Made by a program: the position numbers and the translations under genes | In this document: one piece after another, positions 1 to 55,388 of the stretch | How the letters are laid out: each line of letters starts with the position of its first letter | How positions within the stretch are numbered: the stretch's first letter is position 1 | Notes under the pieces: generated by a model | What the model saw: only the letters and a program-made list of their open reading frames with translations | Databases searched by the model: none | What the model was told of the DNA's origin: nothing | Source of the DNA: a virus | Taxonomy: Duplodnaviria > Caudoviricetes | Virus record (IMG/VR): IMGVR_UViG_3300032893_000060 | Location: 1 to 55,388 of that record | DNA length: 55,388 nt | Strand: one strand, 5' to 3'

Positions 1-127
1 TGTCCACATATCCCCGAATCAGACTATCGGCGAACTATAAGGAATACTCCAGGCGGCGAAAACAGTTCAGTTATTAAGTCTCAGTTCTTCGCCGAATTTG
101 GCACTACTGGTGAAATGGTAGTGATTC
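1..127. repeat. Terminal direct repeat (copy 1), assembly overlap of a circular contig
   Basis: 1-127 is identical to 55262-55388 (TGTCCACATATCCCCG...GGTAGTGATTC); TerL reads in frame across the join. Confidence 0.95.
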
Positions 128-927
128 CATCTATATATGTGTGGCGCGCTAGCAAAAGGACTGAAAAAGATTGGGTTCCAGAGCCGCATAATCGTGGTGG
201 ATTAGATCTTAGCGATGGTGGTGATGAGACTGTGTTGGTTGTGAGAAATGGGAATAGGATATTGAAGTTGATTCCATTCCGCTTTGATAATAGCGAAGAT
301 ACTATAGCATTTCTAAATGAAGCTTTCAAAGATAATGGACTTGTTCACAGAGACGCTCTCATCTACGCGGATTGTGGCGGCATCGGCAAACCAATGCTCG
401 ATAGAATGCGTAGACAAGGATGGAGTAATATACGATATTGTGATAATAGAGCGAAAACCTCTAGACCAAAGACTTACCGAAATTGGGGGGCGCAGTCTTG
501 GTTTCACTTCGCCGACTGTATCAAAACTGATCCGATAATTATTCCAGACGACGTCTCATTGATAAAGCAGCTTTCCACTAGATACTATAAGATAATGGAT
601 GGTGCTATCCACCAGCTGTTGAGTAAGATTGAGATGAGGTCTCGTGGATACCATTCGCCAGACAGAGCTGATGCAGTAGTGCTTGCGTTCACAGACTATA
701 AACAGTCGTACGTTTCAGAATATGACAAAGACGAACGAAAGCCTACTCTAGAGGGTGAAGAACCAAAGCCAGAAAAGGTGAGAACATTTGACCTCCGATC
801 CTGGGCTAGAGGATCATCAATGGATTATAATCGAGTATTTACAGTCAATGCAGGTCAGAAGGACTGGAGCGAGATTCAGGATCAACTTAATGAACTAAAC
901 AAACAAGTACTAATGAACAAAGGATAG
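1..927 (+). CDS. terL: Terminase large subunit, C-terminal nuclease part (continues from 54320)
   Basis: Frame open from base 1; RNase H-like motifs GLDLSDGGDETV, ADCGGIG and SPDRADAVVLAF. Confidence 0.9.
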   Translation, partial: CPHIPESDYRRTIRNTPGGENSSVIKSQFFAEFGTTGEMVVIPSIYVWRASKRTEKDWVPEPHNRGGLDLSDGGDETVLVVRNGNRILKLIPFRFDNSEDTIAFLNEAFKDNGLVHRDALIYADCGGIGKPMLDRMRRQGWSNIRYCDNRAKTSRPKTYRNWGAQSWFHFADCIKTDPIIIPDDVSLIKQLSTRYYKIMDGAIHQLLSKIEMRSRGYHSPDRADAVVLAFTDYKQSYVSEYDKDERKPTLEGEEPKPEKVRTFDLRSWARGSSMDYNRVFTVNAGQKDWSEIQDQLNELNKQVLMNKG

Positions 928-933
928 AACATT

Positions 934-1149
934 ATGGCAGAACAAACACCTTGCCCGCGATGCGGGTATGTAGAAGGAAAGTCGGTCGCTCCAATGAGTA
1001 ATCATATGAATGAGTATGTCGATGAAAAGACAGGTAAATCGTATGGTGTGCTTAATAGCAATGACGACAAAGTGACAGTTGGTACTCAGTCACTGGTAAA
1101 AAAGGCTCTCTACAAAGCTCCAACTCCTGTTGTCCCTCCCAAGAAGTAA
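934..1149 (+). CDS. Hypothetical protein with N-terminal CPRC
   Basis: 71-aa ORF tightly packed in the late operon. Confidence 0.6.
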   Translation: MAEQTPCPRCGYVEGKSVAPMSNHMNEYVDEKTGKSYGVLNSNDDKVTVGTQSLVKKALYKAPTPVVPPKK

Positions 1150-1205
1150 GTGCACAACTCGGTCCTACAGCGGGCCTAAATATTCTGTAGGAGGCTTTTA
1201 ATATT

Positions 1206-1484
1206 ATGAAAGAAAAGAACGAGACAGTCAAAGACGAGCAAGCTGAATCACCTGCTAAGCAAGAGGAAGAAGCGGCTTCCGGTAATGAAGGTGTTATCCT
1301 TCCTGAACAGTTCCAACGTGAAGCTCATGCGTTAGTGCAGAAAGCTACCACAAAGCATCATACTGGACATATCAGACGTCTGGTGGATGACAAGGAGAGC
1401 GAGCACCGAAAAGCTGAGATGGCTAAAGAGAGTAAAGGCAAGGACAAAGTGCCTCAAGCATATAGCACAGAAGGAATGCCATGA
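1206..1484 (+). CDS. Hypothetical charged protein
   Basis: 92-aa ORF; stop overlaps next start (ATGA). Confidence 0.6.
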   Translation: MKEKNETVKDEQAESPAKQEEEAASGNEGVILPEQFQREAHALVQKATTKHHTGHIRRLVDDKESEHRKAEMAKESKGKDKVPQAYSTEGMP

Positions 1485-1633
1485 TTCGTAAGACAGTAGG
1501 TGGCTTTCAAGTAGTGTCAGAACATCTAGATAAGCACGGCCACCGTAAAAATCTAGGTAAGAGCAAGACAAAAGCCGGTGCAGTAAAACGGCTTAGACAG
1601 GTGGAATACTTCAAGCATCATCCAAGAGGATAG
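1481..1633 (+). CDS. Small basic phage protein (50 aa, not in ORF track)
   Basis: MIRKTVGGFQVVSEH...KNLGKSKTKAGAVKRLRQVEYFKHHPRG; ATGA-coupled and fills the gap before the portal. Confidence 0.65.
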   Translation: MIRKTVGGFQVVSEHLDKHGHRKNLGKSKTKAGAVKRLRQVEYFKHHPRG

Positions 1634-1637
1634 CACT

Positions 1638-3500
1638 ATGCTTGACCGACTGAGCACTGATTATATCAACTCTACCGACTATAAAAAGTTGGAAGACAAG
1701 TTGAAGAACTTAAAAACTCTATTGGATGACCTCACGAATAAATCTGAAGAATCACGAAAGTTGCGGTATGCAGAAGTCGATATTGAAGCAGAGCGTGAAG
1801 CTGGACGATTGCAGCCAGACGAATTGTATATTCCACAACACATCTGTGATACCAACATCCGTCGTGAGCAGTCACCTTATGTTCAATACATTACTCAGTC
1901 ACCAAGAGCAGTGATACTTAAGGACGTTACTGATCCAACATTTGATTTATCAATTCTTGAAAATGACCTTACTAGCAAGTTACGATACGACGGCTGGCAA
2001 TTACCCATGTTCGCCAATATCGACGGATTCCAGGCTAATGGATATGGTATCATGGAAATTGTCATGGATCAAAGTAACCCAGGAGAACTCGCAACTGAGT
2101 TTGTCCAATTCGGAGACTTCGCTTTTACGAGTGACACACGAGACATTCAAGCTGTTGAAATTACGGCGAGAATGTATTACTTTACTCGGACTAAGTTACT
2201 AGCTCTTTGTGGCGATCCATTAGATACTGACAATCCAGACAATTTTGTTAGAGTTCAAGTTGAGAAGGTCATTTCTAAAGATCCTGAGACCAATGCTTCA
2301 ATTGAGTCAGCCGATATAAAAGACAAGTCACTCTATAAGATTGTCAAGTTCATGTTTAGAGTGAATGGAGTGGTGCACGTTGGTTGGGGCTGTCCCGAGG
2401 TATGCGATGATTGGCTTCGGCTTCCACGTCCACTATTCATTGGCAGGAAGAAGCCAGGTCAACCAACTCAAACGGCTAATTCAATGGGACCAGGAATGGT
2501 GCTTGGGCAAGGTCAGCCAATGATGCCACAGATGCCTCCACCACCTGAAAATGATTATGAGAAGAACTTTCCATATATTCTGTTTCCATATCTCATTAGT
2601 GAGAATGATACTATTTCACAACTTAAGGGACGTGTCTTTCTTGACCAGGATTTGCAGGAGGCTGTTTCTAGTCTTATATCTTCTACCTGCACTCAGGCGC
2701 GTCGTGCTAGTGGAATGTACTTCTCGAAAGATGTAAGTGATCCAAACGATGACTTAATGCTTCAAAAGAATATATTCTTCCGAAATGGCTGCGTTGTCAA
2801 TTCAAAGATCACTGCTTTTAAGATTGATGCACCTGATCCTGGCATGTTTAGTGCCATTAACATGCTTGTTTCAGCCAATCAGAATGAGACTTCCCAAGTC
2901 AACTTCGCTGCCACTAATCGAAAAGATAGTCGTAAGACGGCTGCCGAAGTCAATCTAGCTAAGCAAGAAGAACAAATATTGAGCACAGTACAGGTCGTTC
3001 TATTCTCAATTGCTCTTACTCAGATGTATCGGCTGATGATCGACATTATCAAGTCTAGAGTAGCAACTGGGTTGATTCAAGTGTCACCAGCACTTCAAGC
3101 AATGTATGCAAGGCGATTTGCTGTTAAGCCGTCGGGTGATGTGGATGTTATTCAGAAGAATCAGCTTATTCAAGCAATGATGCAAGCATGGGGTGTTGTG
3201 CAGAATACTGCTTGTGCTGTGCTGTTCTTGAGTGATCTACTTGAACTTATGTTTCCTGATCGTGCTGCACGATATGTTCAACTACTCCAGCAACAGCAAC
3301 AACAACAACAGAGTCAGCAAGCACAGATGATGAATCAAGGACTTATGCTTGCGAAACAGATGGCAGATAGTATTATCAGTTTGTCAAAGAAGCCCGAAAT
3401 GTTTAGTGAAACAGGTAAAATCCATGCATTACCAGCAATTGAAGCTGGCGCAGAAAAACTAGAAGGTATAATGAAACAGATGGGAGCAAAACCACAATGA
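1638..3500 (+). CDS. Portal protein (putative)
   Basis: 620 aa downstream of TerL; RKTAAEV motif and Q/M-rich helical C-terminus as in podoviral portals. Confidence 0.75.
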   Translation: MLDRLSTDYINSTDYKKLEDKLKNLKTLLDDLTNKSEESRKLRYAEVDIEAEREAGRLQPDELYIPQHICDTNIRREQSPYVQYITQSPRAVILKDVTDPTFDLSILENDLTSKLRYDGWQLPMFANIDGFQANGYGIMEIVMDQSNPGELATEFVQFGDFAFTSDTRDIQAVEITARMYYFTRTKLLALCGDPLDTDNPDNFVRVQVEKVISKDPETNASIESADIKDKSLYKIVKFMFRVNGVVHVGWGCPEVCDDWLRLPRPLFIGRKKPGQPTQTANSMGPGMVLGQGQPMMPQMPPPPENDYEKNFPYILFPYLISENDTISQLKGRVFLDQDLQEAVSSLISSTCTQARRASGMYFSKDVSDPNDDLMLQKNIFFRNGCVVNSKITAFKIDAPDPGMFSAINMLVSANQNETSQVNFAATNRKDSRKTAAEVNLAKQEEQILSTVQVVLFSIALTQMYRLMIDIIKSRVATGLIQVSPALQAMYARRFAVKPSGDVDVIQKNQLIQAMMQAWGVVQNTACAVLFLSDLLELMFPDRAARYVQLLQQQQQQQQSQQAQMMNQGLMLAKQMADSIISLSKKPEMFSETGKIHALPAIEAGAEKLEGIMKQMGAKPQ

Positions 3501-3742
3501 GCGCACAACCACAAGATATTCTATTTGACGCATACGAACAGTGGCGTCTACACCCAATAACAGGTGAGTTCATGAAGATTCTAGAACACCACAAGCAAGC
3601 ATTTGTTGATAAGATAGCAGCTGCGGCTTCCACTGGTGATGAGATTTTACTCCGATCATCTGCCAGTGGTATTCGAGATGTTGACACTATTATCAAGTTC
3701 ATGAACAACTACGAGACTTTTAAGGCTCAAATACGAAAGTAA
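3497..3742 (+). CDS. Small helical protein between portal and scaffold
   Basis: 81 aa, ATGA-coupled, typical podoviral head-module position. Confidence 0.65.
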   Translation: MSAQPQDILFDAYEQWRLHPITGEFMKILEHHKQAFVDKIAAAASTGDEILLRSSASGIRDVDTIIKFMNNYETFKAQIRK

Positions 3743-3748
3743 ATCATT

Positions 3749-4954
3749 ATGGCCTACGAACCGACATTCACACCACCGAAAACAGTTAATCCGCCGTCAA
3801 TTACTCCACAAGTATCTCATGAACCACCGCCTGAAATCGCGAAGATGGAGTTCAAGTTGGACCCAACTATCAGCACTGAAAGTGATCCAACACGCGTTAC
3901 AGTAGAAGATAAGAGTGGAATTAGCAAACCAGTTGAAACGGCGAAACCAGTCGAACAGGCTGAAGAAAAGAAAGAAACTCCTGAGCGTGGGCCAGATGGT
4001 AAGTTTCTTCCAAAAGAGAAGAAGGAAGAAGTAGTTGAAGAGAAGAAGGAAGAGCCAAATGCCATCCTCAAACCTCCAGCAAGCGAAAAAAAGGAAGCCG
4101 CAAAAGGTGAAGAGAAAGTAAAGCTCTTTGTTCCACCTGGGAAAGAGGAGAAGAAAGCTCGTGACTATTCTGGATTTACACCAGAAGAACAGACTCATCT
4201 CAAACAGATGAGCAATGAGGCATTTACTTTTACTTCAAATCTCATTAAACAGCTAGCGTCGCTCAAAGATGCTTCATTTCTACAGCATCCAGATGCATAT
4301 ACACTGTCACCTGAATATCGCGAGACACAAACAGCAATTCAGTTTGCTGTAAAGGAGGGCAATTATTGGCGTGATGCATTGGCGAATGTGAAGAAAGGTG
4401 AAGCTATTACGCCTATTACTGGATGGGATGATAAGGGAAATCCTGTGTTGGGTGCTGAAATACAGCCCAATGAACAGGTGGAGGAAGCTGTTAGAGCCGC
4501 AATGCAGAATTGTTTTGCTGTTGCGCAACAGAAGCAGGGTTCATTGAATCAGGTTCAAAAGACATTTCAAGATCGTGTTAAGAGCGATCTCCAGATGATT
4601 CAGTCTGAACGCGCTCGCCGATTTGGATGGGTCTCTGATCCAAAGATTCTAGACTATACAATACAGGTTGATGGTATTGGCGAAATGACTGTTGGTCAAA
4701 TAAGGAACTCATTCATTGATCTGTTTCCACCATATCTCCGAAACAATCCTGGCACTGAAACAGCCGCAGACCTGTTCGTAGCATTACGCATTCAAGCGGC
4801 TGAGTTGGCCCAAGCACTTAATGGGAAACAGACAGAGGCGATTAAGAAAGAGGAAGTTGCAAGGGCCGAGCCATCAAGTGAAACAAAACCAGCTAAACAA
4901 GTTGAGCCGGTCGGGAAGGTTAGAGAATTTTCATTGGCTGGACTTCCATCATGA
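3749..4954 (+). CDS. Capsid scaffolding protein (putative)
   Basis: E/K/P-rich N-half with RGPDGKF, helical C-half, upstream of major capsid. Confidence 0.65.
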   Translation: MAYEPTFTPPKTVNPPSITPQVSHEPPPEIAKMEFKLDPTISTESDPTRVTVEDKSGISKPVETAKPVEQAEEKKETPERGPDGKFLPKEKKEEVVEEKKEEPNAILKPPASEKKEAAKGEEKVKLFVPPGKEEKKARDYSGFTPEEQTHLKQMSNEAFTFTSNLIKQLASLKDASFLQHPDAYTLSPEYRETQTAIQFAVKEGNYWRDALANVKKGEAITPITGWDDKGNPVLGAEIQPNEQVEEAVRAAMQNCFAVAQQKQGSLNQVQKTFQDRVKSDLQMIQSERARRFGWVSDPKILDYTIQVDGIGEMTVGQIRNSFIDLFPPYLRNNPGTETAADLFVALRIQAAELAQALNGKQTEAIKKEEVARAEPSSETKPAKQVEPVGKVREFSLAGLPS

Positions 4955-5433
4955 AGATGTTACCACCTTCTAAACGAGATATTATCTGGTTTCATACTCG
5001 ATATGATCGAGGAACTGAAGAGGAATGTTGGAATTGGAAGTTTGGTAGATTTGATAAACGTTATGGGCAGTACTGTTATAATAATTATCCGGTACTAGCC
5101 CATAGATTTGCCTATTTATTAGTTCATCCAGACTTTGACCAGTCGTTGTGTGTTTGTCATAGATGTGATAATCCTTTGTGTGTTAACCCTAGCCATTTAT
5201 TTTTAGGTACTAGCCAAGAGAATACAGCAGACAAAGTAACTAAAGGTAGGTGTGCTATAGGTGAGTTTAACGGTGCTTCTATTATTACAGAAGATATTGT
5301 AAAAGAGATACGAGCCAAACACTTGACTGGTCAATATTCACAAAGAAGACTCGCTAGAATTTTTAAGATAAGCCAAGCATCTATATGGGGTATTGTAAAC
5401 AATAGGTATTGGACACACGTTACTTTGCAATAA
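4951..5433 (+). CDS. Free-standing HNH homing endonuclease
   Basis: CWNW, AHRFAY, VCHRCDNPLCVNPSHLFLGTSQEN plus C-terminal HTH-like segment. Confidence 0.9.
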   Translation: MKMLPPSKRDIIWFHTRYDRGTEEECWNWKFGRFDKRYGQYCYNNYPVLAHRFAYLLVHPDFDQSLCVCHRCDNPLCVNPSHLFLGTSQENTADKVTKGRCAIGEFNGASIITEDIVKEIRAKHLTGQYSQRRLARIFKISQASIWGIVNNRYWTHVTLQ

Positions 5434-5435
5434 AC

Positions 5436-5452
5436 TTGGCATGAAACCTGCT
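5436..5452 (+). promoter_or_regulatory. sigma54 (-24/-12) promoter upstream of major capsid
   Basis: TTGGCATGAAACCTGCT; GG 5438-39 and GC 5450-51 at canonical spacing; intergenic. Confidence 0.8.
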
Positions 5453-5594
5453 ATCAATTAGTTGCTTCTACGACAAGGGCATGTCACTCTGAGCTACTTT
5501 AGCACAAGGGCATGTGAAGGAGATTGGCCTACGGTTTCCAATCATTCACATTAACAATTTGTGCTACTTTGTAGCCTAAGAGAAAGACAGTTAA

Positions 5595-6905
5595 ATGCCG
5601 TCATACTATGACGCTCCAAGCGTCTTTGGAAACGCGGTTGTGGAAGACGTCAACCGCTTTAATCAACTTCCTTTCTATCTTGTTCACAACGAGGTTAAGC
5701 AATTTCCTATCTGGAATGAGTTTGATCAAGCATACGGAAAGATCGACTGGGAGACTAATCAAGGTAACATCATGCGTGGTGTTACCCCTCAACGTTCGCC
5801 AGTCGGTCGAGCATTCTTCTTCCCTAATGCGGTAACGCAGGTAGCTAAGAAGGATATCTACCAAGTCACTGAAAGCAAGGAAGAGGCGGCTGTGATGGTT
5901 CATAAGTATGAATCATTCCAGTTTAACTTCATGCCTTCTTTCACGGCTTTCTGGGAAACATACCTTCAATTCGCTAACAAGGACATTGTTGAGAAGATCA
6001 GTATTTCCAACAATCAGTTTATCGAGACAAACATGTGGTTTAATGCCATCAATGTTTATCTCTGTGGCACTGGACTTGTTGGTGGTGCTCCAACAGTAAT
6101 GGGTAATAGTGCTGGTAATGCGGCTGGATCTAAGACGGCTGCATGGCTGGTTGCACTCACTACTGGTGCTCAGGGCAATAATGGTGTTCTCCAGGGTCTT
6201 ACACTTCGCGATCTTTATCGTGCTGTAATGAATCTTCAGGAAGATTTAGCAGCGCCTCCGATGGAAGGTGTAAGGAATATGCCGAAGGATAACGATGGAG
6301 TTAAGGGTCATTACTGGCTCTATCTGTCGTCCGAAGCATTCATGAACTTCACGTTCGATCCAGATGTGGCTGTTTTGAAGCCTCTGAACTTGGACTTGCT
6401 GTTTAATGACTTCAAGGGTTCGCTCTTTGGCACTACTGTTTGTAAGATCAAGAAGTATCCTATCCGCTTCAACATTGTTGATATTAAGGATGCGAATGGC
6501 AATACTCTTTGGGCTGCTGGAATGCCAATAGATCCTGAAATCTTCGATCCGACAGACAATAAGTGGAAGCCGAATCCGTATTGGACTAACCTCACTAGCG
6601 CGCCGTTTGAAATTGCGTGGCTCTGTGGTGAGTCTTATGCGAGAACGATTAAGGTTGGACCTCCGCCCAAGGAGTTCGCAACCACGAACATGTCAGCACA
6701 GAAGTTCTATTCGATGAAGTGGAACGGTGAAGTGCGGCTAACAGATCAAGTGTTGATCACTAATCCTGATGGCACTACTGAATTGAACGTCTATGGTGAA
6801 AACCTGAAGTTCATCAGCAAGCTCACTCATGGTTATCTAGTAGGGGAACGTCGTAATGCGTTTCCGATCTTGCTTCGTAGGAGCCGTCCTGCTGTTCAAC
6901 ACTAA
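5595..6905 (+). CDS. Major capsid protein (putative)
   Basis: 436 aa after scaffold, own promoter and structured leader. Confidence 0.7.
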   Translation: MPSYYDAPSVFGNAVVEDVNRFNQLPFYLVHNEVKQFPIWNEFDQAYGKIDWETNQGNIMRGVTPQRSPVGRAFFFPNAVTQVAKKDIYQVTESKEEAAVMVHKYESFQFNFMPSFTAFWETYLQFANKDIVEKISISNNQFIETNMWFNAINVYLCGTGLVGGAPTVMGNSAGNAAGSKTAAWLVALTTGAQGNNGVLQGLTLRDLYRAVMNLQEDLAAPPMEGVRNMPKDNDGVKGHYWLYLSSEAFMNFTFDPDVAVLKPLNLDLLFNDFKGSLFGTTVCKIKKYPIRFNIVDIKDANGNTLWAAGMPIDPEIFDPTDNKWKPNPYWTNLTSAPFEIAWLCGESYARTIKVGPPPKEFATTNMSAQKFYSMKWNGEVRLTDQVLITNPDGTTELNVYGENLKFISKLTHGYLVGERRNAFPILLRRSRPAVQH

Positions 6906-6923
6906 TAGAAAGGATCTAATAAT

Positions 6924-7463
6924 ATGCGTAAGCTTATTTCAATTGGTGTCAGTCTCTTTGCTGGCTTTACAATGTATGCTGGAGTTCTGACATATAGCAC
7001 TAATCTTGCTGCTGCGGCTAAGTGTAACGTTCCTAACCTTAATGGTGGTGGCGTTATATCTTATGTACTTCTGTCAGCGGATACAACTAATGCTGGTTCA
7101 TGCCTTGTGTATGATTCACCTGGCAATTGGATCACGCAGACAAATAGTGGATATTCGTATAATACATATGGTGTTGTAAATACTAACGGTATGTATAGTC
7201 CTACGACTGGTACTGTTGTATACACATACACTAACTATTATGGCGTTACCTATAACGGGACTAACTACATGGGTAATGAGTTGACTGTTACAAGCAACTA
7301 TGTTGCAGGTTCAACTAATGTCCTGACTCCTATGTTGACTCTTGCAACAGCTACGAATACGTCAACAACCTTCATGGGCATCAACAGAACATTTCGGTCT
7401 GGTATTTGTGTGACGAATACTGGTTCCGGAACTATTGGATTGACATTCGGGATCATCCAGTAG
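6924..7463 (+). CDS. Exported TN-rich protein co-transcribed with capsid (decoration-protein position)
   Basis: MRK + hydrophobic core (MRKLISIGVSLFAGFTMYA); 9 TN dipeptides in 179 aa. Confidence 0.7.
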   Translation: MRKLISIGVSLFAGFTMYAGVLTYSTNLAAAAKCNVPNLNGGGVISYVLLSADTTNAGSCLVYDSPGNWITQTNSGYSYNTYGVVNTNGMYSPTTGTVVYTYTNYYGVTYNGTNYMGNELTVTSNYVAGSTNVLTPMLTLATATNTSTTFMGINRTFRSGICVTNTGSGTIGLTFGIIQ

Positions 7464-7481
7464 ATGCGTTAGGGTAGTTTG

Positions 7482-7520
7482 GGCAGCAGGTAGTTCATTG
7501 GTTTCTACCTGCTGCCTTTT
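7482..7520 (+). terminator. Rho-independent terminator
   Basis: GGCAGCAGGTAG / CTACCTGCTGCC 12-bp stem followed by TTTT. Confidence 0.75.
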
Positions 7521-7534
7521 CCTAGAAAGGAAAT

Positions 7535-7864
7535 ATGATTTTTGATTCGATTGAACGAACTGTAGTAGACACTGGAATTGCTGCACAGACTGTTCCTGAT
7601 AGTGAATCCACTTTAATTATTCCAGATACTAACTCAATGCCAGACGATATCGTCTCTATTGAGCTTTTCAATGCTGGTGATAATAAAGCATATATGGCGT
7701 ATGGCCGTGCTGCTGATAGTGACAAGAATTTTAATGCTTTTCTCTTTCCAGGTGCTGCACTTAATGTAAAGACTAGAATGGCTGTATATTGCTACAGCCC
7801 AGGTGGAACACAAATTGGAATCACTGTTCTTCGCCGCAATAAGGCACTGACTAGCGCACAATGA
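7535..7864 (+). CDS. Small beta-rich virion protein (putative)
   Basis: 109 aa, structural operon, no signal peptide. Confidence 0.6.
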   Translation: MIFDSIERTVVDTGIAAQTVPDSESTLIIPDTNSMPDDIVSIELFNAGDNKAYMAYGRAADSDKNFNAFLFPGAALNVKTRMAVYCYSPGGTQIGITVLRRNKALTSAQ

Positions 7865-10050
7865 AAAAGTTACTGTTTCTCTTATTTGGGCTGCCTACTC
7901 TACTGCTAGCACAAGTAGAGAATCCAGTATTTCCACCGGCGAGTTTGAATGATTTATTGTATGGGTCCAATAAGTATTCGTTTGTTAGCCCATATACATT
8001 AAGTCATTATATCCACAGCACCAATCAAACTACATATACTAATTATACTTCAGTTACACAAACTAATGTCATCATTACAAATTTAGTCAATGGACAAACT
8101 ACATCAAATTTAACAGTTCTTGGATCGTTTACAGCTACTGTTTTGCCTGGATCTGTACAAAATCCACCGTGGCTGAATACAAACGGTCTGCCTCAGTCTG
8201 TTGGTGGCGATGTTAAATTCTTTGGAGATGTTACGATAGATAACGACGCCGAATTTGATATTAATGGTGTTAGCTATCTTAATTATTTATCATCATATGT
8301 CCAGGACCAAGGTTCTTTTCTCTATATGGACTCGGGTGGAGCACTAAATGCCTCTACTAACCCAACTTTTGGTGCTTTCACGGCATGGTGGCCGACGCGA
8401 AACACCGGAGGCGGCGGATCAGCAACCAATGCCATTGCGAACGCGAACGGCAGCGGAACCAACACGAGCTTTTACGATGCGTCCGCAACGACGAGCTTTC
8501 TGCTGGTCACCAACGAGGCGGAAATCGGCGGACCGACAAACTGGCTTGAACTGGGATTCGTGGTGGACGCTGCGAACATCGGCAACTTCCGTTGGATGAA
8601 CTCAGACAATCCTCTGGGTTACTTCTTCAACATGCAGTATTGGCCGCATCATGGAAACTCGATAGACCTGAACTGTCCTGAGATGGTGTTCGATGCGGCG
8701 GCGGGCAACGAGTGCCATTACTTTGAGAGCATCCAGTGGGGCTATCCAAGCTCATCCGTAACTCCCTACGAGTGGTGGTCTAACGGAAATACCCCATATG
8801 TGAAGGGCGGAGTGACTAACTGGAACGTGCGGGATTCTCAGGGATTATGGCAGTGGCGGCTCTTGATGACGACTAATAACTGGGCTAACTCATTCTACGC
8901 CGGGTCGGGCAGCACCAGCGACCATACTCAGCCGTCATTCTTGGCCCGGGCTGATGATGACAACAGCGGGGCTGCGCTGCTTGAGTGGTATGCGTCATTC
9001 GATAATACGCCGGTCGGCACCGGAACCAACATGCACCGGAATTACGATACGGCCAGATTGGGGATGCAGCTTAAACTGCCGCTTGGGACGAACTTACCAA
9101 CACTTACGATTCCAGGAACAGTCAATGCAACAGCATTCGTTGGTGACGGGTCTGGATTAACTGGAGTGTCTGGTTCTGGCTCTGGTATCTCCACCAACGG
9201 CGGCACTGGCACGAACAACATTTTCACTAAGCCAACGATTGTTGACGGATTGTACTCCTTCTCAGGCAACGTCACCAGCACCGTGCCGGGGACGCTTACG
9301 TTGATTGGGCCGAACTACACGAACACTTCGGATGCCAATGGCAACTTCACTAGTCCTGCGAGCGCGAACTATGGTGGGACGGTGACGGCAGCGGGTGGGT
9401 TTAGTGGTCCTGGCACGAGCTTAACAGGAACGGCTGCAAGCCTGACGGCAGGACTGGTAAGCAGCATTTCGGGCAACTCGCTCACGCTCAATCAGGTTAC
9501 GAACCCGTTTAGTGCGAATCCTACTTTGCACGTAAGCATTGACGGCGTAGCAGGAGGTGTGGCGGCAAGCAATGTTACTAGTGGAGGTCAAATCCCGATT
9601 GGCACGCTGTTCGACTACACCACGAATGAAGCGGGTGGTTATCTGCTTGAGACGAGTGGAAGCCCCGCAAGCAGGCATAGGACATTCGATGCCGAGAGCT
9701 TGACCAACCTAATCAGCACCAACATCTCCAGTCGTGCTGTTTATGCCACGAACTTAACCAGCGGGGTAGTAGTAGATGCGACCATCCCCTACCAGAACTT
9801 CGCCACCAACGCTGACATGACAGTGACCGGGTTCAGCGGCTTGGTCTCGGGTTATCGGTATGTCCTGAGCGTGTTCTACCTCAACAGCGACACTGGTCCT
9901 CACGTCTGGACCGCGCCGCCTTACTGCCACTTCCCGACCAACGGTGTCTCGACCAATGTCATGACCATCCCGGCAGGACAGGAGATGGGCGTGTCCTGGG
10001 AGATCAGGCCGGGACTGCGGACGAACATGGTCAACCTTTTGATACCGTAA
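7861..10050 (+). CDS. Tail-fibre-like protein with signal peptide
   Basis: MKKLLFLLFGLPTLLLA-Q; fibre-type FVGDGSGLTGV motif; G/S/T/N rich; 26 TN dipeptides. Confidence 0.7.
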   Translation: MKKLLFLLFGLPTLLLAQVENPVFPPASLNDLLYGSNKYSFVSPYTLSHYIHSTNQTTYTNYTSVTQTNVIITNLVNGQTTSNLTVLGSFTATVLPGSVQNPPWLNTNGLPQSVGGDVKFFGDVTIDNDAEFDINGVSYLNYLSSYVQDQGSFLYMDSGGALNASTNPTFGAFTAWWPTRNTGGGGSATNAIANANGSGTNTSFYDASATTSFLLVTNEAEIGGPTNWLELGFVVDAANIGNFRWMNSDNPLGYFFNMQYWPHHGNSIDLNCPEMVFDAAAGNECHYFESIQWGYPSSSVTPYEWWSNGNTPYVKGGVTNWNVRDSQGLWQWRLLMTTNNWANSFYAGSGSTSDHTQPSFLARADDDNSGAALLEWYASFDNTPVGTGTNMHRNYDTARLGMQLKLPLGTNLPTLTIPGTVNATAFVGDGSGLTGVSGSGSGISTNGGTGTNNIFTKPTIVDGLYSFSGNVTSTVPGTLTLIGPNYTNTSDANGNFTSPASANYGGTVTAAGGFSGPGTSLTGTAASLTAGLVSSISGNSLTLNQVTNPFSANPTLHVSIDGVAGGVAASNVTSGGQIPIGTLFDYTTNEAGGYLLETSGSPASRHRTFDAESLTNLISTNISSRAVYATNLTSGVVVDATIPYQNFATNADMTVTGFSGLVSGYRYVLSVFYLNSDTGPHVWTAPPYCHFPTNGVSTNVMTIPAGQEMGVSWEIRPGLRTNMVNLLIP

Positions 10051-10883
10051 TGAGAACAATTTTGTTCGCCTTTTCAGTCGCATTGGCACTATCCTGTCGG
10101 GCGCAATTTACGATCAATGACGGGAATCTAACTGGGCAGTTGACGCCGGGGCCGATTACTGGGGGCGGCGGATTGAACGACGTGACCAATCTCGTGGGCT
10201 ATCCCGCATTGTCGTTCTGGCTGCCTGGAACTTCAACCTATCACACCAATGGAACTGGCCCATACACCTGTTGGTTGGACGATCTGATGGGCAAGTATTC
10301 TTTGGGGCCACCGACTAACACATACCACACCACTTATTTCCCGTTTAGAACTATCGGAGGGTTGAACGGTCATGATGTTTTGACATTCAACAACATTGGC
10401 AGTTATCCGCCCTACTTATTTTCCAACAATCTAACGAATACTCAGCCGTGGGAGTTATTGATAGTAGCGCGATATACAGGTTCAGCAACGCCAGCCCAGA
10501 ATCAGAACTTAGCAACCTCAAGCGGTGCTCCTACCGTCTGGATGATTGCTACACAGAGCACGGCTAATTTGATCGTGAACGAATCGGGTGTTTATCAGAC
10601 AGACGGAGCTATTCCAGTGTCGTCCTGGGTTATTTATGACTTCGTGATGTCGGGTGCCAATTCTGCTATTTACACAAACGGAATCCTGGCGCTATCCGGT
10701 AATTTTGGAGCCAACGCTTTGAACGGCATGACGATTGGATCGGGCGGGATAACAGGGTGGATTGGAGATGTGGCTGGCATTGTAATGTACACTAATGGCA
10801 CTGGAGCGGGAGGCATTCCGGGGTTGGATGGCACGGCACGCGCCAAGGTTTACAATGGGCTGAAATTTTACTTTGGGCTGTGA
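10050..10883 (+). CDS. Exported ConA/LamG-like lectin-domain protein
   Basis: MRTILFAFSVALALSCRA-Q; SAIYTNG...MTIGS...WIGDVAGIVMY is a LamG-like pattern. Confidence 0.65.
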   Translation: MRTILFAFSVALALSCRAQFTINDGNLTGQLTPGPITGGGGLNDVTNLVGYPALSFWLPGTSTYHTNGTGPYTCWLDDLMGKYSLGPPTNTYHTTYFPFRTIGGLNGHDVLTFNNIGSYPPYLFSNNLTNTQPWELLIVARYTGSATPAQNQNLATSSGAPTVWMIATQSTANLIVNESGVYQTDGAIPVSSWVIYDFVMSGANSAIYTNGILALSGNFGANALNGMTIGSGGITGWIGDVAGIVMYTNGTGAGGIPGLDGTARAKVYNGLKFYFGL

Positions 10884-12328
10884 ACAGAGTGCTGCTGTGC
10901 TTGCTGTTACTCGCGTGTGGCCTGCGAGGTGAAACTCACACAAACCTGACCTATGCCCCGGCACCAGTTGATAATCCGTTGAAAGGAATTGCAGGCAACA
11001 CGTCGCTCTCCACTGGCTCTGGTGGAGCGTTATCAAGGTTCCCGCACAGCCTCATCTATCAAGGCATCCCGCTGAGTTCCATCGTTGTTGCCTCGAACAC
11101 CTATAACTGGGGTCCGCTGGAAACCATTCTGGCCTATGCGACCAACGACAACTATTGCACTCCTGGGGGTTCGGCTGCCGTGGTCAGGTTTGAAATAGAT
11201 GACCCAAACTGGCCCACGAGCGCCATTCCAGCTTATGTGCGAAGCAGTGGTATCTGGACGACTAACTACACGGGAGGGACCTATTGGCCTGACTATACGA
11301 ACACCACACTAATTGATTGTCTGTCCAACTTCATAGTGGCGTTCGCCGCGAATTACGACGGCGACCCGCGTATCGCCTTCGTCGAAATGGGTTTAGTCGG
11401 GTGTTACGGCGAGTGGGACTGCGACAACTGGTGCTCGAAGCTTCTAGCGACACACTTTATCCCAATGACAACCGAGCAAACCCTGTGGCTCACCTGGACT
11501 AATGCGATGCAGAAAACCAAAATCGTCGCCCGTTATCCTAGCGGCCCTGAGAATGGCTACGATGTACCAGTATATCAGACGGGGAACTTGAGTATGGGAT
11601 ACTATGATGATGGATTTACGACCAAAACCCTTCCCAGTGACTACACCGCAGCGAAACCTAACTCAGAGTATTACTACATGTTGCGTTGGGTGCTAAATAC
11701 TGGTTACACCAACAAATGGAAGCAATGGCCCTATGGTGGAGAGACGTATTACGCACAGGGTGCTGGCATATTCAGTAATAATTGTCCAAGCTGCGTTATT
11801 GGAATACAGACCTGGAGCAACTGCGTGAGCGCGTCACATGCCACGTGGATACACGTGCCTTCGGTGTTTTATACCAACTCCTATGACTACCCAGGCCACT
11901 ACACTAACTCTTTAATGGGTGCATATCAGTTGGGCTATGAGTTGTGGGTTCAGTCTATGTCTCAGACCAATTACACTGTTTACGTCACGGTGACCAATAC
12001 GGGAGTCGCGCCGTTCTATTACGACTGGACCGTTCAACTGGCCGCAAGCACCAACGGAACCAGCATCGCCAAGACTTGGAATACCACATGGACTATAAGC
12101 AGCGTAGTGCCGGGAGATGGAGCGGTCACCTATAATTACACCTTGAATGACGCGCCTACTCCCCCTTACACGCTGATGATGCAGGCCGTAAACCCGATGG
12201 CCAATGGCAAGGTGCTCCGCTTTGCCAACGCAAACGAGCACGCGACAGTCACAAACTGGTTGACGCTTGGAACGATAGATCCGGTTTCGCCAACCGCGCC
12301 GCCGTTCCTGATGGGGGTGATGCAGTGA
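10880..12328 (+). CDS. Exported glycoside-hydrolase-like protein (DUF4832-type)
   Basis: Signal peptide; PVDNPLKG, YDGDPRIAFVEMGLVGCYGEW, LGYEL, VTNTGVAPFYYDW. Confidence 0.75.
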   Translation: MNRVLLCLLLLACGLRGETHTNLTYAPAPVDNPLKGIAGNTSLSTGSGGALSRFPHSLIYQGIPLSSIVVASNTYNWGPLETILAYATNDNYCTPGGSAAVVRFEIDDPNWPTSAIPAYVRSSGIWTTNYTGGTYWPDYTNTTLIDCLSNFIVAFAANYDGDPRIAFVEMGLVGCYGEWDCDNWCSKLLATHFIPMTTEQTLWLTWTNAMQKTKIVARYPSGPENGYDVPVYQTGNLSMGYYDDGFTTKTLPSDYTAAKPNSEYYYMLRWVLNTGYTNKWKQWPYGGETYYAQGAGIFSNNCPSCVIGIQTWSNCVSASHATWIHVPSVFYTNSYDYPGHYTNSLMGAYQLGYELWVQSMSQTNYTVYVTVTNTGVAPFYYDWTVQLAASTNGTSIAKTWNTTWTISSVVPGDGAVTYNYTLNDAPTPPYTLMMQAVNPMANGKVLRFANANEHATVTNWLTLGTIDPVSPTAPPFLMGVMQ

Positions 12329-14388
12329 GGATTGCTGTTCTATTGTTGATTGGATTCTCGCTGTGCCTTCACGCACAGGTCATCCCCACGAACTGTGTCA
12401 TCCCTTGGACTCCCGGCGTCACCGTCGGCGTTCGCGGCGGCATCCCTTCGGTGCCAGTGTGGACGAATGCAGTCACTGGGTCATATCATGTAGATAATAC
12501 GGGGGCGACGGATGCTGCACCGGGTATTCTGGCTGCGTGGACAGACTGCCCAAGCAACGGAGCGGTATTCCTGCCGGATGGCACCTACAACATTACAAAT
12601 GGCTTAAACCTTCCAAACCTTAATGGCAGGGTTCTTCGTGGCAATGGGTCCAACACGGTCCTAGTCGGCTGGATAAACTTCACCAGTAAGGAGACTGACA
12701 CGCCAGTCTGCGAGGTTAACGACATTCTTCCTGTGCACAAAGGCGACACCAACATCACGATGGTTCCAATGCCGTCTTTGTGGTCGTTCGCAGTGGGGGA
12801 TATGTGGGACATTTCAGGCGCTTTCTCGCGGACGAATCAGGCATTCCCGGTGTGCAATGTCGGAATGACGGCCTACACACTTTATCAGACATTGCTAGTC
12901 ACTGCCGTCACTTCGTCCAATATCTCGGTATGGCCCCCGGTGGTGCTGGACTTCACGAATGGCACTATTCTTAAGGACATTGCTGCGCCGTCCGCTATTG
13001 GCAAGAGGATCGGACTGGAGCACTACACCATCGTGCAAAGCAACTCTGTGGTGGTCGGTCCAGTAGCCCCATCCTGTCCGCAAAACTTCGGAGTTTTAAT
13101 GGATTCGTGGATGTATGATGTGACTGTGAAAGACACGGCTGCAAACTACGGCATTGACGGAGGGGCCACTGTTTGCTGCCAGATTGATAGCTGCCAGATT
13201 GGGCCGTGCTCGGCATCGGGCACTTCGACGGGCGGCGCTTTGATGACCGATTGTAGCGGGATGCTGATTCAAAATAATATATTCGATGGCCTGCCGCAGA
13301 ACGGCTTCCAGATATGGGGCGGGTTCTGCGGCAACGCATTCTTTGGAAACTACTTCACCAACGTGTCTGGAAACGGGGACATATTCTACCATGTTGACCA
13401 CTCTGCCATGAACCTCTACGAGCAGAACAAGTTCGCGTGGCAGATTATTCACGACGGATATACCAGCTCGTCTTCGCACGCGATTTACTTGCGGAACCAG
13501 GCTGGGCCGTGGGGGTTTGTACTAAAGCGGTGGGTGAGCAACGTAGCTATCGTGGGGAATGTGGTGCCGACTGGAACAGGGTATCCGATGGTTTACTCAC
13601 GTTATGAGACTGGGAGCGGGTTTAATCAACCTTTTCCAATTATGTACTTCGGTTACCCGAATATCGGCAACAACGCCGCTTCGGACTTTAGTCCGCCGGT
13701 GGACATGAACTATCCCGGCACGAATTGGAACAGCTACGGTGTGAACAACAATGGTTCGACGGTGCTGACCAACACGCAGCTTCTGACAACCAACCTGCAA
13801 GGCAACTTCTCGTGGCTGACACTGATAAATGGTAATCCTGCCGCGACTCCACTGCTATTTCAGGATACGGTTAATACGAATAACTACTACCCATACCCGA
13901 ACACCTTGGGAATCCAGCCGTCTGGTGGCATAGCCACTTGGAATAATGACGGCACGATCTACGCAGAGGCGAACGGTACGTCGAGTAACCTGCTAATTAA
14001 CATACCGCTAACTGTGAGCAATGGTTGGCGGGTGTGGGTCGGCGGCGTTGGGTTCTTCCAGCACATTACTACAAACCTGCTCGCAACGCTTACCGTGACC
14101 GGGAACAGCGTAGTCACAAACGTTGACGGTGTGTCCTCAAATGTTGTGTGGGATGCCAACGGAGTGCAAGCAATCCCCGACTCCTTGCTCTATCCTGGTG
14201 GTCCTAATGCGTGGCCCAGTCTCGCGGCGTGGTGGGGGACTAATAGGTGGCCTGCGATAGGCGTTGATAAGTCACCAATGATCACCCACATCCCGGCTGA
14301 GAACCGGTTTAATGGTCAGCAGAATGGAACAAATGTAGCGCCAGTAGTAATGAATATGCCCCCACACATACTTGGAGTAATGCAATGA
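12325..14388 (+). CDS. Exported pectate-lyase-like beta-helix protein (depolymerase/tailspike-like)
   Basis: MRIAVLLLIGFSLCLHA-Q; DNTGATDAAPGILAAWTDCPSNGAVFLPDGTY and VLRGNG are typical of Pectate_lyase_3-type N-termini. Confidence 0.75.
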   Translation: MRIAVLLLIGFSLCLHAQVIPTNCVIPWTPGVTVGVRGGIPSVPVWTNAVTGSYHVDNTGATDAAPGILAAWTDCPSNGAVFLPDGTYNITNGLNLPNLNGRVLRGNGSNTVLVGWINFTSKETDTPVCEVNDILPVHKGDTNITMVPMPSLWSFAVGDMWDISGAFSRTNQAFPVCNVGMTAYTLYQTLLVTAVTSSNISVWPPVVLDFTNGTILKDIAAPSAIGKRIGLEHYTIVQSNSVVVGPVAPSCPQNFGVLMDSWMYDVTVKDTAANYGIDGGATVCCQIDSCQIGPCSASGTSTGGALMTDCSGMLIQNNIFDGLPQNGFQIWGGFCGNAFFGNYFTNVSGNGDIFYHVDHSAMNLYEQNKFAWQIIHDGYTSSSSHAIYLRNQAGPWGFVLKRWVSNVAIVGNVVPTGTGYPMVYSRYETGSGFNQPFPIMYFGYPNIGNNAASDFSPPVDMNYPGTNWNSYGVNNNGSTVLTNTQLLTTNLQGNFSWLTLINGNPAATPLLFQDTVNTNNYYPYPNTLGIQPSGGIATWNNDGTIYAEANGTSSNLLINIPLTVSNGWRVWVGGVGFFQHITTNLLATLTVTGNSVVTNVDGVSSNVVWDANGVQAIPDSLLYPGGPNAWPSLAAWWGTNRWPAIGVDKSPMITHIPAENRFNGQQNGTNVAPVVMNMPPHILGVMQ

Positions 14389-14639
14389 CTGAAGCAGAAC
14401 AGAAAACACTAAAAGAAACTCACGATTCCGTGATTCGACTTGAACAAAAGATGATAGATTTGTTCAATGGTGGTCCTGGAACATGGCCTGCATGTAAAAT
14501 CCATGCAGACGCAATAGCTGAACATGCAAGAAAGATCGACGCTCTTTCTACACGTGTAGCTATGGGTATGGGTGGTGTTGGTTTAATTTCGTTACTAGGA
14601 GTTCTAGTTAGTATATGGTCTGTACTTTTTCATAAATAA
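14385..14639 (+). CDS. Membrane protein, coiled coil plus C-terminal TM (lysis-associated)
   Basis: C-terminal GMGGVGLISLLGVLVSIWSVLF; precedes holin. Confidence 0.6.
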   Translation: MTEAEQKTLKETHDSVIRLEQKMIDLFNGGPGTWPACKIHADAIAEHARKIDALSTRVAMGMGGVGLISLLGVLVSIWSVLFHK

Positions 14640-14641
14640 TT

Positions 14642-14884
14642 ATGGTAATAGACACAAGCAAAGCAACAGGTTGGGTATGGGATCGATTAGGAGAAACATC
14701 CACATGGCGTGGAATAGTTATTCTGCTCACATGTTTGGGCATTAAAATTAAGCCCAGTGAGCAGGAAAATATTCTTGTAGTTGGTCTTAGTATTGTCGGA
14801 TTAATAAACACCATACGGTCAGAAAATAAGAAAGGAATAAGTGAAAAAGCAAATACTAGCAGTTCTAGTGGCAGCGGGATTTAG
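14642..14884 (+). CDS. Holin (putative)
   Basis: 80 aa, two hydrophobic segments, RLGETSTWRG, charged C-tail. Confidence 0.65.
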   Translation: MVIDTSKATGWVWDRLGETSTWRGIVILLTCLGIKIKPSEQENILVVGLSIVGLINTIRSENKKGISEKANTSSSSGSGI

Positions 14885-15110
14885 TGCAGGGTGCACGGCT
14901 CCGAGTGCGAGCTTGGCGAATCTCCATGCAAATGCAGCAATCAATTATGGTGGTCTGTATGGACCTGTAAAAATTGTTGTGCTTGCACCTATGCCAGGAC
15001 AAACATCATCGTATGATTTTAAAAATGATGTTTATAGTGTTACATGGATTGGCACTAATCTGCCATCCACGTATGCACAAACTAACGCACTACAGCTTCC
15101 ACAGAAATGA
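14841..15110 (+). CDS. Lipoprotein (spanin candidate)
   Basis: MKKQILAVLVAAGFSAG-C lipobox in lysis cluster. Confidence 0.65.
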   Translation: MKKQILAVLVAAGFSAGCTAPSASLANLHANAAINYGGLYGPVKIVVLAPMPGQTSSYDFKNDVYSVTWIGTNLPSTYAQTNALQLPQK

Positions 15111-15718
15111 ACATTACTCGCATCACCAACTATGCTCCATGTCCCGGCATGATCGGGAGCGTGAATCATCATGCTTTCATCAGCGAAGGCATTGAATATC
15201 TTACTCGTTGGTGGCGCGAACACGATGCTCCACCCGTCTCGCATTCACTTGTTGCAAGCAACGCCGTGGGTTGTGTAGAAGCGAATGCGGACGGCGTGGA
15301 CTCTGATCCTTTGTCGATCTATAATGATCCAGCCTACGCACTCTATTGGCGAATACCTTGGTTCTGGACGCCGGAAATAGGTCTAGATATTGCGGCTGCG
15401 GCTGCAAAATATATCGGATACAAGTACAATTTTGGAATGATTGCAGCCGATGCACTTAGTTATGATCTAGTTGGACATTTGGTCAATGGCTTAACTGGTG
15501 ATGCACTAAATGACTTCCTTACGAAGCTGGCAGATAGTCCTCGCCTTCTAATGTGCACAATGGTTGCTGTGAAAGCAATGCAAGATGTTTGTGCTATTAG
15601 AACTATACCACTTCGAGGATCGCTCTTGTTGCCAGCTAGAGAAAATAATCCAGAACGACTATTCTGTGATAATGAGTTGTTCATCCCCGGTGCAACAATG
15701 ACTATTTTTCAACCTTGA
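15107..15718 (+). CDS. Permuted papain-like NlpC/P60 (YiiX/YaeF-type) enzyme
   Basis: SH...VEA before AAKYIGYKYN and a late Cys (LMCT): His-before-Cys order. Confidence 0.7.
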   Translation: MNITRITNYAPCPGMIGSVNHHAFISEGIEYLTRWWREHDAPPVSHSLVASNAVGCVEANADGVDSDPLSIYNDPAYALYWRIPWFWTPEIGLDIAAAAAKYIGYKYNFGMIAADALSYDLVGHLVNGLTGDALNDFLTKLADSPRLLMCTMVAVKAMQDVCAIRTIPLRGSLLLPARENNPERLFCDNELFIPGATMTIFQP

Positions 15719-16185
15719 GTACTCCTGCATACATAGTTGGTGATAATGGTGATATTATATTCACCGCTAACATCAAGCGTATCCATCAGGATAACAACAA
15801 AATTGTGATCTTTTATAATGATGGAAGCCAAGCCGAATATAGTGATCCATATGATAATGCGGCTTTGGCATCTGATGCATTTGCGAAGATACTTTCACAA
15901 CTTACAGTACCAGATGTTATACCAAATCCTAATGCTCCAGTTATTACTGGCTGCACACCAAGTAGTGGTGCTTTGACAGATGGATTTGTGATCAATGGAA
16001 CTAATTTAGGCAATGTTGGATATGTGGCATTAGCGTTACCGGCTGAGGCTGAGGATGTGCTTGATACATCAATTACAGTCGATTTTGCAGCAATCTCATA
16101 TCCACAAAGTTTCGATATAGTAGTATTTACATCTGATGGCACGTTAGCAGCAAAGTTACAAGGAGCATACGTAGCAACAAGTTAG
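15715..16185 (+). CDS. Protein with C-terminal IPT/TIG-like domain
   Basis: PVITGCTPSSG...VINGTNLG; TTG start overlapping previous stop. Confidence 0.6.
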   Translation: MSTPAYIVGDNGDIIFTANIKRIHQDNNKIVIFYNDGSQAEYSDPYDNAALASDAFAKILSQLTVPDVIPNPNAPVITGCTPSSGALTDGFVINGTNLGNVGYVALALPAEAEDVLDTSITVDFAAISYPQSFDIVVFTSDGTLAAKLQGAYVATS

Positions 16186-16189
16186 ACTT

Positions 16190-16807
16190 ATGCCAGCACC
16201 AAATTCACCACCATATGGCATCTTTCAGCCGCGTGTGCTGAATAGATGGCTAGATGTTAATAGCCAGAATGGGCCATTAACTAGATGCCAGACATATCTT
16301 ACTATTCCTAGCTTTGCAATAGATATAAATTGGCTTGGGTATAGTGATATTGTACAACGATTTTGTTACACATCACCGAATAACTTTTCTTTGTTACGAG
16401 TTAAGGGCTTTTACGTTCCTTCTAATCTTCCATTTCTACTCTGTATTAGTTGGGTAGATTCTGAAGGTATTACTTGGAGGTATGCTCTTAATAGCAATCC
16501 GAGTGCAGTCATATATTTTAATCTTCCAGCCTACACGAATCAGAAGATTGGAACCAATTTCAACATAGAAATTTGGAGTTGTAATGCTCCAGCCGATTTG
16601 TCGAACGAGATTATCCTTTACACGTCAGTAACGCAAGCAATTGACTATCGGTATGGAGATGACATTGAGCTTGGATTTCAATCAACATGTCCTGTGCTAA
16701 CACCCATAGTATTTGGAATACCAAATGGATTAGCGTATGGAAATCCGGCAGCTGGAATCGGCTTTGGTAATCCAGACGCTGGAATAGGATTTGGACAGCC
16801 AGCATAG
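16190..16807 (+). CDS. Virion structural protein (putative)
   Basis: 205 aa; C-terminal repeats YGNPAAGIGFGNPDAGIGFG. Confidence 0.55.
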   Translation: MPAPNSPPYGIFQPRVLNRWLDVNSQNGPLTRCQTYLTIPSFAIDINWLGYSDIVQRFCYTSPNNFSLLRVKGFYVPSNLPFLLCISWVDSEGITWRYALNSNPSAVIYFNLPAYTNQKIGTNFNIEIWSCNAPADLSNEIILYTSVTQAIDYRYGDDIELGFQSTCPVLTPIVFGIPNGLAYGNPAAGIGFGNPDAGIGFGQPA

Positions 16808-16808
16808 T

Positions 16809-18233
16809 ATGAAGAAAAAACTTTTTATAATTAGTCTTTTAGTAGCACTTAGTGCTTCTGCAATAACAATCTACTGGTATCATCAGGCACCAGAGACATT
16901 GACATTGCAAGATAACGATATATTTCTGATTGAACGACAATCGGCTAGCACTAATCTGTTCACTCGATGGAGCACGATAAAAGCTAACTTAGCACCACTT
17001 ATTCCAGCCACTGCGGCTTTTCCATTTGTAGCTATTTATCCTAATGGAACATTCGTTGCCGGTGGAGTTACAAATTATCCTGTCGGGTCAACAACGTGTG
17101 GCATTCAAGAAGCTATCCACTATTTGCTCCAAACCAATGGTCCAATGCGTGCTCCAGGTGGAACTATATTCTTTGGACCAGGAACATTTTGGACTTCATC
17201 TACAATACTTATTCCAGGGCCAGATTGGGGAACTAATGTTGTTTCAATTAATTTCGAAGGCTCTGGAAAAATGGCTAGTGGTATTACATATTCGAACTCA
17301 GCAACGAATGAAGTTATATACATAGCACCAAGCACTAATGGTATTCCAGCCCATGTTGATACTGTCAACATTTGCTTTCGTAACATGTTCTTTTCATCTG
17401 AGATTAACGCTTGTACGAATATCATACGCATTCGTGGCGATCTTGGTGGTGCTGCTTATCCAGTTGGATCTATTGAATCAGCTATAATTGATAGATGTTG
17501 GTTCTTTCCTGGAGATGTTAGCACAACTAGATGGTATGGTAATCCAAGTATAACAAATGATAGTCTAATTGGAATTAACATTGATTGCTGTTTTAACGAT
17601 CAGATTACGATTCGAGATAGTACATTTACGGATCTTGATTGTGGTATTGCTTTTGCAGCTGATTGGGGAGCAATCATAAATAATGCTTTTGAAGGTCCAA
17701 GTCCAAAGCCATCAAATTGGCCTACATCATCTCCATTCTATACTGGAGCTCAAATTGTATTTCAGACAACATCAATTGGAACATACAATGATAATCAATG
17801 GTTTATCGCTGGTAATGAATTTGTACATGCTCCATTAAGTTATTTGAATGTATTACCAACTACAACTCCACACTTTACTCTTGCTGCAAGTATCTATGTT
17901 CTTAATGATTCATCCGAATTTGATAGTCATCCAGATGGTGGACCTATTGTGCCTGGACCTATAGCAGGAACTACTGGTGGTTCTATTTGCTTTGTTAATC
18001 CAAAGCCATACTATGCTGCTAGCACAAATGAAAGTCCAAGTGAAAACTTCTTCCCTGGATATTTATTTACTAATACGGCTGACTTCTCTAAACTTACTAC
18101 ATTGACTAATCCAAGCCGTCTTATTCAGATCATTGAGCCTATGAGTCATCCAGCTACATCAATACCAGCAACGAACTACCCAACAGCAGGACAATCGTTA
18201 TCATACGATGGTACTAATCTTTATTGGCATTAA
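16809..18233 (+). CDS. Exported beta-helix tailspike-like protein
   Basis: Start reassigned to MKKKLFIISLLVALSASA; TCGIQEAI...GGTIFFGPGTF beta-helix cap. Confidence 0.7.
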   Translation: MKKKLFIISLLVALSASAITIYWYHQAPETLTLQDNDIFLIERQSASTNLFTRWSTIKANLAPLIPATAAFPFVAIYPNGTFVAGGVTNYPVGSTTCGIQEAIHYLLQTNGPMRAPGGTIFFGPGTFWTSSTILIPGPDWGTNVVSINFEGSGKMASGITYSNSATNEVIYIAPSTNGIPAHVDTVNICFRNMFFSSEINACTNIIRIRGDLGGAAYPVGSIESAIIDRCWFFPGDVSTTRWYGNPSITNDSLIGINIDCCFNDQITIRDSTFTDLDCGIAFAADWGAIINNAFEGPSPKPSNWPTSSPFYTGAQIVFQTTSIGTYNDNQWFIAGNEFVHAPLSYLNVLPTTTPHFTLAASIYVLNDSSEFDSHPDGGPIVPGPIAGTTGGSICFVNPKPYYAASTNESPSENFFPGYLFTNTADFSKLTTLTNPSRLIQIIEPMSHPATSIPATNYPTAGQSLSYDGTNLYWH

Positions 18234-18243
18234 ATAACAACAT

Positions 18244-19374
18244 ATGGCTACTCCATCATTATTGGACATAACTCCGCCGTTCGATCCGTCTAACTATACA
18301 GAAATAACTGGTGCTCAATTATACCAGCTTGTCAGTGGCTTAGTTCCTTTCACTGACAAAGGAATGATTGTATTTACATCTGATGACATTTCTGGTAATC
18401 CAGAAGTGCCAGACGCTAGCACTAACACTAAGTGGAAGCAGTATTTGTGGATACGTCAATCGGCGAATACCACTGGCATCTATGTTTGGTGTGATAATAA
18501 AAGCGACAATTCTGTTGGTGGTGTCGATTATCAGAAATGGTATCCGGTCGGTATTAGTGCTATACCGGCTGGCAGTATTGTTGGTAGTCAGATCGCAAAC
18601 GGCACAATCACTGACATAAATATTAGTGATGTTGATTGGAGCAAGATAACTAATGTGCCAGCATTTGTTCCGGCCACTGGAACTATTACTGCTGCAATGC
18701 TTGCTGATGGATGTGTAACTGCATCTAAGTTGTCAGCCGGTGGATTGACTGGCTATTTGCCACGTATATCGGCTGATGGTGTTAGTATGGAGTTCTTTCC
18801 ACCGAACGTTATTACTCAACTTTCTAATCCTAATGCTAGCATTATTGGAAAGCCAGTAATTGTTAATGGATCTGGAAATGGATTTATTGTTGGTGATTGG
18901 AGTTCAGCTGGCTCTAGCATTGTCATATCACAACGGCTGTTTACTGGCATTGTTACTACCATCACATCACCATCGTCCAATTCATATGCTGTTGGTGCGG
19001 CACCAGTATCCACTAAAGGCAATATTATTGCTGGCTTAAATCAAGCATTTAATCCGGCTGCCAGTAGTCATATAGTGGTTGAAGCAATGCTACAGGTAGG
19101 GCAAGACACATACTTCAATTATCCAGTAGTTGGCGCTATATTTGAAGGAACCACACTTCGTGCTTATGCAATGAGTACTGTGCCAACGCAGTATGGTATT
19201 AGCCAAATACACATCTACTATGAAGTACAGAATTCATCATCATCCGCACGATCATTCGACTTCTATTTTGGATCGAGCTATGCTACTGCTAATGCATATT
19301 TGAACAGATCTGGAAGTGGTGTAGTGTATGGTGGCATTACTTCGTGGTCTAAAGTAACAGAATACATTCCATGA
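18244..19374 (+). CDS. Tail fibre / tail protein without signal peptide
   Basis: IANGTIT, ITAAMLADGCVTASKL, VDWSKITNVP fibre-type repeats. Confidence 0.65.
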   Translation: MATPSLLDITPPFDPSNYTEITGAQLYQLVSGLVPFTDKGMIVFTSDDISGNPEVPDASTNTKWKQYLWIRQSANTTGIYVWCDNKSDNSVGGVDYQKWYPVGISAIPAGSIVGSQIANGTITDINISDVDWSKITNVPAFVPATGTITAAMLADGCVTASKLSAGGLTGYLPRISADGVSMEFFPPNVITQLSNPNASIIGKPVIVNGSGNGFIVGDWSSAGSSIVISQRLFTGIVTTITSPSSNSYAVGAAPVSTKGNIIAGLNQAFNPAASSHIVVEAMLQVGQDTYFNYPVVGAIFEGTTLRAYAMSTVPTQYGISQIHIYYEVQNSSSSARSFDFYFGSSYATANAYLNRSGSGVVYGGITSWSKVTEYIP

Positions 19375-20348
19375 GTGTTAAATACATACTAGCTAGAGCT
19401 GGTGCTAAGATGGGTATTAACCCATCTGATCCTAACCAGCGCAATGTACTCCTACGCTATCTTAATGAAGGCGCAGAAGAATTGTATGCGCAAGCCGATT
19501 TAGCTGGATCATTGATGGAGCAAGTATTTAAAGTTAATGGTGATCAAACACTATCACTTCCACCGTATGTCGGCAAATTGCGTGCTATTCGTGAGTATGC
19601 TAGTATGCAAGTATGGCATATTAACCAAATGCGTCCACGCTACAATCAATTCAACTGGAAAGATATGTGGCGTAATTGGAGATTGATTGGAAAGCGTGCA
19701 TTAATGGTATCTGTTACTAATCAGTCGCTTGGCCGACTTATAGTGCCACAAGTTGAAGATCCACCAATTGTTGTGTCAATCAGTGGTTCTACGCAAGATG
19801 CATCACTCATCAGTGAGCAAGTAATAATGGATTCTACTGAGAAGTTCACAGAAAATAACTTCTTAGATTACACGGCTGTGAAGAAGGATCGAGTCAATAA
19901 CTTTGACATTACTCTTACTGATGTTGATGGCAAAGTATTGACTATTATCCCTAATAACATGCTTGCTGCTATGTATCAGATCATTGACATATCAGCATGT
20001 CCATGGCTTCCAGCGGCTACAAGCAAGTTAGACAACTATGTTGAGATACTCTATAAGAAGACACTGCCAGTATTAGTCAACGATGATGATGAGTTTCCCG
20101 CATTCGACTATGACAATGTGATCGTTAATAAGATCATGCAGCTGTGGAATGAAGAGCAGGCAAAAATTGACGTTGCTACAGCATACGACACGAAGGCAAC
20201 TAGGACAGCTGCACGTATTCATGAGGATCAGAACAGAGAGACTGAGGATGAAGTAGCGTTGATTGCTAATCCGCACGATACGATGCTCAAAAGGATTGGC
20301 ACTGGCCTAAGACGTCGATATAGTCAGTATGCAGGGAGGAAATTCTGA
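19371..20348 (+). CDS. Head-tail adaptor (putative)
   Basis: 325 aa; LLRYLNEG helical N-terminus; precedes nozzle. Confidence 0.55.
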   Translation: MSVKYILARAGAKMGINPSDPNQRNVLLRYLNEGAEELYAQADLAGSLMEQVFKVNGDQTLSLPPYVGKLRAIREYASMQVWHINQMRPRYNQFNWKDMWRNWRLIGKRALMVSVTNQSLGRLIVPQVEDPPIVVSISGSTQDASLISEQVIMDSTEKFTENNFLDYTAVKKDRVNNFDITLTDVDGKVLTIIPNNMLAAMYQIIDISACPWLPAATSKLDNYVEILYKKTLPVLVNDDDEFPAFDYDNVIVNKIMQLWNEEQAKIDVATAYDTKATRTAARIHEDQNRETEDEVALIANPHDTMLKRIGTGLRRRYSQYAGRKF

Positions 20349-22162
20349 TGCCCAAGGAGCTGATTACACAGGGAACCTCTGAGTATAACCAGACGTCCTT
20401 CATAGGAGGGATGAATCTGCTCTTAAATGATACTCATCTTCAGCCTAATCAGTACCGAGTATTGTTCAATGGTCGCAATAGGTATGATCGGCTTGACCTA
20501 GTGCTATCATCAGCTGAAGATAAATTAGCACCATTTGGTGTTAAGCAAGGAATGGTTACATTTGGTGAATTTGAGATACTATTTGTGTCAGGCAAGGCCT
20601 ACTACAAGTATTACACAAGCACCAAATGGACTATAATCAACGGCTTTTCAATGTCAGCTGTTGCACCACGATATTGGATGCAGATGGTTCCAGTGTCCGA
20701 GACTAACTATGTGCGTGTTGCGGCATCATATACTAACCCTACTGGGAGTGGAACTCTACAAGCTAACGCGGCTGGAGCCATTGCCAAGAATAATGTTATT
20801 GGAGCCGCAATGGGTGATATACCTGGATTATTAGTGCAAGACAATATCAATCAGCCACGATTCATATTTCTTGGTGATGACGGAATGCCGACTGTCAGGA
20901 CGACTCAGAAGTTTGAACAATGGCATATTACATTTACAGACCCTACTAATACTGTTGTTGCAAAAGATGGTGATCAACGTGAGTATGTGCCTATTGGTAA
21001 TGCAATGGCAATAGTAGATGGGATACTGTATATTACATCGCCGGACACAACATTGATCTATAGATCTGTAGAAGGTCGTCCATTGGACTTTGTAGTAAAC
21101 GTTGTCAATACATTAGCTGACCATACTACATCACCACCTTTTACTCAGTTTGGTGGAGGCGATGCCAATACTACATCATATAGTGTTGGAGTTGGCGGTA
21201 TTACTTGTCTACGCCAAATGTCTGATGGCTCTTTATTTGTTAGTGCAAGCAATGCCAATTTCTCTGTTGCTAAGAACTTCTCGCCTGATGCTCCAAAGAT
21301 ATTCGGTGAATACACATTCATCAGAAAGTTTCTGTTTAATGCCAATTGTTTGTCGGACAGAGCGATTCTTGATTCTGTTGGTGATACGAAGTTTATCGAC
21401 TTGACTGGAGTGCGTTCATTTAATGCTATTCAGCAATCACAGGGAAATGAAGGGCGCAATTCTCCGTTCACAGCTACCATTCAAGCTGCATTTCAGAATA
21501 TAGTCCAGAATCCAACGTTTGTCGCAGCCATCCTCTACGATGACTATGAACTGTATGCAGTCAATACCATCTTTGGGCCAGTAATTGCGGTATATGATAC
21601 TATCAATAGTTGCTGGACAGGATTTGATATTGATCAATGTAAGGGAAAAAGGATAAAGCAGTTAGTTAAGATCGAGCTAGCATTTCAAGCATTGTTTGCT
21701 ATTACTGAAGATGACAAGATCTACCGTCTATACATTGGTCCTGATACTGATAATGGCCAACTAAGGACCGATGCCATCTGTAGTAACATTCTGTATGTTA
21801 ACATAAACATGCGGATGGCTAATCCTAAGCTGGAAGTCAAGTTGACTAAGACTAGGATCATAGTGGATAATATTACAGAAGATTGTTCACTGTCATTTAC
21901 ACCCTACATCAATAATCGTGAAGCGGCTGGTGGTACTCAGACTAAAAACTTTACGTATAAAGAGCCGCTGAAGCCTACAACTAATCAATATCCTCTTCCC
22001 GATGTTGATACGCAGCTAGAGAATGCTTTGTTCAGCACACCTGATTGTGAGCAAGGATGGAAAGTATATGGAGTGATAGAGTGGACGTCAGGAAGTCTAA
22101 CTCAGTTTAGTATGGAACTACAAGACATTACTCCGCAGAATCCTCTCAATTCGCAGCAGTGA
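20348..22162 (+). CDS. Tail nozzle / stabilisation protein (putative)
   Basis: 604 aa, N-terminal SFIGGMN, beta-rich; podoviral synteny. Confidence 0.65.
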   Translation: MPKELITQGTSEYNQTSFIGGMNLLLNDTHLQPNQYRVLFNGRNRYDRLDLVLSSAEDKLAPFGVKQGMVTFGEFEILFVSGKAYYKYYTSTKWTIINGFSMSAVAPRYWMQMVPVSETNYVRVAASYTNPTGSGTLQANAAGAIAKNNVIGAAMGDIPGLLVQDNINQPRFIFLGDDGMPTVRTTQKFEQWHITFTDPTNTVVAKDGDQREYVPIGNAMAIVDGILYITSPDTTLIYRSVEGRPLDFVVNVVNTLADHTTSPPFTQFGGGDANTTSYSVGVGGITCLRQMSDGSLFVSASNANFSVAKNFSPDAPKIFGEYTFIRKFLFNANCLSDRAILDSVGDTKFIDLTGVRSFNAIQQSQGNEGRNSPFTATIQAAFQNIVQNPTFVAAILYDDYELYAVNTIFGPVIAVYDTINSCWTGFDIDQCKGKRIKQLVKIELAFQALFAITEDDKIYRLYIGPDTDNGQLRTDAICSNILYVNINMRMANPKLEVKLTKTRIIVDNITEDCSLSFTPYINNREAAGGTQTKNFTYKEPLKPTTNQYPLPDVDTQLENALFSTPDCEQGWKVYGVIEWTSGSLTQFSMELQDITPQNPLNSQQ

Positions 22163-22509
22163 TTACAATTTACCAACTAGCTGAATGGATCATACGACAT
22201 AGACGAGGACCCGCATTCAAAGGATACTCAATGGCTAAAATATGCGAAGAACTTATGGAATGTGCGCAACATAATACCATGCTGTGTGTCACCGATGAGA
22301 CAGGAACAATAGTTGGTGTATGTGCTGGAAAAGCTGATAGTAATGAAAAAGTATTCTATGTCTATGATGTTCTTACTATTGAGCCTTGGGCATTACGACA
22401 AATGCTTAGTGAATTTCTAATACGATTTCCAGGTTATACATTAACTGGACGCCGTCATAATGTGCAAGAAAGACAATTTAACGTACCTCAACTACTAGAA
22501 AGATTATAA
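22159..22509 (+). CDS. GNAT-fold-like protein after nozzle
   Basis: 116 aa, DETGTIVGV; usual podoviral position. Confidence 0.5.
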   Translation: MITIYQLAEWIIRHRRGPAFKGYSMAKICEELMECAQHNTMLCVTDETGTIVGVCAGKADSNEKVFYVYDVLTIEPWALRQMLSEFLIRFPGYTLTGRRHNVQERQFNVPQLLERL

Positions 22510-22510
22510 T

Positions 22511-23515
22511 ATGGGTGGTAACTACTATTCATCAGGAAGCGGCAGCGGCTCACAATACAGCATTTCAAATGGATCGGCTGGCAGTTCTTACATGTCAGGT
22601 AGCAGGAGTGGTCTTACGCCAGCCCAAATACTAAATGCATATTCTCAGTTCTTACCTGGGACACTGAATTCGATTGGTAATGCCAGTGCTAATGCTTTAG
22701 CGCCGACTGGTTCAGGTACGGCAGCCGCGACAGCCGGTAACGCTGTTCAACGTAGTCTTAATCCTGAGTACTATGGTGCTCTTGATACTGCTACTGGTAG
22801 TGCAATGCGTGGTGCTAGAGCAGGCAATCAATTACTTAATGCTATCAATCTTAACGGATTGTCGCCGGGTGAATATAATGCCACGGAGCGTGGACTTAAT
22901 CAGTACAACACCGGAACTGGTAATGCTGGATTAGCGAACCCAACTAACGCTATCACTAATGCAATGAACTTTGGTGGTGCGTTTAACAATAAACTTGGGA
23001 TATTGGGAAGTGCCATTGGTGCGAACACTAGTGCGTCTGGAGCAGCAACTAATGCAGCTGGAGCGGCATCACCAAATACTAGTGGATTCAATCCAGTGCA
23101 GATTGCTCTTGGTAACACTGGCTTTGGTGCTAGTTACATTAACCCGATCACAGCCGTATCGCAACAGAATGCTTCTGGTGCTAGTAGTGCAGCAAACATG
23201 AGCTTTGGTGCTGGTGGATCATCTAATAGTAGTCAGGGATGCTGCTTCATATTTATGGAAGCGTATCACGGAACTATGCCTAAGTCTGTCAGACGTGTTC
23301 GTGATAAGTTCTATCGTGCTCATCCTGAAATTGCTAGAGGATATAAGAAGATGGCTAAGTGGCTTGTGCCATTGATTCGTGATTATGATACAGTCAGGTC
23401 GATAGTGTGGAAATTCATGATCGCACCTGCCACTCGTCATTGTGAAGATTTCACTAAGGCTCGCCGTATATCACATTTCTGGCTTAGAGTTTGGGCTATT
23501 TATGGGAGGATATAG
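22511..23515 (+). CDS. Ejection/internal virion protein with C-terminal CFI-box-like domain
   Basis: G/A/S/N-rich body, then CCFIFMEAYHG...VRRVRDKFY. Confidence 0.6.
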   Translation: MGGNYYSSGSGSGSQYSISNGSAGSSYMSGSRSGLTPAQILNAYSQFLPGTLNSIGNASANALAPTGSGTAAATAGNAVQRSLNPEYYGALDTATGSAMRGARAGNQLLNAINLNGLSPGEYNATERGLNQYNTGTGNAGLANPTNAITNAMNFGGAFNNKLGILGSAIGANTSASGAATNAAGAASPNTSGFNPVQIALGNTGFGASYINPITAVSQQNASGASSAANMSFGAGGSSNSSQGCCFIFMEAYHGTMPKSVRRVRDKFYRAHPEIARGYKKMAKWLVPLIRDYDTVRSIVWKFMIAPATRHCEDFTKARRISHFWLRVWAIYGRI

Positions 23516-23517
23516 AT

Positions 23518-23796
23518 ATGTTTAATCTACTACAGGGTTTAATCCAGCCAGGTGGACAGGGAACTGGATTAAATATGTTCGGTCAGGATTCCGGTCTGTT
23601 AGGACAATTCGGGAATCAATTGGGTGGATATGCTTTGGACAATTCTGGACTTACTGGTGGTAACAATAGCATTCCGCCGAAAGACAGATCATTGTCTGAC
23701 TATATGAAAAATGCATATCCCAAGAATAGTCAGCAAAGTGGTGGCCTTGGCAACATGCTTGGTAGTGCTTTGGCAGCAATGATTGTTGGAATCTAA
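23518..23796 (+). CDS. Gly-rich internal virion protein (putative)
   Basis: ATG 2 nt after previous stop; G/L/Q rich. Confidence 0.55.
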   Translation: MFNLLQGLIQPGGQGTGLNMFGQDSGLLGQFGNQLGGYALDNSGLTGGNNSIPPKDRSLSDYMKNAYPKNSQQSGGLGNMLGSALAAMIVGI

Positions 23797-23798
23797 TT

Positions 23799-24920
23799 AT
23801 GAGCTTACTTGATACACTTGGTTATAATTTGCTCAGTTCTATCGTCGGTCAGCAGTCACCACAAGTTAATCCTGATGCTGTTGGTACTGCATATGATCCT
23901 AAGAATCCTGCAACGTGGCCATACAAACAGCCGTCATTTGGAACTAAGTTGCTTCATCCAGAAGTTGCTGCTCAGACTGGCCAACTAAATATAGAGCCAT
24001 ACCAGACAAGTGTAGCAGATCAGACTCGACTACGACTTGGTGGACAACACTCTGATATTGTTCAGCCATATCTAGGGCAAACTCCAACTGAGATACCTAA
24101 TGCTATAGCACGTGGATTACTGTATCCAGATAATAGTGCAACTGGGATTGAATCTGGAGTGCAAGCAGCAGAAAATTATCGTGCCGGTGTTCCAGAAGCA
24201 AGAGCACTATCTAATCTAGCATCAGCTAAGTACGAGTCGCAGTTCTATCCTGAGCACGAAAAACTCATAGCTCCACAAGTAGGATACGATCTAGCGAAGA
24301 TAAAAAGTGGAATGGAGACATTACCGGGTGAAACGGCTGTTACTAAAGCACAGAATCGTTCTGCTCTTGCTCAAATACCAACTCACACTCAATCTGCAAT
24401 ATCAGGAAATATTGCATCACAGCAGGCAGCCGAAAGAGCCATTCAGCTCAATCCACAATTAACTGAATCTGAAAAGCAAGAGATTCTAGCCAGGACTAGA
24501 ACAGCTAGAAGCACAATTGGCGGCCAGACTATAATAGATGACTTCGGCAATGAAATTCGTGCACCACAGATACTGTCACCAATGCAGAGAATGACTGTTG
24601 GTACTAGACCTCAGGAGTTAATTGGATTACCGGGTGGTGGATTTGTGCCAACTGTTCTTAACAATCAATCTACTAAAGCTGGAGTACCAGTAAGGAAAGC
24701 AGTTGGACCAACTTATGGTCCACCTAATAAACCCGCAACAGGACTTATACCCAAAGCCATTGGTGATTTAGGAACACAACTTGGTGAACTAGCTGGCAGT
24801 GAGCCTGGCTCTGAGTTCTTGCGTGGAGCTAAAACAGCTGCAATGCTTCCACGCGACTATATAAACAAGAACCGAGAGCTACTGAGTAATCTTTATCAGT
24901 ATCTGTGGCAAGGACAATAA
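23799..24920 (+). CDS. Ejection/internal virion protein (putative)
   Basis: 373 aa, precedes the largest ORF. Confidence 0.55.
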   Translation: MSLLDTLGYNLLSSIVGQQSPQVNPDAVGTAYDPKNPATWPYKQPSFGTKLLHPEVAAQTGQLNIEPYQTSVADQTRLRLGGQHSDIVQPYLGQTPTEIPNAIARGLLYPDNSATGIESGVQAAENYRAGVPEARALSNLASAKYESQFYPEHEKLIAPQVGYDLAKIKSGMETLPGETAVTKAQNRSALAQIPTHTQSAISGNIASQQAAERAIQLNPQLTESEKQEILARTRTARSTIGGQTIIDDFGNEIRAPQILSPMQRMTVGTRPQELIGLPGGGFVPTVLNNQSTKAGVPVRKAVGPTYGPPNKPATGLIPKAIGDLGTQLGELAGSEPGSEFLRGAKTAAMLPRDYINKNRELLSNLYQYLWQGQ

Positions 24921-24921
24921 T

Positions 24922-27900
24922 ATGCCAATCGAACGAGAACTAACACCAGAAGAACTTGATCACTTAGCAGCGAGTGGTGTTGATCCACGACAGTATCGGG
25001 GAGTAAAAGTTCCTGTCTATAGTGCAGATGAAGCCAGAAACTTTAGACCTACTACTGAACAAGCTCCACCACAACCCTCTCGTTCTGCACTGTCAGCCAT
25101 TCTTCCAACACTCAAAGCACACGCAGGACAATATGCTGGTGGCGGAGCAGGAACATTAGGTGGTGCTGCATTAGGTGCAGAACTTGGTGCTTTAGGCGGT
25201 CCAGCCGCACCTGTCACTGTTCCATTAGGTGCTATATTAGGTGCTGTTAGTGGTGGCTTAAGTGGATCATATGTTGGGAATAAGGCTCAACAAGCTATAG
25301 TTCCAACTGACACTGAGCAACGCTTAGAACAGGAAGCCGCACAAGCTAGACAAGAATCGCCGTGGACTTCTATCGGAACAGACATAGTCGCTAGTATGTT
25401 GGCTGCTGGTGGAAAGCCATCGTTGGCTGCGGGAAAAGGATTAGCTGGATTGTTGCGTGGTGGAGTCAAAGCTATTGGAACACCGGCTGAACGTGCTCTT
25501 GCTAGTCAGGTGCCAGAACTAGCACCACAAGTGGCACAGAGATTGTCTGAGTATGGAAAAAATATACAGGCGTTGAGGCAGGCTGGAACTATGGCAGCCG
25601 TTAGTCCAGCGATTCAACTGGGTACTGGACTAGCGACTGGTGAGATGCCTTCTGGGAAGGAATTGGCCGCTTCGTCTATTGGTGGTGCATTGTTTAGTGG
25701 TCTTAATCCACTTGGTAGAAAAGCGTTTGGTGTTCACACTGAACCATCTCCTGAACCCCGCCAATCAACACCGTGGCCAGATAACATAAAGCCAGCTGAC
25801 ATTCCTGGATATGCGCTTGATCCGGACAAAGTCACACCTTGGACGGCGAAAGATGCTGAAGGGAAACCAGTGACGTCTGATAAGATAGTGAAAGCCGCAT
25901 ACAAGAAGTTAGTGCCTCCTCCAGAAAGGGCTACCAGCGAAGATCCAAATGAATATAGAGAGCAAGCAAAAGCAAGGGAAGCATACAATCTCACATCAGT
26001 CGAAGATATGCGGAAGGCTTTACATGAGGCCGAATTGGCGAAAGTTCAGCAACCTACACCTACTGTTGCAATCCCAACGACCGAGCCTACTGCTAAAATT
26101 GAACCTGAGAAAGTTCCTGTGGTTGAGCCTTCTAAGGTAGAGACACAGACTAAGCCTGCTGAGGAAGAGCCAGCATTAACACCTGAGCAGGAAAAGATGG
26201 CAGCGGAGCAAGATCAGAAACGAACTGACTTTGAAAGAGCTAGGGCTGAACAGATTGGCGAAGAACAATGGAATGCTGCACACCAATTAGCTATGGTTGG
26301 ACATGAGCAGCCGCCTAAGCCATTGAATGAGAATGCTGTTAGAATTAGTGCTAACCCAGAGACATTGATAAAGTCAGCTGTTAGCAGGTCAGAATCATTC
26401 GATAGGAATCTTTATGCGCCGCCCCAAAGCTCAGGTGGGGAAGGGAATAAGAGCATTATAGAAGCTATCAGAGTTGGACCTCCAATTCGTGAATTTTCTA
26501 ACAGAGTTAAATTTGAAAATGGTAATTCTGGCACCTCGGTGCAGCATGAATTAACTCGTATTGGTGCACAAAAAGAAAATCTATACAATAAATTAGCTAC
26601 CCATTTGCTAAATATTGCAGACAAAGATGCACTTAAAGTTCCTATAACATTTGATCCAACTGCGCGAAATTCTTACTATCATCCAAAGGGGGATTATATT
26701 CGTATAAAGACAGATAAAGATCACACTATTCTTCATGAGATAATCCATGCTACTACTTCTAAGAAGCTATATGCTGAATTGGGAGATGCTAGCCATAGAT
26801 CTTCTGATCATCCAATGCTAGATGAGTATCTAGAACTTGGTGATAATGAATCAATTAAAGAATTAATCAGATCTTTTAAAGAGGCAAGCAAAGTTGATCT
26901 ATCACCAGATAATTATGGATTAAAAAATCTACATGAATTTGTTTCAGAAACACTCTCTAATCCGAAATTTGCAAACAGACTTAATAATATTAAAACTACC
27001 AAAGGAACAACTGTCTTTGGTCGTATAGTAGAAGCTATTAAAAGATTGCTTGGTTGCAATCCATCTCAAGGATCATTGCTGGAACGTGTTCTTAAGCCAA
27101 CAGAGGAAATAATAAAACAAGAAAGATCTGGTAACAAAGTCGAATCAACATCTAATGAAAATCTCTACGCCCCCCATACTACCAAAGTAGAAGAACATGT
27201 AAGGGGTGGCATTGTAGGACGCGCATTCGAAGATACTGTCAATAAGATTCGGCAGAACAAGGTCAATCCAGAGGGTGCCAACAAGTTTGCTGATGCTGTT
27301 GTCAATACACACAATGACAAGGATGCTTTTAATGGACAGTGGACTCAGCCAATCATAGCGAGAGGCAGAGGATTCTCTGGCACTCAAGAAGAAAGAATGC
27401 AGCAAGCAGCATACTGGCAACTAACACACAAAGCTGTTCCACCTTCTAGCATGTTCCGAACTCCTGAAGAATATCAGCACTTCGTCCAGACGCACAAGAC
27501 TATTAAGAACATTGCTGATACGCACATAGCAATGAAAGAGCCAGTGATGGATGCTAATAGCAACAAGCGGCTGATGCGTAAGGATCCTAACTACTGGCCT
27601 ACACCACCAGCACCTAAGGTTATTGAGACAATGGCTGACTCAACTAAAAGTGCACAACAAGAAGCATATCACAATTCATTTGTAGACTTCAATAAACGCC
27701 TTGGGATGAATGGTGCTGAGGCAGAGAAAGCTTGGACTAACTTTAGGGAAGGCTTGGCACAACTACACAACTCTCAAGTTGGTAGTGCCGATTATTTCAA
27801 TGCCTCTCGCCGTGCTCACAATTCTTCCCTACCACCAGAAATGACTATCAAAGGCTTTACACGCGCTATGAGTTCCTACACAGCTCGTATGGCCGCCGAT

Positions 27901-29604
27901 ATGTCTGCTTACAAGAACATAGAGTCCAACCATGAAGTACTCGCAGCACTTGGTCAGACTCATGATGCATGGGGGTCACCAGTAAAACCGGACCCGTCTG
28001 GTAGGTCGATTGCTGGTGACCCCTCAGTGCAAGCAGCAATGGATGAGATTAGGGGTGAGAGAGGTGGAACTATGCAACAGCATATTGAGAACAAAGCTAG
28101 CGGTTTATTCACGGCTTTCTTCATTGGTCCACAAACGCAGCCACATAGATCAATCAGTGATTTGTTTACTTCAGCCGCACATTATGCCTCTAATCCATAT
28201 CAGATGGTTAGAAACCTGGCATCTACTGTAAGTGGATACAAAGAAGGATTTGACCATGCAATGAAAGGTGGTGCAATCAAAGATAGTGCACTACATCTTA
28301 GAGACTTCTTTGACCGGAATCTTACTGCGGCTGAACGCATTCAGGCATTAACGGCTTCAGTACGTCGTGCATATGGTTCAGAGTTTGTAGATCATCTCAA
28401 CGCTGGAATGCTCCAGACAATGTTTGAAAAGCATGTTATTCCTGAGACCATTGATAAAGCTAACATGGAAGACATGAGCGCAATGCAGCGCTTGCGGAAA
28501 TTAGATCCACAGTGGAACAAAGGAAAGACTTATAGTCCAGAAGAACAACAGCAGCTAGCTAGTAGGCTCATAGGCTATGTGCATGGAACAGGCGATGCCA
28601 GAACGATGCCACCTTGGATGATTCATGACAGTGAAATATCTGGATTCTTTCGCTTGTTTCATTGGGGTGTATCTCAGACAAATAGATTCTTTAGTGAGAT
28701 AGTAACCCCAGCGAAGAATGGTAACATAGGTCCATTGTTTAATGCTCTACTTGGTGGAGTAGCTGGTGGCTTAGCAATTAAAGAAATGAGGGAATTGATC
28801 GGTGGAAAGAAGGGACAGATACCTTCGTTGAAAGAAATGGCTGCAAATCCTAATGGAGGGATATTAGGAAACAAATCTTTGCTTGGATATGAATTGATTT
28901 CAGCTTTGTCATATACTGGCTTTGGTGGAATGCTATCAACCATAAGTAAGTTACCTGTTGACTGGATATACAAAAATACATCACAAGGTGCTACGTTTCC
29001 TCTAGATGAGGTTATCAGCGATACAGGAAAAACAATTAGTGACTTTACAACGGCTGCCGCTAACGATCCTCATTTCGATTGGTTTGATGCTACTAAGATG
29101 TTTTGGGAACATATGCTTACTACTAACTTCCAGCTAGGTCGCGTACTATACAATCAGGCACTTAATACTGGATTGTTTAATGGAACTCCAGAAGCTAGCA
29201 GAAAAGCATTGGCCGATAAGTTGGGTGAGTTACGCCGCTTTAGGATGGTTATTAATACGCCTTATGCTGAAACAGGAGAGCCGAGTAACCCCTATATGAA
29301 CATTGAACAGAAGAAGTTCCATCTAGAAGAAGATCCGATGAAAGCTGTTCAGATGTTGCCTGGGATGATTGCAACAATAATGCAGAAGTATGGTGACAAT
29401 CCTGATGTAATGATGGAAAAGATAAAGGCATTGAAGCAATCACAATATGCTACAATGCCTTCACTTGAGACACTGCCATTGCAGGCGATGAAGTATATTG
29501 GTTACTTACAGCAGAAGGAAGGACCCGAGTATGCCAATGCTGCATTGATGGACTTCATGCGGCATAAGATGCTGAACGAAGCAAAAGCTAGTGTCGTGCC
29601 CTAA
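24922..29604 (+). CDS. Large DNA-ejection protein with internal zincin-like metallopeptidase domain
   Basis: 1560 aa; Gly-zipper N-terminus; ILHEIIHA...LHEFVSE. Confidence 0.7.
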   Translation: MPIERELTPEELDHLAASGVDPRQYRGVKVPVYSADEARNFRPTTEQAPPQPSRSALSAILPTLKAHAGQYAGGGAGTLGGAALGAELGALGGPAAPVTVPLGAILGAVSGGLSGSYVGNKAQQAIVPTDTEQRLEQEAAQARQESPWTSIGTDIVASMLAAGGKPSLAAGKGLAGLLRGGVKAIGTPAERALASQVPELAPQVAQRLSEYGKNIQALRQAGTMAAVSPAIQLGTGLATGEMPSGKELAASSIGGALFSGLNPLGRKAFGVHTEPSPEPRQSTPWPDNIKPADIPGYALDPDKVTPWTAKDAEGKPVTSDKIVKAAYKKLVPPPERATSEDPNEYREQAKAREAYNLTSVEDMRKALHEAELAKVQQPTPTVAIPTTEPTAKIEPEKVPVVEPSKVETQTKPAEEEPALTPEQEKMAAEQDQKRTDFERARAEQIGEEQWNAAHQLAMVGHEQPPKPLNENAVRISANPETLIKSAVSRSESFDRNLYAPPQSSGGEGNKSIIEAIRVGPPIREFSNRVKFENGNSGTSVQHELTRIGAQKENLYNKLATHLLNIADKDALKVPITFDPTARNSYYHPKGDYIRIKTDKDHTILHEIIHATTSKKLYAELGDASHRSSDHPMLDEYLELGDNESIKELIRSFKEASKVDLSPDNYGLKNLHEFVSETLSNPKFANRLNNIKTTKGTTVFGRIVEAIKRLLGCNPSQGSLLERVLKPTEEIIKQERSGNKVESTSNENLYAPHTTKVEEHVRGGIVGRAFEDTVNKIRQNKVNPEGANKFADAVVNTHNDKDAFNGQWTQPIIARGRGFSGTQEERMQQAAYWQLTHKAVPPSSMFRTPEEYQHFVQTHKTIKNIADTHIAMKEPVMDANSNKRLMRKDPNYWPTPPAPKVIETMADSTKSAQQEAYHNSFVDFNKRLGMNGAEAEKAWTNFREGLAQLHNSQVGSADYFNASRRAHNSSLPPEMTIKGFTRAMSSYTARMAADMSAYKNIESNHEVLAALGQTHDAWGSPVKPDPSGRSIAGDPSVQAAMDEIRGERGGTMQQHIENKASGLFTAFFIGPQTQPHRSISDLFTSAAHYASNPYQMVRNLASTVSGYKEGFDHAMKGGAIKDSALHLRDFFDRNLTAAERIQALTASVRRAYGSEFVDHLNAGMLQTMFEKHVIPETIDKANMEDMSAMQRLRKLDPQWNKGKTYSPEEQQQLASRLIGYVHGTGDARTMPPWMIHDSEISGFFRLFHWGVSQTNRFFSEIVTPAKNGNIGPLFNALLGGVAGGLAIKEMRELIGGKKGQIPSLKEMAANPNGGILGNKSLLGYELISALSYTGFGGMLSTISKLPVDWIYKNTSQGATFPLDEVISDTGKTISDFTTAAANDPHFDWFDATKMFWEHMLTTNFQLGRVLYNQALNTGLFNGTPEASRKALADKLGELRRFRMVINTPYAETGEPSNPYMNIEQKKFHLEEDPMKAVQMLPGMIATIMQKYGDNPDVMMEKIKALKQSQYATMPSLETLPLQAMKYIGYLQQKEGPEYANAALMDFMRHKMLNEAKASVVP

Positions 29605-29690
29605 CGACCGCCTATAACTAGCCAGCCAACAAAAGCTATACAACCTATACAAAAGATCCAAAATAATAGAAAGCCTATAACATTTAGCAT
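29601..29690 (-). CDS. 29-aa hydrophobic membrane peptide (not in ORF track)
   Basis: MLNVIGFLLFWIFCIGCIAFVGWLVIGGR; start overlaps MazG end and fills the convergent gap. Confidence 0.5.
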   Translation of the reverse strand: MLNVIGFLLFWIFCIGCIAFVGWLVIGGR

Positions 29691-30001
29691 TGTCCATTCT
29701 CCTTGTTCTTAACCCAGTCACGCCGCTTTACAGCATCCCATGTTGACATAACAGCGGCTTGTAGGTCGATGTTATTCTGTGTGCAGTAGTCACAGAGGTA
29801 TATTACTATGTCACCAACTGCATCAACCTTAGCCAGCTTGTGCTCTTGTGGTGTTCCACGTATCCCTTGCTCTAGTTTCAAGTGAGCATGGGATAATTCA
29901 CCGACTTCTTCCACTATACCTAGCAATGGCTGATGTGGCTTCTTGTTAAAGAAGTTTCGCTTCTGCCATTCTTCCACTTCCATCTGTAGTGTTCTAATCA
30001 T
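29684..30001 (-). CDS. mazG: MazG-like NTP pyrophosphohydrolase
   Basis: EEVGEL...DAVGDIVIYL. Confidence 0.85.
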   Translation of the reverse strand: MIRTLQMEVEEWQKRNFFNKKPHQPLLGIVEEVGELSHAHLKLEQGIRGTPQEHKLAKVDAVGDIVIYLCDYCTQNNIDLQAAVMSTWDAVKRRDWVKNKENGQC

Positions 30002-31350
30002 TTTATTCTCCAGTATATTACTTTCTCTTCCGTGTCTTTGTCTGTCTCTTGTTCTGTTGTTACTTGTCCTGTCTCTTGCAGAAAGCTTATAGCTTCTTCT
30101 AGCTGTAACTTATTCGCGTAGTCATTCATCGCTACCAATATCTCAACCCAATCTTTCCTGCCAGTAGCTAAGAACTCCATTATCTTCCTGCCAATCCGAG
30201 CGATTGGATTCTGACTATCAACGATGATAGCTAAGTTCATGTTCTTTTCTTCAGCTTCAAGATCATCGATTGCTTTCTGTAGTTCGTCTTTAGTCAGTCG
30301 CATCTCCAGCGATTCGCCGAAGTGATTCATCAGGGCTACCTTCATCACATGAATGTTCTTACGGCTAAAATAGTGTTCTAGCTTCGGTGACTTAGTTGCG
30401 TGTCCAATGAAATCATAATTATGCCACCATTCTTCCATCCATGCGCGAGTGTCAGGATCAATTGTGACTGGACCATATAGAGCAGTGAGGTTGCGAATAT
30501 GCTCTAATAACGGTCGCTTTACTTCCAGTTGCTCAGGTGTCATTGGTGGGATGAAGCATTGAGACTTTCGATTCTTCTGAGCATGAATGAAGAAGGCACG
30601 TGATGAAAAACCGTCGCCGATTAAGTGATCATTAAATATAGTCTCCATATTACTAGGAGTGATACCACCCAACAAGTTGAGGCAACCACGACGAACCCTA
30701 TCTGTTCCTTGAGTTTTGGTTTTGTATGTGTAGTCAGGAGGACAATCATATAACCCAAGCATATAATTAACAGTGTCATCAGTACGCTTGCGCAACAAAG
30801 ATACAAGCTCTGGCAAACAGAAACAAGGTGATGAGTGTCCATATATTTTTACAGTCTGTTTATTAGTGTTCTCGTCATATTTTAAATAGTTAATTCGTCT
30901 GTAAGATTGTGCGACGGCTTCAACTAGTGCTTCGTATGAAGTAGCGTCAGCCGCAATAGGTATTAGGAGTGGGTCAATTAAGTCTTGCTTCTTATTCTTA
31001 ACTTGTAGTTCTGCATTCTGAGCATTCTCAATATCGGATGCTAGTATTGCCTCAACTAACTTCTTATCTTCTTCACGTGTCTCTCCGTTCATCTTGATAC
31101 TATCTTTCAATTTCCAGAAGGAGAGAAAGTTCTTGACTGTATTGATAACTAAGCTTTTTCCTATTCCCGGCTTCCCGACTAGAACTACATATGAATTGGC
31201 GAACAGCGCATGTTCATCTGGACTATCGCCACCTATCCAAACACGTCTTTGAAGTGATGCACCTATTAAGTAACGATATCCCCATTCGATGTAGTTCTGT
31301 GGGGAGGACAGTCCATCTGTGTATAGTAGCCATCGGTCTAGGTTCGTCAT
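29998..31350 (-). CDS. DUF3987-type P-loop ATPase (probable replicative helicase)
   Basis: YVVLVGKPGIGKS, LNLLGGITP, DGFSSR. Confidence 0.7.
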   Translation of the reverse strand: MTNLDRWLLYTDGLSSPQNYIEWGYRYLIGASLQRRVWIGGDSPDEHALFANSYVVLVGKPGIGKSLVINTVKNFLSFWKLKDSIKMNGETREEDKKLVEAILASDIENAQNAELQVKNKKQDLIDPLLIPIAADATSYEALVEAVAQSYRRINYLKYDENTNKQTVKIYGHSSPCFCLPELVSLLRKRTDDTVNYMLGLYDCPPDYTYKTKTQGTDRVRRGCLNLLGGITPSNMETIFNDHLIGDGFSSRAFFIHAQKNRKSQCFIPPMTPEQLEVKRPLLEHIRNLTALYGPVTIDPDTRAWMEEWWHNYDFIGHATKSPKLEHYFSRKNIHVMKVALMNHFGESLEMRLTKDELQKAIDDLEAEEKNMNLAIIVDSQNPIARIGRKIMEFLATGRKDWVEILVAMNDYANKLQLEEAISFLQETGQVTTEQETDKDTEEKVIYWRIK

Positions 31351-31360
31351 AGTTCATAAG

Positions 31361-31903
31361 TCACTTGGACAAAGAAAACTTAAGTGTTTGTTTGTTGTGA
31401 GGAAATTGAACTTTGCAATATGGATAGAGGATAAGACAGTCAATAGTGGATGACTTTGTCTTAATTGGAAACCATCTGGTGATATGTAAAAGCCGCTTTA
31501 TGTGTGCAAAGCAATCCCATTCGAATGTTACTTCTAGCCGAGTCTTGTCGGATAAGCACCACAATTTCACATCACAAAAATACTTATGTAACCACTCTTG
31601 TCTAATAATCTCAGTATTATTTATTATTGCATTATCCAATTCGTATTCATGTATAAACTGTGACACAGGAACTTCTAGTCGTCGACTTCGTAATGACTCA
31701 GCATAGTCCACTTCTTCTACACCTATGCCAAACATTCGTGGAGTAGAACTGTATGCTTGTTGTACTTGATAGTGGTATCCATAATCACGCACCAACTCCA
31801 TTACTTCAACTTTGGAGATTGGAATAGTTTTCGGTGCTTCACCCCATTTTCGCATAACTTCATGAATCCACTTCTGTATATCTTGTATAGTAATCATATC
31901 CAC
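31361..31903 (-). CDS. Hypothetical protein
   Basis: 180-aa ORF in the replication operon. Confidence 0.6.
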   Translation of the reverse strand: MDMITIQDIQKWIHEVMRKWGEAPKTIPISKVEVMELVRDYGYHYQVQQAYSSTPRMFGIGVEEVDYAESLRSRRLEVPVSQFIHEYELDNAIINNTEIIRQEWLHKYFCDVKLWCLSDKTRLEVTFEWDCFAHIKRLLHITRWFPIKTKSSTIDCLILYPYCKVQFPHNKQTLKFSLSK

Positions 31904-33444
31904 TTTAATTCTCTTAGCCCAAGATCATTGATATCTTTTTTATACGGCCCCCAATTAAACCCCACACCCACCTCACTCCGCATGTTAAACTCTGACCCAT
32001 CAGTAGGACTCACAAAGTGCTGGTTCATGTATTCTTGCATTTTATCTTTACATTCTTTGACTTCTGGGAGTGGGCATTGAACGAGGTAGCTATCGTGAGT
32101 ATCGGCGAGGATATCCCATCTTCTTTTAGCTCCTTCAATAAAACCTTGAAGTCTCGTAAAAGCGATGCGAGTAATTTCTCCAACCGTCGATTGCGGACAC
32201 CACGCATAGAATTCTTTGTAGGTAAGCTCATTGATGTTGTAGTTAGTTATTGTGTATGGATGACCAAAGAAATTGAAGAGCATGTGAGTCTTGTCCACTT
32301 GACGGCGGACTCGTTCACAGCGAGCGGGGATTTCTGGAAAGAGACCACGATATATCTGTAGGAATGTGTCCGCTTCATCCCGGGAGATGTTGATCTTACC
32401 GCCGGACTTCTCTAAGATATTCATCTGGAATGTGAAGCCTTCGATTCCGTAGTTGGCTGAATTGTGTGTAACTGAAACTTTTCCTTCTCGTCTTATCAAG
32501 AAATATCCAGTTGATGTAGTTGGACACCTTACTGTTTCTGCTTTGTTATTGCAGTTGTGTATACGTCTTATATTACACAATAACTTATCACCAAAATTTG
32601 CATTAGGAAGAACTGAAACTAAAGTTCTTTCATACAAATGTTGAGCTTCCTGATAACTTACTATATTATTATGTGTTGGATCACAATAATATAACACATT
32701 ATGATTCGGCGTTACACATTGACTTACGTTTGGGCCATGTAAATAATACATATCACCAGTGTGTTCATACTCATTCCAGTAAACTCTTTCCAAGAAAGTA
32801 GACCATGTCCTCAAGTCCATTACCTGAATATGATCTGGCTTATACTTAACTTTTACCCAATCACTACCATTAAATACTTCCGTTTTCTCGTCCACACAAT
32901 GACAGGTCTGCTTCGCTAGATAATAGTATCGTTCAGACGACTTCCAATTGTCAGATGACTTAATCAGTTTGTCAACCTGTGACCAGTTAGGGTCGTTTTT
33001 TAGCTTGGGGATTGGAGTAAGATCTAGTATATCAATGTCTGATTCACCAATCGGCAAATTGTACTCTTTGCATTTCTTAGACCAGATATTCTTAAAGAGC
33101 TTAAGTGCTACATAGACATGTGGTTTGACTCCATGTATGAATAGTTGGCGATAGTCAGCCGCTTCGGCTTCGTAGGCAACTATTAGTGCTTCTGCTCCTG
33201 ATTGATCGCATTGTAGCATCACTCTTAACTTGTCTAATTCTTCTGGAGTGAATACCGAATGATCGCCAGTCTCTAGCCAATATTTACACCTGCCACGCAG
33301 GTCATCACTATATCCATCGGCTTGATATATAGCACGCTGAGACTTTTCAACGTTCTGTAGATTGCTACCCCACTTCTTAAATATCTGTCGTGAGGAACGA
33401 CGGAAAGTCTTTGGGATGTTATGATAGATGGTGGTGTTTCTCAC
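31894..33444 (-). CDS. polA: DNA polymerase family A, C-terminal subunit (palm/fingers), with mini-intein
   Basis: TFRRSS, NLQN, motif A DQSGAE, motif B AKQTCH/SANYG, motif C THDS. Confidence 0.9.
   Translation of the reverse strand: MRNTTIYHNIPKTFRRSSRQIFKKWGSNLQNVEKSQRAIYQADGYSDDLRGRCKYWLETGDHSVFTPEELDKLRVMLQCDQSGAEALIVAYEAEAADYRQLFIHGVKPHVYVALKLFKNIWSKKCKEYNLPIGESDIDILDLTPIPKLKNDPNWSQVDKLIKSSDNWKSSERYYYLAKQTCHCVDEKTEVFNGSDWVKVKYKPDHIQVMDLRTWSTFLERVYWNEYEHTGDMYYLHGPNVSQCVTPNHNVLYYCDPTHNNIVSYQEAQHLYERTLVSVLPNANFGDKLLCNIRRIHNCNNKAETVRCPTTSTGYFLIRREGKVSVTHNSANYGIEGFTFQMNILEKSGGKINISRDEADTFLQIYRGLFPEIPARCERVRRQVDKTHMLFNFFGHPYTITNYNINELTYKEFYAWCPQSTVGEITRIAFTRLQGFIEGAKRRWDILADTHDSYLVQCPLPEVKECKDKMQEYMNQHFVSPTDGSEFNMRSEVGVGFNWGPYKKDINDLGLRELKWI
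32461..32898 (-). mobile_element. Mini-intein (146 aa) in PolA motif B
   Basis: Starts CVDEKTEV, block B TPNH, ends VTHN followed by Ser; no endonuclease motifs. Confidence 0.9.
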
Positions 33445-33668
33445 TTCAGTCTAAGAACTAATCCAATAAACGAATAGTAATCGTGTAGTTCTAATAGTGG
33501 AATACCAAGCAATGTTCTAGCATCTTTATCAAATTGTGGTGGATTTGTAGATTGATCGTTATGTTCAAGAAGATCAATTTCATATACACCTAAAACAATA
33601 TAATTTATGTTTGACAATAAGTGTTGCTGTGCTAATATACATGTAATTATTTTATCTGCTTCACTCAT
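33441..33668 (-). CDS. Hypothetical protein between the two PolA halves
   Basis: 75 aa; starts 1 nt after upstream stop; GTGA overlap with downstream start. Confidence 0.6.
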   Translation of the reverse strand: MSEADKIITCILAQQHLLSNINYIVLGVYEIDLLEHNDQSTNPPQFDKDARTLLGIPLLELHDYYSFIGLVLRLK

Positions 33669-33669
33669 A

Positions 33670-35232
33670 TTATTGTTCTAACCATCTCTCAATATCCACT
33701 ACTTTACCATCGTTATCTCGCCAAGGTATAAACGAAAGGTTGCTGTATTCTTTCTGCACTTTCCTGTATAGGTTGATGAATGTAATCACTGGATTGTCAT
33801 GCTTAAGTGCAAGTTTATACATCACTTTCTTTCCCAACGATGGCTTACCAGTTTGCTTAGAACGGAATACAACTGGATAGCCTAGTTGTCTGTGGAAGTA
33901 ATCACAGCATTGGGCGTTACTACTAGCGATAGATGACTTGCTCTTACCACTCTTTAAAGCCGTCAGGCACTCCTTAAGTCCAGTAGGACCAATAAGCATA
34001 TTGATAATGCGCAAGTACTGCATCATCAATTTGTCATTCTCGCCGCACAGTTCTTTAACGCGTGCCTCCGAATACTTAATTCCCTGCAATGTGCATATAA
34101 GATACGGACATATAGAATCATTTGCACAACGTATAGAATCAGATAACCCAGGAATAGATACTTCATACTTTTGAATTGCTTTCCTCACTAGATGCATTCC
34201 AAATACATCCTTTGCACAATACTTCAGCTTACGAATCATGTCATCCGTTGTCCGATATGATTGTGGATTCGTGTCTTTGTGGAATTTCTGGTAAGTCCAG
34301 TATGACATGCAGTGGCCTAACGACTGCTCTACATCTGGGAAGCAACGGTGAAACGCTATCATTGTGTCGTAGACACGATAGACTGGTATGTGGTATTTAT
34401 AGCCTAGTACTAGGAAATCGAAAGCCGCACCGTTGTGAGCGACTAAGATGTTGGATTCGATGGCCTTAACCAAACTACGAATAATAAAAGAAAGAGAACT
34501 ATAAGCTGGTTGATAGTTAGTGTTGAGGACAGGAACAGAATAAACAGTATAACCATTGAAAGTAAATGCGAAACAAAGTAAATTCTGCTCTTCATAATCC
34601 GTCTCAATATCGAAATCCATCCATTTGTCATGATTACTCTCCAATACATTTATCACTTCATCCGCCGACGGATAGATGCGATACTCTGGTTGCTGTTCAA
34701 TAGGCCATACTTTAGCTTGGCTTCGTAATAGTTCTTTAACTTTTCTAATGTCACTTTTGAACCAAAAAGCATAATTTGATCGTTTAGTACGAGAATGACT
34801 TTTAACATCTCCCTCCTCTTCATCATCTCCGTCTGTATCATTGTCAGTTTTTTCGGCTTCATTGTATGCCTCTTCATAATTCTTTAGATCAACACAATCT
34901 TGTGGACTGAATGAACATATAGTTGGAATGTCGTTTATGTAGAATGGACTACCTCTCATCTCATTCAATGTATTACCACCACACTCAGGCAACCAGTCGT
35001 GCATCGCCTTAGTTCCAGTAAGAAGTATACAGTGCGTTCCATCTATCCAAGGTGACTTATCTTCAGTCACTCGTATGTCACACTGCATAGAATTAAATTC
35101 AGGGCGTAAGCAATCTTGATTAAAGAAACAGCCGCCATTAGCAGACAATAAATTTAACTTATCAAACCTACTTGGCTGTGATAATACAACAGTTAGCCCA
35201 CAATACTTTAACTTTGGTTTACTTCTTAGCAT
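33670..35232 (-). CDS. polA: DNA polymerase family A, N-terminal subunit (UDG-like + 3'-5' exonuclease + thumb)
   Basis: Exo motifs FDIETD, AHNGAAFD, DTM, YCAKD; QGIKY, SNAQ, TGKPSL; start set at MLRSK. Confidence 0.85.
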   Translation of the reverse strand: MLRSKPKLKYCGLTVVLSQPSRFDKLNLLSANGGCFFNQDCLRPEFNSMQCDIRVTEDKSPWIDGTHCILLTGTKAMHDWLPECGGNTLNEMRGSPFYINDIPTICSFSPQDCVDLKNYEEAYNEAEKTDNDTDGDDEEEGDVKSHSRTKRSNYAFWFKSDIRKVKELLRSQAKVWPIEQQPEYRIYPSADEVINVLESNHDKWMDFDIETDYEEQNLLCFAFTFNGYTVYSVPVLNTNYQPAYSSLSFIIRSLVKAIESNILVAHNGAAFDFLVLGYKYHIPVYRVYDTMIAFHRCFPDVEQSLGHCMSYWTYQKFHKDTNPQSYRTTDDMIRKLKYCAKDVFGMHLVRKAIQKYEVSIPGLSDSIRCANDSICPYLICTLQGIKYSEARVKELCGENDKLMMQYLRIINMLIGPTGLKECLTALKSGKSKSSIASSNAQCCDYFHRQLGYPVVFRSKQTGKPSLGKKVMYKLALKHDNPVITFINLYRKVQKEYSNLSFIPWRDNDGKVVDIERWLEQ

Positions 35233-35292
35233 TAAAGCGTGCCCCGTTATATCCCGACGGGGCCAGCGGTTTAGCAACTAACCTGTGCGAAC

Positions 35293-35886
35293 CTAAAAAG
35301 CAACCTGCATACCATCACTCGGCGCTAACCCAAAGATCTGACGAATCTTCGGCCAGTAGTTGACTAGAGGCTTTCCAGTAATAGGATTCACCATCACATC
35401 ACCTTCAGCCCTCTTGTTAGCAGCCTTCGCCTTAGCGATCTGTTCAGGGGTAGGATTCTTGCGCCGTTCCTCAATGTCTGGTTCCATTAGACAATAGACT
35501 AACTTGCCGAGGAACGGCTTAGTGTCGATGTTGTCCCAATCAATAGTGGACTTGTCGATACCCATTACCGTAAACAACCCTTCCTCACCAGTCAGCCGAT
35601 TTCGGCACGACTCCGTCTTAGCAACGTTATCTTCACCCTGATTCGTAACCTCAGTAGTGAAGTAACTTTTGCACGTAACACCAGCAATGTTGAATTGCTT
35701 CTCACCAATGTCTACAACTTCCGGCTTAACGACTTCAAACTCTAGCACTAGCATAGGATTACCCTTGCTAGATGGAGTGAAGTCTGCTCCAATAACACGA
35801 CAGATATAGTCACTGTTGGTTGGGAACTGAACTGACGCATTCCATTTTTCTATACTCATTTTGTTTAGTGGTAGGTCACTACCCAT
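35293..35886 (-). CDS. Single-stranded DNA-binding protein-like (DUF669-type)
   Basis: SSKGNPMLVLEFEV; C-terminal aromatic residue; next to Sak4-like gene and PolA. Confidence 0.6.
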   Translation of the reverse strand: MGSDLPLNKMSIEKWNASVQFPTNSDYICRVIGADFTPSSKGNPMLVLEFEVVKPEVVDIGEKQFNIAGVTCKSYFTTEVTNQGEDNVAKTESCRNRLTGEEGLFTVMGIDKSTIDWDNIDTKPFLGKLVYCLMEPDIEERRKNPTPEQIAKAKAANKRAEGDVMVNPITGKPLVNYWPKIRQIFGLAPSDGMQVAF

Positions 35887-35928
35887 TGTTTTTGTTTTAC
35901 CGTAGTCTACGATTCCGTATCGTAGAAA

Positions 35929-36108
35929 TCATCTCTTAACAATCTTAAGCATCTCATCCGCAGGCCATATTGTCTTAAGCACAACTATAGTTGCCGCTAA
36001 GTCAGCACAATATGTTGCTCTCTGTTGTGGTTGTTGGTTTAGTGGATTGATGCTGTTTACTGCTACTATCCAGCCATTACTTATTTGGGTGATTTGTATT
36101 TGTATCAT
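35929..36108 (-). CDS. Hypothetical protein (59 aa, not in ORF track)
   Basis: MIQIQITQISNGWIV...; ATGA-coupled. Confidence 0.55.
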   Translation of the reverse strand: MIQIQITQISNGWIVAVNSINPLNQQPQQRATYCADLAATIVVLKTIWPADEMLKIVKR

Positions 36109-36296
36109 GATATTGGAATTGAGTTTAGAACTGTCTCACCGCGTTTAGGTTTTGCACTCGATAAAGCTTCATTCATATCACAATTAACTTGCTTTATTCT
36201 AATGTAATATGGAACTTGCTTTTGTCTAGAAACTAATCTATGGACATTGGATAACTTCTTAAATGAACCATAGAGAATGAACGATCTTGTTTTCAT
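36105..36296 (-). CDS. Hypothetical protein
   Basis: 63 aa, ATGA-coupled on both sides. Confidence 0.55.
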   Translation of the reverse strand: MKTRSFILYGSFKKLSNVHRLVSRQKQVPYYIRIKQVNCDMNEALSSAKPKRGETVLNSIPIS

Positions 36297-37162
36297 TTTG
36301 TCTTTCTATATTTAAGGAACGATGAATAATTAGCTAACACATACTTAGGAGCATGGAACATAGTGCTTGTTCCACAGTCACAGAGGTCATCCGATTGGGT
36401 CTGCCATAAGTGAATCGCTCTATAGTCTGGTGGTGATGCAGCAATCCATTCGTCTAATGTCGTATCATCTACTTTAGCCCAATCTAATACTTTCTTTCTC
36501 TGCTCCTTATCGGCTGGCTTTCCGATAACTATAGAGCGAAACCAATCCGAGAAATTCCCAGCGATCTTGTCACCGACTTGTCCTGTCAATAGTGCACGTA
36601 GTTTGCCCGTTGATTGGCCGTCTTTCGTTTTTTCAGACTCATGACAGATGTAAATAACGTTGCCGGGTATTGTCTTTAGGCAAGCGAACAGTTCACCGAA
36701 GTATGATTTCTTTAGATTCCATTGGACGAAGCCGTCGATCTGTCCTGACTTGGACAATGCTAGTTCGTTCTCATTAAAGTTATACCAGATGTGGAATGCT
36801 TCTTCGATTGAAGTCGAACCATCTAGTATCAATGTTTGATTCGGCTTAAGCTTAACACCCTCTGTCATCAGCCATTTAATGATAGCATCTTTAGTTGATG
36901 GTGGTGCCTGCACTCCCGGTCGTTTAACAATGCTATCAATAAACTTCACATCGTAGAATGGAACTACAATTACATTGTCGTTGCCATGTGCTGAGACCTT
37001 GCGGTCCAATGACAGGACTATTGGATTTGGAAATGTTAGTGTGCTAAATGTCTTGCCAGTAAATGGCGCTCCCTGTATCCCAAGCCGTATTTGTGTGTCT
37101 GGTAACTCATTTGGATTTATGCAACCGGGTGGTTTGTATATTTCATTCATTTGATTTCTCAC
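36293..37162 (-). CDS. Sak4-like / AAA_24 ATPase (ssDNA annealing)
   Basis: GAPFTGKT, TLILDG, VIYICHE. Confidence 0.75.
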   Translation of the reverse strand: MRNQMNEIYKPPGCINPNELPDTQIRLGIQGAPFTGKTFSTLTFPNPIVLSLDRKVSAHGNDNVIVVPFYDVKFIDSIVKRPGVQAPPSTKDAIIKWLMTEGVKLKPNQTLILDGSTSIEEAFHIWYNFNENELALSKSGQIDGFVQWNLKKSYFGELFACLKTIPGNVIYICHESEKTKDGQSTGKLRALLTGQVGDKIAGNFSDWFRSIVIGKPADKEQRKKVLDWAKVDDTTLDEWIAASPPDYRAIHLWQTQSDDLCDCGTSTMFHAPKYVLANYSSFLKYRKTK

Positions 37163-37472
37163 TCTTATGTTTAATGTAGGCGGCTAACAGAATAGAATAG
37201 TTTACTATGTCTAGACAAGCATCATAGGCTGACTCATTCTTAACCTCTAACTTACCACAGTCAGTGAATGTGTTAAGCCGTTGAATCTTGTCAAGCATAC
37301 GAATCAACATACCCTTCTCAGTGGTAGTAACACCCACTCGTTCAGTTGTCTCAAAGTTAGCGAATGGAGTATTACCTGACTCACCAGCATAGTCATGGTT
37401 CTTCTTAACCATTATAGCTTTGGCCTGAGCACAAAGCTTATCGTGAAATCGTAATAGTTGTTCAGCGTTCAT
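37143..37472 (-). CDS. DUF1599/Nmad1-like all-alpha nucleotide pyrophosphatase-related protein
   Basis: KKNHDYA, IRMLDKIQRL, ESAYDACLDIVNY. Confidence 0.7.
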   Translation of the reverse strand: MNAEQLLRFHDKLCAQAKAIMVKKNHDYAGESGNTPFANFETTERVGVTTTEKGMLIRMLDKIQRLNTFTDCGKLEVKNESAYDACLDIVNYSILLAAYIKHKSEKSNE

Positions 37473-38437
37473 TGGTCATCATTGTGGAAAGGATCATAAG
37501 GTCTGCGCGTAAAGTCACGATTGAGCAATACCTTACCTACATTGTCGTTTACTGCACATACGTTATAGAATCGGCACAGGCCATACATACCTGAGCATGA
37601 CTCATTGAGAATGCCTTGTTTGGGCCAGTAGTTTAATGAAACATGACCAGATAATATAATGCAGAAGTTAGTTAGTTGTAACTTGAAAGCCGCAATATCA
37701 TCCTCACTATACTGATACACTTCGCCCCGTGCATACTCATTGTTATTAGAGTTAGACTTAAGGAAGATGGCATCAATGAAAGCACCCATCTTTGTAGCAC
37801 CTATACGACCCAATATGCTATCTGGATTGTTCTGCGCCTCCAGCTTACATGCTAATGTATATACTCGTAGTTGTCTGCTAAGACGAAACTTAGCCATGTA
37901 TTCATCTTTCTTGTATGATGCTGTAGTCTTCCAATCACGTATAGCGAAGCAGCCATTTTTGAACTTGCCGATTGTGTCGATGGTGCCACACAACCATACT
38001 CGAATGTGATTGTCTTCGTAGAATAGAATCCGAAATGTTATCTCAGTTGCTGGGCCATCACTAACAGTTCCATCTGGCTTTTTAACTGGAATAGTAATAA
38101 CGTCGAAAGTGCTCTCACTCTCTATCTGTTGCCATAGGTTGTAGCATGTGGAAACTAAATGTTTGGAGTCAGCCATCCATTGTTGTGTCTCTTTCGGTGG
38201 TAACTTACGCCGCTCAAATGCTTTCTCAGCCGCCTCTCTTGCGGCAGGAAAGTAGCCACCAGACTTATACATTGTGTCTATGAACTTATGGACTGCGCTT
38301 CCATATACTATAGATGCGTTTGGGATGCTGTGGTATGCACCTAGATTGTCGCCTATTTCTCCGATGGTTGTGCGACGGAAGTTGAGGATACAACCAGATG
38401 TGGATAGGACAGTGGTGCCTATGTTGAATTCGATCAT
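37469..38437 (-). CDS. PD-(D/E)XK (Cas4/AddB-like) exonuclease
   Basis: YGSAVH, GTID...IRDWKT, QLRVY, C-terminal Cys cluster. Confidence 0.85.
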   Translation of the reverse strand: MIEFNIGTTVLSTSGCILNFRRTTIGEIGDNLGAYHSIPNASIVYGSAVHKFIDTMYKSGGYFPAAREAAEKAFERRKLPPKETQQWMADSKHLVSTCYNLWQQIESESTFDVITIPVKKPDGTVSDGPATEITFRILFYEDNHIRVWLCGTIDTIGKFKNGCFAIRDWKTTASYKKDEYMAKFRLSRQLRVYTLACKLEAQNNPDSILGRIGATKMGAFIDAIFLKSNSNNNEYARGEVYQYSEDDIAAFKLQLTNFCIILSGHVSLNYWPKQGILNESCSGMYGLCRFYNVCAVNDNVGKVLLNRDFTRRPYDPFHNDDQ

Positions 38438-38439
38438 AG

Positions 38440-38664
38440 CTAGTCAGGTTGAATACCATTTGCTAAACATGAGGCAGTATTTGCTGCATATGAAAGAGAC
38501 CTATCCATGTCTTCAATCTTATGCTCAAGAACAAATATTCGGTCTACCAATAATGTTAGTGCCTGAACAATTATTTCTTTATCAGCATGATCGTTAACAG
38601 TAACTACAGGTGCATTTAGGTTCTTAATACAGTTAAGCAATTTGGTTTTATTTAGATCACTCAC
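38440..38664 (-). CDS. Hypothetical protein
   Basis: 74 aa in operon. Confidence 0.55.
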   Translation of the reverse strand: MSDLNKTKLLNCIKNLNAPVVTVNDHADKEIIVQALTLLVDRIFVLEHKIEDMDRSLSYAANTASCLANGIQPD

Positions 38665-38903
38665 TTCTTTCTCCTTTTAATTATAGCATCCACATCTACT
38701 CCATTCTCTCTCAATAACTCTAACGCCAACTTCTTTTGTGGCGATAAGTAAATTGGTGGTTGTGCTGGTTCTTGTTTCACTCTATGTTGAACCATCTCAG
38801 GACGAGTCACAGTATAATATGGCTTGAGGATTTCATCTAATTCTTTGTCGGATAACTTCTCAAGCTTGTCGGCAGTTAAGTCGGCTAGCTCGTCGATTGT
38901 CAT
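38661..38903 (-). CDS. Hypothetical protein
   Basis: 80 aa, ATGA-coupled. Confidence 0.6.
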   Translation of the reverse strand: MTIDELADLTADKLEKLSDKELDEILKPYYTVTRPEMVQHRVKQEPAQPPIYLSPQKKLALELLRENGVDVDAIIKRRKK

Positions 38904-39526
38904 ACGTTAATCTTAATGACTTTGACCGACTCACTCTTAATGCTAGCCTTCACATTAGTCAATTGCTGCATCTCGATCTTAAGCCGCAGTATCTCATCAG
39001 GTGTTAGTGTCAACCCTTCTTGACAGAATGGAACTGTATTGTCTGACTCAAGCCAATTGTCTAGATCACGCCGCCATTTTGGCTGGTCAACCGTTGGTAC
39101 AGTTTCTTCGGCTGACAGTTCAGCACCATCAGCTAGTCCCATGATATACTCAATGATGATACCTACCTTAATCTTCTTTCGAATCTTGACAATCTCATAC
39201 CAACGCTTATACTTCCCATCTGGATCTAGCTTCTCGCAGAGATAACGGATTGATTGATTGATGCGAGTGTAGAGAGTATTGGGAGTCATCCCATCTTCTG
39301 TGCACCAGATGTTGTATCGAAAGGTCAAGCTGTTTCCAGACTGAATCATCTTGTCAATTTCTTTCTTCATCTGGATAGCGTATATCTCCTTATAGTATGG
39401 GGCATTGGAATGCCGTGACCAGCCGTGAGGGCGGTTCGAGACGATCATGTCCACAAACTTGCTGGCTACTTCTGGTGAAGGAAAGATACTGTCGGCAGCT
39501 TTCTTTATTTGTTCATTATCATCCAT
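38900..39526 (-). CDS. Hypothetical protein
   Basis: Start moved to MDDNEQ because the upstream ATG lies within the tRNA-like element. Confidence 0.65.
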   Translation of the reverse strand: MDDNEQIKKAADSIFPSPEVASKFVDMIVSNRPHGWSRHSNAPYYKEIYAIQMKKEIDKMIQSGNSLTFRYNIWCTEDGMTPNTLYTRINQSIRYLCEKLDPDGKYKRWYEIVKIRKKIKVGIIIEYIMGLADGAELSAEETVPTVDQPKWRRDLDNWLESDNTVPFCQEGLTLTPDEILRLKIEMQQLTNVKASIKSESVKVIKINV

Positions 39527-39541
39527 AATATTAAAGTTAAG

Positions 39542-39654
39542 TGAGCGTGGCAGGATTTGAACCTGCATGTATCACATTTCCAATACCTTAGGCGACATGA
39601 TACTAGCCCAGTTTACCTGGTAAACATAGCGTCTTTACATTCCGCCACACGCCC
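39542..39654 (-). ncRNA. tRNA-like RNA (Leu-type shell, enlarged centre, no encoded CCA)
   Basis: Acceptor GGGCGTG/CACGCTC+A, TGGCGGAAT...AGACGC D arm, GCAGG-TTCAAAT-CCTGC T arm; 113 nt. Confidence 0.7.
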
Positions 39655-40054
39655 ATAAATCGTTCCCTCTAGTCTCCACCGTGAAGTGAAGGACGCCGAA
39701 GCATCATGTTCCACACACTAGAGGGATGAGTGGTCCGTTACTATTCCACGAACCAGCAGGAAGTCAGACAGTTATTAAGATGAACTGTCGGCAACTATAC
39801 TACCACTAGTTCCCCATCTAGTGAGTGTTAGGCTCGCACCCTTCGCTCACTCTATAGTGGCAGCTAACCAAGCCAGAAGATATTGCTACCTTGCACAGCT
39901 TGGAAATAAACTAGCCGCTTAGCCTTATATGGCATCCCTGTCACAGGATTCTGTTTTTGTAGGTTTGCAGTGACATGCTAAACCACTTTGTTCAGATATA
40001 GAGCAATGCTCCATGCGGCCAAAATCAAAGATCGTCGAGGGCACCTAGAATGTA

Positions 40055-40071
40055 AGCATTTTTCGTGCCAC
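40055..40071 (-). promoter_or_regulatory. sigma54 promoter for the ncRNA/replication operon
   Basis: Minus strand GTGGCACGAAAAATGCT; canonical spacing; intergenic. Confidence 0.8.
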
Positions 40072-40118
40072 ATTTTTGCTATTGTATTCAGTTGTATAAG
40101 GATGATACAAGAGTAGAA

Positions 40119-40283
40119 TTACTCATCTTCTTCTACAGTTACTAAAGGTTCATACCATTTAATGTTCCAGAACATGGACTTAGATTCTTTTGGTATTACA
40201 GCCTTTGTTATTTCTGATTCTGACCTAGTGTAATTAGGATCTGTTATCTGAACATCTACAATCACATCAATTCTTAATTTCAT
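40119..40283 (-). CDS. 54-aa protein coupled to the sigma54 activator (not in ORF track)
   Basis: MKLRIDVIVDVQITDP...EEDE; ATGA overlap with activator stop. Confidence 0.55.
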   Translation of the reverse strand: MKLRIDVIVDVQITDPNYTRSESEITKAVIPKESKSMFWNIKWYEPLVTVEEDE

Positions 40284-41158
40284 ATTCTTCCTAATGTATT
40301 ATACCGAATCACCATACGTTGCAATGATCTTACATTCAAACTCAAATCAAAGCTATCAACCATCGACCTATACTTATCCCAAAACTTATCACCACCTGGC
40401 AATGACAATACTATCGGTTCTATATCACACTTACGTTCTCGGAGTGGATTAACAGTTAGTTCCAACGTGCTTATCCTCGCATATAGATCTTCACGGAATG
40501 TCCCTGCCTTAACCATTGCTTTCAGATCACGATTAGTAGCAAACACAAACTTGCAGTCAACTGGTTCAATCTCTTTCCCTCCCACTTTCCTAACTGTCTT
40601 TTCCTGGATCACTCTCAACAACTTCGCCTGCACCCACATCGGCAACTCTCCTACTTCATCAAGGAACATCACACCACCTGTCGCCGCTTTGATTAGTCCA
40701 TCTGTTGTCTTACCGGCTCCAGTGAATGCACCACTGACATATCCGAACAGTTCACTCTCGACTAGTTCAGAAGGAAAGCCGGCACAGTTTGCAGCTTTGA
40801 TTACACCTGGACGATTGTTGATTTGTGACTTCGCTATTAGTTCTTTACCTGTTCCTGTCTCACCAAAGACTAGCACCTCGTACGGCGTCTTGCTCATCTT
40901 CAGTGCATCTTCTTTCATCTGGATAGTCTCTGGATCGACTGTGACAAATTTTTGGAGCCACAATTCTCCTGCACTGAACTGTGATTGATAGCGCCAGCTA
41001 CCATCAGGATTTGATACGATGATGAATGGAAGATTGTTTCGTTCAATCAGTATGCGGGCTGGGTCCATGCAGTCCGCACCATTAGCTTGTAATGCTTGTA
41101 ACTTCCTTTCAAAGAAGTCTATCTCACTTTGGGTTAGTTGCTTTGTTTGTTGGTCCAT
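40280..41158 (-). CDS. sigma54-dependent activator (bEBP, NtrC/NifA-family AAA+), no receiver or HTH domain
   Basis: GETGTGKE, ESELFGY.SGAFTGA, FLDEVGEL, QAKLLRVIQE, ATNRDL, FREDLYARI, LRERK, NVR. Confidence 0.95.
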   Translation of the reverse strand: MDQQTKQLTQSEIDFFERKLQALQANGADCMDPARILIERNNLPFIIVSNPDGSWRYQSQFSAGELWLQKFVTVDPETIQMKEDALKMSKTPYEVLVFGETGTGKELIAKSQINNRPGVIKAANCAGFPSELVESELFGYVSGAFTGAGKTTDGLIKAATGGVMFLDEVGELPMWVQAKLLRVIQEKTVRKVGGKEIEPVDCKFVFATNRDLKAMVKAGTFREDLYARISTLELTVNPLRERKCDIEPIVLSLPGGDKFWDKYRSMVDSFDLSLNVRSLQRMVIRYNTLGRI

Positions 41159-41471
41159 ATATTTTCTCTCTCCATGCTTTCCATATTGAAACTGCTTTCT
41201 TTCCAGTATATGTTATGTAATGATTAGCTGTTAGTTGTAACACACATACTGGAGTCCATCTGTCTAATATATCCATTCGCTTAGCTCTTTCTAGCATTGT
41301 CTCACCTGGATATAGTGGATGGAAGTGGGCTATCTCATCTCCTACTACTTGACCTCTTACTGTTGGTGCTTTGGGCTTTGTGTAGAAGACTGATCCCTCT
41401 TGATTGCGATAGAAGAAGGATGCATACTGCACTTTCCCTAGATCTAGGACAGTGCGATTAGAAGTCATCAT
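41124..41471 (-). CDS. Hypothetical protein
   Basis: 115 aa overlapping both neighbours. Confidence 0.6.
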   Translation of the reverse strand: MMTSNRTVLDLGKVQYASFFYRNQEGSVFYTKPKAPTVRGQVVGDEIAHFHPLYPGETMLERAKRMDILDRWTPVCVLQLTANHYITYTGKKAVSIWKAWREKIYGPTNKATNPK

Positions 41472-41676
41472 TGTTTGGTTTGTTTAGTGCAGCCAATAGG
41501 ATTGCTTCCATTATACCTGTATCTTGTGCGTTTATCAATAGATTACGCTCACCTTCTTTGATGCTTAGAATGTGGACATAATCATCTGACATTGGATCGG
41601 CTGGATCTGCTTTGGCTGCGTCAACTTCGATTTCGATTGTCATATATCCTTTCTCCAGCACTTGAATACTGGACAC
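41458..41676 (-). CDS. Hypothetical protein
   Basis: Up to 72 aa; true start may be the internal ATG at the ligase stop. Confidence 0.5.
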   Translation of the reverse strand: MSSIQVLEKGYMTIEIEVDAAKADPADPMSDDYVHILSIKEGERNLLINAQDTGIMEAILLAALNKPNNDDF

Positions 41677-42506
41677 CGTGGTTTATCTTTCATTCCATGT
41701 TTCTGATACTTGAACGTTACTACTTTCCCCCTAAAGTAATCTTGGTTATCCCATATATCCTTTCGTTCTTTGTCTGTGAACCCAGAACCTATTTTGAATG
41801 GTCCGTATATATCGTGATGAACCCATAGTGCACCGAGAGTGTCTTCGGGGATCATGCCTGCGTTACAGGATGAATGCTTCGCTAGCCCAAAGTTATCGGC
41901 CGTCTCTGGATTGGCATTGTGCATTCGTTCTTCGAAGTCTGTGACAACTGCTTCGGCATCAAGGAATGGTTTGAGCTTCATTAGATAACCTTCGCGAAGA
42001 GTGGAACGGCCACATTTATATGGAGCATCAGCGCGGCGGAGCATAATGCCTTCATATCCTTCTTGAAGAAATGTTTTCATCTTCATCTGAAGTTGCATCT
42101 CATCATCAACTCTCTCGGGCCACAGGAATTGATGACAAGGAAAATGATGTTCACCAATAAACAATGCAAGTTCGTCAAGCCGCTCGATGTAAGACCATTC
42201 TGGATGAGCCCAACAATCAAATACTTTATAGATGAAGTCTGGTGCACCATCTATAGACATGACGCCAGATGATGTCTCTTGGAAGTTGTTGCCAACTACT
42301 AGTTCTCCGTCTAAATATCGTAAGCTAGCAGAAGATAAACATTTGCATATAAAGTTATTCGCTATTGGTTTAAATGTTCTACTAACTACTCGACCATCAC
42401 CAAGAACCAAGCACCTGATCCCATCAATCTTTGGTGTCGCTAATAGTGGATATTCTAGCTTGCTAACATCTTCAATGGTCGCTGCTAACATTGGTCTCGT
42501 TATCAT
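41640..42506 (-). CDS. Minimal ATP-dependent DNA ligase
   Basis: PMLA, PKIDGIRC, LDGEL, YEGIMLR, KLKP, IGSGFTD. Confidence 0.92.
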   Translation of the reverse strand: MITRPMLAATIEDVSKLEYPLLATPKIDGIRCLVLGDGRVVSRTFKPIANNFICKCLSSASLRYLDGELVVGNNFQETSSGVMSIDGAPDFIYKVFDCWAHPEWSYIERLDELALFIGEHHFPCHQFLWPERVDDEMQLQMKMKTFLQEGYEGIMLRRADAPYKCGRSTLREGYLMKLKPFLDAEAVVTDFEERMHNANPETADNFGLAKHSSCNAGMIPEDTLGALWVHHDIYGPFKIGSGFTDKERKDIWDNQDYFRGKVVTFKYQKHGMKDKPRCPVFKCWRKDI

Positions 42507-42657
42507 GTCGTATTACTTTCACTTCATTGATTTCGAGCTTGTGCTCACTATTGTTTAGTGGACTGTCAAGCAGATAACGCTCTATGTGCTCACAGATTGT
42601 GAAGTTATCTACGCCAGTCACTACAGTTAATTCAATCCGGATTGTTTTCTTTTCCAT
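42472..42657 (-). CDS. Hypothetical protein
   Basis: Start taken at MEKK; overlaps neighbours. Confidence 0.5.
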   Translation of the reverse strand: MEKKTIRIELTVVTGVDNFTICEHIERYLLDSPLNNSEHKLEINEVKVIRHDNETNVSSDH

Positions 42658-42964
42658 AGTTCTTCCTCGATACAAGCATATTCTCGAAGTGAAAGTGAAA
42701 CGGCTTTTCAATTGGAATACTTCCCTCCCAATATGCAGTTAGATATCCATATAAAGCATGAGTTTTGGCTGATTGTATGGTTGCAATACCTTCATAATGT
42801 CCAGTCCACTCTCCTTTCTGGTTACCAATTCTAAGCCGCCATATGAAACCAGTTTTATCATTTATTACATCGACTGTTACTTCTTCATTAGTATCTGGAA
42901 ATAAGTATGTTGATGTATTTGTTATTCGTTTTTCTAATTCTATTTGATCAGTTTTTCTAGTCAT
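42632..42964 (-). CDS. Hypothetical protein
   Basis: Start taken at MTRK overlapping the helicase end. Confidence 0.55.
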   Translation of the reverse strand: MTRKTDQIELEKRITNTSTYLFPDTNEEVTVDVINDKTGFIWRLRIGNQKGEWTGHYEGIATIQSAKTHALYGYLTAYWEGSIPIEKPFHFHFENMLVSRKNYGKENNPD

Positions 42965-45305
42965 TTGTTTCTTTTCCATTTCCATTCTCACTTTCTCCTT
43001 CTTCGTCAGTGTCACCCTCATCAATGAGGGATGATTCATCGTTCATTGCGTCTTTGGTTAGGTCAAGCACTCGCTTAACTTCCTCGTCTCTACCACCACC
43101 AAAGATTATTTGTTGCCAACTCTCCCTCTGTCTAACTACCGCACTCAAGCACCTGAGCTTCTGACTATATACTTGCCCCATCCTTACTTCGATCGTGCCT
43201 GCGTAGCAGTAGACGTTTTGGACTGTCGGTGATAGGCTTGTTAATCTAGGAACGCGTCCCACTCCTTGGACGAGTTCAATCGCATTGTAGGTGACAACAA
43301 TGAATGTTTCACGAGGTCGTACTGGAACTTTGGCAATATCTTCTTCAAAGGCATAACCGCTTTCCTTACGTCTGCACTTGAAGCTGGTAAGTTCATCTGT
43401 ATGGTGTAAGGACAGGCCCACCCCTCCAGCCTTAAGTGTATATATACAGTAGAGCGATTCCCCTCTCTGGAACTTGTCGATTTCATTTTGTCTTGTTATT
43501 TGATCTTGTGGACCTAAGCGCCACTCTTCCGGATACTGGACTAGAACTCTGTCCTCTACATCATCTAATCCCATATCTCCAATCATTTCATCTGCTTCTA
43601 ATCCCATTGCTTTGAGCTTATCGCTCAACGCTTTAATCTTTGCTTTAGACTTTTGCTTTTCTGTAAGTTGTGTTTGACCACCACCCCAAATGAGGGAGAT
43701 GTTGTCACGGGACACACCATACTTTTCGATAAGGAGTTTCTGTATCTCAATAAGAGTAGCTTTGAATTTAACTGCTGCAACAGCGGCTTTGCCTCTCTTG
43801 GTGACAGCTTCGTGCATATCGTGAGCAAAATGTTCCGCATGACAGAATTCTGCTGCCATTGCGAACTTAAGAAGTACGACGAGATAGCAAATGCCCGCGT
43901 TATCACCTGCCTCTTTTGCCGCATCAATCTTTGCTTTCTCTTTAAGGAATCTTTCCCATGCATCTTCATAGAATTTACGTTTTGCATCAGACTCGAATTG
44001 AATTATCTTAACACCATTAATTGCATCGAACTGTGGCTTAACACCCTTTACTCTTACTATCCAAGGTTCCAAATCATCTATTAGTCTGTCTACAGCCGCT
44101 TTATTGAAGTCAGTTGGCTTACTTGGACTACTGATCATGGATGCGTATGCATTCCAATTGTCGTTTGTGAGTATGCTACCCTTTGGAAACCCCAAATGCT
44201 CTAGTGGTCTGTGAGTTGCGACTGCGAATGCTTGTGCTTCGGAGACGCGAGCAAATGGAGTAGCACTAATGCAAACCAGACAAGACTTCCCAAGAGGAAG
44301 TTCATTATACTTATAGATGATTCGTGACTGCTTCGATTTTTTGTTCTTTGCTCCTTGTGATTCATCTAGATAGAGTGGGACTGGCTGAAGGCCATTCTTC
44401 CACTGTAGGTCCATTATTTCTTTGCCATTCTGAACTACTAACTTCTCACGCAACCAATACTCACCAGCGGCTGAACGCAACTGTTCAATGTTTGTAATCT
44501 CTGTGTCGACATTGGGCTTAAGATTAAACAAGCCACCAAATACACGATGTGTCTGAGTGAGGATAGTTGCTTTAGTTACATAGAGACTTTTAATGTGAGA
44601 CCATGTGCGGCTGTCACTCCAACCTATGTCCCTAAGGTGTCGCTCAATCATTGCGACAATGAATGTCTTGCCAGTCCCTGTCGGTGCAAGAATCAATAGC
44701 CCTGTCTTCCCTTCATCAACGATCTTCCTTATTGCTTCTGCCGCTGCTTTCTTTTGGAACCAGTATTCATAGAGTGCGACACTGACATTCGGTGAACGGG
44801 TATAGCCATAATTGTCTTCTGCCTTAAGGATAATTTTCGGAGCTTCTTGGATAGGTGTGCTTTGTATAGTGCGGTTTGTATCGCCCACTCGAAGCGGCGC
44901 TGACTCCACAGTAGTTTGGCTCTTTCCATTCTCACTTTGGCTTTCAGTTCCCGAGCCGATGGGACGTTGAGCTTCTTCAGTTCGAGCAGGAAGCTCAACC
45001 ACATTCTGTCTATCTGACTTTGGCTTTTCATATGTTGTATCTATTGCTGTTTGTACTATCTCACTCTGTAATTTGGTTTCTAATTCGTCTACTTGTTTCT
45101 TGAGAAATTCTTTTAGTTCTGGGAATGTCAGCGGACGATTGGCTGTCTTGGTAATCTCAGTATCAGGGATGCCTAAGTGTCGCTGTAGATCATGCCAATC
45201 TTTGATTTGGTGAAACGAGAATGCGGAGACTATGCGTGCGTGAAGCAATCGTAGATTGTCACGTTGACGACGTTTTATGGTTTCAGGTGAGGGAGGACGG
45301 GCCAT
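42957..45305 (-). CDS. Superfamily 2 helicase-like ATPase
   Basis: APTGTGKT, LDESQ, SATP, GGVGLSLH, QGVGRVPR. Confidence 0.85.
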   Translation of the reverse strand: MARPPSPETIKRRQRDNLRLLHARIVSAFSFHQIKDWHDLQRHLGIPDTEITKTANRPLTFPELKEFLKKQVDELETKLQSEIVQTAIDTTYEKPKSDRQNVVELPARTEEAQRPIGSGTESQSENGKSQTTVESAPLRVGDTNRTIQSTPIQEAPKIILKAEDNYGYTRSPNVSVALYEYWFQKKAAAEAIRKIVDEGKTGLLILAPTGTGKTFIVAMIERHLRDIGWSDSRTWSHIKSLYVTKATILTQTHRVFGGLFNLKPNVDTEITNIEQLRSAAGEYWLREKLVVQNGKEIMDLQWKNGLQPVPLYLDESQGAKNKKSKQSRIIYKYNELPLGKSCLVCISATPFARVSEAQAFAVATHRPLEHLGFPKGSILTNDNWNAYASMISSPSKPTDFNKAAVDRLIDDLEPWIVRVKGVKPQFDAINGVKIIQFESDAKRKFYEDAWERFLKEKAKIDAAKEAGDNAGICYLVVLLKFAMAAEFCHAEHFAHDMHEAVTKRGKAAVAAVKFKATLIEIQKLLIEKYGVSRDNISLIWGGGQTQLTEKQKSKAKIKALSDKLKAMGLEADEMIGDMGLDDVEDRVLVQYPEEWRLGPQDQITRQNEIDKFQRGESLYCIYTLKAGGVGLSLHHTDELTSFKCRRKESGYAFEEDIAKVPVRPRETFIVVTYNAIELVQGVGRVPRLTSLSPTVQNVYCYAGTIEVRMGQVYSQKLRCLSAVVRQRESWQQIIFGGGRDEEVKRVLDLTKDAMNDESSLIDEGDTDEEGESENGNGKETND

Positions 45306-45484
45306 ATTATATCTTGTCTGTTAATACAACTTCATTAAGTATATCATGAAGTCTATCTGATGGTAAGAGATAGCTTGGTGCAGATTGATAACGTTCAACT
45401 GCATCTCGTATCCCCTGTTTCCAAGCATCGAGTTGGATTTGTTTTATATGATCTATGCAAGATTGATCTGTTGGAAATGTATTA

Positions 45485-45697
45485 TCATGAATTTCCTTGA
45501 ACCACTCTTCTGCTGTTTTTATGTTTATTTAATATATTTTCTATATCCTTGCCATTAAATCTTTCTCTAATCTGTTGCGGTGTCTGTTGCATTAATTGAC
45601 GATGCTCAATCTCTTCTAGTTGAGTAAGTGAGTAGAAGTATCCTACTTTGCCATCGTCTAGTTCGATAATGGTTGGTGAGAGGTCAATGGGGTTCAT
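45485..45697 (-). CDS. Hypothetical protein
   Basis: 70 aa, ATGA-coupled. Confidence 0.55.
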   Translation of the reverse strand: MNPIDLSPTIIELDDGKVGYFYSLTQLEEIEHRQLMQQTPQQIRERFNGKDIENILNKHKNSRRVVQGNS

Positions 45698-46137
45698 AGC
45701 TCACTCTCTTTCTCAATTAGTTTCTTTACTCCACATTGCGCTACTTTCAGATGCATAGTCTTACACTTAATGATTGACAAAGCACACAAAGTCGATCTCT
45801 CAATGGGCATATTGTATTTGTAGGTAATTTGCTTTGCTACAAGCTTCACATTAGCCTCGAAGATGAATCTCGCAACCCGCTCATCATTCGCCCTTTTCCT
45901 CTGTCTCTCCCAAAGATCAACTGACTCTATCCATGCTTTGTAACGCCAGAGAAGTGGACGTTTTAAGTCTGGATTGTATTTGTCTGGCCATTGGACATAA
46001 TAGGTCAACCGATTCTTGAGCTTAATGTCTAGTATCTCTGCTACCGACGCTCGAATTGGGACAGAATGATTCTCACCTAATGTGTCTTCGAGATACTCGT
46101 CGAGTGGTAGAGTGATTGTGTCGGGTGGCTTTTTCAT
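45694..46137 (-). CDS. Hypothetical protein
   Basis: 147 aa. Confidence 0.6.
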   Translation of the reverse strand: MKKPPDTITLPLDEYLEDTLGENHSVPIRASVAEILDIKLKNRLTYYVQWPDKYNPDLKRPLLWRYKAWIESVDLWERQRKRANDERVARFIFEANVKLVAKQITYKYNMPIERSTLCALSIIKCKTMHLKVAQCGVKKLIEKESEL

Positions 46138-46320
46138 TCATCTTGTGGTGCCTTGAATGATGTTGATTATCTCAACGAGAGCAGCATTATAGTTGCGAAC
46201 TCCAAAGCTTAATGCTCGTATCTTATCCAAGACGATCTGTCGCTCTTGCTCTAGTTTCGCAATCTTTTGGCGAAGATTGTCAACCTCTTTTTGCTCTTCG
46301 GGAGTCATATGATTAAACAC
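46138..46320 (-). CDS. Hypothetical coiled-coil protein
   Basis: 60 aa abutting next gene. Confidence 0.55.
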   Translation of the reverse strand: MFNHMTPEEQKEVDNLRQKIAKLEQERQIVLDKIRALSFGVRNYNAALVEIINIIQGTTR

Positions 46321-46413
46321 AAATACGCCGACTAGGTTACATCACCCATCGGCTTTTCGGTTGTTATCCGAAGTCTGGAGCCTAAGCGAGTGGCCTAAGC
46401 TCCAGGTGTTCGA

Positions 46414-46815
46414 CTAACCTATACCCAGAGCAGCACGCTCTTCTGCCGTTAATTTGGCGATTGCTTGATCTTTTATTGAAAATTGCTTTTGTCTTACTTC
46501 TCGTCTTTGTTTCATTTGCAAATAGTGTTCTCTTTTAAACTTAAGCAACTGTTGTTTAGTTGGTCGTAGTGATATTTGTAAATCAGTTAATAATTTCTGT
46601 TTATTAACCGAACCATCAATTTCTATTTGATCCAAACAAATATCCATGCATAATGCACGAAGATGCCGATTAAGCACTTTAGCTAATACAGGTTTTGAGA
46701 ATAGCTTTAGTGCTCCGTTAATATTATTCTCGGTCACCTTATAACCAAGAAATGTCCTACCATAATTAAAACTTTTCTTTCCTATTGTTTGTATTGTTAG
46801 TTTCATTTTACTCAC
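46414..46815 (-). CDS. Hypothetical protein
   Basis: 133 aa ending AKLTAEERAALG. Confidence 0.6.
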   Translation of the reverse strand: MSKMKLTIQTIGKKSFNYGRTFLGYKVTENNINGALKLFSKPVLAKVLNRHLRALCMDICLDQIEIDGSVNKQKLLTDLQISLRPTKQQLLKFKREHYLQMKQRREVRQKQFSIKDQAIAKLTAEERAALGIG

Positions 46816-46834
46816 TTTTTGTTAGTTGTTAACT

Positions 46835-46868
46835 GAAAGAAAGGGACTGAAATTATTCAATCCCTTCT
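46835..46868 (-). terminator. Probable intrinsic terminator
   Basis: Minus strand AGGGATTGAA-TAAT-TTCAGTCCCT then TTCTTTC, just after the 209-aa gene. Confidence 0.6.
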
Positions 46869-46886
46869 GTTTTAACTAACGACTGA

Positions 46887-47516
46887 CTACTTGGTGGCAG
46901 TAGTAGCTTTTTCCTCTTCCTCTTCTTCCTTCTGGCGTTGCTGGCGCTTCGCAACTCTCTCTGCATACTTCGCATCAAGAGCGGCCTTACTGATCTTCAA
47001 AGGCTGGATCAATGCAGCCAATTCGATCATCCTGTTTTCCAATACAATGGCACGAGCCGTCTTAGGCGTGGCAGGAGTTCCATCCTCCGTAGCGCCGAAG
47101 CTATCGTCATTGATGATAGACTGCTGCTCATCAACATAGACACTAATCTGGCCGATAATGTCTTTCAGCTTCTCAACACCCGCTGTAAACTGACTCCACT
47201 CAACCATCATATTCTCCTCATTGAGGAGACCAGTAGTCTCATTGATATTGTCCAAGTAAATGTCTTGAAAAATACCACGAGCCTCGCGAGTGAGGGCAGT
47301 TGCCGCATCTTTCAAACCGAACCACAGAAGATCAGCAATGTTGGTTAGACATTGGAGTGTGCTTCCATTCTTCAGTTCTACCTCTGAAAGGATAGGAGGT
47401 TCGATGGTTGGAAAATAGAAGGACTTGCCGAAGTTCTTCTTGTTCTTCTTACCGAATTTACCCTCAACGAGAGTCTTATTGACTCCATTACGTTCTACAT
47501 TTAAGTTCAGACTCAT
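46887..47516 (-). CDS. Hypothetical protein
   Basis: 209 aa, A-rich leader, followed by terminator. Confidence 0.7.
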   Translation of the reverse strand: MSLNLNVERNGVNKTLVEGKFGKKNKKNFGKSFYFPTIEPPILSEVELKNGSTLQCLTNIADLLWFGLKDAATALTREARGIFQDIYLDNINETTGLLNEENMMVEWSQFTAGVEKLKDIIGQISVYVDEQQSIINDDSFGATEDGTPATPKTARAIVLENRMIELAALIQPLKISKAALDAKYAERVAKRQQRQKEEEEEEKATTATK

Positions 47517-47574
47517 TTGTTTTGTTTCTATTTGTTGTTTACTGTTTTACCGTGCAACTAGCTTCACGTGCGAG

Positions 47575-47718
47575 CTAGTTGGAAATCTTGCAGAATCTCT
47601 TGTTGATCCATTCTCCGCGATCATTGTCTTTCCATGTGACAAGATAGAAAGATGAACCAACTTGAATGACTTTGCCTTCGAACGAATGTCCGTTTGGTAG
47701 TGCTACTGTGATTTTCAT
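47575..47718 (-). CDS. 47-aa small beta-barrel (SH3/Tudor-like) protein (not in ORF track)
   Basis: MKITVALPNGHSFEGKVIQVGSSFYLVTWKDNDRGEWINKRFCKISN; ATGA-coupled. Confidence 0.55.
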   Translation of the reverse strand: MKITVALPNGHSFEGKVIQVGSSFYLVTWKDNDRGEWINKRFCKISN

Positions 47719-47972
47719 TGTATTACATTCTTTGGTGGACGAGTTGCAACCGGACGGCGAACTACTAGATTGATTTGTCCTTTCTCGTATCGTCCGGCCT
47801 TCTCACCGAAATACTTTTCGCTGACTAAAATCCAACCATGATTTGATTCATCATTTGGATCAACCTCAGCGAATGTCTGAATGTCGGGATCAAAATTATT
47901 CATTGTGTTAATCTGATCTTCTGCTTTGATTGTCTCATTTGGTCTTAGTATTCTGTATCTCATAATGCTCAC
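47715..47972 (-). CDS. Hypothetical protein
   Basis: 85 aa, first gene after a sigma54 promoter. Confidence 0.6.
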   Translation of the reverse strand: MSIMRYRILRPNETIKAEDQINTMNNFDPDIQTFAEVDPNDESNHGWILVSEKYFGEKAGRYEKGQINLVVRRPVATRPPKNVIQ

Positions 47973-48003
47973 TCTTTCATTGGTTTTGCCGTGCTAGGTA
48001 TAT

Positions 48004-48020
48004 AGCAATTTGCGTGCCAA
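48004..48020 (-). promoter_or_regulatory. sigma54 promoter, near-perfect consensus
   Basis: Minus strand TTGGCACGCAAATTGCT; intergenic. Confidence 0.9.
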
Positions 48021-48084
48021 GTGCATCTCACTAGAAGCAGTCGAATTGATATAACCTAGTATAGGGTTAGTGGCTACTATTTAA

Positions 48085-48330
48085 CTAGCGCAACAGTTCG
48101 TGAAATATACTATTGACATGTCGATTGCGTGTATCGCGTGCTTCATTTAATTGATGGCTGATTTCATCTACTTTTTGCTGTGCAATAGCTAATTGGTGAA
48201 CTGTTTCAGGTGTTAGCATACAAACAAGGTTTGATGCCGACTGTTGAACACAACGAATCGCATTATTGACTTCGTATCTGTCATTCATATTAGTCTCTCC
48301 TATACTGTAGGATTGTATTCGTAGTATCAT
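48085..48330 (-). CDS. Hypothetical protein
   Basis: Early-region ORF; start may be the internal MND. Confidence 0.5.
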   Translation of the reverse strand: MILRIQSYSIGETNMNDRYEVNNAIRCVQQSASNLVCMLTPETVHQLAIAQQKVDEISHQLNEARDTRNRHVNSIFHELLR

Positions 48331-48481
48331 CGCCTAATATCTGGCGAAGATGCTCTACTTTGTCTTTGTGCTTGATTTTGATTTCAGTTAACGACATTGC
48401 AAACGGCTGGATTGGAATACGAATCCAATGTCCATTTACTAATGTTCGCCTATCTGTTCGGCCACCGATTAGTGTTCTCAC
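48290..48481 (-). CDS. Hypothetical protein
   Basis: 63-aa early-region ORF. Confidence 0.45.
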   Translation of the reverse strand: MRTLIGGRTDRRTLVNGHWIRIPIQPFAMSLTEIKIKHKDKVEHLRQILGDDTTNTILQYRRD

Positions 48482-48650
48482 TTGTTAATTGCTTTCTTAG
48501 ACTATTTATTTGCTTGTGAATAGCAAGACAATCTTTAGGCATCATTAGTGGAAATGTCTTTGGATTGTCTAAGTCTATCCCTTGTTCAGCCAATTTAGTC
48601 TCTAATTGGTCGAACAAATCCATTATTTGGCTTATGGTCGATTTCTCCAT
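48450..48650 (-). CDS. Hypothetical protein
   Basis: 66-aa early-region ORF. Confidence 0.55.
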   Translation of the reverse strand: MEKSTISQIMDLFDQLETKLAEQGIDLDNPKTFPLMMPKDCLAIHKQINSLRKQLTSENTNRWPNR

Positions 48651-48784
48651 ATTCGTATAATGTCACAGACGGCTTTCGTAATGATCCAGAAAGAAATGGA
48701 GAGCATTAAGATTGTAATGCTCATGTATTGAGGAGAGTAGTACTTGGGCATATGTTTGTTGGAACCTGTTGCTTTCGCTAATGA

Positions 48785-48997
48785 TTAGTGCTTGTCAGCC
48801 ACGCCAAGCTTTTTGCTGACAGTTTCGATTAGCAGATTTTGTGCGTGATCTTCGTCTGCTTTTAGCGTGGTATGCACTTGCTTAATTGTTTCGTCATCGA
48901 ACGCTTCTTTTCGATACTCGAACCAAACTCTAACCTTTCGAAGATTGTTCAATGTTGTGATTGTATTTGACAGTTCTTGATCTAATTGTGTTTGCAT
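48785..48997 (-). CDS. Hypothetical protein
   Basis: 70-aa early-region ORF. Confidence 0.55.
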   Translation of the reverse strand: MQTQLDQELSNTITTLNNLRKVRVWFEYRKEAFDDETIKQVHTTLKADEDHAQNLLIETVSKKLGVADKH

Positions 48998-49267
48998 ATG
49001 TTTTGGACTTAACGCTTAGTGCTTAGTGCTTGGAAATTGATTGTTTGAAGCCGCACTATTAGTGTAATGCGGCGTCAACCAACCTATATATCAACCGGTG
49101 CAAAATGGTATTCATCATTGATGGCATCAAGATGATTTTATTAAGGCATACCACCAAACATCTTCTTTATAGTGTCGCCCTTGCCTAATGGCTTCACAAC
49201 CGGTGCTTGCTAAATCTTAATAGGCAGAAAGCTATGCACTGATAGTATCAGTGAATAGCATGATTAA

Positions 49268-49903
<636 letters not shown>

Positions 49904-50128
49904 AGCTTTCTACCTACTAAGATTTGTGCTTATTGGATAATGAAATGAGAGGGCTACTCCGTTATATGGAATATATCAATCAGAACACTTGTTCATCGCC
50001 GCTCATTGTATCCAATAGTCGTGAGGTAATTTTCACGATAGTTAATGACGAAGGATAGTCGGGATGTAGACTGATAATAGACGACGGAATGCTATGCAGT
50101 TAGTTACTTCCTGAATAGCAATTAGGAA

Positions 50129-50467
50129 CTAGTCAATGTGCAAATAATTTTCTACAAAAGTTTTGGCTGCACCAAGCCCCATAGTTGGGGTGAATGGAGT
50201 GCCATCAGGATTGTGGTCAACAATGCACTTCGACTTATTGTAAGCTGCAATGGCTCCACGAATCATCTTAATGCAGAAGATTTTGTTAGCCTTTGCAACC
50301 TCGTAGTTATGCAATGAATAGTCGATATCTTCGACTGGCCGTTCTATGGATACTTGCACGCTGTCAACTTCAAAAGGCAAAGTATTACTTTGCTTATGTG
50401 CTTCGAGGATAGACTGTTGAACGATCTCAACAGCTTGATATTCCAACATGCTAATGTTTAGTTTCAT
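50129..50467 (-). CDS. Protein with ribosomal bL12 C-terminal-like motif
   Basis: NKIFCIKMIR...MGLGAAKTFVE resembles KIxxIKxVR...GLxEAKxxVE. Confidence 0.55.
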   Translation of the reverse strand: MKLNISMLEYQAVEIVQQSILEAHKQSNTLPFEVDSVQVSIERPVEDIDYSLHNYEVAKANKIFCIKMIRGAIAAYNKSKCIVDHNPDGTPFTPTMGLGAAKTFVENYLHID

Positions 50468-50553
50468 AGCATTCCGCCGTCTAAAACAGTTTGACACCAC
50501 TGCTTATTGCTTTCGCCAGTGGGGTATGTGGACTACCACTAGTCAAACTCTTA

Positions 50554-50908
50554 TAGCTAATCTACCCATGAGGCAAGTCCTAGGTTTAAACTTGCTCTTA
50601 TCCGTCTTGTTCTTATTCATTCGAATGAACAGCATTTAACTAATCCAGTGTTTCTGAATCGAATTCAAGATAGCAAGCCTAAGACTTGCCACGCCGTTCG
50701 AGACTCACATTAGGGGAATTAACTTTTTTCCGCTAATGTGTTGACTCCGCAAATACCATGCCCGTATTTCAGGATACATGGATCATTGGACGCGTCCGAT
50801 TGCGAGGCAGTATCTAATGTCAAAGCGTCGGATACTATATGACTAATCAGGGATAAGTCTTTTCGTATTCTTCGTCTCGTGTGACTTGCCTAATGGATAG
50901 ATTAACTA
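50554..50908 (-). ncRNA. Candidate large structured RNA closed by a 26-bp stem
   Basis: 50554-50579 pairs with 50883-50908, with two G:U pairs on the minus strand; internal hairpins; downstream of a sigma54 promoter. Confidence 0.5.
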
Positions 50909-50942
50909 CGTTACATAATGTTCGCTCGATGCTTATTCTATT

Positions 50943-50959
50943 AGCATTTATCGTGCCAA
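50943..50959 (-). promoter_or_regulatory. sigma54 promoter
   Basis: Minus strand TTGGCACGATAAATGCT; intergenic. Confidence 0.85.
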
Positions 50960-51230
50960 TCGAAAGCAAAAAGAAAACACTATGCCAGCTTGCGTTTTCG
51001 CTGGTATTTAGGGCCGTGTTCTATTTACCCTTTACGCTCTAAGTCAGATTGTGCTCCGTATTCCTATCGCGTCATAGACTAGCCTACGCCTAAGCTGCCT
51101 TGTCTCACCTGTAGTGGACACACTCACCTAGTGCGTAGTGTTTTCCTATGCTGGCGTCTGACTTCTAATGAGGGTTTAACGCTCCCATTGAACTATTGCT
51201 AGCCCAATGGAAGCAACTGACTACTTGACC

Positions 51231-51608
51231 TTAACTGGCCTTTGCCGTCTGGACTGGCAGCTTGGCAAACTTGTCCAGCCAAGTCTTGAATACGGCGGGA
51301 AGCGTGACCTCTGTAGCCGCAAACGAATTGGCCCGGACCATTGCGCTGCACCAAGCGTAGAACTTATTGGGGATTGTGTTCTCTAACTGGCACCGTTCGC
51401 CGGTCTTGGTCTTGGCAATGATTACTTGCCGCTCGTTTCCGTCGTCATCCTTGACGGTTTTCCAATCCTGTGTTGCAGCAGTCTTGGACGCGAGAATTGT
51501 TCCTGCATTAAGGTCGGACTGCACAGCATTGATGACCTTGTTTTCGTCATAGTCACCCATGATATTCGCAACGCAGTTTGGGATGTTGAAACGAATGATT
51601 GTTGCCAT
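51231..51608 (-). CDS. Hypothetical protein, first gene of the minus arm
   Basis: 125 aa flanked by long non-coding regions. Confidence 0.7.
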   Translation of the reverse strand: MATIIRFNIPNCVANIMGDYDENKVINAVQSDLNAGTILASKTAATQDWKTVKDDDGNERQVIIAKTKTGERCQLENTIPNKFYAWCSAMVRANSFAATEVTLPAVFKTWLDKFAKLPVQTAKAS

Positions 51609-52079
51609 ATATGTTTGCTCTCATTTCCTGCTCGCTAGTGACATTTGAACGTCCGTATGGGCATCCAACTATAGGTGGCGTATCTAAACGCGCTATAGGC
51701 TATTGTAGCGGCACTAAACGGGTATGTAATAGGAGCGGTAAACCCTCATTTACTTAACCGAGCTAACCTGTGTTCTTACCGGGATGTAACTATTAAGCTG
51801 CACCCTAATCTTACTTACCGGATACATACCTCAGAGCTTTTGTTATCACGGCTAGGGTTTACGATGCACATCCGATGGTCCGTTGCTAATAGGAGACTAC
51901 TAGCCTTTTAGCGTTCGTCATACCTAAGACTGGTTGCTAGTTCCATTCAAGCCTGCGGATCGCTGCCTGAACATTCGTTATCGCATTTCGCCAACCAGAC
52001 CATATTCAATGCTAACCTAGTGGCTGCCCTTATTGGTTGCCTCAGTTATCACTGCAAAACTGGTCAAAGAACTGAGGTC

Positions 52080-52107
52080 AATATACCAGTGCCACGATTG
52101 ACCGCAA
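52080..52107 (-). promoter_or_regulatory. Possible sigma70-type early promoter
   Basis: Minus strand TTGCGG-N16-TATATT with extended -10 TG; at the head of the minus arm. Confidence 0.3.
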
Positions 52108-52153
52108 CACTAATCTGCTATTTTGTTCTACTTGACTTGTCCCATGGTATTTT

Positions 52154-52562
52154 GATTGTATTGTATCAGGGTTTATATATGTGTAATTTCCATTATAGTA
52201 TATATAGATATAAATTATATAAAATATATTACTATATACTATTATGTATAAGGTGATACAATATAATACAATCTGATATAATTTAATAAACTATATATAC
52301 GGGCCACTAAGAAAAAATCATTTGATACAATCTAATACATTTTGAATTATATCATAATAGGTATATGAGCTATACTACTATAATACAAACTACTATTATC
52401 CTATCTATCATTAGCTTTGCTTCTATAAGCATAACTAATAGTCACCCAATTTGATTGAGTATTGAAATGACGATGACGGGTAGACCCCCAGAAATGAAAA
52501 TGCGAACTGGAACTATACTAATCTCCCAATACAACAATTTCCAATTTCAGACCGATACAATC
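52154..52562. other. AT-rich divergence region with GATACAAT repeats (candidate origin or genome end)
   Basis: Very AT-rich core between the two arms, with direct and inverted (T)GATACAAT copies. Confidence 0.5.
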
Positions 52563-52613
52563 CAGTAGAGAGCCAATGAAATAATAATGACTAGTGGTTT
52601 CGAGGATGAGAGA

Positions 52614-52630
52614 TTGGCATGAGAATTGCT
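52614..52630 (+). promoter_or_regulatory. sigma54 promoter at head of the packaging/structural arm
   Basis: TTGGCATGAGAATTGCT; GG 52616-17, GC 52628-29. Confidence 0.85.
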
Positions 52631-52695
52631 ACATATCTATGGAATGAGTGGATTTGAGATATGTGCGAAGTATACGCAGTGGCCTCCTAAAATAT

Positions 52696-52881
52696 ATGAG
52701 ATACAGAAAGGTGTACGGAAGTCCGATGAAGGGCGAAGTGACGAGAAGAGTGAGCAAGAGAGAATTGCCAGAGCCGACAGTAGAACAAACGATGAGTCCA
52801 GAACAGCTGAGGCATCTTCATAAGTGCATCCATTACACTAAGACGTTTTTGCAAGATGAGGCGAATAGGAGGATGGAGTGA
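52696..52881 (+). CDS. Hypothetical protein
   Basis: Start taken at MRYRK; stop overlaps next GTG start. Confidence 0.45.
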   Translation: MRYRKVYGSPMKGEVTRRVSKRELPEPTVEQTMSPEQLRHLHKCIHYTKTFLQDEANRRME

Positions 52882-53123
52882 GATTACGAATACTACTATT
52901 TAGTATTGCTTGGTTACTTGTTATCTTTGGCATTATATATTTATTTGCTATTCCAAAACTAGTCAACACTTATGTTCACTTTTGGAAATTTAAGCCATTT
53001 TCTGAAGTCCAAAATGCATATGGTGATATTACGGCTGACACTAATCATGTCATTCTAGGCCTTCGATCAGATGGCGTAGTAATTTGGCGCATGGCCACAA
53101 CCAATGATTCAAAATCAAAATGA
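52878..53123 (+). CDS. Small membrane-anchored protein
   Basis: N-terminal hydrophobic helix; coupled at both ends. Confidence 0.6.
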   Translation: MRLRILLFSIAWLLVIFGIIYLFAIPKLVNTYVHFWKFKPFSEVQNAYGDITADTNHVILGLRSDGVVIWRMATTNDSKSK

Positions 53124-53773
53124 AACTTTTCTTTGATACTGAAACTACAGGATTGCCTAGATGGGATACTAATGAAACAAGTCCACTTCAACCACGAATG
53201 GTACAACTTGGGATGATTGTAACAGAGGATGATGGAAATGTAGTGTTCAGTCTTGGAAGCATTATAAGGGTTGAAGAGCCAATACCTGATGCGGCTGCCG
53301 TAGTCCACGGCATAACGACTGAAATATCACAAAGTAGAGGACTTCCAATAACAATTCTTCTAGATTTATTTTACGGTTGGGCTAGACGTTGTGATGAGAT
53401 AATTGCTCACAATATTAAATTTGATCGACTAGTAATTTCCAGTGAGTTAAGCCGTCTTGGCCTTACATTTCCACCTAAAGCCCAATTCTGCACAATGCTT
53501 GCATCAACTGGCCTTTGCAAGATTCCAAAGCGAAATGGGTATAAATGGCCGAAGTTGTCTGAAGCATATGAATTTTTCTTTGGTGAGCCATTAAAAGATG
53601 CTCATGATGCGCTAGTTGACGTGCAAGCGTGCAAACGAATATATTTTGAAGGATTGAAACCTCAGAACGACTGCGGAGCAGCAAATAGTCTCAAAGGAAG
53701 CTTTAATGCACCAATCTTTGAACCGCCTAAATCACTAGTAAGTGTTCTAATCGAAGCAACTAAGCCTGTGTAA
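53120..53773 (+). CDS. DnaQ-like DEDDh 3'-5' exonuclease
   Basis: FFDTETTG, AHNIKFD, CTM, AHDALVD. Confidence 0.9.
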   Translation: MKLFFDTETTGLPRWDTNETSPLQPRMVQLGMIVTEDDGNVVFSLGSIIRVEEPIPDAAAVVHGITTEISQSRGLPITILLDLFYGWARRCDEIIAHNIKFDRLVISSELSRLGLTFPPKAQFCTMLASTGLCKIPKRNGYKWPKLSEAYEFFFGEPLKDAHDALVDVQACKRIYFEGLKPQNDCGAANSLKGSFNAPIFEPPKSLVSVLIEATKPV

Positions 53774-54207
53774 TGTCCGCCGCCATTCAACAGATTAAGA
53801 CTGCTTACGAAGTCAACAACATGAGTCCAGAAGAAATAGCTTCGGACTTTGGATTTGACGTGACTGTTGTTAAAGCGGCTTTGACTAATGGGTCGTCAAA
53901 GTATAGGAAAGATTGTGGTCTTGAAGAATCGTTGGGTACTGAGGATAGACTTAATTTCACTGATGAGCAGTTAGAAGATGTTAATCGAGTAATCTATGAA
54001 ACGGCCCTTTCAGCCGAACATTCGGACGGGACTGTGGATTACAAGACACGGTTGGCAGCAGCTACATATATACGTGATGACAAGAAGGGCAGAAAAGAGC
54101 TAGCGCGTCAATTAGGTGGTAATACATTCAATCTGTTTCAATTTAACCAACAATTACAGCTAGCAAGAGGAAAAGCACAAGAGATGAGAAAGGCTTTGGA
54201 AGTGTGA
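53773..54207 (+). CDS. Terminase small subunit (putative)
   Basis: N-terminal HTH (MSPEEIASDFGFD), RLAAATYI, upstream of TerL. Confidence 0.55.
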   Translation: MSAAIQQIKTAYEVNNMSPEEIASDFGFDVTVVKAALTNGSSKYRKDCGLEESLGTEDRLNFTDEQLEDVNRVIYETALSAEHSDGTVDYKTRLAAATYIRDDKKGRKELARQLGGNTFNLFQFNQQLQLARGKAQEMRKALEV

Positions 54208-54319
54208 AAGTCATTGAATACTATGTTGTATGCCCATTCTTTTACTTCCATTTTCATTCTTACGATAATTGGATAATCGCCCAATATGATCATACACAGT
54301 TTGCTTTGTTTTGTCTAAA

Positions 54320-55388
54320 TTGAACTTTGACGACTACAACAAACTTTCTCCTACTTCCCAAGAGGACTACATAAACTCTGGTGGAGTAGTAGAATATCCA
54401 ACGGCTGAGCAAAAGGAGATGGTTAGTGACCTACATGCTGAGGCGCGAAAGTCGGCTGAGCCGTTGGAAAGCTTTGCTCCAGAAGATGATCTATCTCACT
54501 CGATCACTTCTGTTGAGCCGCAGATGGGTACTTCACTCTCAGAAGTTAAAGAGTCTGCGGACTCCCCATCTGCTTCCTATATTGACGGATTCGACATTAA
54601 AGATCCACTCGAACTCGTGATTCTGCTTGACGACGACATACGAACTGGAAAGATAACATTACATCCATGGCAAATTCAATTCCTGATAGACTTTTCAAAT
54701 CCAGCCAACATAGCACAGTTTCCTTTTCAAGCCTTGATGAGAGCATGCAATGGTTCAGGGAAGGACAAATACATACTCGCACCTTGCGCTGTTTGGCTAA
54801 ACATGAGATACAGGAAAGCCCGTGGAGTAGTAACCTCATCCTCTGGTGTGCAATTGGACAACCAGACTTGCGCATATATTACACTATTGTGCAATGAGGC
54901 TAACCGAAAATGGGGCAATATATGGAAGTGCAACTATCGGTACTATGAATGCTTACCAACCGAAGCACCAATCATCTGTTACGCCACTGACGAACCGGGT
55001 AAAGCCGAAGGTTTCCATCCATTAGAAGCTGGTGCTCGGATGGGTATATACATGTCTGAAGACAAGACTATTCCAGATGAAATCAACACTGCAATCAATA
55101 GATGTTCTGGGTATACTCATCGTATTCATGTATCTACTCCCGGTGACACTTCTGGTCATTTCTTTGATTTGTGTAGCACGGCGGTCAGCCGAAAAGAAAT
55201 CAAGAATGTTAAGGAAGTAAGACCAGAAGACTATATTCAGTATGTCGTCACATACAAAGAGTGTCCACATATCCCCGAATCAGACTATCGGCGAACTATA
55301 AGGAATACTCCAGGCGGCGAAAACAGTTCAGTTATTAAGTCTCAGTTCTTCGCCGAATTTGGCACTACTGGTGAAATGGTAGTGATTC
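54320..55388 (+). CDS. terL: Terminase large subunit, N-terminal ATPase part (not in ORF track; wraps to 927, ~622 aa total)
   Basis: Open frame from TTG 54320 (or ATG 54419): LHPWQ, Walker A ACNGSGKD, AEGFH, coupling motif STPG. Confidence 0.9.
   Translation, partial: MNFDDYNKLSPTSQEDYINSGGVVEYPTAEQKEMVSDLHAEARKSAEPLESFAPEDDLSHSITSVEPQMGTSLSEVKESADSPSASYIDGFDIKDPLELVILLDDDIRTGKITLHPWQIQFLIDFSNPANIAQFPFQALMRACNGSGKDKYILAPCAVWLNMRYRKARGVVTSSSGVQLDNQTCAYITLLCNEANRKWGNIWKCNYRYYECLPTEAPIICYATDEPGKAEGFHPLEAGARMGIYMSEDKTIPDEINTAINRCSGYTHRIHVSTPGDTSGHFFDLCSTAVSRKEIKNVKEVRPEDYIQYVVTYKECPHIPESDYRRTIRNTPGGENSSVIKSQFFAEFGTTGEMVVI
55262..55388. repeat. Terminal direct repeat (copy 2)
   Basis: Identical to 1-127. 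Confidence 0.95.

Follow-up and report, generated by a model that had tools for sequence, protein, structure and literature searches.

The five -24/-12 elements found in the genome of an uncultured tailed phage are very probably genuine promoters for RpoN, which an enhancer-independent activator made by the phage itself would open from solution. Sigma-54 promoters are a rare type, and here five of them appear to run the main gene blocks of a phage with a stripped-down activator. The window, i.e., the whole stretch of 55,388 nt analyzed, is the complete genome (roughly 55 kb) of this phage.

Occurrence and conservation of the motif

The pattern TGGCAYG-N5-TGCT was matched exactly five times in the window, and the five promoter sequences quoted in a preliminary description of this DNA were all present letter for letter at these positions and strands, with exact GG-N10-GC spacing (Table 1). 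In 100 dinucleotide-preserving shuffles the mean count was 0.07 and the largest 1, which bore out the view that chance was an unlikely source. Against the textbook sigma-54 consensus, TGGCACG-N4-TTGCW, the window contained one match with no mismatch and five with at most one, whereas 40 Markov-1 random sequences gave a mean of 0.5 and a maximum of 2 at the latter threshold. Four of these five matches coincided with the promoter sites, while the fifth (TGGCTCGGCCCTTGCA, 4858-4873, minus strand) lay antisense within the 3749-4954 ORF; the site at 5437 (P_B) had two mismatches. At up to three mismatches there was no real enrichment (91 found vs 75 expected), and the motif signal is confined to high stringency.

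A matrix trained independently on 21 sites of four related phages, with the window left out, placed the five sites at ranks 1 to 5 (19.5-31.0 bits), the next-best match in the window scoring 13.5 bits. The maxima in 100 random sequences averaged 11.0 bits (sd 2.6), the largest being 18.1. Because the matrix ranks these five first and then falls to 13.5 bits, the window has five sites and no more. Equal-scoring matches in coding or antisense positions, which the preliminary description had named as grounds for doubt, were absent by the matrix; the one near-consensus match lying antisense in coding sequence was that at 4858-4873. On the ORF-based gene map, drawn up with no gene caller and having a coding fraction of 0.90, all five sites contained no coding bases and the next downstream gene lay on the same strand, just as had been stated.

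The four related phages (G001-G004), whose proteins are 35-65% identical to those of the window phage, contained 6, 8, 5, and 2 strict sites, while a reversed-pattern control gave none. Throughout the 26 strict sites of the five phages, position +16 was A or T in every case and position -15 was T in nine; the -12 element was mostly ATGCT, as against the textbook TTGCW. Eight of the 26 overlapped a called ORF in the relatives, mostly over-extended starts or short unconserved ORFs on the ORF-based maps, and one site of G001 (16682) lay inside a conserved ORF. A site was found 5' of the capsid-gene orthologue in all five genomes (134-145 nt upstream in four) and 3' of the activator gene likewise in all five, P_C being the sole invariant block in the five-genome alignment of the activator-downstream spacer (500-700 nt). 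P_A had a syntenic site in G002, G003, and G004, with no counterpart in G001 where the equivalent region would be. Sites syntenic with P_D stood 5' of the orthologue of the 209-aa gene in G001, G002, and G004 (in the last as the variant TGGCATC), and at the same position in G003; the other syntenic sites of G004 retained GG-N10-GC. The region equivalent to that of P_E held one to four sites in the relatives.

Table 1. Promoters, activator gene, and non-coding features of the window; start positions are those predicted from the usual -12 geometry, and scores are from the relatives' matrix.
Feature	Position	Strand	Sequence	Score (bits)	Predicted start	Remarks
P_A	52614..52630	+	TTGGCATGAGAATTGCT	24.6	near 52641	sigma-54 type promoter
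P_B	5436..5452	+	TTGGCATGAAACCTGCT	25.0	near 5463	sigma-54 type promoter
P_C	40055..40071	-	GTGGCACGAAAAATGCT	26.1	near 40044	sigma-54 type promoter
P_D	48004..48020	-	TTGGCACGCAAATTGCT	19.5	near 47993	sigma-54 type promoter
P_E	50943..50959	-	TTGGCACGATAAATGCT	31.0	near 50932	sigma-54 type promoter; best site
Sigma-54 activator gene (bEBP), 292 aa	40280..41158	-				PF00158, motifs, fold
ORF-free transcript region downstream of P_C	39541..40044	-				predicted structured; tRNA-like 3' element
ORF-free leader downstream of P_E	50501..50932	-				long-range pairing
AT-rich divergent control region between leftward and rightward arms	52150..52420					motif cluster, palindromes

Predicted transcription units and their non-coding regions

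P_A heads a rightward unit reaching to 5433, which comprises small ORFs, a 217-aa exonuclease-like gene, a terminase-like ORF spanning the record ends, and genes of 620 and 401 aa; the stretch 53120-53773 in this unit was assigned to PHROG 192. Its earlier label, packaging arm, depends on a language-model lead of the terminase-like ORF to Terminase_6N (0.97). The start predicted for P_A would leave hardly any leader in front of the first ORF. P_B, located 3 nt past the stop of a 160-aa ORF and 142 nt 5' of a 436-aa capsid-like gene, heads a structural block extending to 29604, and the designation of this unit as capsid agreed with a structural lead of that gene to the N4-gp56 and Phage_capsid_3/4 clusters (TM 0.58-0.65).

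The other three promoters face leftward. P_E sits within a 730-nt ORF-free stretch; downstream of it come about 430 nt of structured leader and then small leftward genes from 50500 to 48085. The unit of P_D, from 47972 to about 40120, contains the 209-aa gene, genes for a helicase-like protein of 782 aa and a DNA ligase (both with Pfam matches), and the activator gene. P_C, 209 nt past the activator stop codon, heads a non-coding RNA and replication/recombination genes from 39568 to 29684, including those for a PD-(D/E)XK nuclease, a DNA polymerase A exonuclease and polymerase, and a DUF3987 protein; this content fits its earlier description as ncRNA and replication genes. No shared element that could serve as an enhancer was found in the sequences upstream of the five sites, where the spacer following the preceding ORF amounts to those 3 nt at P_B and to 50-270 nt at the other four promoters.

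The ORF-free region downstream of P_C (about 490 nt) was predicted to fold more stably than its shuffles (z -3.5). Additional nucleotides are inserted in the anticodon region of its tRNA-like element (39541-39654), which scored 32.3 bits against the Rfam tRNA model and has 53 nt in place of the model's 13; ARAGORN called it as tRNA-Met (CAT) with a 28-nt intron, only when introns were allowed. In the P_E leader, two 26-nt arms (50554-50579 and 50883-50908; inverted repeat I1) were predicted to pair, and the fold had a z value of -6.0, none of 100 shuffles being equally stable; a comparison of this leader with Rfam gave no match. The divergent control region held five TGnTAYAAT motifs, resembling extended -10 elements, in about 200 nt, several palindromes, and one sigma-70-like match with a TG extension (52253-52282). 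No comparable TGnTAYAAT cluster was found in the four relatives. Early promoters that need no activator and/or the origin may lie in this region.

The phage activator and its linkage to the putative promoters

The bEBP gene asserted in the preliminary description was confirmed by family, motifs, and fold. Its product matched PF00158 with 182.5 bits (cut-off 20.2) and showed an intact GAFTGA loop, Walker A (GETGTGKE), Walker B (DE), FREDLYARI, and sensor II (NVRS). Against PDB sequences, FleQ and NtrC-family activator chains were matched at about 1e-43 and PspF at about 1e-35; the AlphaFold model (pLDDT 91.9) was matched by Foldseek to FleQ, FlrC, and NtrC1 (E 7e-24), and its fold also to PspF. 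The AAA+ sigma-54 interaction domain follows an N-terminal domain of some 70 aa, and the protein ends 14 residues past sensor II, with no receiver, GAF, PAS, or C-terminal helix-turn-helix/DNA-binding domain found. The N-terminal domain gave no structural match with Z of at least 5 and corresponded to no known fold.

A search of the window genome and the four relatives did not find a sigma-54 gene, and thus host RpoN would be needed. The earlier phrase "complete cis plus trans system" therefore holds for the promoters and the activator, and fails for the sigma factor. Furthermore, the activator gene is located inside the unit headed by P_D, so another source must start the circuit. A strong sigma-70-like match at 41538-41510 was not conserved in the relatives.

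The association of motif and activator was seen in the wider clade as well. Among IMG/VR loci surrounding homologues of the activator, the best 80 (1.03 Mb in total) had TGGCAY-N6-TGCW 104 times on the strand of the activator and 8 times on the opposite one, the reversed-sequence controls giving 3 and 2. At least one match to the core motif was present in 60 of these 80 loci and none in the other 20; the homologues had a GAFTGA-like loop in 74 of the 80, and their ORFs ended at most 18 residues past the alignment in 69. A site lay no more than 400 nt past the activator stop in 47 of 78 IMG/VR loci, 40 of them within 3-63 nt. In an unbiased dyad count, TGGC-N8-TGCT came out top (17 of 19 loci). 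The motif was also denser in the five phages, with 26 occurrences in 260,873 bp, than in bacterial loci surrounding bEBP genes, with 14 in 879,852 bp. Sigma-54 promoters combined with an own activator appear to be an arrangement common to dozens of related uncultured phages.

Other readings of the sites were considered. The motif might belong to other machinery, such as a phage polymerase or DNA-binding factor, with the activator serving to manipulate host sigma-54 genes, which we regard as improbable. Most phage proteins are without a family assignment, leaving room for an unrecognized transcription factor, and PHROG weakly links a virion-type protein of 1560 aa to part of N4-like virion RNA polymerases (E 2.8e-10); however, this match presumably falls outside the polymerase core, the best PDB match of the protein is just "internal virion protein" (E 0.0018), and no single-subunit polymerase family was found among the proteins scanned. 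An activator pared down in this way, with no DNA-binding domain, would turn on sigma-54 promoters of the host as well (PMC3844500), but coincidence would have to yield the invariant GG and GC, the exact spacing, and the flanking TGGCAY and TGCT, together with the tight physical linkage that dozens of phages show between the motif and a gene for a GAFTGA activator.

Marginally less credible still is that the sites bind sigma-54 holoenzyme mainly as roadblocks, insulators, sigma-54 sinks, or minor boosters in long transcripts. Sigma-54 holoenzyme stays stably bound to DNA with no transcription taking place, and its binding sites in enterobacteria often lie inside genes (PMC4591121 and PMC3844500). 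Moreover, P_B and P_C stand directly behind co-oriented genes, where read-through is possible, and a scan of 39000-55388, which covers all the promoters other than P_B, detected no terminators just 5' of P_C, P_D, P_E, and P_A. Nevertheless, the orientation with downstream genes, seen for all five sites here and by 104 to 8 in the IMG/VR loci, would not be needed for a roadblock or sink; the phage carries an activator whose sole known role is to open such complexes; and the sites precede highly expressed genes, e.g., the capsid gene, in all five genomes. Finally, sigma-70-type promoters, with TTGGCA (five of six positions of TTGACA) as the -35 hexamer and an extended -10 formed by TGCT and the A/T-rich bases after it, including the constant A or T at +16, can practically be dismissed, since the would-be hexamers are about 10 nt apart rather than the usual 16-18, TGnTAnnnT fits just 4 of the 26 sites, all of them in the relatives, and the invariant GGCAYG is left unexplained.

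Proposed mechanism and comparison with known systems

Returning to RpoN-dependent promoters, we propose the following scheme, in which the binding of sigma-54, the positions of the starts, the opening from solution, the feedback, and the early trigger are all inferred. Host RNA polymerase with host sigma-54 would form a closed complex at each -24/-12 element, and the phage would supply a minimal activator, an AAA+ protein with GAFTGA and without a DNA-binding or sensor domain, whose ring, driven by ATP, would open these complexes from solution with no need of enhancers. P_E would thereby switch on the small leftward genes behind their structured leader, P_D the helicase, ligase, and activator unit in a positive feedback loop, P_C the non-coding RNA and replication genes, P_A the packaging and head-assembly arm, and P_B the capsid and tail block; the first activator molecules would come from another source. 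Precedent for activation without enhancers is given by the isolated AAA+ domain of DctD, which activates many sigma-54 promoters from solution, and by H. pylori FlgR, cited in the same source as enhancer-independent (PMC3844500).

The phage system resembles the NtrC-glnA, PspF-psp, and FleQ/FlrC systems in its -24 GG/-12 GC geometry, and its activator resembles NtrC-family activators, FleQ, FlrC, and PspF in GAFTGA, Walker A and B, the arginine finger region, sensor II, sequence, and fold. Unlike these classical systems, it is virus-borne, heads replication and virion gene blocks, and must borrow sigma-54 from the host, while its activator is without a signal-sensing domain or helix-turn-helix and no enhancer-like repeats were found. 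Chlamydia CtcC is likewise a truncated, enhancer-independent activator; FlgR and CtcC still have their receiver domain and respond to phosphorylation, whereas the phage activator has in its place the N-terminal domain of no recognizable fold. The AAA+ domain of DctD (DctD250; PMC3844500), H. pylori FlgR, and CtcC are, like the phage protein, AAA+-only or devoid of a DNA-binding domain; they are promiscuous and act on sigma-54 holoenzyme from solution, as the phage protein would. DctD250 is a laboratory truncation, whereas the phage activator is a natural gene.

The closest published precedent is Pseudomonas aeruginosa phage YuA, whose development is reported to be strictly dependent on host sigma-54 (PMC5053324, citing Ceyssens 2008). 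One sigma-54-like promoter region of YuA was confirmed by ONT-cappable-seq, and the accessible part of that report mentions this single one (PMC10914365), compared with five in the present phage. A tblastn search with the activator against 50,697 phage records matched 64, with no Pseudomonas phage among their names, and thus YuA appears to be without its own bEBP. The phage protein Htm/Gp204 has no GAFTGA loop and an altered Walker B, and the available text describes no sigma-54 promoters on its phage genome (bioRxiv 10.64898/2026.10.06.757011). In the present phage, by contrast, both motifs of the activator are intact and the genome has its own promoter set, a combination of which no report was found in the literature. 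In T4 late transcription (gp55, gp33, and the gp45 clamp) and N4 late transcription, a phage activator lets the host core polymerase open a special class of late promoters, and both are similar to this phage in having a phage-supplied activator for a special promoter class; the N4 gp56 family, in addition, resembles its capsid protein. Whereas T4 brings in a sigma-like protein of its own along with a sliding clamp, the present phage would make do with just an ATPase activator and host sigma-54.

The five sigma-54-type sites and their placement

A preliminary description of this DNA, made from sequence alone, had proposed that five sigma-54 -24/-12 promoters head its main transcription units and work together with an encoded activator of the bEBP family. 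The five quoted site sequences were all re-read exactly as quoted, and their shared motif TGGCAYG-N5-TGCT (hereafter the strict motif) was found five times, whereas 100 dinucleotide-preserving shuffles of the window averaged 0.07 copies and never held more than 1. The exact GG-N10-GC spacing ascribed to the sites was present in all five, and was also kept in the syntenic variant sites of the related contig G004 and of a further activator locus, L054, in which other bases are altered. The textbook sigma-54 consensus is TGGCACG-N4-TTGCW (extended form YTGGCACG-N4-TTGCW), from which the five sites differ by 0, 1, 1, 1, and 2 mismatches. At no more than one mismatch, this consensus occurred five times in the window (mean 0.5, maximum 2 in 40 random sequences), four of the matches being sites of the preliminary description and the fifth an antisense match within an ORF. 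At up to three mismatches, 91 matches were found against 75 expected, which is no meaningful excess.

Features of the window and their coordinates
Feature	Coordinates	Strand	Placement or content
P_A, promoter candidate	52614-52630 (motif at 52615)	+	17 nt ahead of first rightward ORF
P_B, promoter candidate	5436-5452 (motif at 5437)	+	3 nt past stop of preceding ORF; 142 nt ahead of 436-aa gene
P_C, promoter candidate	40055-40071 (motif at 40055)	-	486 nt of ORF-free sequence downstream; behind it PD-(D/E)XK nuclease, DNA polymerase A exonuclease and polymerase parts (separate ORFs), DUF3987 protein
P_D, promoter candidate	48004-48020 (motif at 48004)	-	31 nt ahead of 85-aa ORF; behind it helicase-like 782-aa protein, ATP-dependent DNA ligase, activator
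P_E, promoter candidate	50943-50959 (motif at 50943)	-	442 nt of ORF-free sequence downstream
Activator gene	40280-41158	-	292 aa
Rightward arm	52615, across record ends, to 29604
Leftward arm	about 52150 down to 29684
Antisense consensus match	4858-4873	-	within ORF
Capsid-gene leader	5453-5594	+
Four-ORF segment	7861-14388	+	ORFs of 729, 277, 482, and 687 aa
Gene of 1560-aa protein	24922-29604	+
DNA polymerase A, polymerase ORF	31894-33444	-
DNA polymerase A, exonuclease ORF	33670-35277	-
ORF-free stretch behind P_C	39541-40044	-
tRNA-like element	39541-39654	-	3' end of ORF-free region behind P_C
Sigma-70-like match	41538-41510		in small ORF
ORF-free stretch behind P_E	50501-50932	-
125-aa gene	51231-51608
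23-nt inverted repeat	51167-51189 / 51728-51750		flanks 125-aa gene
Further ORF-free stretch (~540 nt)	51609-52150	-	upstream of 125-aa gene
AT-rich region	52150-52420
Exact terminal repeat (127 bp)	1-127 and 55262-55388

To rank the sites independently of the window, a position matrix was trained on 21 sites from four related phages with the window left out. The five sites took ranks 1-5 at 31.0, 26.1, 25.0, 24.6, and 19.5 bits, and the maximum over 100 random sequences had a mean of 11.0 and a largest value of 18.1. No equal-scoring match in a coding or antisense position, which the preliminary description had named as a refutation, was found in the matrix scan of the window. Since the next match scored 13.5 bits, the window was considered to hold exactly five sites. 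On every sequence feature that could be tested, they would be assigned to the sigma-54 promoter class. It is unlikely in our estimate that another recognition system, merely resembling -24/-12, reads these sites. Over the 26 strict sites of the five genomes, T stands before GG in 16, and the -15 T is weak (9/26).

The placement of the sites was assessed on an ORF-based gene map with a coding fraction of 0.90, for which ORFs needed either a length of at least 60 aa or a homologue in a relative. As had been claimed, none of the five sites includes a coding base, each next downstream gene lies on the same strand, and together they head the main blocks of both genome arms. Across the five genomes, 24 of the 26 strict sites were co-oriented with the next called gene. 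The possibility that the sites bind sigma-54 but are not the principal promoters is judged slightly less likely still than a look-alike recognition system. A reading of the motif as sigma-70 extended -10 promoters was rejected as barely credible, because only 4/26 sites fit TGnTAnnnT and the spacing from TTGGCA to the -10 is only about 10 nt. The observation was confirmed, and its interpretation as sigma-54 promoters is supported.

The window comprises the whole virus record, whose ends carry an exact terminal repeat; the ends of the related contig G003 likewise repeat over 127 bp. Because the same length recurs in two different phages, the repeat may have arisen where the assembler overlapped the ends of a circular map, and not be a true terminal repeat. 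A terminase-like ORF crosses the junction of the record ends; a comparison of language-model features points to Terminase_6N (0.97, with 199 features in common), which serves as a lead only. At P_A, the usual -12 geometry would place the transcription start 3-7 nt ahead of the earliest candidate start codons (ATG 52644, GTG 52648). The same arrangement recurs at 26801-26816 of G003, suggesting that the first gene behind P_A is leaderless or nearly so.

Conservation among relatives and in a wider clade

Four related contigs from IMG/VR (G001-G004, 49-53 kb), whose activator homologues are 52-61% identical, were syntenic with the window at protein identities of 25-66%. They contained 6, 8, 5, and 2 strict motifs, respectively, and none when the pattern was read backwards; the other syntenic sites of G004 showed single non-core differences with GG-N10-GC retained. 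Sites ahead of the capsid-gene orthologue and directly past the activator gene were found in all five genomes. Four genomes had one ahead of the orthologue of a 209-aa gene, and G003 had one in the corresponding position. In G002, G003, and G004 a site heads the rightward arm, and none was found at the presumed equivalent region in G001. In the alignment of the spacer past the activator gene (500-700 nt, mean identity 51%), the promoter was the only invariant block. When every 4-mer/gap/4-mer dyad within 350 nt past the activator stop was counted in an unbiased way over 19 loci, TGGC-N8-TGCT came first, present in 17/19 loci, with one of the two exceptions holding a GG-N10-GC variant.

An extra sigma-54-type site was observed inside the orthologue of a 116-aa gene in G001, G002, and G004 (16682, 17721, and 20524, respectively, all +), immediately ahead of the gene orthologous to window 22511-23515. 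It has no counterpart in the window, and the corresponding region of G003 gave a weak match only (10.7 bits at 45637).

Scanning IMG/VR with a generic activator alignment retrieved 292 stretches, and the best 80 of the 292 (1.03 Mb), many on contigs of roughly 45-56 kb, were analysed with the core motif TGGCAY-N6-TGCW. It occurred 104 times on the activator's strand versus 8 on the other, and 3 and 2 times when the same sequences were read backwards; 60 of these 80 loci had at least one match. Within this set of 80, a GAFTGA-like loop was present in 74 ORFs, and 69 activator ORFs stop no more than 18 residues past the alignment end versus 11 extending at least 45 residues beyond it, some of which may be host-type genes. 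Among the 78 loci with a complete 3' end, 47 had a site within 400 nt past the activator stop, in 40 cases within 3-63 nt. Motif density was 26 in 260,873 bp for the five phages versus 14 in 879,852 bp for bacterial loci around bEBP genes. Chance was excluded on the basis of these wider-clade results together with the shuffles, the reversed pattern, and the matrix.

Relatives outside this set were also sought. The activator matched 64 of 50,697 phage records by tblastn, with no recognisable relative among the matches listed, which look like short unannotated fragments or host DNA entered under the name of a phage. By tblastn, neither the capsid-like protein nor the helicase-like one had a match, and a near-identity DNA search of both window halves against the 50,697 GenBank phage records gave none. 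A scan of genome contigs with the activator alignment returned matches to the AAA+ domain only, from many phyla, and the four that were near full-length lacked both the motif and any other phage genes nearby. In the search for a host, a scan of genome contigs with the 687-aa beta-helix protein gave no match.

Genes, leaders, and RNA regions of the units

The 436-aa protein behind P_B had no Pfam or PHROG match, and its Atlas model gave TM 0.58-0.65 to N4-gp56 and Phage_capsid_3/4 clusters. Portal and terminase gave no match in Pfam, PHROG, or PDB sequences. The capsid-gene leader contains a block, AAGGGCAT, invariant in all five genomes, in which TTGC about 10 nt past the promoter is also conserved, and CAAGGGCATGT occurs in two copies in the window's leader; the conserved block may regulate capsid expression as an operator or an RNA element.

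Several gene arrangements were observed besides. A 75-aa ORF separates the exonuclease and polymerase ORFs of the split DNA polymerase A, and the two-part layout occurs in all four relatives. In the 1560-aa protein, also conserved in all four, residues 581-761 weakly matched a portion of N4-like virion RNA polymerases in PHROG (E 2.8e-10), and the PDB yielded an 'internal virion protein' (E 0.0018); these matches do not suffice to call it a polymerase. The four-ORF segment has 50-54% G+C versus about 42% elsewhere, and none of its ORFs has a homologue in G001-G004; a swapped tail-spike or depolymerase module is suggested by weak matches to beta-helix and DUF4832 families.

The ORF-free stretches behind P_E and P_C were predicted to fold with z values of -6.0 and -3.5, respectively, none of 100 shuffles being as stable in either case, and their primary sequence was poorly conserved in the relatives. 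In the P_E leader, 26-nt arms pair across 303 nt. Rfam gave no match in 50480-52200 at E ≤ 1, and its sole match elsewhere was the tRNA-like element (tRNA, 32.3 bits, with 53 nt against 13 in the model). ARAGORN called this element only with introns allowed, as tRNA-Met (CAT) with a 28-nt insertion, and made a syntenic intron-type call of tRNA-Ser at G001 34412-34540 (-). The element could represent a genuine tRNA, one that carries an intron, or an RNA terminus that resembles a tRNA. The inverted repeat flanking the 125-aa gene is 91% complementary, its arms lying 538 nt apart.

The activator and a proposed phage expression system

The preliminary assignment of the activator to the bEBPs held. 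Pfam PF00158 (Sigma54_activat) matched residues 75-234 of the protein at 182.5 bits versus a cut-off of 20.2, and a genome search with PF00158 gave 184.2 bits for it. Its motifs comprise GAFTGA (143-148), Walker A GETGTGKE (99-106), Walker B DE (167-168), FREDLYARI (221-229), and NVRS (275-278), in which we take GAFTGA to be the sigma-54 contact loop, FREDLYARI the arginine-finger region, and NVRS sensor II. GAFTGA or GSYTGS was present in the activators of five close relatives, and the motifs varied little or not at all across 19 phage homologues. Sequence matches in the PDB included FleQ and NtrC-family activator chains (~1e-43) and PspF (~1e-35), and Foldseek with the activator model (pLDDT 91.9) gave E values of 7e-24 to 1e-18, and TM by target of 0.76-0.83, to the AAA+ domains of FleQ, FlrC, NtrC1, NtrC4, LuxO, and PspF.

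A helix-turn-helix and sensory or receiver domains are typical of bEBPs, though not universal. The activator has no C-terminal helix-turn-helix; only 14 residues follow sensor II, too few to accommodate the usual one. Receiver, GAF, and PAS domains were likewise absent, and there was no Pfam match before residue 75. The first ~70 residues are modelled as two helices, a hairpin, and a helix (pLDDT 73 when 75 residues were modelled alone), and gave no Z ≥ 5 among 48,161 PDB chains (best 3.7), a result that rules out no family. In sequence and predicted fold, the protein agrees with the bEBP family in every testable feature, with the optional domains missing. No Sigma54_DBD or Sigma54_CBD match, which would mark a sigma-54 gene, was found in the window or the four relatives.

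By analogy with established sigma-54 systems, the host sigma-54 holoenzyme would form closed complexes on the five sites, which the phage activator would open as an ATP-driven ring. The activator might act from solution on any sigma-54 promoter, as suggested by its lack of a DNA-binding domain, the lack of shared upstream sequence, and the little spacer upstream of P_B; the other four sites have upstream spacers of 50-270 nt. No 9-mer or 10-mer was common to at least three of the five upstream regions, and the single 8-mer that was lay at inconsistent positions. Because it has no sensor domain, the activator probably becomes active directly upon synthesis, and since its gene sits in the P_D unit, positive feedback would follow.

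The first activator molecules would have to come from elsewhere. The best candidate source in the window is the AT-rich region, where some 200 nt hold five TGnTAYAAT motifs, of which one faces left and the rest face right or lie on both strands. Support for this step is weak, because no comparable cluster was found in the four relatives. A strong sigma-70-like match considered as an internal activator promoter was rejected, as it falls within a small ORF and lacks conservation. Counts of sigma-70-like and terminator-like consensus in 39000-55388 were not above those in shuffles.

The sigma-54/bEBP mechanism appears to have been captured by this phage lineage as its main expression system. More broadly, we propose tentatively, rating the chance a little short of even, that a large clade of ~50-kb uncultured phages runs essentially all replication and virion expression through a private channel, in which a constitutive, enhancer-independent GAFTGA activator serves host sigma-54 promoters heading every major unit, structured non-coding RNAs included, and the activator gene with the promoter directly behind it travels as a conserved cassette. 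The logic is readable in sequence: an activator reduced to its motor domain, five unit-heading promoters, and a cassette in dozens of phage contigs. If true, phage transcription would be independent of sigma-70, so that the phage could silence sigma-70 transcription without self-harm, and the host's whole sigma-54 regulon would be forced on during infection, which would be limited to rpoN-positive hosts. Confirmation would also provide, in compact and natural form, a promiscuous sigma-54 activator along with strong promoters matched to it, possibly an orthogonal expression module. The promoters would further offer direct reference points for mapping transcription units and non-coding RNAs in a lineage most of whose proteins lack a family match.

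The known ways in which phages redirect host RNA polymerase involve phage-encoded sigma-70-family factors, anti-sigma proteins, or phage polymerases; the system proposed here, if confirmed, would be a third general strategy of transcriptional takeover. In the searched literature, which mostly excludes subscription journals, no phage-encoded GAFTGA activator with its own set of sigma-54 promoters was described.

Sigma-54 use by phages is called "rare" but "not unprecedented" in PMC5053324, with YuA as the example, for which PMC10914365 reports one sigma-54-like promoter confirmed by ONT-cappable-seq. No Pseudomonas phage record was among the listed tblastn matches of the activator in the 50,697 phage records. 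Activation from solution has been described for the isolated DctD AAA+ domain in Salmonella (PMC3844500); the reference list of that paper indicates that H. pylori FlgR was reported to be likewise enhancer-independent. According to a 2026 preprint (10.64898/2026.10.06.757011), the phage AAA+ protein Htm/Gp204 is bEBP-like and has neither a GAFTGA loop nor a DNA-binding domain; the activator of the window shares the latter trait and, in contrast to Htm/Gp204, carries GAFTGA.

Follow-up and report, generated by a model that had tools for sequence, protein, structure and literature searches.

How does a tailed phage have its genes transcribed when it carries an activator of sigma-54 RNA polymerase that is cut down to little more than its catalytic core? 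Phages take over transcription by several routes, including polymerases of their own, sigma-70-family factors, sigma appropriators, anti-terminators and clamp-coupled activators, and the locus examined here raises the possibility of another. The stretch of DNA that was analysed (55,388 nucleotides, hereafter the window) spans an entire virus record, has terminal repeats and is rated 100% complete; it constitutes the full genome of a tailed phage known only from uncultivated material, podovirus-like as judged by its capsid and portal. An earlier note, made from the sequence alone, had proposed that a 292-aa protein encoded on the minus strand acts as a constitutive, enhancer-independent activator that makes host sigma-54 holoenzyme the middle/late transcription machine of the phage, in place of a phage polymerase or sigma factor. 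From comparisons of sequences and predicted structures, we consider it probable that in this phage lineage a minimal activator, probably one that needs no enhancer, makes host sigma-54 holoenzyme transcribe most of the phage genes.

The activator gene and its parts are as follows; the motifs were located in the activator by a script motif search.

40280..41158, minus strand: gene of a minimal bEBP (sigma-54 activator), 292 aa, ATG start (ORF, Pfam PF00158, motifs, model)
40283..40936, minus strand: AAA+ sigma-54-interaction domain and lid, residues 75-292 (Pfam, PDB profile, Foldseek, motifs)
40979..41158, minus strand: N-terminal domain of ~60 aa, helix-helix-beta hairpin (secondary structure of models)
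Residues 99-106: Walker A, GETGTGKE
Residues 134-139: ESELFG
Residues 143-148: GAFTGA loop, the sigma-54 contact
Residues 165-171: Walker B, FLDEVGE
Residues 206-209: FATN, sensor I
Residues 221-228: FREDLYAR, arginine fingers
Residues 275-278: NVRS, sensor II

The protein consists almost entirely of the sigma-54-interaction AAA+ domain. Pfam PF00158 (Sigma54_activat) matches residues 75-234 with an E-value of 6.6e-54 and 182.5 bits against a cut-off of 20.2, and every core bEBP motif that the earlier note had read from the translation was found at the positions given above. The C-terminus lies 15 residues past the NVR of sensor II, the distance that had been estimated in the note, and HTH_8, Response_reg, GAF and PAS have no Pfam match on the activator even at E <= 1, so that the predicted profile pattern (Sigma54_activat present, HTH_8 and Response_reg absent) is the one observed. 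Matches to NCBIfam models involve only the central domain of named bEBPs and all fall far under the curated cut-offs (for PrdR, 197.9 bits against a cut-off of 795). An AlphaFold2 model built from a 67-sequence alignment has a mean pLDDT of 95.8, with residues 276-289 as its last helix, and its top Foldseek matches are the AAA+ domains of FlrC, FleQ, NtrC1, LuxO and PspF (E 1e-23 to 1e-18; target-normalised TM 0.77-0.82 against isolated bEBP AAA+ domain chains), while a profile search against PDB sequences returned FleQ and NtrC1 at E about 3e-63. Across the 67 aligned sequences, K105, D167, E168, R228 and R277 are invariant, T208 and R222 are kept in at least 90%, and GAFTGA is nearly invariant, with the variants GSFTGA, GAYTGS and GSYTGS in relatives; that one close relative (L002) has GSYTGS in its place counts against the proposal. 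Sigma54_activat is matched by all 67 aligned family members, and HTH_8, receiver, GAF or PAS by none (0/67). The ORF is not a chance one, since at least 119 database clusters match it at 49-65% identity. By family, motifs and fold, the activator is a member of the sigma-54-dependent AAA+ activators (PF00158), and it differs from canonical three-domain EBPs of the NtrC/NifA/DctD type in having neither a Fis-type HTH nor a sensory domain. It is predicted to open sigma-54 promoter complexes with ATP.

Exactly five strong -24/-12 sites are present in the genome, with the form TGGCAYG-N5-TGCT and GG and GC doublets 10 nt apart.

52615..52630, plus strand: P1, sigma-54-type -24/-12 site TGGCATGAGAATTGCT, PWM score 21.1
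5437..5452, plus strand: P2, sigma-54-type site TGGCATGAAACCTGCT, PWM score 25.1
50943..50958, minus strand: P3, sigma-54-type site TGGCACGATAAATGCT, PWM score 22.4
48004..48019, minus strand: P4, perfect TGGCAC-N5-TTGC site, PWM score 24.3
40055..40070, minus strand: P5, sigma-54-type site TGGCACGAAAAATGCT, PWM score 20.7
5595..6905, plus strand: major capsid protein gene, N4 gp56-like by structure (ESM Atlas rows), first gene after P2
38900..39568, minus strand: conserved gene of 208-222 aa, first protein gene after P5

P1 heads a rightward block of small ORFs and an RNase T-like exonuclease that continues over the terminal repeat to the portal gene, P2 precedes the structural block and is 144 nt upstream of the gene for the major capsid protein, and P3 heads a leftward block of small ORFs. 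The block headed by P4 contains an SNF2-type helicase, a DNA ligase and the activator gene, which is therefore downstream of two sites (P3 and P4) and is the second-last ORF of the P4 block, followed by a non-conserved 54-codon ORF and then by P5. The latter heads the replication block and is located 210 nt past the activator stop codon and 49 nt past the small intervening ORF; in relatives, where this ORF is not conserved, the promoter site is found 3-50 nt past the stop. The earlier note spoke of middle/late transcription, which is too narrow: besides the replication and structural genes, P1-P5 precede early-looking blocks of small ORFs.

None of the five sites falls inside an ORF of at least 100 aa, and each points in the direction of the genes that follow it, a placement and orientation with a chance probability of about 3e-6. 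The pattern TGGCAYN6TGC occurs 7 times in the genome, where 1.34 occurrences are expected; a count of 7 was reached in 0 of 100 shuffles. When scored with a weight matrix derived from other loci, to which two of the four relatives described below contribute a site each, the five sites reach 20.7-25.1 and the next best match 12.2, with shuffled genomes yielding 0-8 matches at a matrix score of 10 or above. In 50 unique sites taken from other loci, the positions left open by the search pattern also agree with the canonical sigma-54 consensus, TGGCAC-N5-TTGCW (T precedes TGG in 40/50, G follows CAY in 38/50, and T follows TGC in 49/50), and in an unbiased word count over the intergenic DNA of five genomes TGGCATG / TTGGCATG ranks first (z 9.5). 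On the basis of motif, placement, orientation and conservation, we regard P1-P5 as putative sigma-54 promoters, to which sigma-54 holoenzyme is predicted to bind.

The pairing of activator and site recurs in other viral genomes. Four related genomes with 52-61% protein identity contain 8, 11, 6 and 10 sites versus 0, 0, 1 and 1 in the reversed control, so the situation that would have spoken against the earlier note, namely relatives that keep the gene and have no -24/-12 promoters, is not seen among these four, which have 6-11 sites each. A site directly follows the activator gene in all five close genomes, and one lies 136-147 nt upstream of the capsid gene in 4/5, the start call of this gene being ambiguous in the fifth; only 2 sites score above 18 with the matrix in one close genome (G004). 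Synteny is preserved in five genomes, with the activator gene placed between the DNA ligase gene and the replication genes, and the gene of 208-222 aa adjoins it in 5/5 by synteny and alignment, with no Pfam, PHROG or PDB-sequence match for its product. In 80 further viral loci (477 kb), 59 sites were detected on the gene strand and 1 on the other strand, with 14 control matches. For activators of up to 340 aa, the survey of viral homologues placed a site within 400 nt after the stop in 50/63 loci, with none on the reverse strand and none within 400 nt upstream of the start; in the other 13/63 no strict site lies within 400 nt. Of the loci whose bEBP is longer, 0/12 have such a site after the stop.

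Phylogenetic analysis placed 58 of 60 short viral activators in one 59-tip clade (SH-aLRT 93) that includes none of the 79 sampled cellular rows, whose selection through a peptide word in common makes them a biased sample. Many contigs of 47-58 kb carry the short form, and the best cellular matches to the activator have 37-54% identity over the core alone. Among deposited phages, megablast of positions 38000-45500 gave 0 matches, and tblastn of the activator gave 64 records, all below 60% identity. Judging from names and annotations, most of the 60 listed appear to be regulators of host type whose records are contaminated or unverified; of two that were inspected, MT835867 is a full receiver-AAA-HTH regulator, and MT121960 has a short form whose Walker A is degenerate, no strict site lying within 2.5 kb of it. 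The activator gene and its sites are co-inherited in a phage-specific clade.

The remainder of the genome was examined for other transcription machinery and for clues to the host. Sigma54_DBD and Sigma70_r2 profiles gave 0 matches, and neither a sigma-54 gene nor a sigma-70-family gene was found; a search for a T7-type RNA polymerase, run with no positive control, was likewise negative. These results agree with the earlier view that a phage polymerase or sigma factor is not part of the system, as none was recognised in the genome. A 1560-aa virion protein matches the PHROG 'virion RNA polymerase' (E 2.8e-10) over residues 581-761 only; the matched stretch has HExxH, its PDB-sequence matches are internal virion and ejection proteins, and the protein was rejected as a virion RNA polymerase because no polymerase domain was matched. 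For the capsid protein, ESM Atlas rows named Phage_capsid_3/4 and N4-gp56 were obtained (TM 0.58-0.77), with no Pfam or PHROG match and no tblastn match among deposited phages, where tblastn of the portal protein also found nothing. Among the sequencing runs that hold the genome sequence there is no RNA run, and the sole holder is a DNA run that is possibly its source. A scan of cellular genomes with the activator returned only matches to the core domain, from many phyla. Shine-Dalgarno-like words precede only 13 of 49 gene starts, a scarcity possibly indicative of a host of the Bacteroidota type, but the genome shows no enrichment of Bacteroidota promoter words (2 versus 1.42 expected and 41 versus 44.75 expected), nor of sigma-70-type promoter matches (34 versus 38.6 expected). 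One further region lies between the divergent P3 and P1.

52150..52420, no strand assigned: AT-rich stretch with repeated TGATACAAT/TGATATAAT words (repeats, TGNTAYAAT)

Of the 12 TGNTAYAAT matches in the window, 5 fall within 52160-52354, and the stretch is a candidate for holding sigma-70-type early promoters or a replication origin. An 11-of-12 sigma-70-type match ahead of the activator gene (41538-41510) was considered as its promoter and rejected, as it has no counterpart in the three relatives scanned, and no conserved sigma-70-type promoter was found ahead of this gene.

The mechanism that we propose is as follows. Host sigma-54 holoenzyme would sit on P1-P5 as a closed complex. The 292-aa bare AAA+ activator, with an intact GAFTGA and ATPase site and no regulatory or HTH domain, would form a ring that touches sigma-54 from solution without the need for an enhancer, and ATP hydrolysis would then open the promoters. 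As its own gene is inside the P4 block, expression of the activator would be self-reinforcing after a first dose. As a side effect, host sigma-54 promoters should also be fired. Enhancer independence, constitutive activity and the feedback loop are predictions; the first two rest on the missing domains, on the lack of shared upstream words among the five promoters (no excess of 7-mers, 6 versus 5.5 in random windows), and on the precedent of an engineered fragment, DctD250, which is considered below.

Several known systems resemble parts of this arrangement. PspF of Escherichia coli is a natural bEBP lacking a regulatory domain at its N-terminus, and in the AAA+ domain it is homologous to the phage activator (PDB profile E about 5e-51, Foldseek E about 3e-19). 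However, PspF, which binds an enhancer and has PspA as its regulator in trans, retains a helix-turn-helix at the C-terminus, whereas the phage activator stops 15 residues past sensor II. FlgR of Helicobacter pylori, CtcC of Chlamydia and FleT of Rhodobacter sphaeroides have no DNA-binding domain and activate sigma-54 without enhancer binding of their own; a receiver domain is retained in FlgR and CtcC, whose activity depends on phosphorylation. These three are cellular genes serving cellular regulons, whereas the phage activator is a viral gene paired with viral sites. A precedent with similar domain content is DctD250, an engineered AAA+-only fragment of Sinorhizobium meliloti DctD, which activates sigma-54 promoters without an enhancer, is constitutively active and promiscuous, and works on sigma-54 holoenzyme from solution (PMC3844500). 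Like the phage protein, it is devoid of receiver and DNA-binding domains, its about 250 aa being the central domain for sigma-54 activation; unlike it, DctD250 is a laboratory truncation of a cellular regulator, while the phage protein is encoded by a natural gene and has an extra N-terminal domain of ~60 aa and promoters of its own. The activity of DctD250 has been shown, whereas that of the phage activator is predicted.

Among phages, Htm (Gp204) of Mosigvirus AV110 is an AAA+ protein with a bEBP-like structure for which an action on host transcription has been proposed (bioRxiv 10.64898/2026.10.06.757011). Htm is likewise without a helix-turn-helix at the C-terminus, and its N-terminal domain measures about 80 aa; however, its authors note that it has no GAFTGA loop and has DD instead of DE in Walker B, whereas the phage activator has both GAFTGA and DE, and the preprint, in the part consulted, reports no sigma-54 promoters on the Htm phage genome, in contrast to the conserved -24/-12 sites here. 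In T4, late transcription is enhancer-like and activator-dependent and uses the sliding clamp gp45 with gp55/gp33, and N4 uses a virion polymerase, then phage RNAPII and then host polymerase (PMC2988020, PMC4496689). In both, host polymerase is re-targeted or replaced and gene blocks are read in order, and N4 is also similar in that the capsid found here is N4 gp56-like by structure. Both differ in using phage sigma-like factors or polymerases and sigma-70-family machinery, and neither is known to use sigma-54 with an AAA+ activator.

Another interpretation concerns the N-terminal ~60 aa, which is too small for a receiver or GAF domain and has no Pfam match to receiver, GAF, PAS or V4R, in keeping with the earlier remark that it does not look like a receiver or GAF domain. 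It has pLDDT values of 92-97 within the full-length model and 72 when modelled alone, and no convincing fold match was obtained (best Foldseek hit in PDB, E 0.98; best VIA-align Z, 3.6). DNA, a host protein or a signal might be the ligand of this segment, and because of such a possible role the terms 'constitutive' and 'enhancer-independent' may both be wrong. Host sigma-54 might then still be activated, but by a true EBP whose N-terminal 60 aa binds DNA or a tethering factor as an unconventional DNA-binding module. The helix-helix-hairpin has no assigned function, is modelled with high confidence and is conserved in the close clade (21-sequence alignment), all of which would suit such a module; but no upstream word or repeat is common to the five promoters, no Pfam DNA-binding family is matched, and distant members of the same clade have only 14-19 residues ahead of the AAA+ core, yet keep a promoter site directly after the gene. 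We therefore consider an enhancer-dependent activator of this kind unlikely.

It is also conceivable that the activator serves only to turn on host sigma-54 regulons (nitrogen assimilation, stress and repair), the phage sites being incidental. The bare AAA+ domain of a bEBP is described as promiscuous on host sigma-54 promoters in PMC3844500, and loss of rpoN alters the infection outcome of some unrelated phages via host physiology, according to two reports (PMC8744999; bioRxiv 10.1101/2022.11.14.516531). However, the phage sites are enriched, intergenic and co-oriented, and their position is kept across diverged genomes; as such enrichment and conserved placement are unexpected of incidental matches, pure host manipulation appears quite improbable, and host effects may occur in addition to phage transcription. 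Even less probable, in our opinion, is that the reader of the motif is not sigma-54 but, for instance, a phage polymerase or regulator that escaped recognition, with an AAA+ role unrelated to the sites. Most proteins of this phage have no family match and the 1560-aa protein touches the 'virion RNA polymerase' PHROG, which leaves some room for such a reader, but that protein matches ejection and internal virion proteins around HExxH with no polymerase domain, the motif fits the sigma-54 consensus at both fixed and free positions with doublets 10 nt apart, and it co-occurs with the sole protein class dedicated to sigma-54. Finally, the preponderance of host-type regulators in contaminated or unverified records among the tblastn matches in deposited phages could raise the suspicion that the activator gene is host DNA mis-assembled or mis-binned into a viral contig. 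The closed genome with terminal repeats, the synteny conserved in five genomes, the short form on many contigs of 47-58 kb, and the separate clade of viral forms, whose best cellular matches are distant and restricted to the core, make an artefact of this kind exceedingly improbable.

Use of host sigma-54 through a minimal phage-encoded activator is thus the reading that we prefer, and each of its computational predictions that was put to the test was borne out. Our search of the full-text literature, with most subscription journals outside its coverage, found no phage for which gene expression via sigma-54 with its own GAFTGA activator has been demonstrated or suggested, in accordance with the earlier note, which knew of none. 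A more far-reaching version holds that a widespread lineage of ~50 kb tailed phages, represented by wetland, freshwater and marine viral contigs, has left the sigma-70-centred programme and runs essentially all expression (early-looking blocks, replication and capsid) on host sigma-54, with a phage-specific, enhancer-free activator that self-amplifies from its own sigma-54 promoter; we advance it tentatively, with doubt slightly outweighing belief. Under this version, sigma-54 would determine the host range of these phages, and the activator and its promoters would form a compact, orthogonal expression switch of natural origin. If the proposal is true, it would represent a new transcription strategy for phage biology and a natural case of enhancer-independent sigma-54 activation, so far known mainly from engineered truncations. 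It would also offer synthetic biology a small two-part switch consisting of an activator of about 250-290 aa and a 16-nt promoter, and for a large clade of uncultivated phages rpoN would be an essential host factor and hence a locus of resistance and a restriction on host range.

The activator gene (40280..41158, minus strand, ATG start) encodes a 292-aa protein that agrees with the AAA+ family of sigma-54 activators (bEBPs) in every sequence and fold feature tested and is thus a member of it. All core motifs that an earlier note had read from the sequence were located by script search, along with ESELFG and FATN:

Motifs of the activator
Residues 99-106, Walker A GETGTGKE
Residues 134-139, ESELFG
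Residues 143-148, GAFTGA
Residues 165-171, Walker B FLDEVGE
Residues 206-209, FATN
Residues 221-228, FREDLYAR
Residues 275-278, NVRS, with 15 residues left after NVR

Pfam Sigma54_activat covers residues 75-234 (E 6.6e-54; 182.5 bits, cut-off 20.2), and HTH_8, Response_reg, GAF, and PAS were not matched even at E <= 1, in line with the earlier note, which had seen an N-terminus resembling neither a receiver nor a GAF domain and a chain without helix-turn-helix (HTH) that stops about 15 aa beyond sensor II. Since the tests for DNA-binding and sensory domains showed both to be missing, the activator does not belong to the canonical enhancer-binding proteins with three domains. NCBIfam models for PrdR, RtcR, NorR, NifA, NtrC, PspF, and others match the central domain only, far under their curated cut-offs, so that none of the named regulators is its equivalog; in PHROGs it falls into phrog_7998, 'unknown function' (E 3e-34). 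An AlphaFold2 model (alignment of 67 sequences; mean pLDDT 95.8) has a terminal helix at residues 276-289, and its top Foldseek matches in the PDB are the AAA+ domains of FlrC, FleQ, NtrC1, LuxO, and PspF (E 1e-23 to 1e-18), with FleQ and NtrC1 also found at E ~3e-63 by profile search of PDB sequences. These results confirm, point for point, what the note had observed. Sigma54_activat was matched in all 67 aligned family members, and an HTH, receiver, GAF, or PAS family in none of them (0/67).

Judged by its length, the C-terminus is too short for a helix-turn-helix. The N-terminal 60 aa, predicted to form two helices and a beta hairpin, fall well short of the size of a receiver or GAF domain; modelled by themselves they reach pLDDT 72, with no convincing fold match (best Foldseek E 0.98, best VIA-align Z 3.6). 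Distant members of the clade have merely 14-19 residues ahead of the AAA+ core and still keep the downstream site described below, which argues that the N-terminal domain is not essential to the pairing of gene and site.

The window (one whole IMG/VR record of 55,388 bp, rated 100% complete, with direct terminal repeats and 127 identical bases common to both ends) carries rightward genes from ~52.6 kb, over the repeat, to 29.6 kb, and leftward genes from ~51.6 kb to 29.7 kb:

Genes recognized in the two arms
Leftward arm, SNF2-type helicase
Leftward arm, ATP-dependent DNA ligase
Leftward arm, activator
Leftward arm, PD-(D/E)XK nuclease
Leftward arm, AAA_24 protein
Leftward arm, family-A DNA polymerase pieces
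Leftward arm, primase-helicase
Rightward arm, RNase T-like exonuclease
Rightward arm, 4951-5433, plus strand, HNH endonuclease (phrog_59, E 5e-31)
Rightward arm, portal protein, P22/SU10 type (recognized only by ESM Atlas features and structure)
Rightward arm, capsid protein, N4 gp56 type (recognized only by ESM Atlas features and structure)
Rightward arm, beta-helix tail proteins (weak Pfam matches under their cut-offs)
End of the structural block, 24922-29604, plus strand, 1560-aa internal virion/ejection protein

Most window proteins have no match in Pfam or PHROGs, and tblastn found no counterpart of the capsid or portal protein in 50,697 deposited phage records; the phage represents a deep-branching, uncultivated lineage. 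The view that the activator stands in place of a phage RNA polymerase or sigma factor is supported by the lack of any match in this genome to Sigma54_DBD, Sigma70_r2, or a T7-type polymerase (the last search without a positive control), and Sigma54_DBD and RNA_pol are likewise unmatched in the four closest relatives.

In the 1560-aa protein, residues 581-761, holding a conserved HExxH, match a PHROG named 'virion RNA polymerase' (E 2.8e-10), and residues 601-742 (protein alone) or profile positions 626-783 (five-sequence profile) match the PDB internal virion/ejection proteins 9sfn_G and 8vb2_A. The searches revealed no polymerase domain in it, and its sequence suggests an ejection protein that carries a metallopeptidase-like module. 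A GC-rich island at 8000-14000 (0.51-0.54 vs about 0.42 elsewhere) spans four large genes of the rightward arm, one of them weakly matching a beta-helix family, and may be a tail-fibre or receptor-binding module acquired by recent exchange.

Sigma-54-type (-24/-12) sites are in excess in this genome: TGGCAYN6TGC occurs 7 times vs 1.34 expected, a count reached in 0/100 shuffles. Two matches are a palindromic pair within the portal gene, and the other five (P1-P5) share a longer form:

Sites of the form TGGCAYG-N5-TGCT
52615-52630, plus strand, P1
5437-5452, plus strand, P2
50943-50958, minus strand, P3
48004-48019, minus strand, P4
40055-40070, minus strand, P5

With a weight matrix built from sites of other viral loci (L048-L127), P1-P5 score 20.7-25.1 and the next best place in the genome 12.2; at a score of at least 10 the real genome has 12 hits vs 0-8 in shuffled genomes. 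All five lie outside ORFs of at least 100 aa and are co-oriented with the next genes, an arrangement with a chance of ~3e-6 given that ~16% of the genome is outside such ORFs. When ORFs are called automatically from 50 aa upward, called intergenic DNA (7% of the genome) contains all of these sites except P3, which is inside a short opposite-strand ORF between two leftward genes. P1 and P3 diverge out of a central 1.66-kb region, P2 is 144 nt upstream of the capsid gene, P4 heads a block with helicase, ligase, and activator, and P5, 210 nt past the activator stop codon, heads the replication block.

The canonical sigma-54 consensus is YTGGCACG-N4-TTGCW. At positions left free by our pattern, 50 unique sites from other viral loci agree with it: T before TGG (40/50), G after CAY (38/50), T before TGC (34/50), and T after TGC (49/50). 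An unbiased word count in oriented intergenic DNA of five genomes placed TGGCATG and TTGGCATG at the top (z 9.5 and 9.6), the other enriched words being mostly stop-codon-rich. Around P2, the HNH endonuclease gene (4951-5433, plus strand) lies between a 401-aa gene and the site, immediately before the capsid promoter, and the P2-capsid leader (5453-5594) holds two copies of the direct repeat ACAAGGGCATGT within ~45 nt.

Had related phages kept the gene without -24/-12 promoters, the proposal would have been refuted; the relatives point the other way. Four IMG/VR genomes of 49-53 kb encode activator homologues (52-61% identity) with the same domain layout and synteny (ligase upstream, a conserved ~210-aa gene downstream), and contain 8, 11, 6, and 10 sites vs 0, 0, 1, and 1 matches to a control pattern (the site pattern reversed, non-complemented). 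A site follows the activator gene in 4/4 relatives, and one lies 136-147 nt upstream of the capsid gene in 4/5 genomes, the gene start call being ambiguous in the fifth. The survey of viral databases proposed earlier, a profile-guided IMG/VR scan, kept the best 80 of 158 relatives as loci (477 kb), with 59 gene-strand sites, 1 on the other strand, and 14 control matches. Five loci with the gene or its downstream flank cut off were excluded from the downstream count. Where the activator has at most 340 aa, a site lies within 400 nt past the stop codon in 50/63 loci (43/56 unique proteins); in the same 63 loci there are no reverse-strand sites in that 400 nt and none within 400 nt before the start, and of the 12 loci whose bEBP is longer and host-like, none carries a site downstream of the stop within that distance. 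A large protein search listed 119 further clusters (49-65% identity, 229-396 aa), many on contigs of 47-58 kb and none named beyond an automatic name.

In a quick, midpoint-rooted maximum likelihood tree built on 154 core domains, from which two rows lacking a Walker A match were omitted, 58/60 short viral forms group with one viral form of 355 aa in a single clade (59 tips, SH-aLRT 93) that includes 0/79 cellular rows, these being a biased sample (best 80 of 190 tblastn-confirmed matches, from stretches found by shared peptide words) with 37-54% identity over the core only. Considering the relatives' sites, the 63-locus count, and the viral clade, the activator gene and its putative promoter are a long-standing phage-specific pair.

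Several further features accompany this locus. A conserved gene (38900-39568, minus strand; homologues L002-L005, 205-284 aa) follows the activator and P5 in 5/5 close genomes. Its product shows invariant residues (P, Y, C, W, and R) and no match in Pfam, PHROGs, or PDB sequences; judged against the homologues, the window gene probably starts at its second Met (39526). The ~490-nt leader between P5 and this 208/222-aa gene contains a tRNA-like element (39542-39654, minus strand; Rfam tRNA 32.3 bits) whose acceptor, D, and T arms are good and whose anticodon arm has ~40 extra bases; it is missed by default ARAGORN and called tRNA-Met(CAT) with a 28-nt insert when introns are allowed. At the corresponding place, one relative (G001) shows a tRNA-Ser call with an intron, and another relative (G002) has a normal tRNA-Met 112 nt past a sigma-54-type site. 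A deposited gut phage record (L209; MT121960.1, 20080-25601) holds an unannotated bEBP-like ORF (open frame 307 codons) with GAFTGA intact and the Walker A lysine position changed (GETGTDKE). The 2.5 kb around it contain no strict -24/-12 site, and this ORF may represent a separate phage branch of the family, possibly ATPase-dead.

Since the activator gene is downstream of P3 and P4, some other source must supply the first activator. Sigma-70-type matches show no enrichment (34 vs 38.6 expected), and the one near-consensus match 350 nt upstream of the activator gene was set aside, having no counterpart in three relatives. Between the divergent P3 and P1, a very AT-rich stretch (52150-52420) contains repeated TGATACAAT/TGATATAAT words, several inverted repeats, and 5/12 of the genome's extended -10 words, the strict word not being enriched in the four relatives; as a guess, it may hold early sigma-70 promoters or a replication origin. 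Over the whole window, a Shine-Dalgarno-like 4-mer precedes only 13/49 gene starts, and many of the starts come after stretches rich in A. This is a hint of a host that relies little on Shine-Dalgarno sequences, but promoter words of the Bacteroidota type show no enrichment.

FlgR, CtcC, and FleT resemble the activator in having no DNA-binding domain, and PspF in having no sensory domain. The small ORF after the activator is not conserved, as the relatives' site comes 3-50 nt past the stop, and the five promoter-upstream regions share no excess of words (7-mers 6 vs 5.5, 8-mers 2 vs 0.8 in random windows). From the domain layout and by analogy, we infer that the activator would be enhancer-independent and constitutive. 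Closest in design, and an experimental precedent, is DctD250, an engineered AAA+-only protein reported to need no enhancer, to activate sigma-54 promoters from solution, and to be promiscuous over the Salmonella sigma-54 regulon (PMC3844500). Given this promiscuity, the phage activator should fire host sigma-54 promoters too, as was suggested earlier. The nearest phage case found, the AAA+ protein Htm of Mosigvirus AV110, is in its authors' account without a GAFTGA loop and altered in Walker B (bioRxiv 10.64898/2026.10.06.757011), and links between rpoN, the host sigma-54 gene, and phage sensitivity are put down to host physiology or left open (PMC8744999; bioRxiv 10.1101/2022.11.14.516531). 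In agreement with the earlier note, which knew of no such characterized phage, the full-text literature searched, largely outside subscription journals, yielded no report of a phage using sigma-54 with its own activator.

The proposal that a phage activator turns the host sigma-54 holoenzyme to phage genes is supported by all available comparative tests, and we consider it likely that this phage expresses its own genes by means of that holoenzyme and the 292-aa activator. The components are familiar; what is new is how they are deployed. The claim is of high interest because it is surprising, concerns a large uncultivated clade, and could be tested with ordinary reporter assays.
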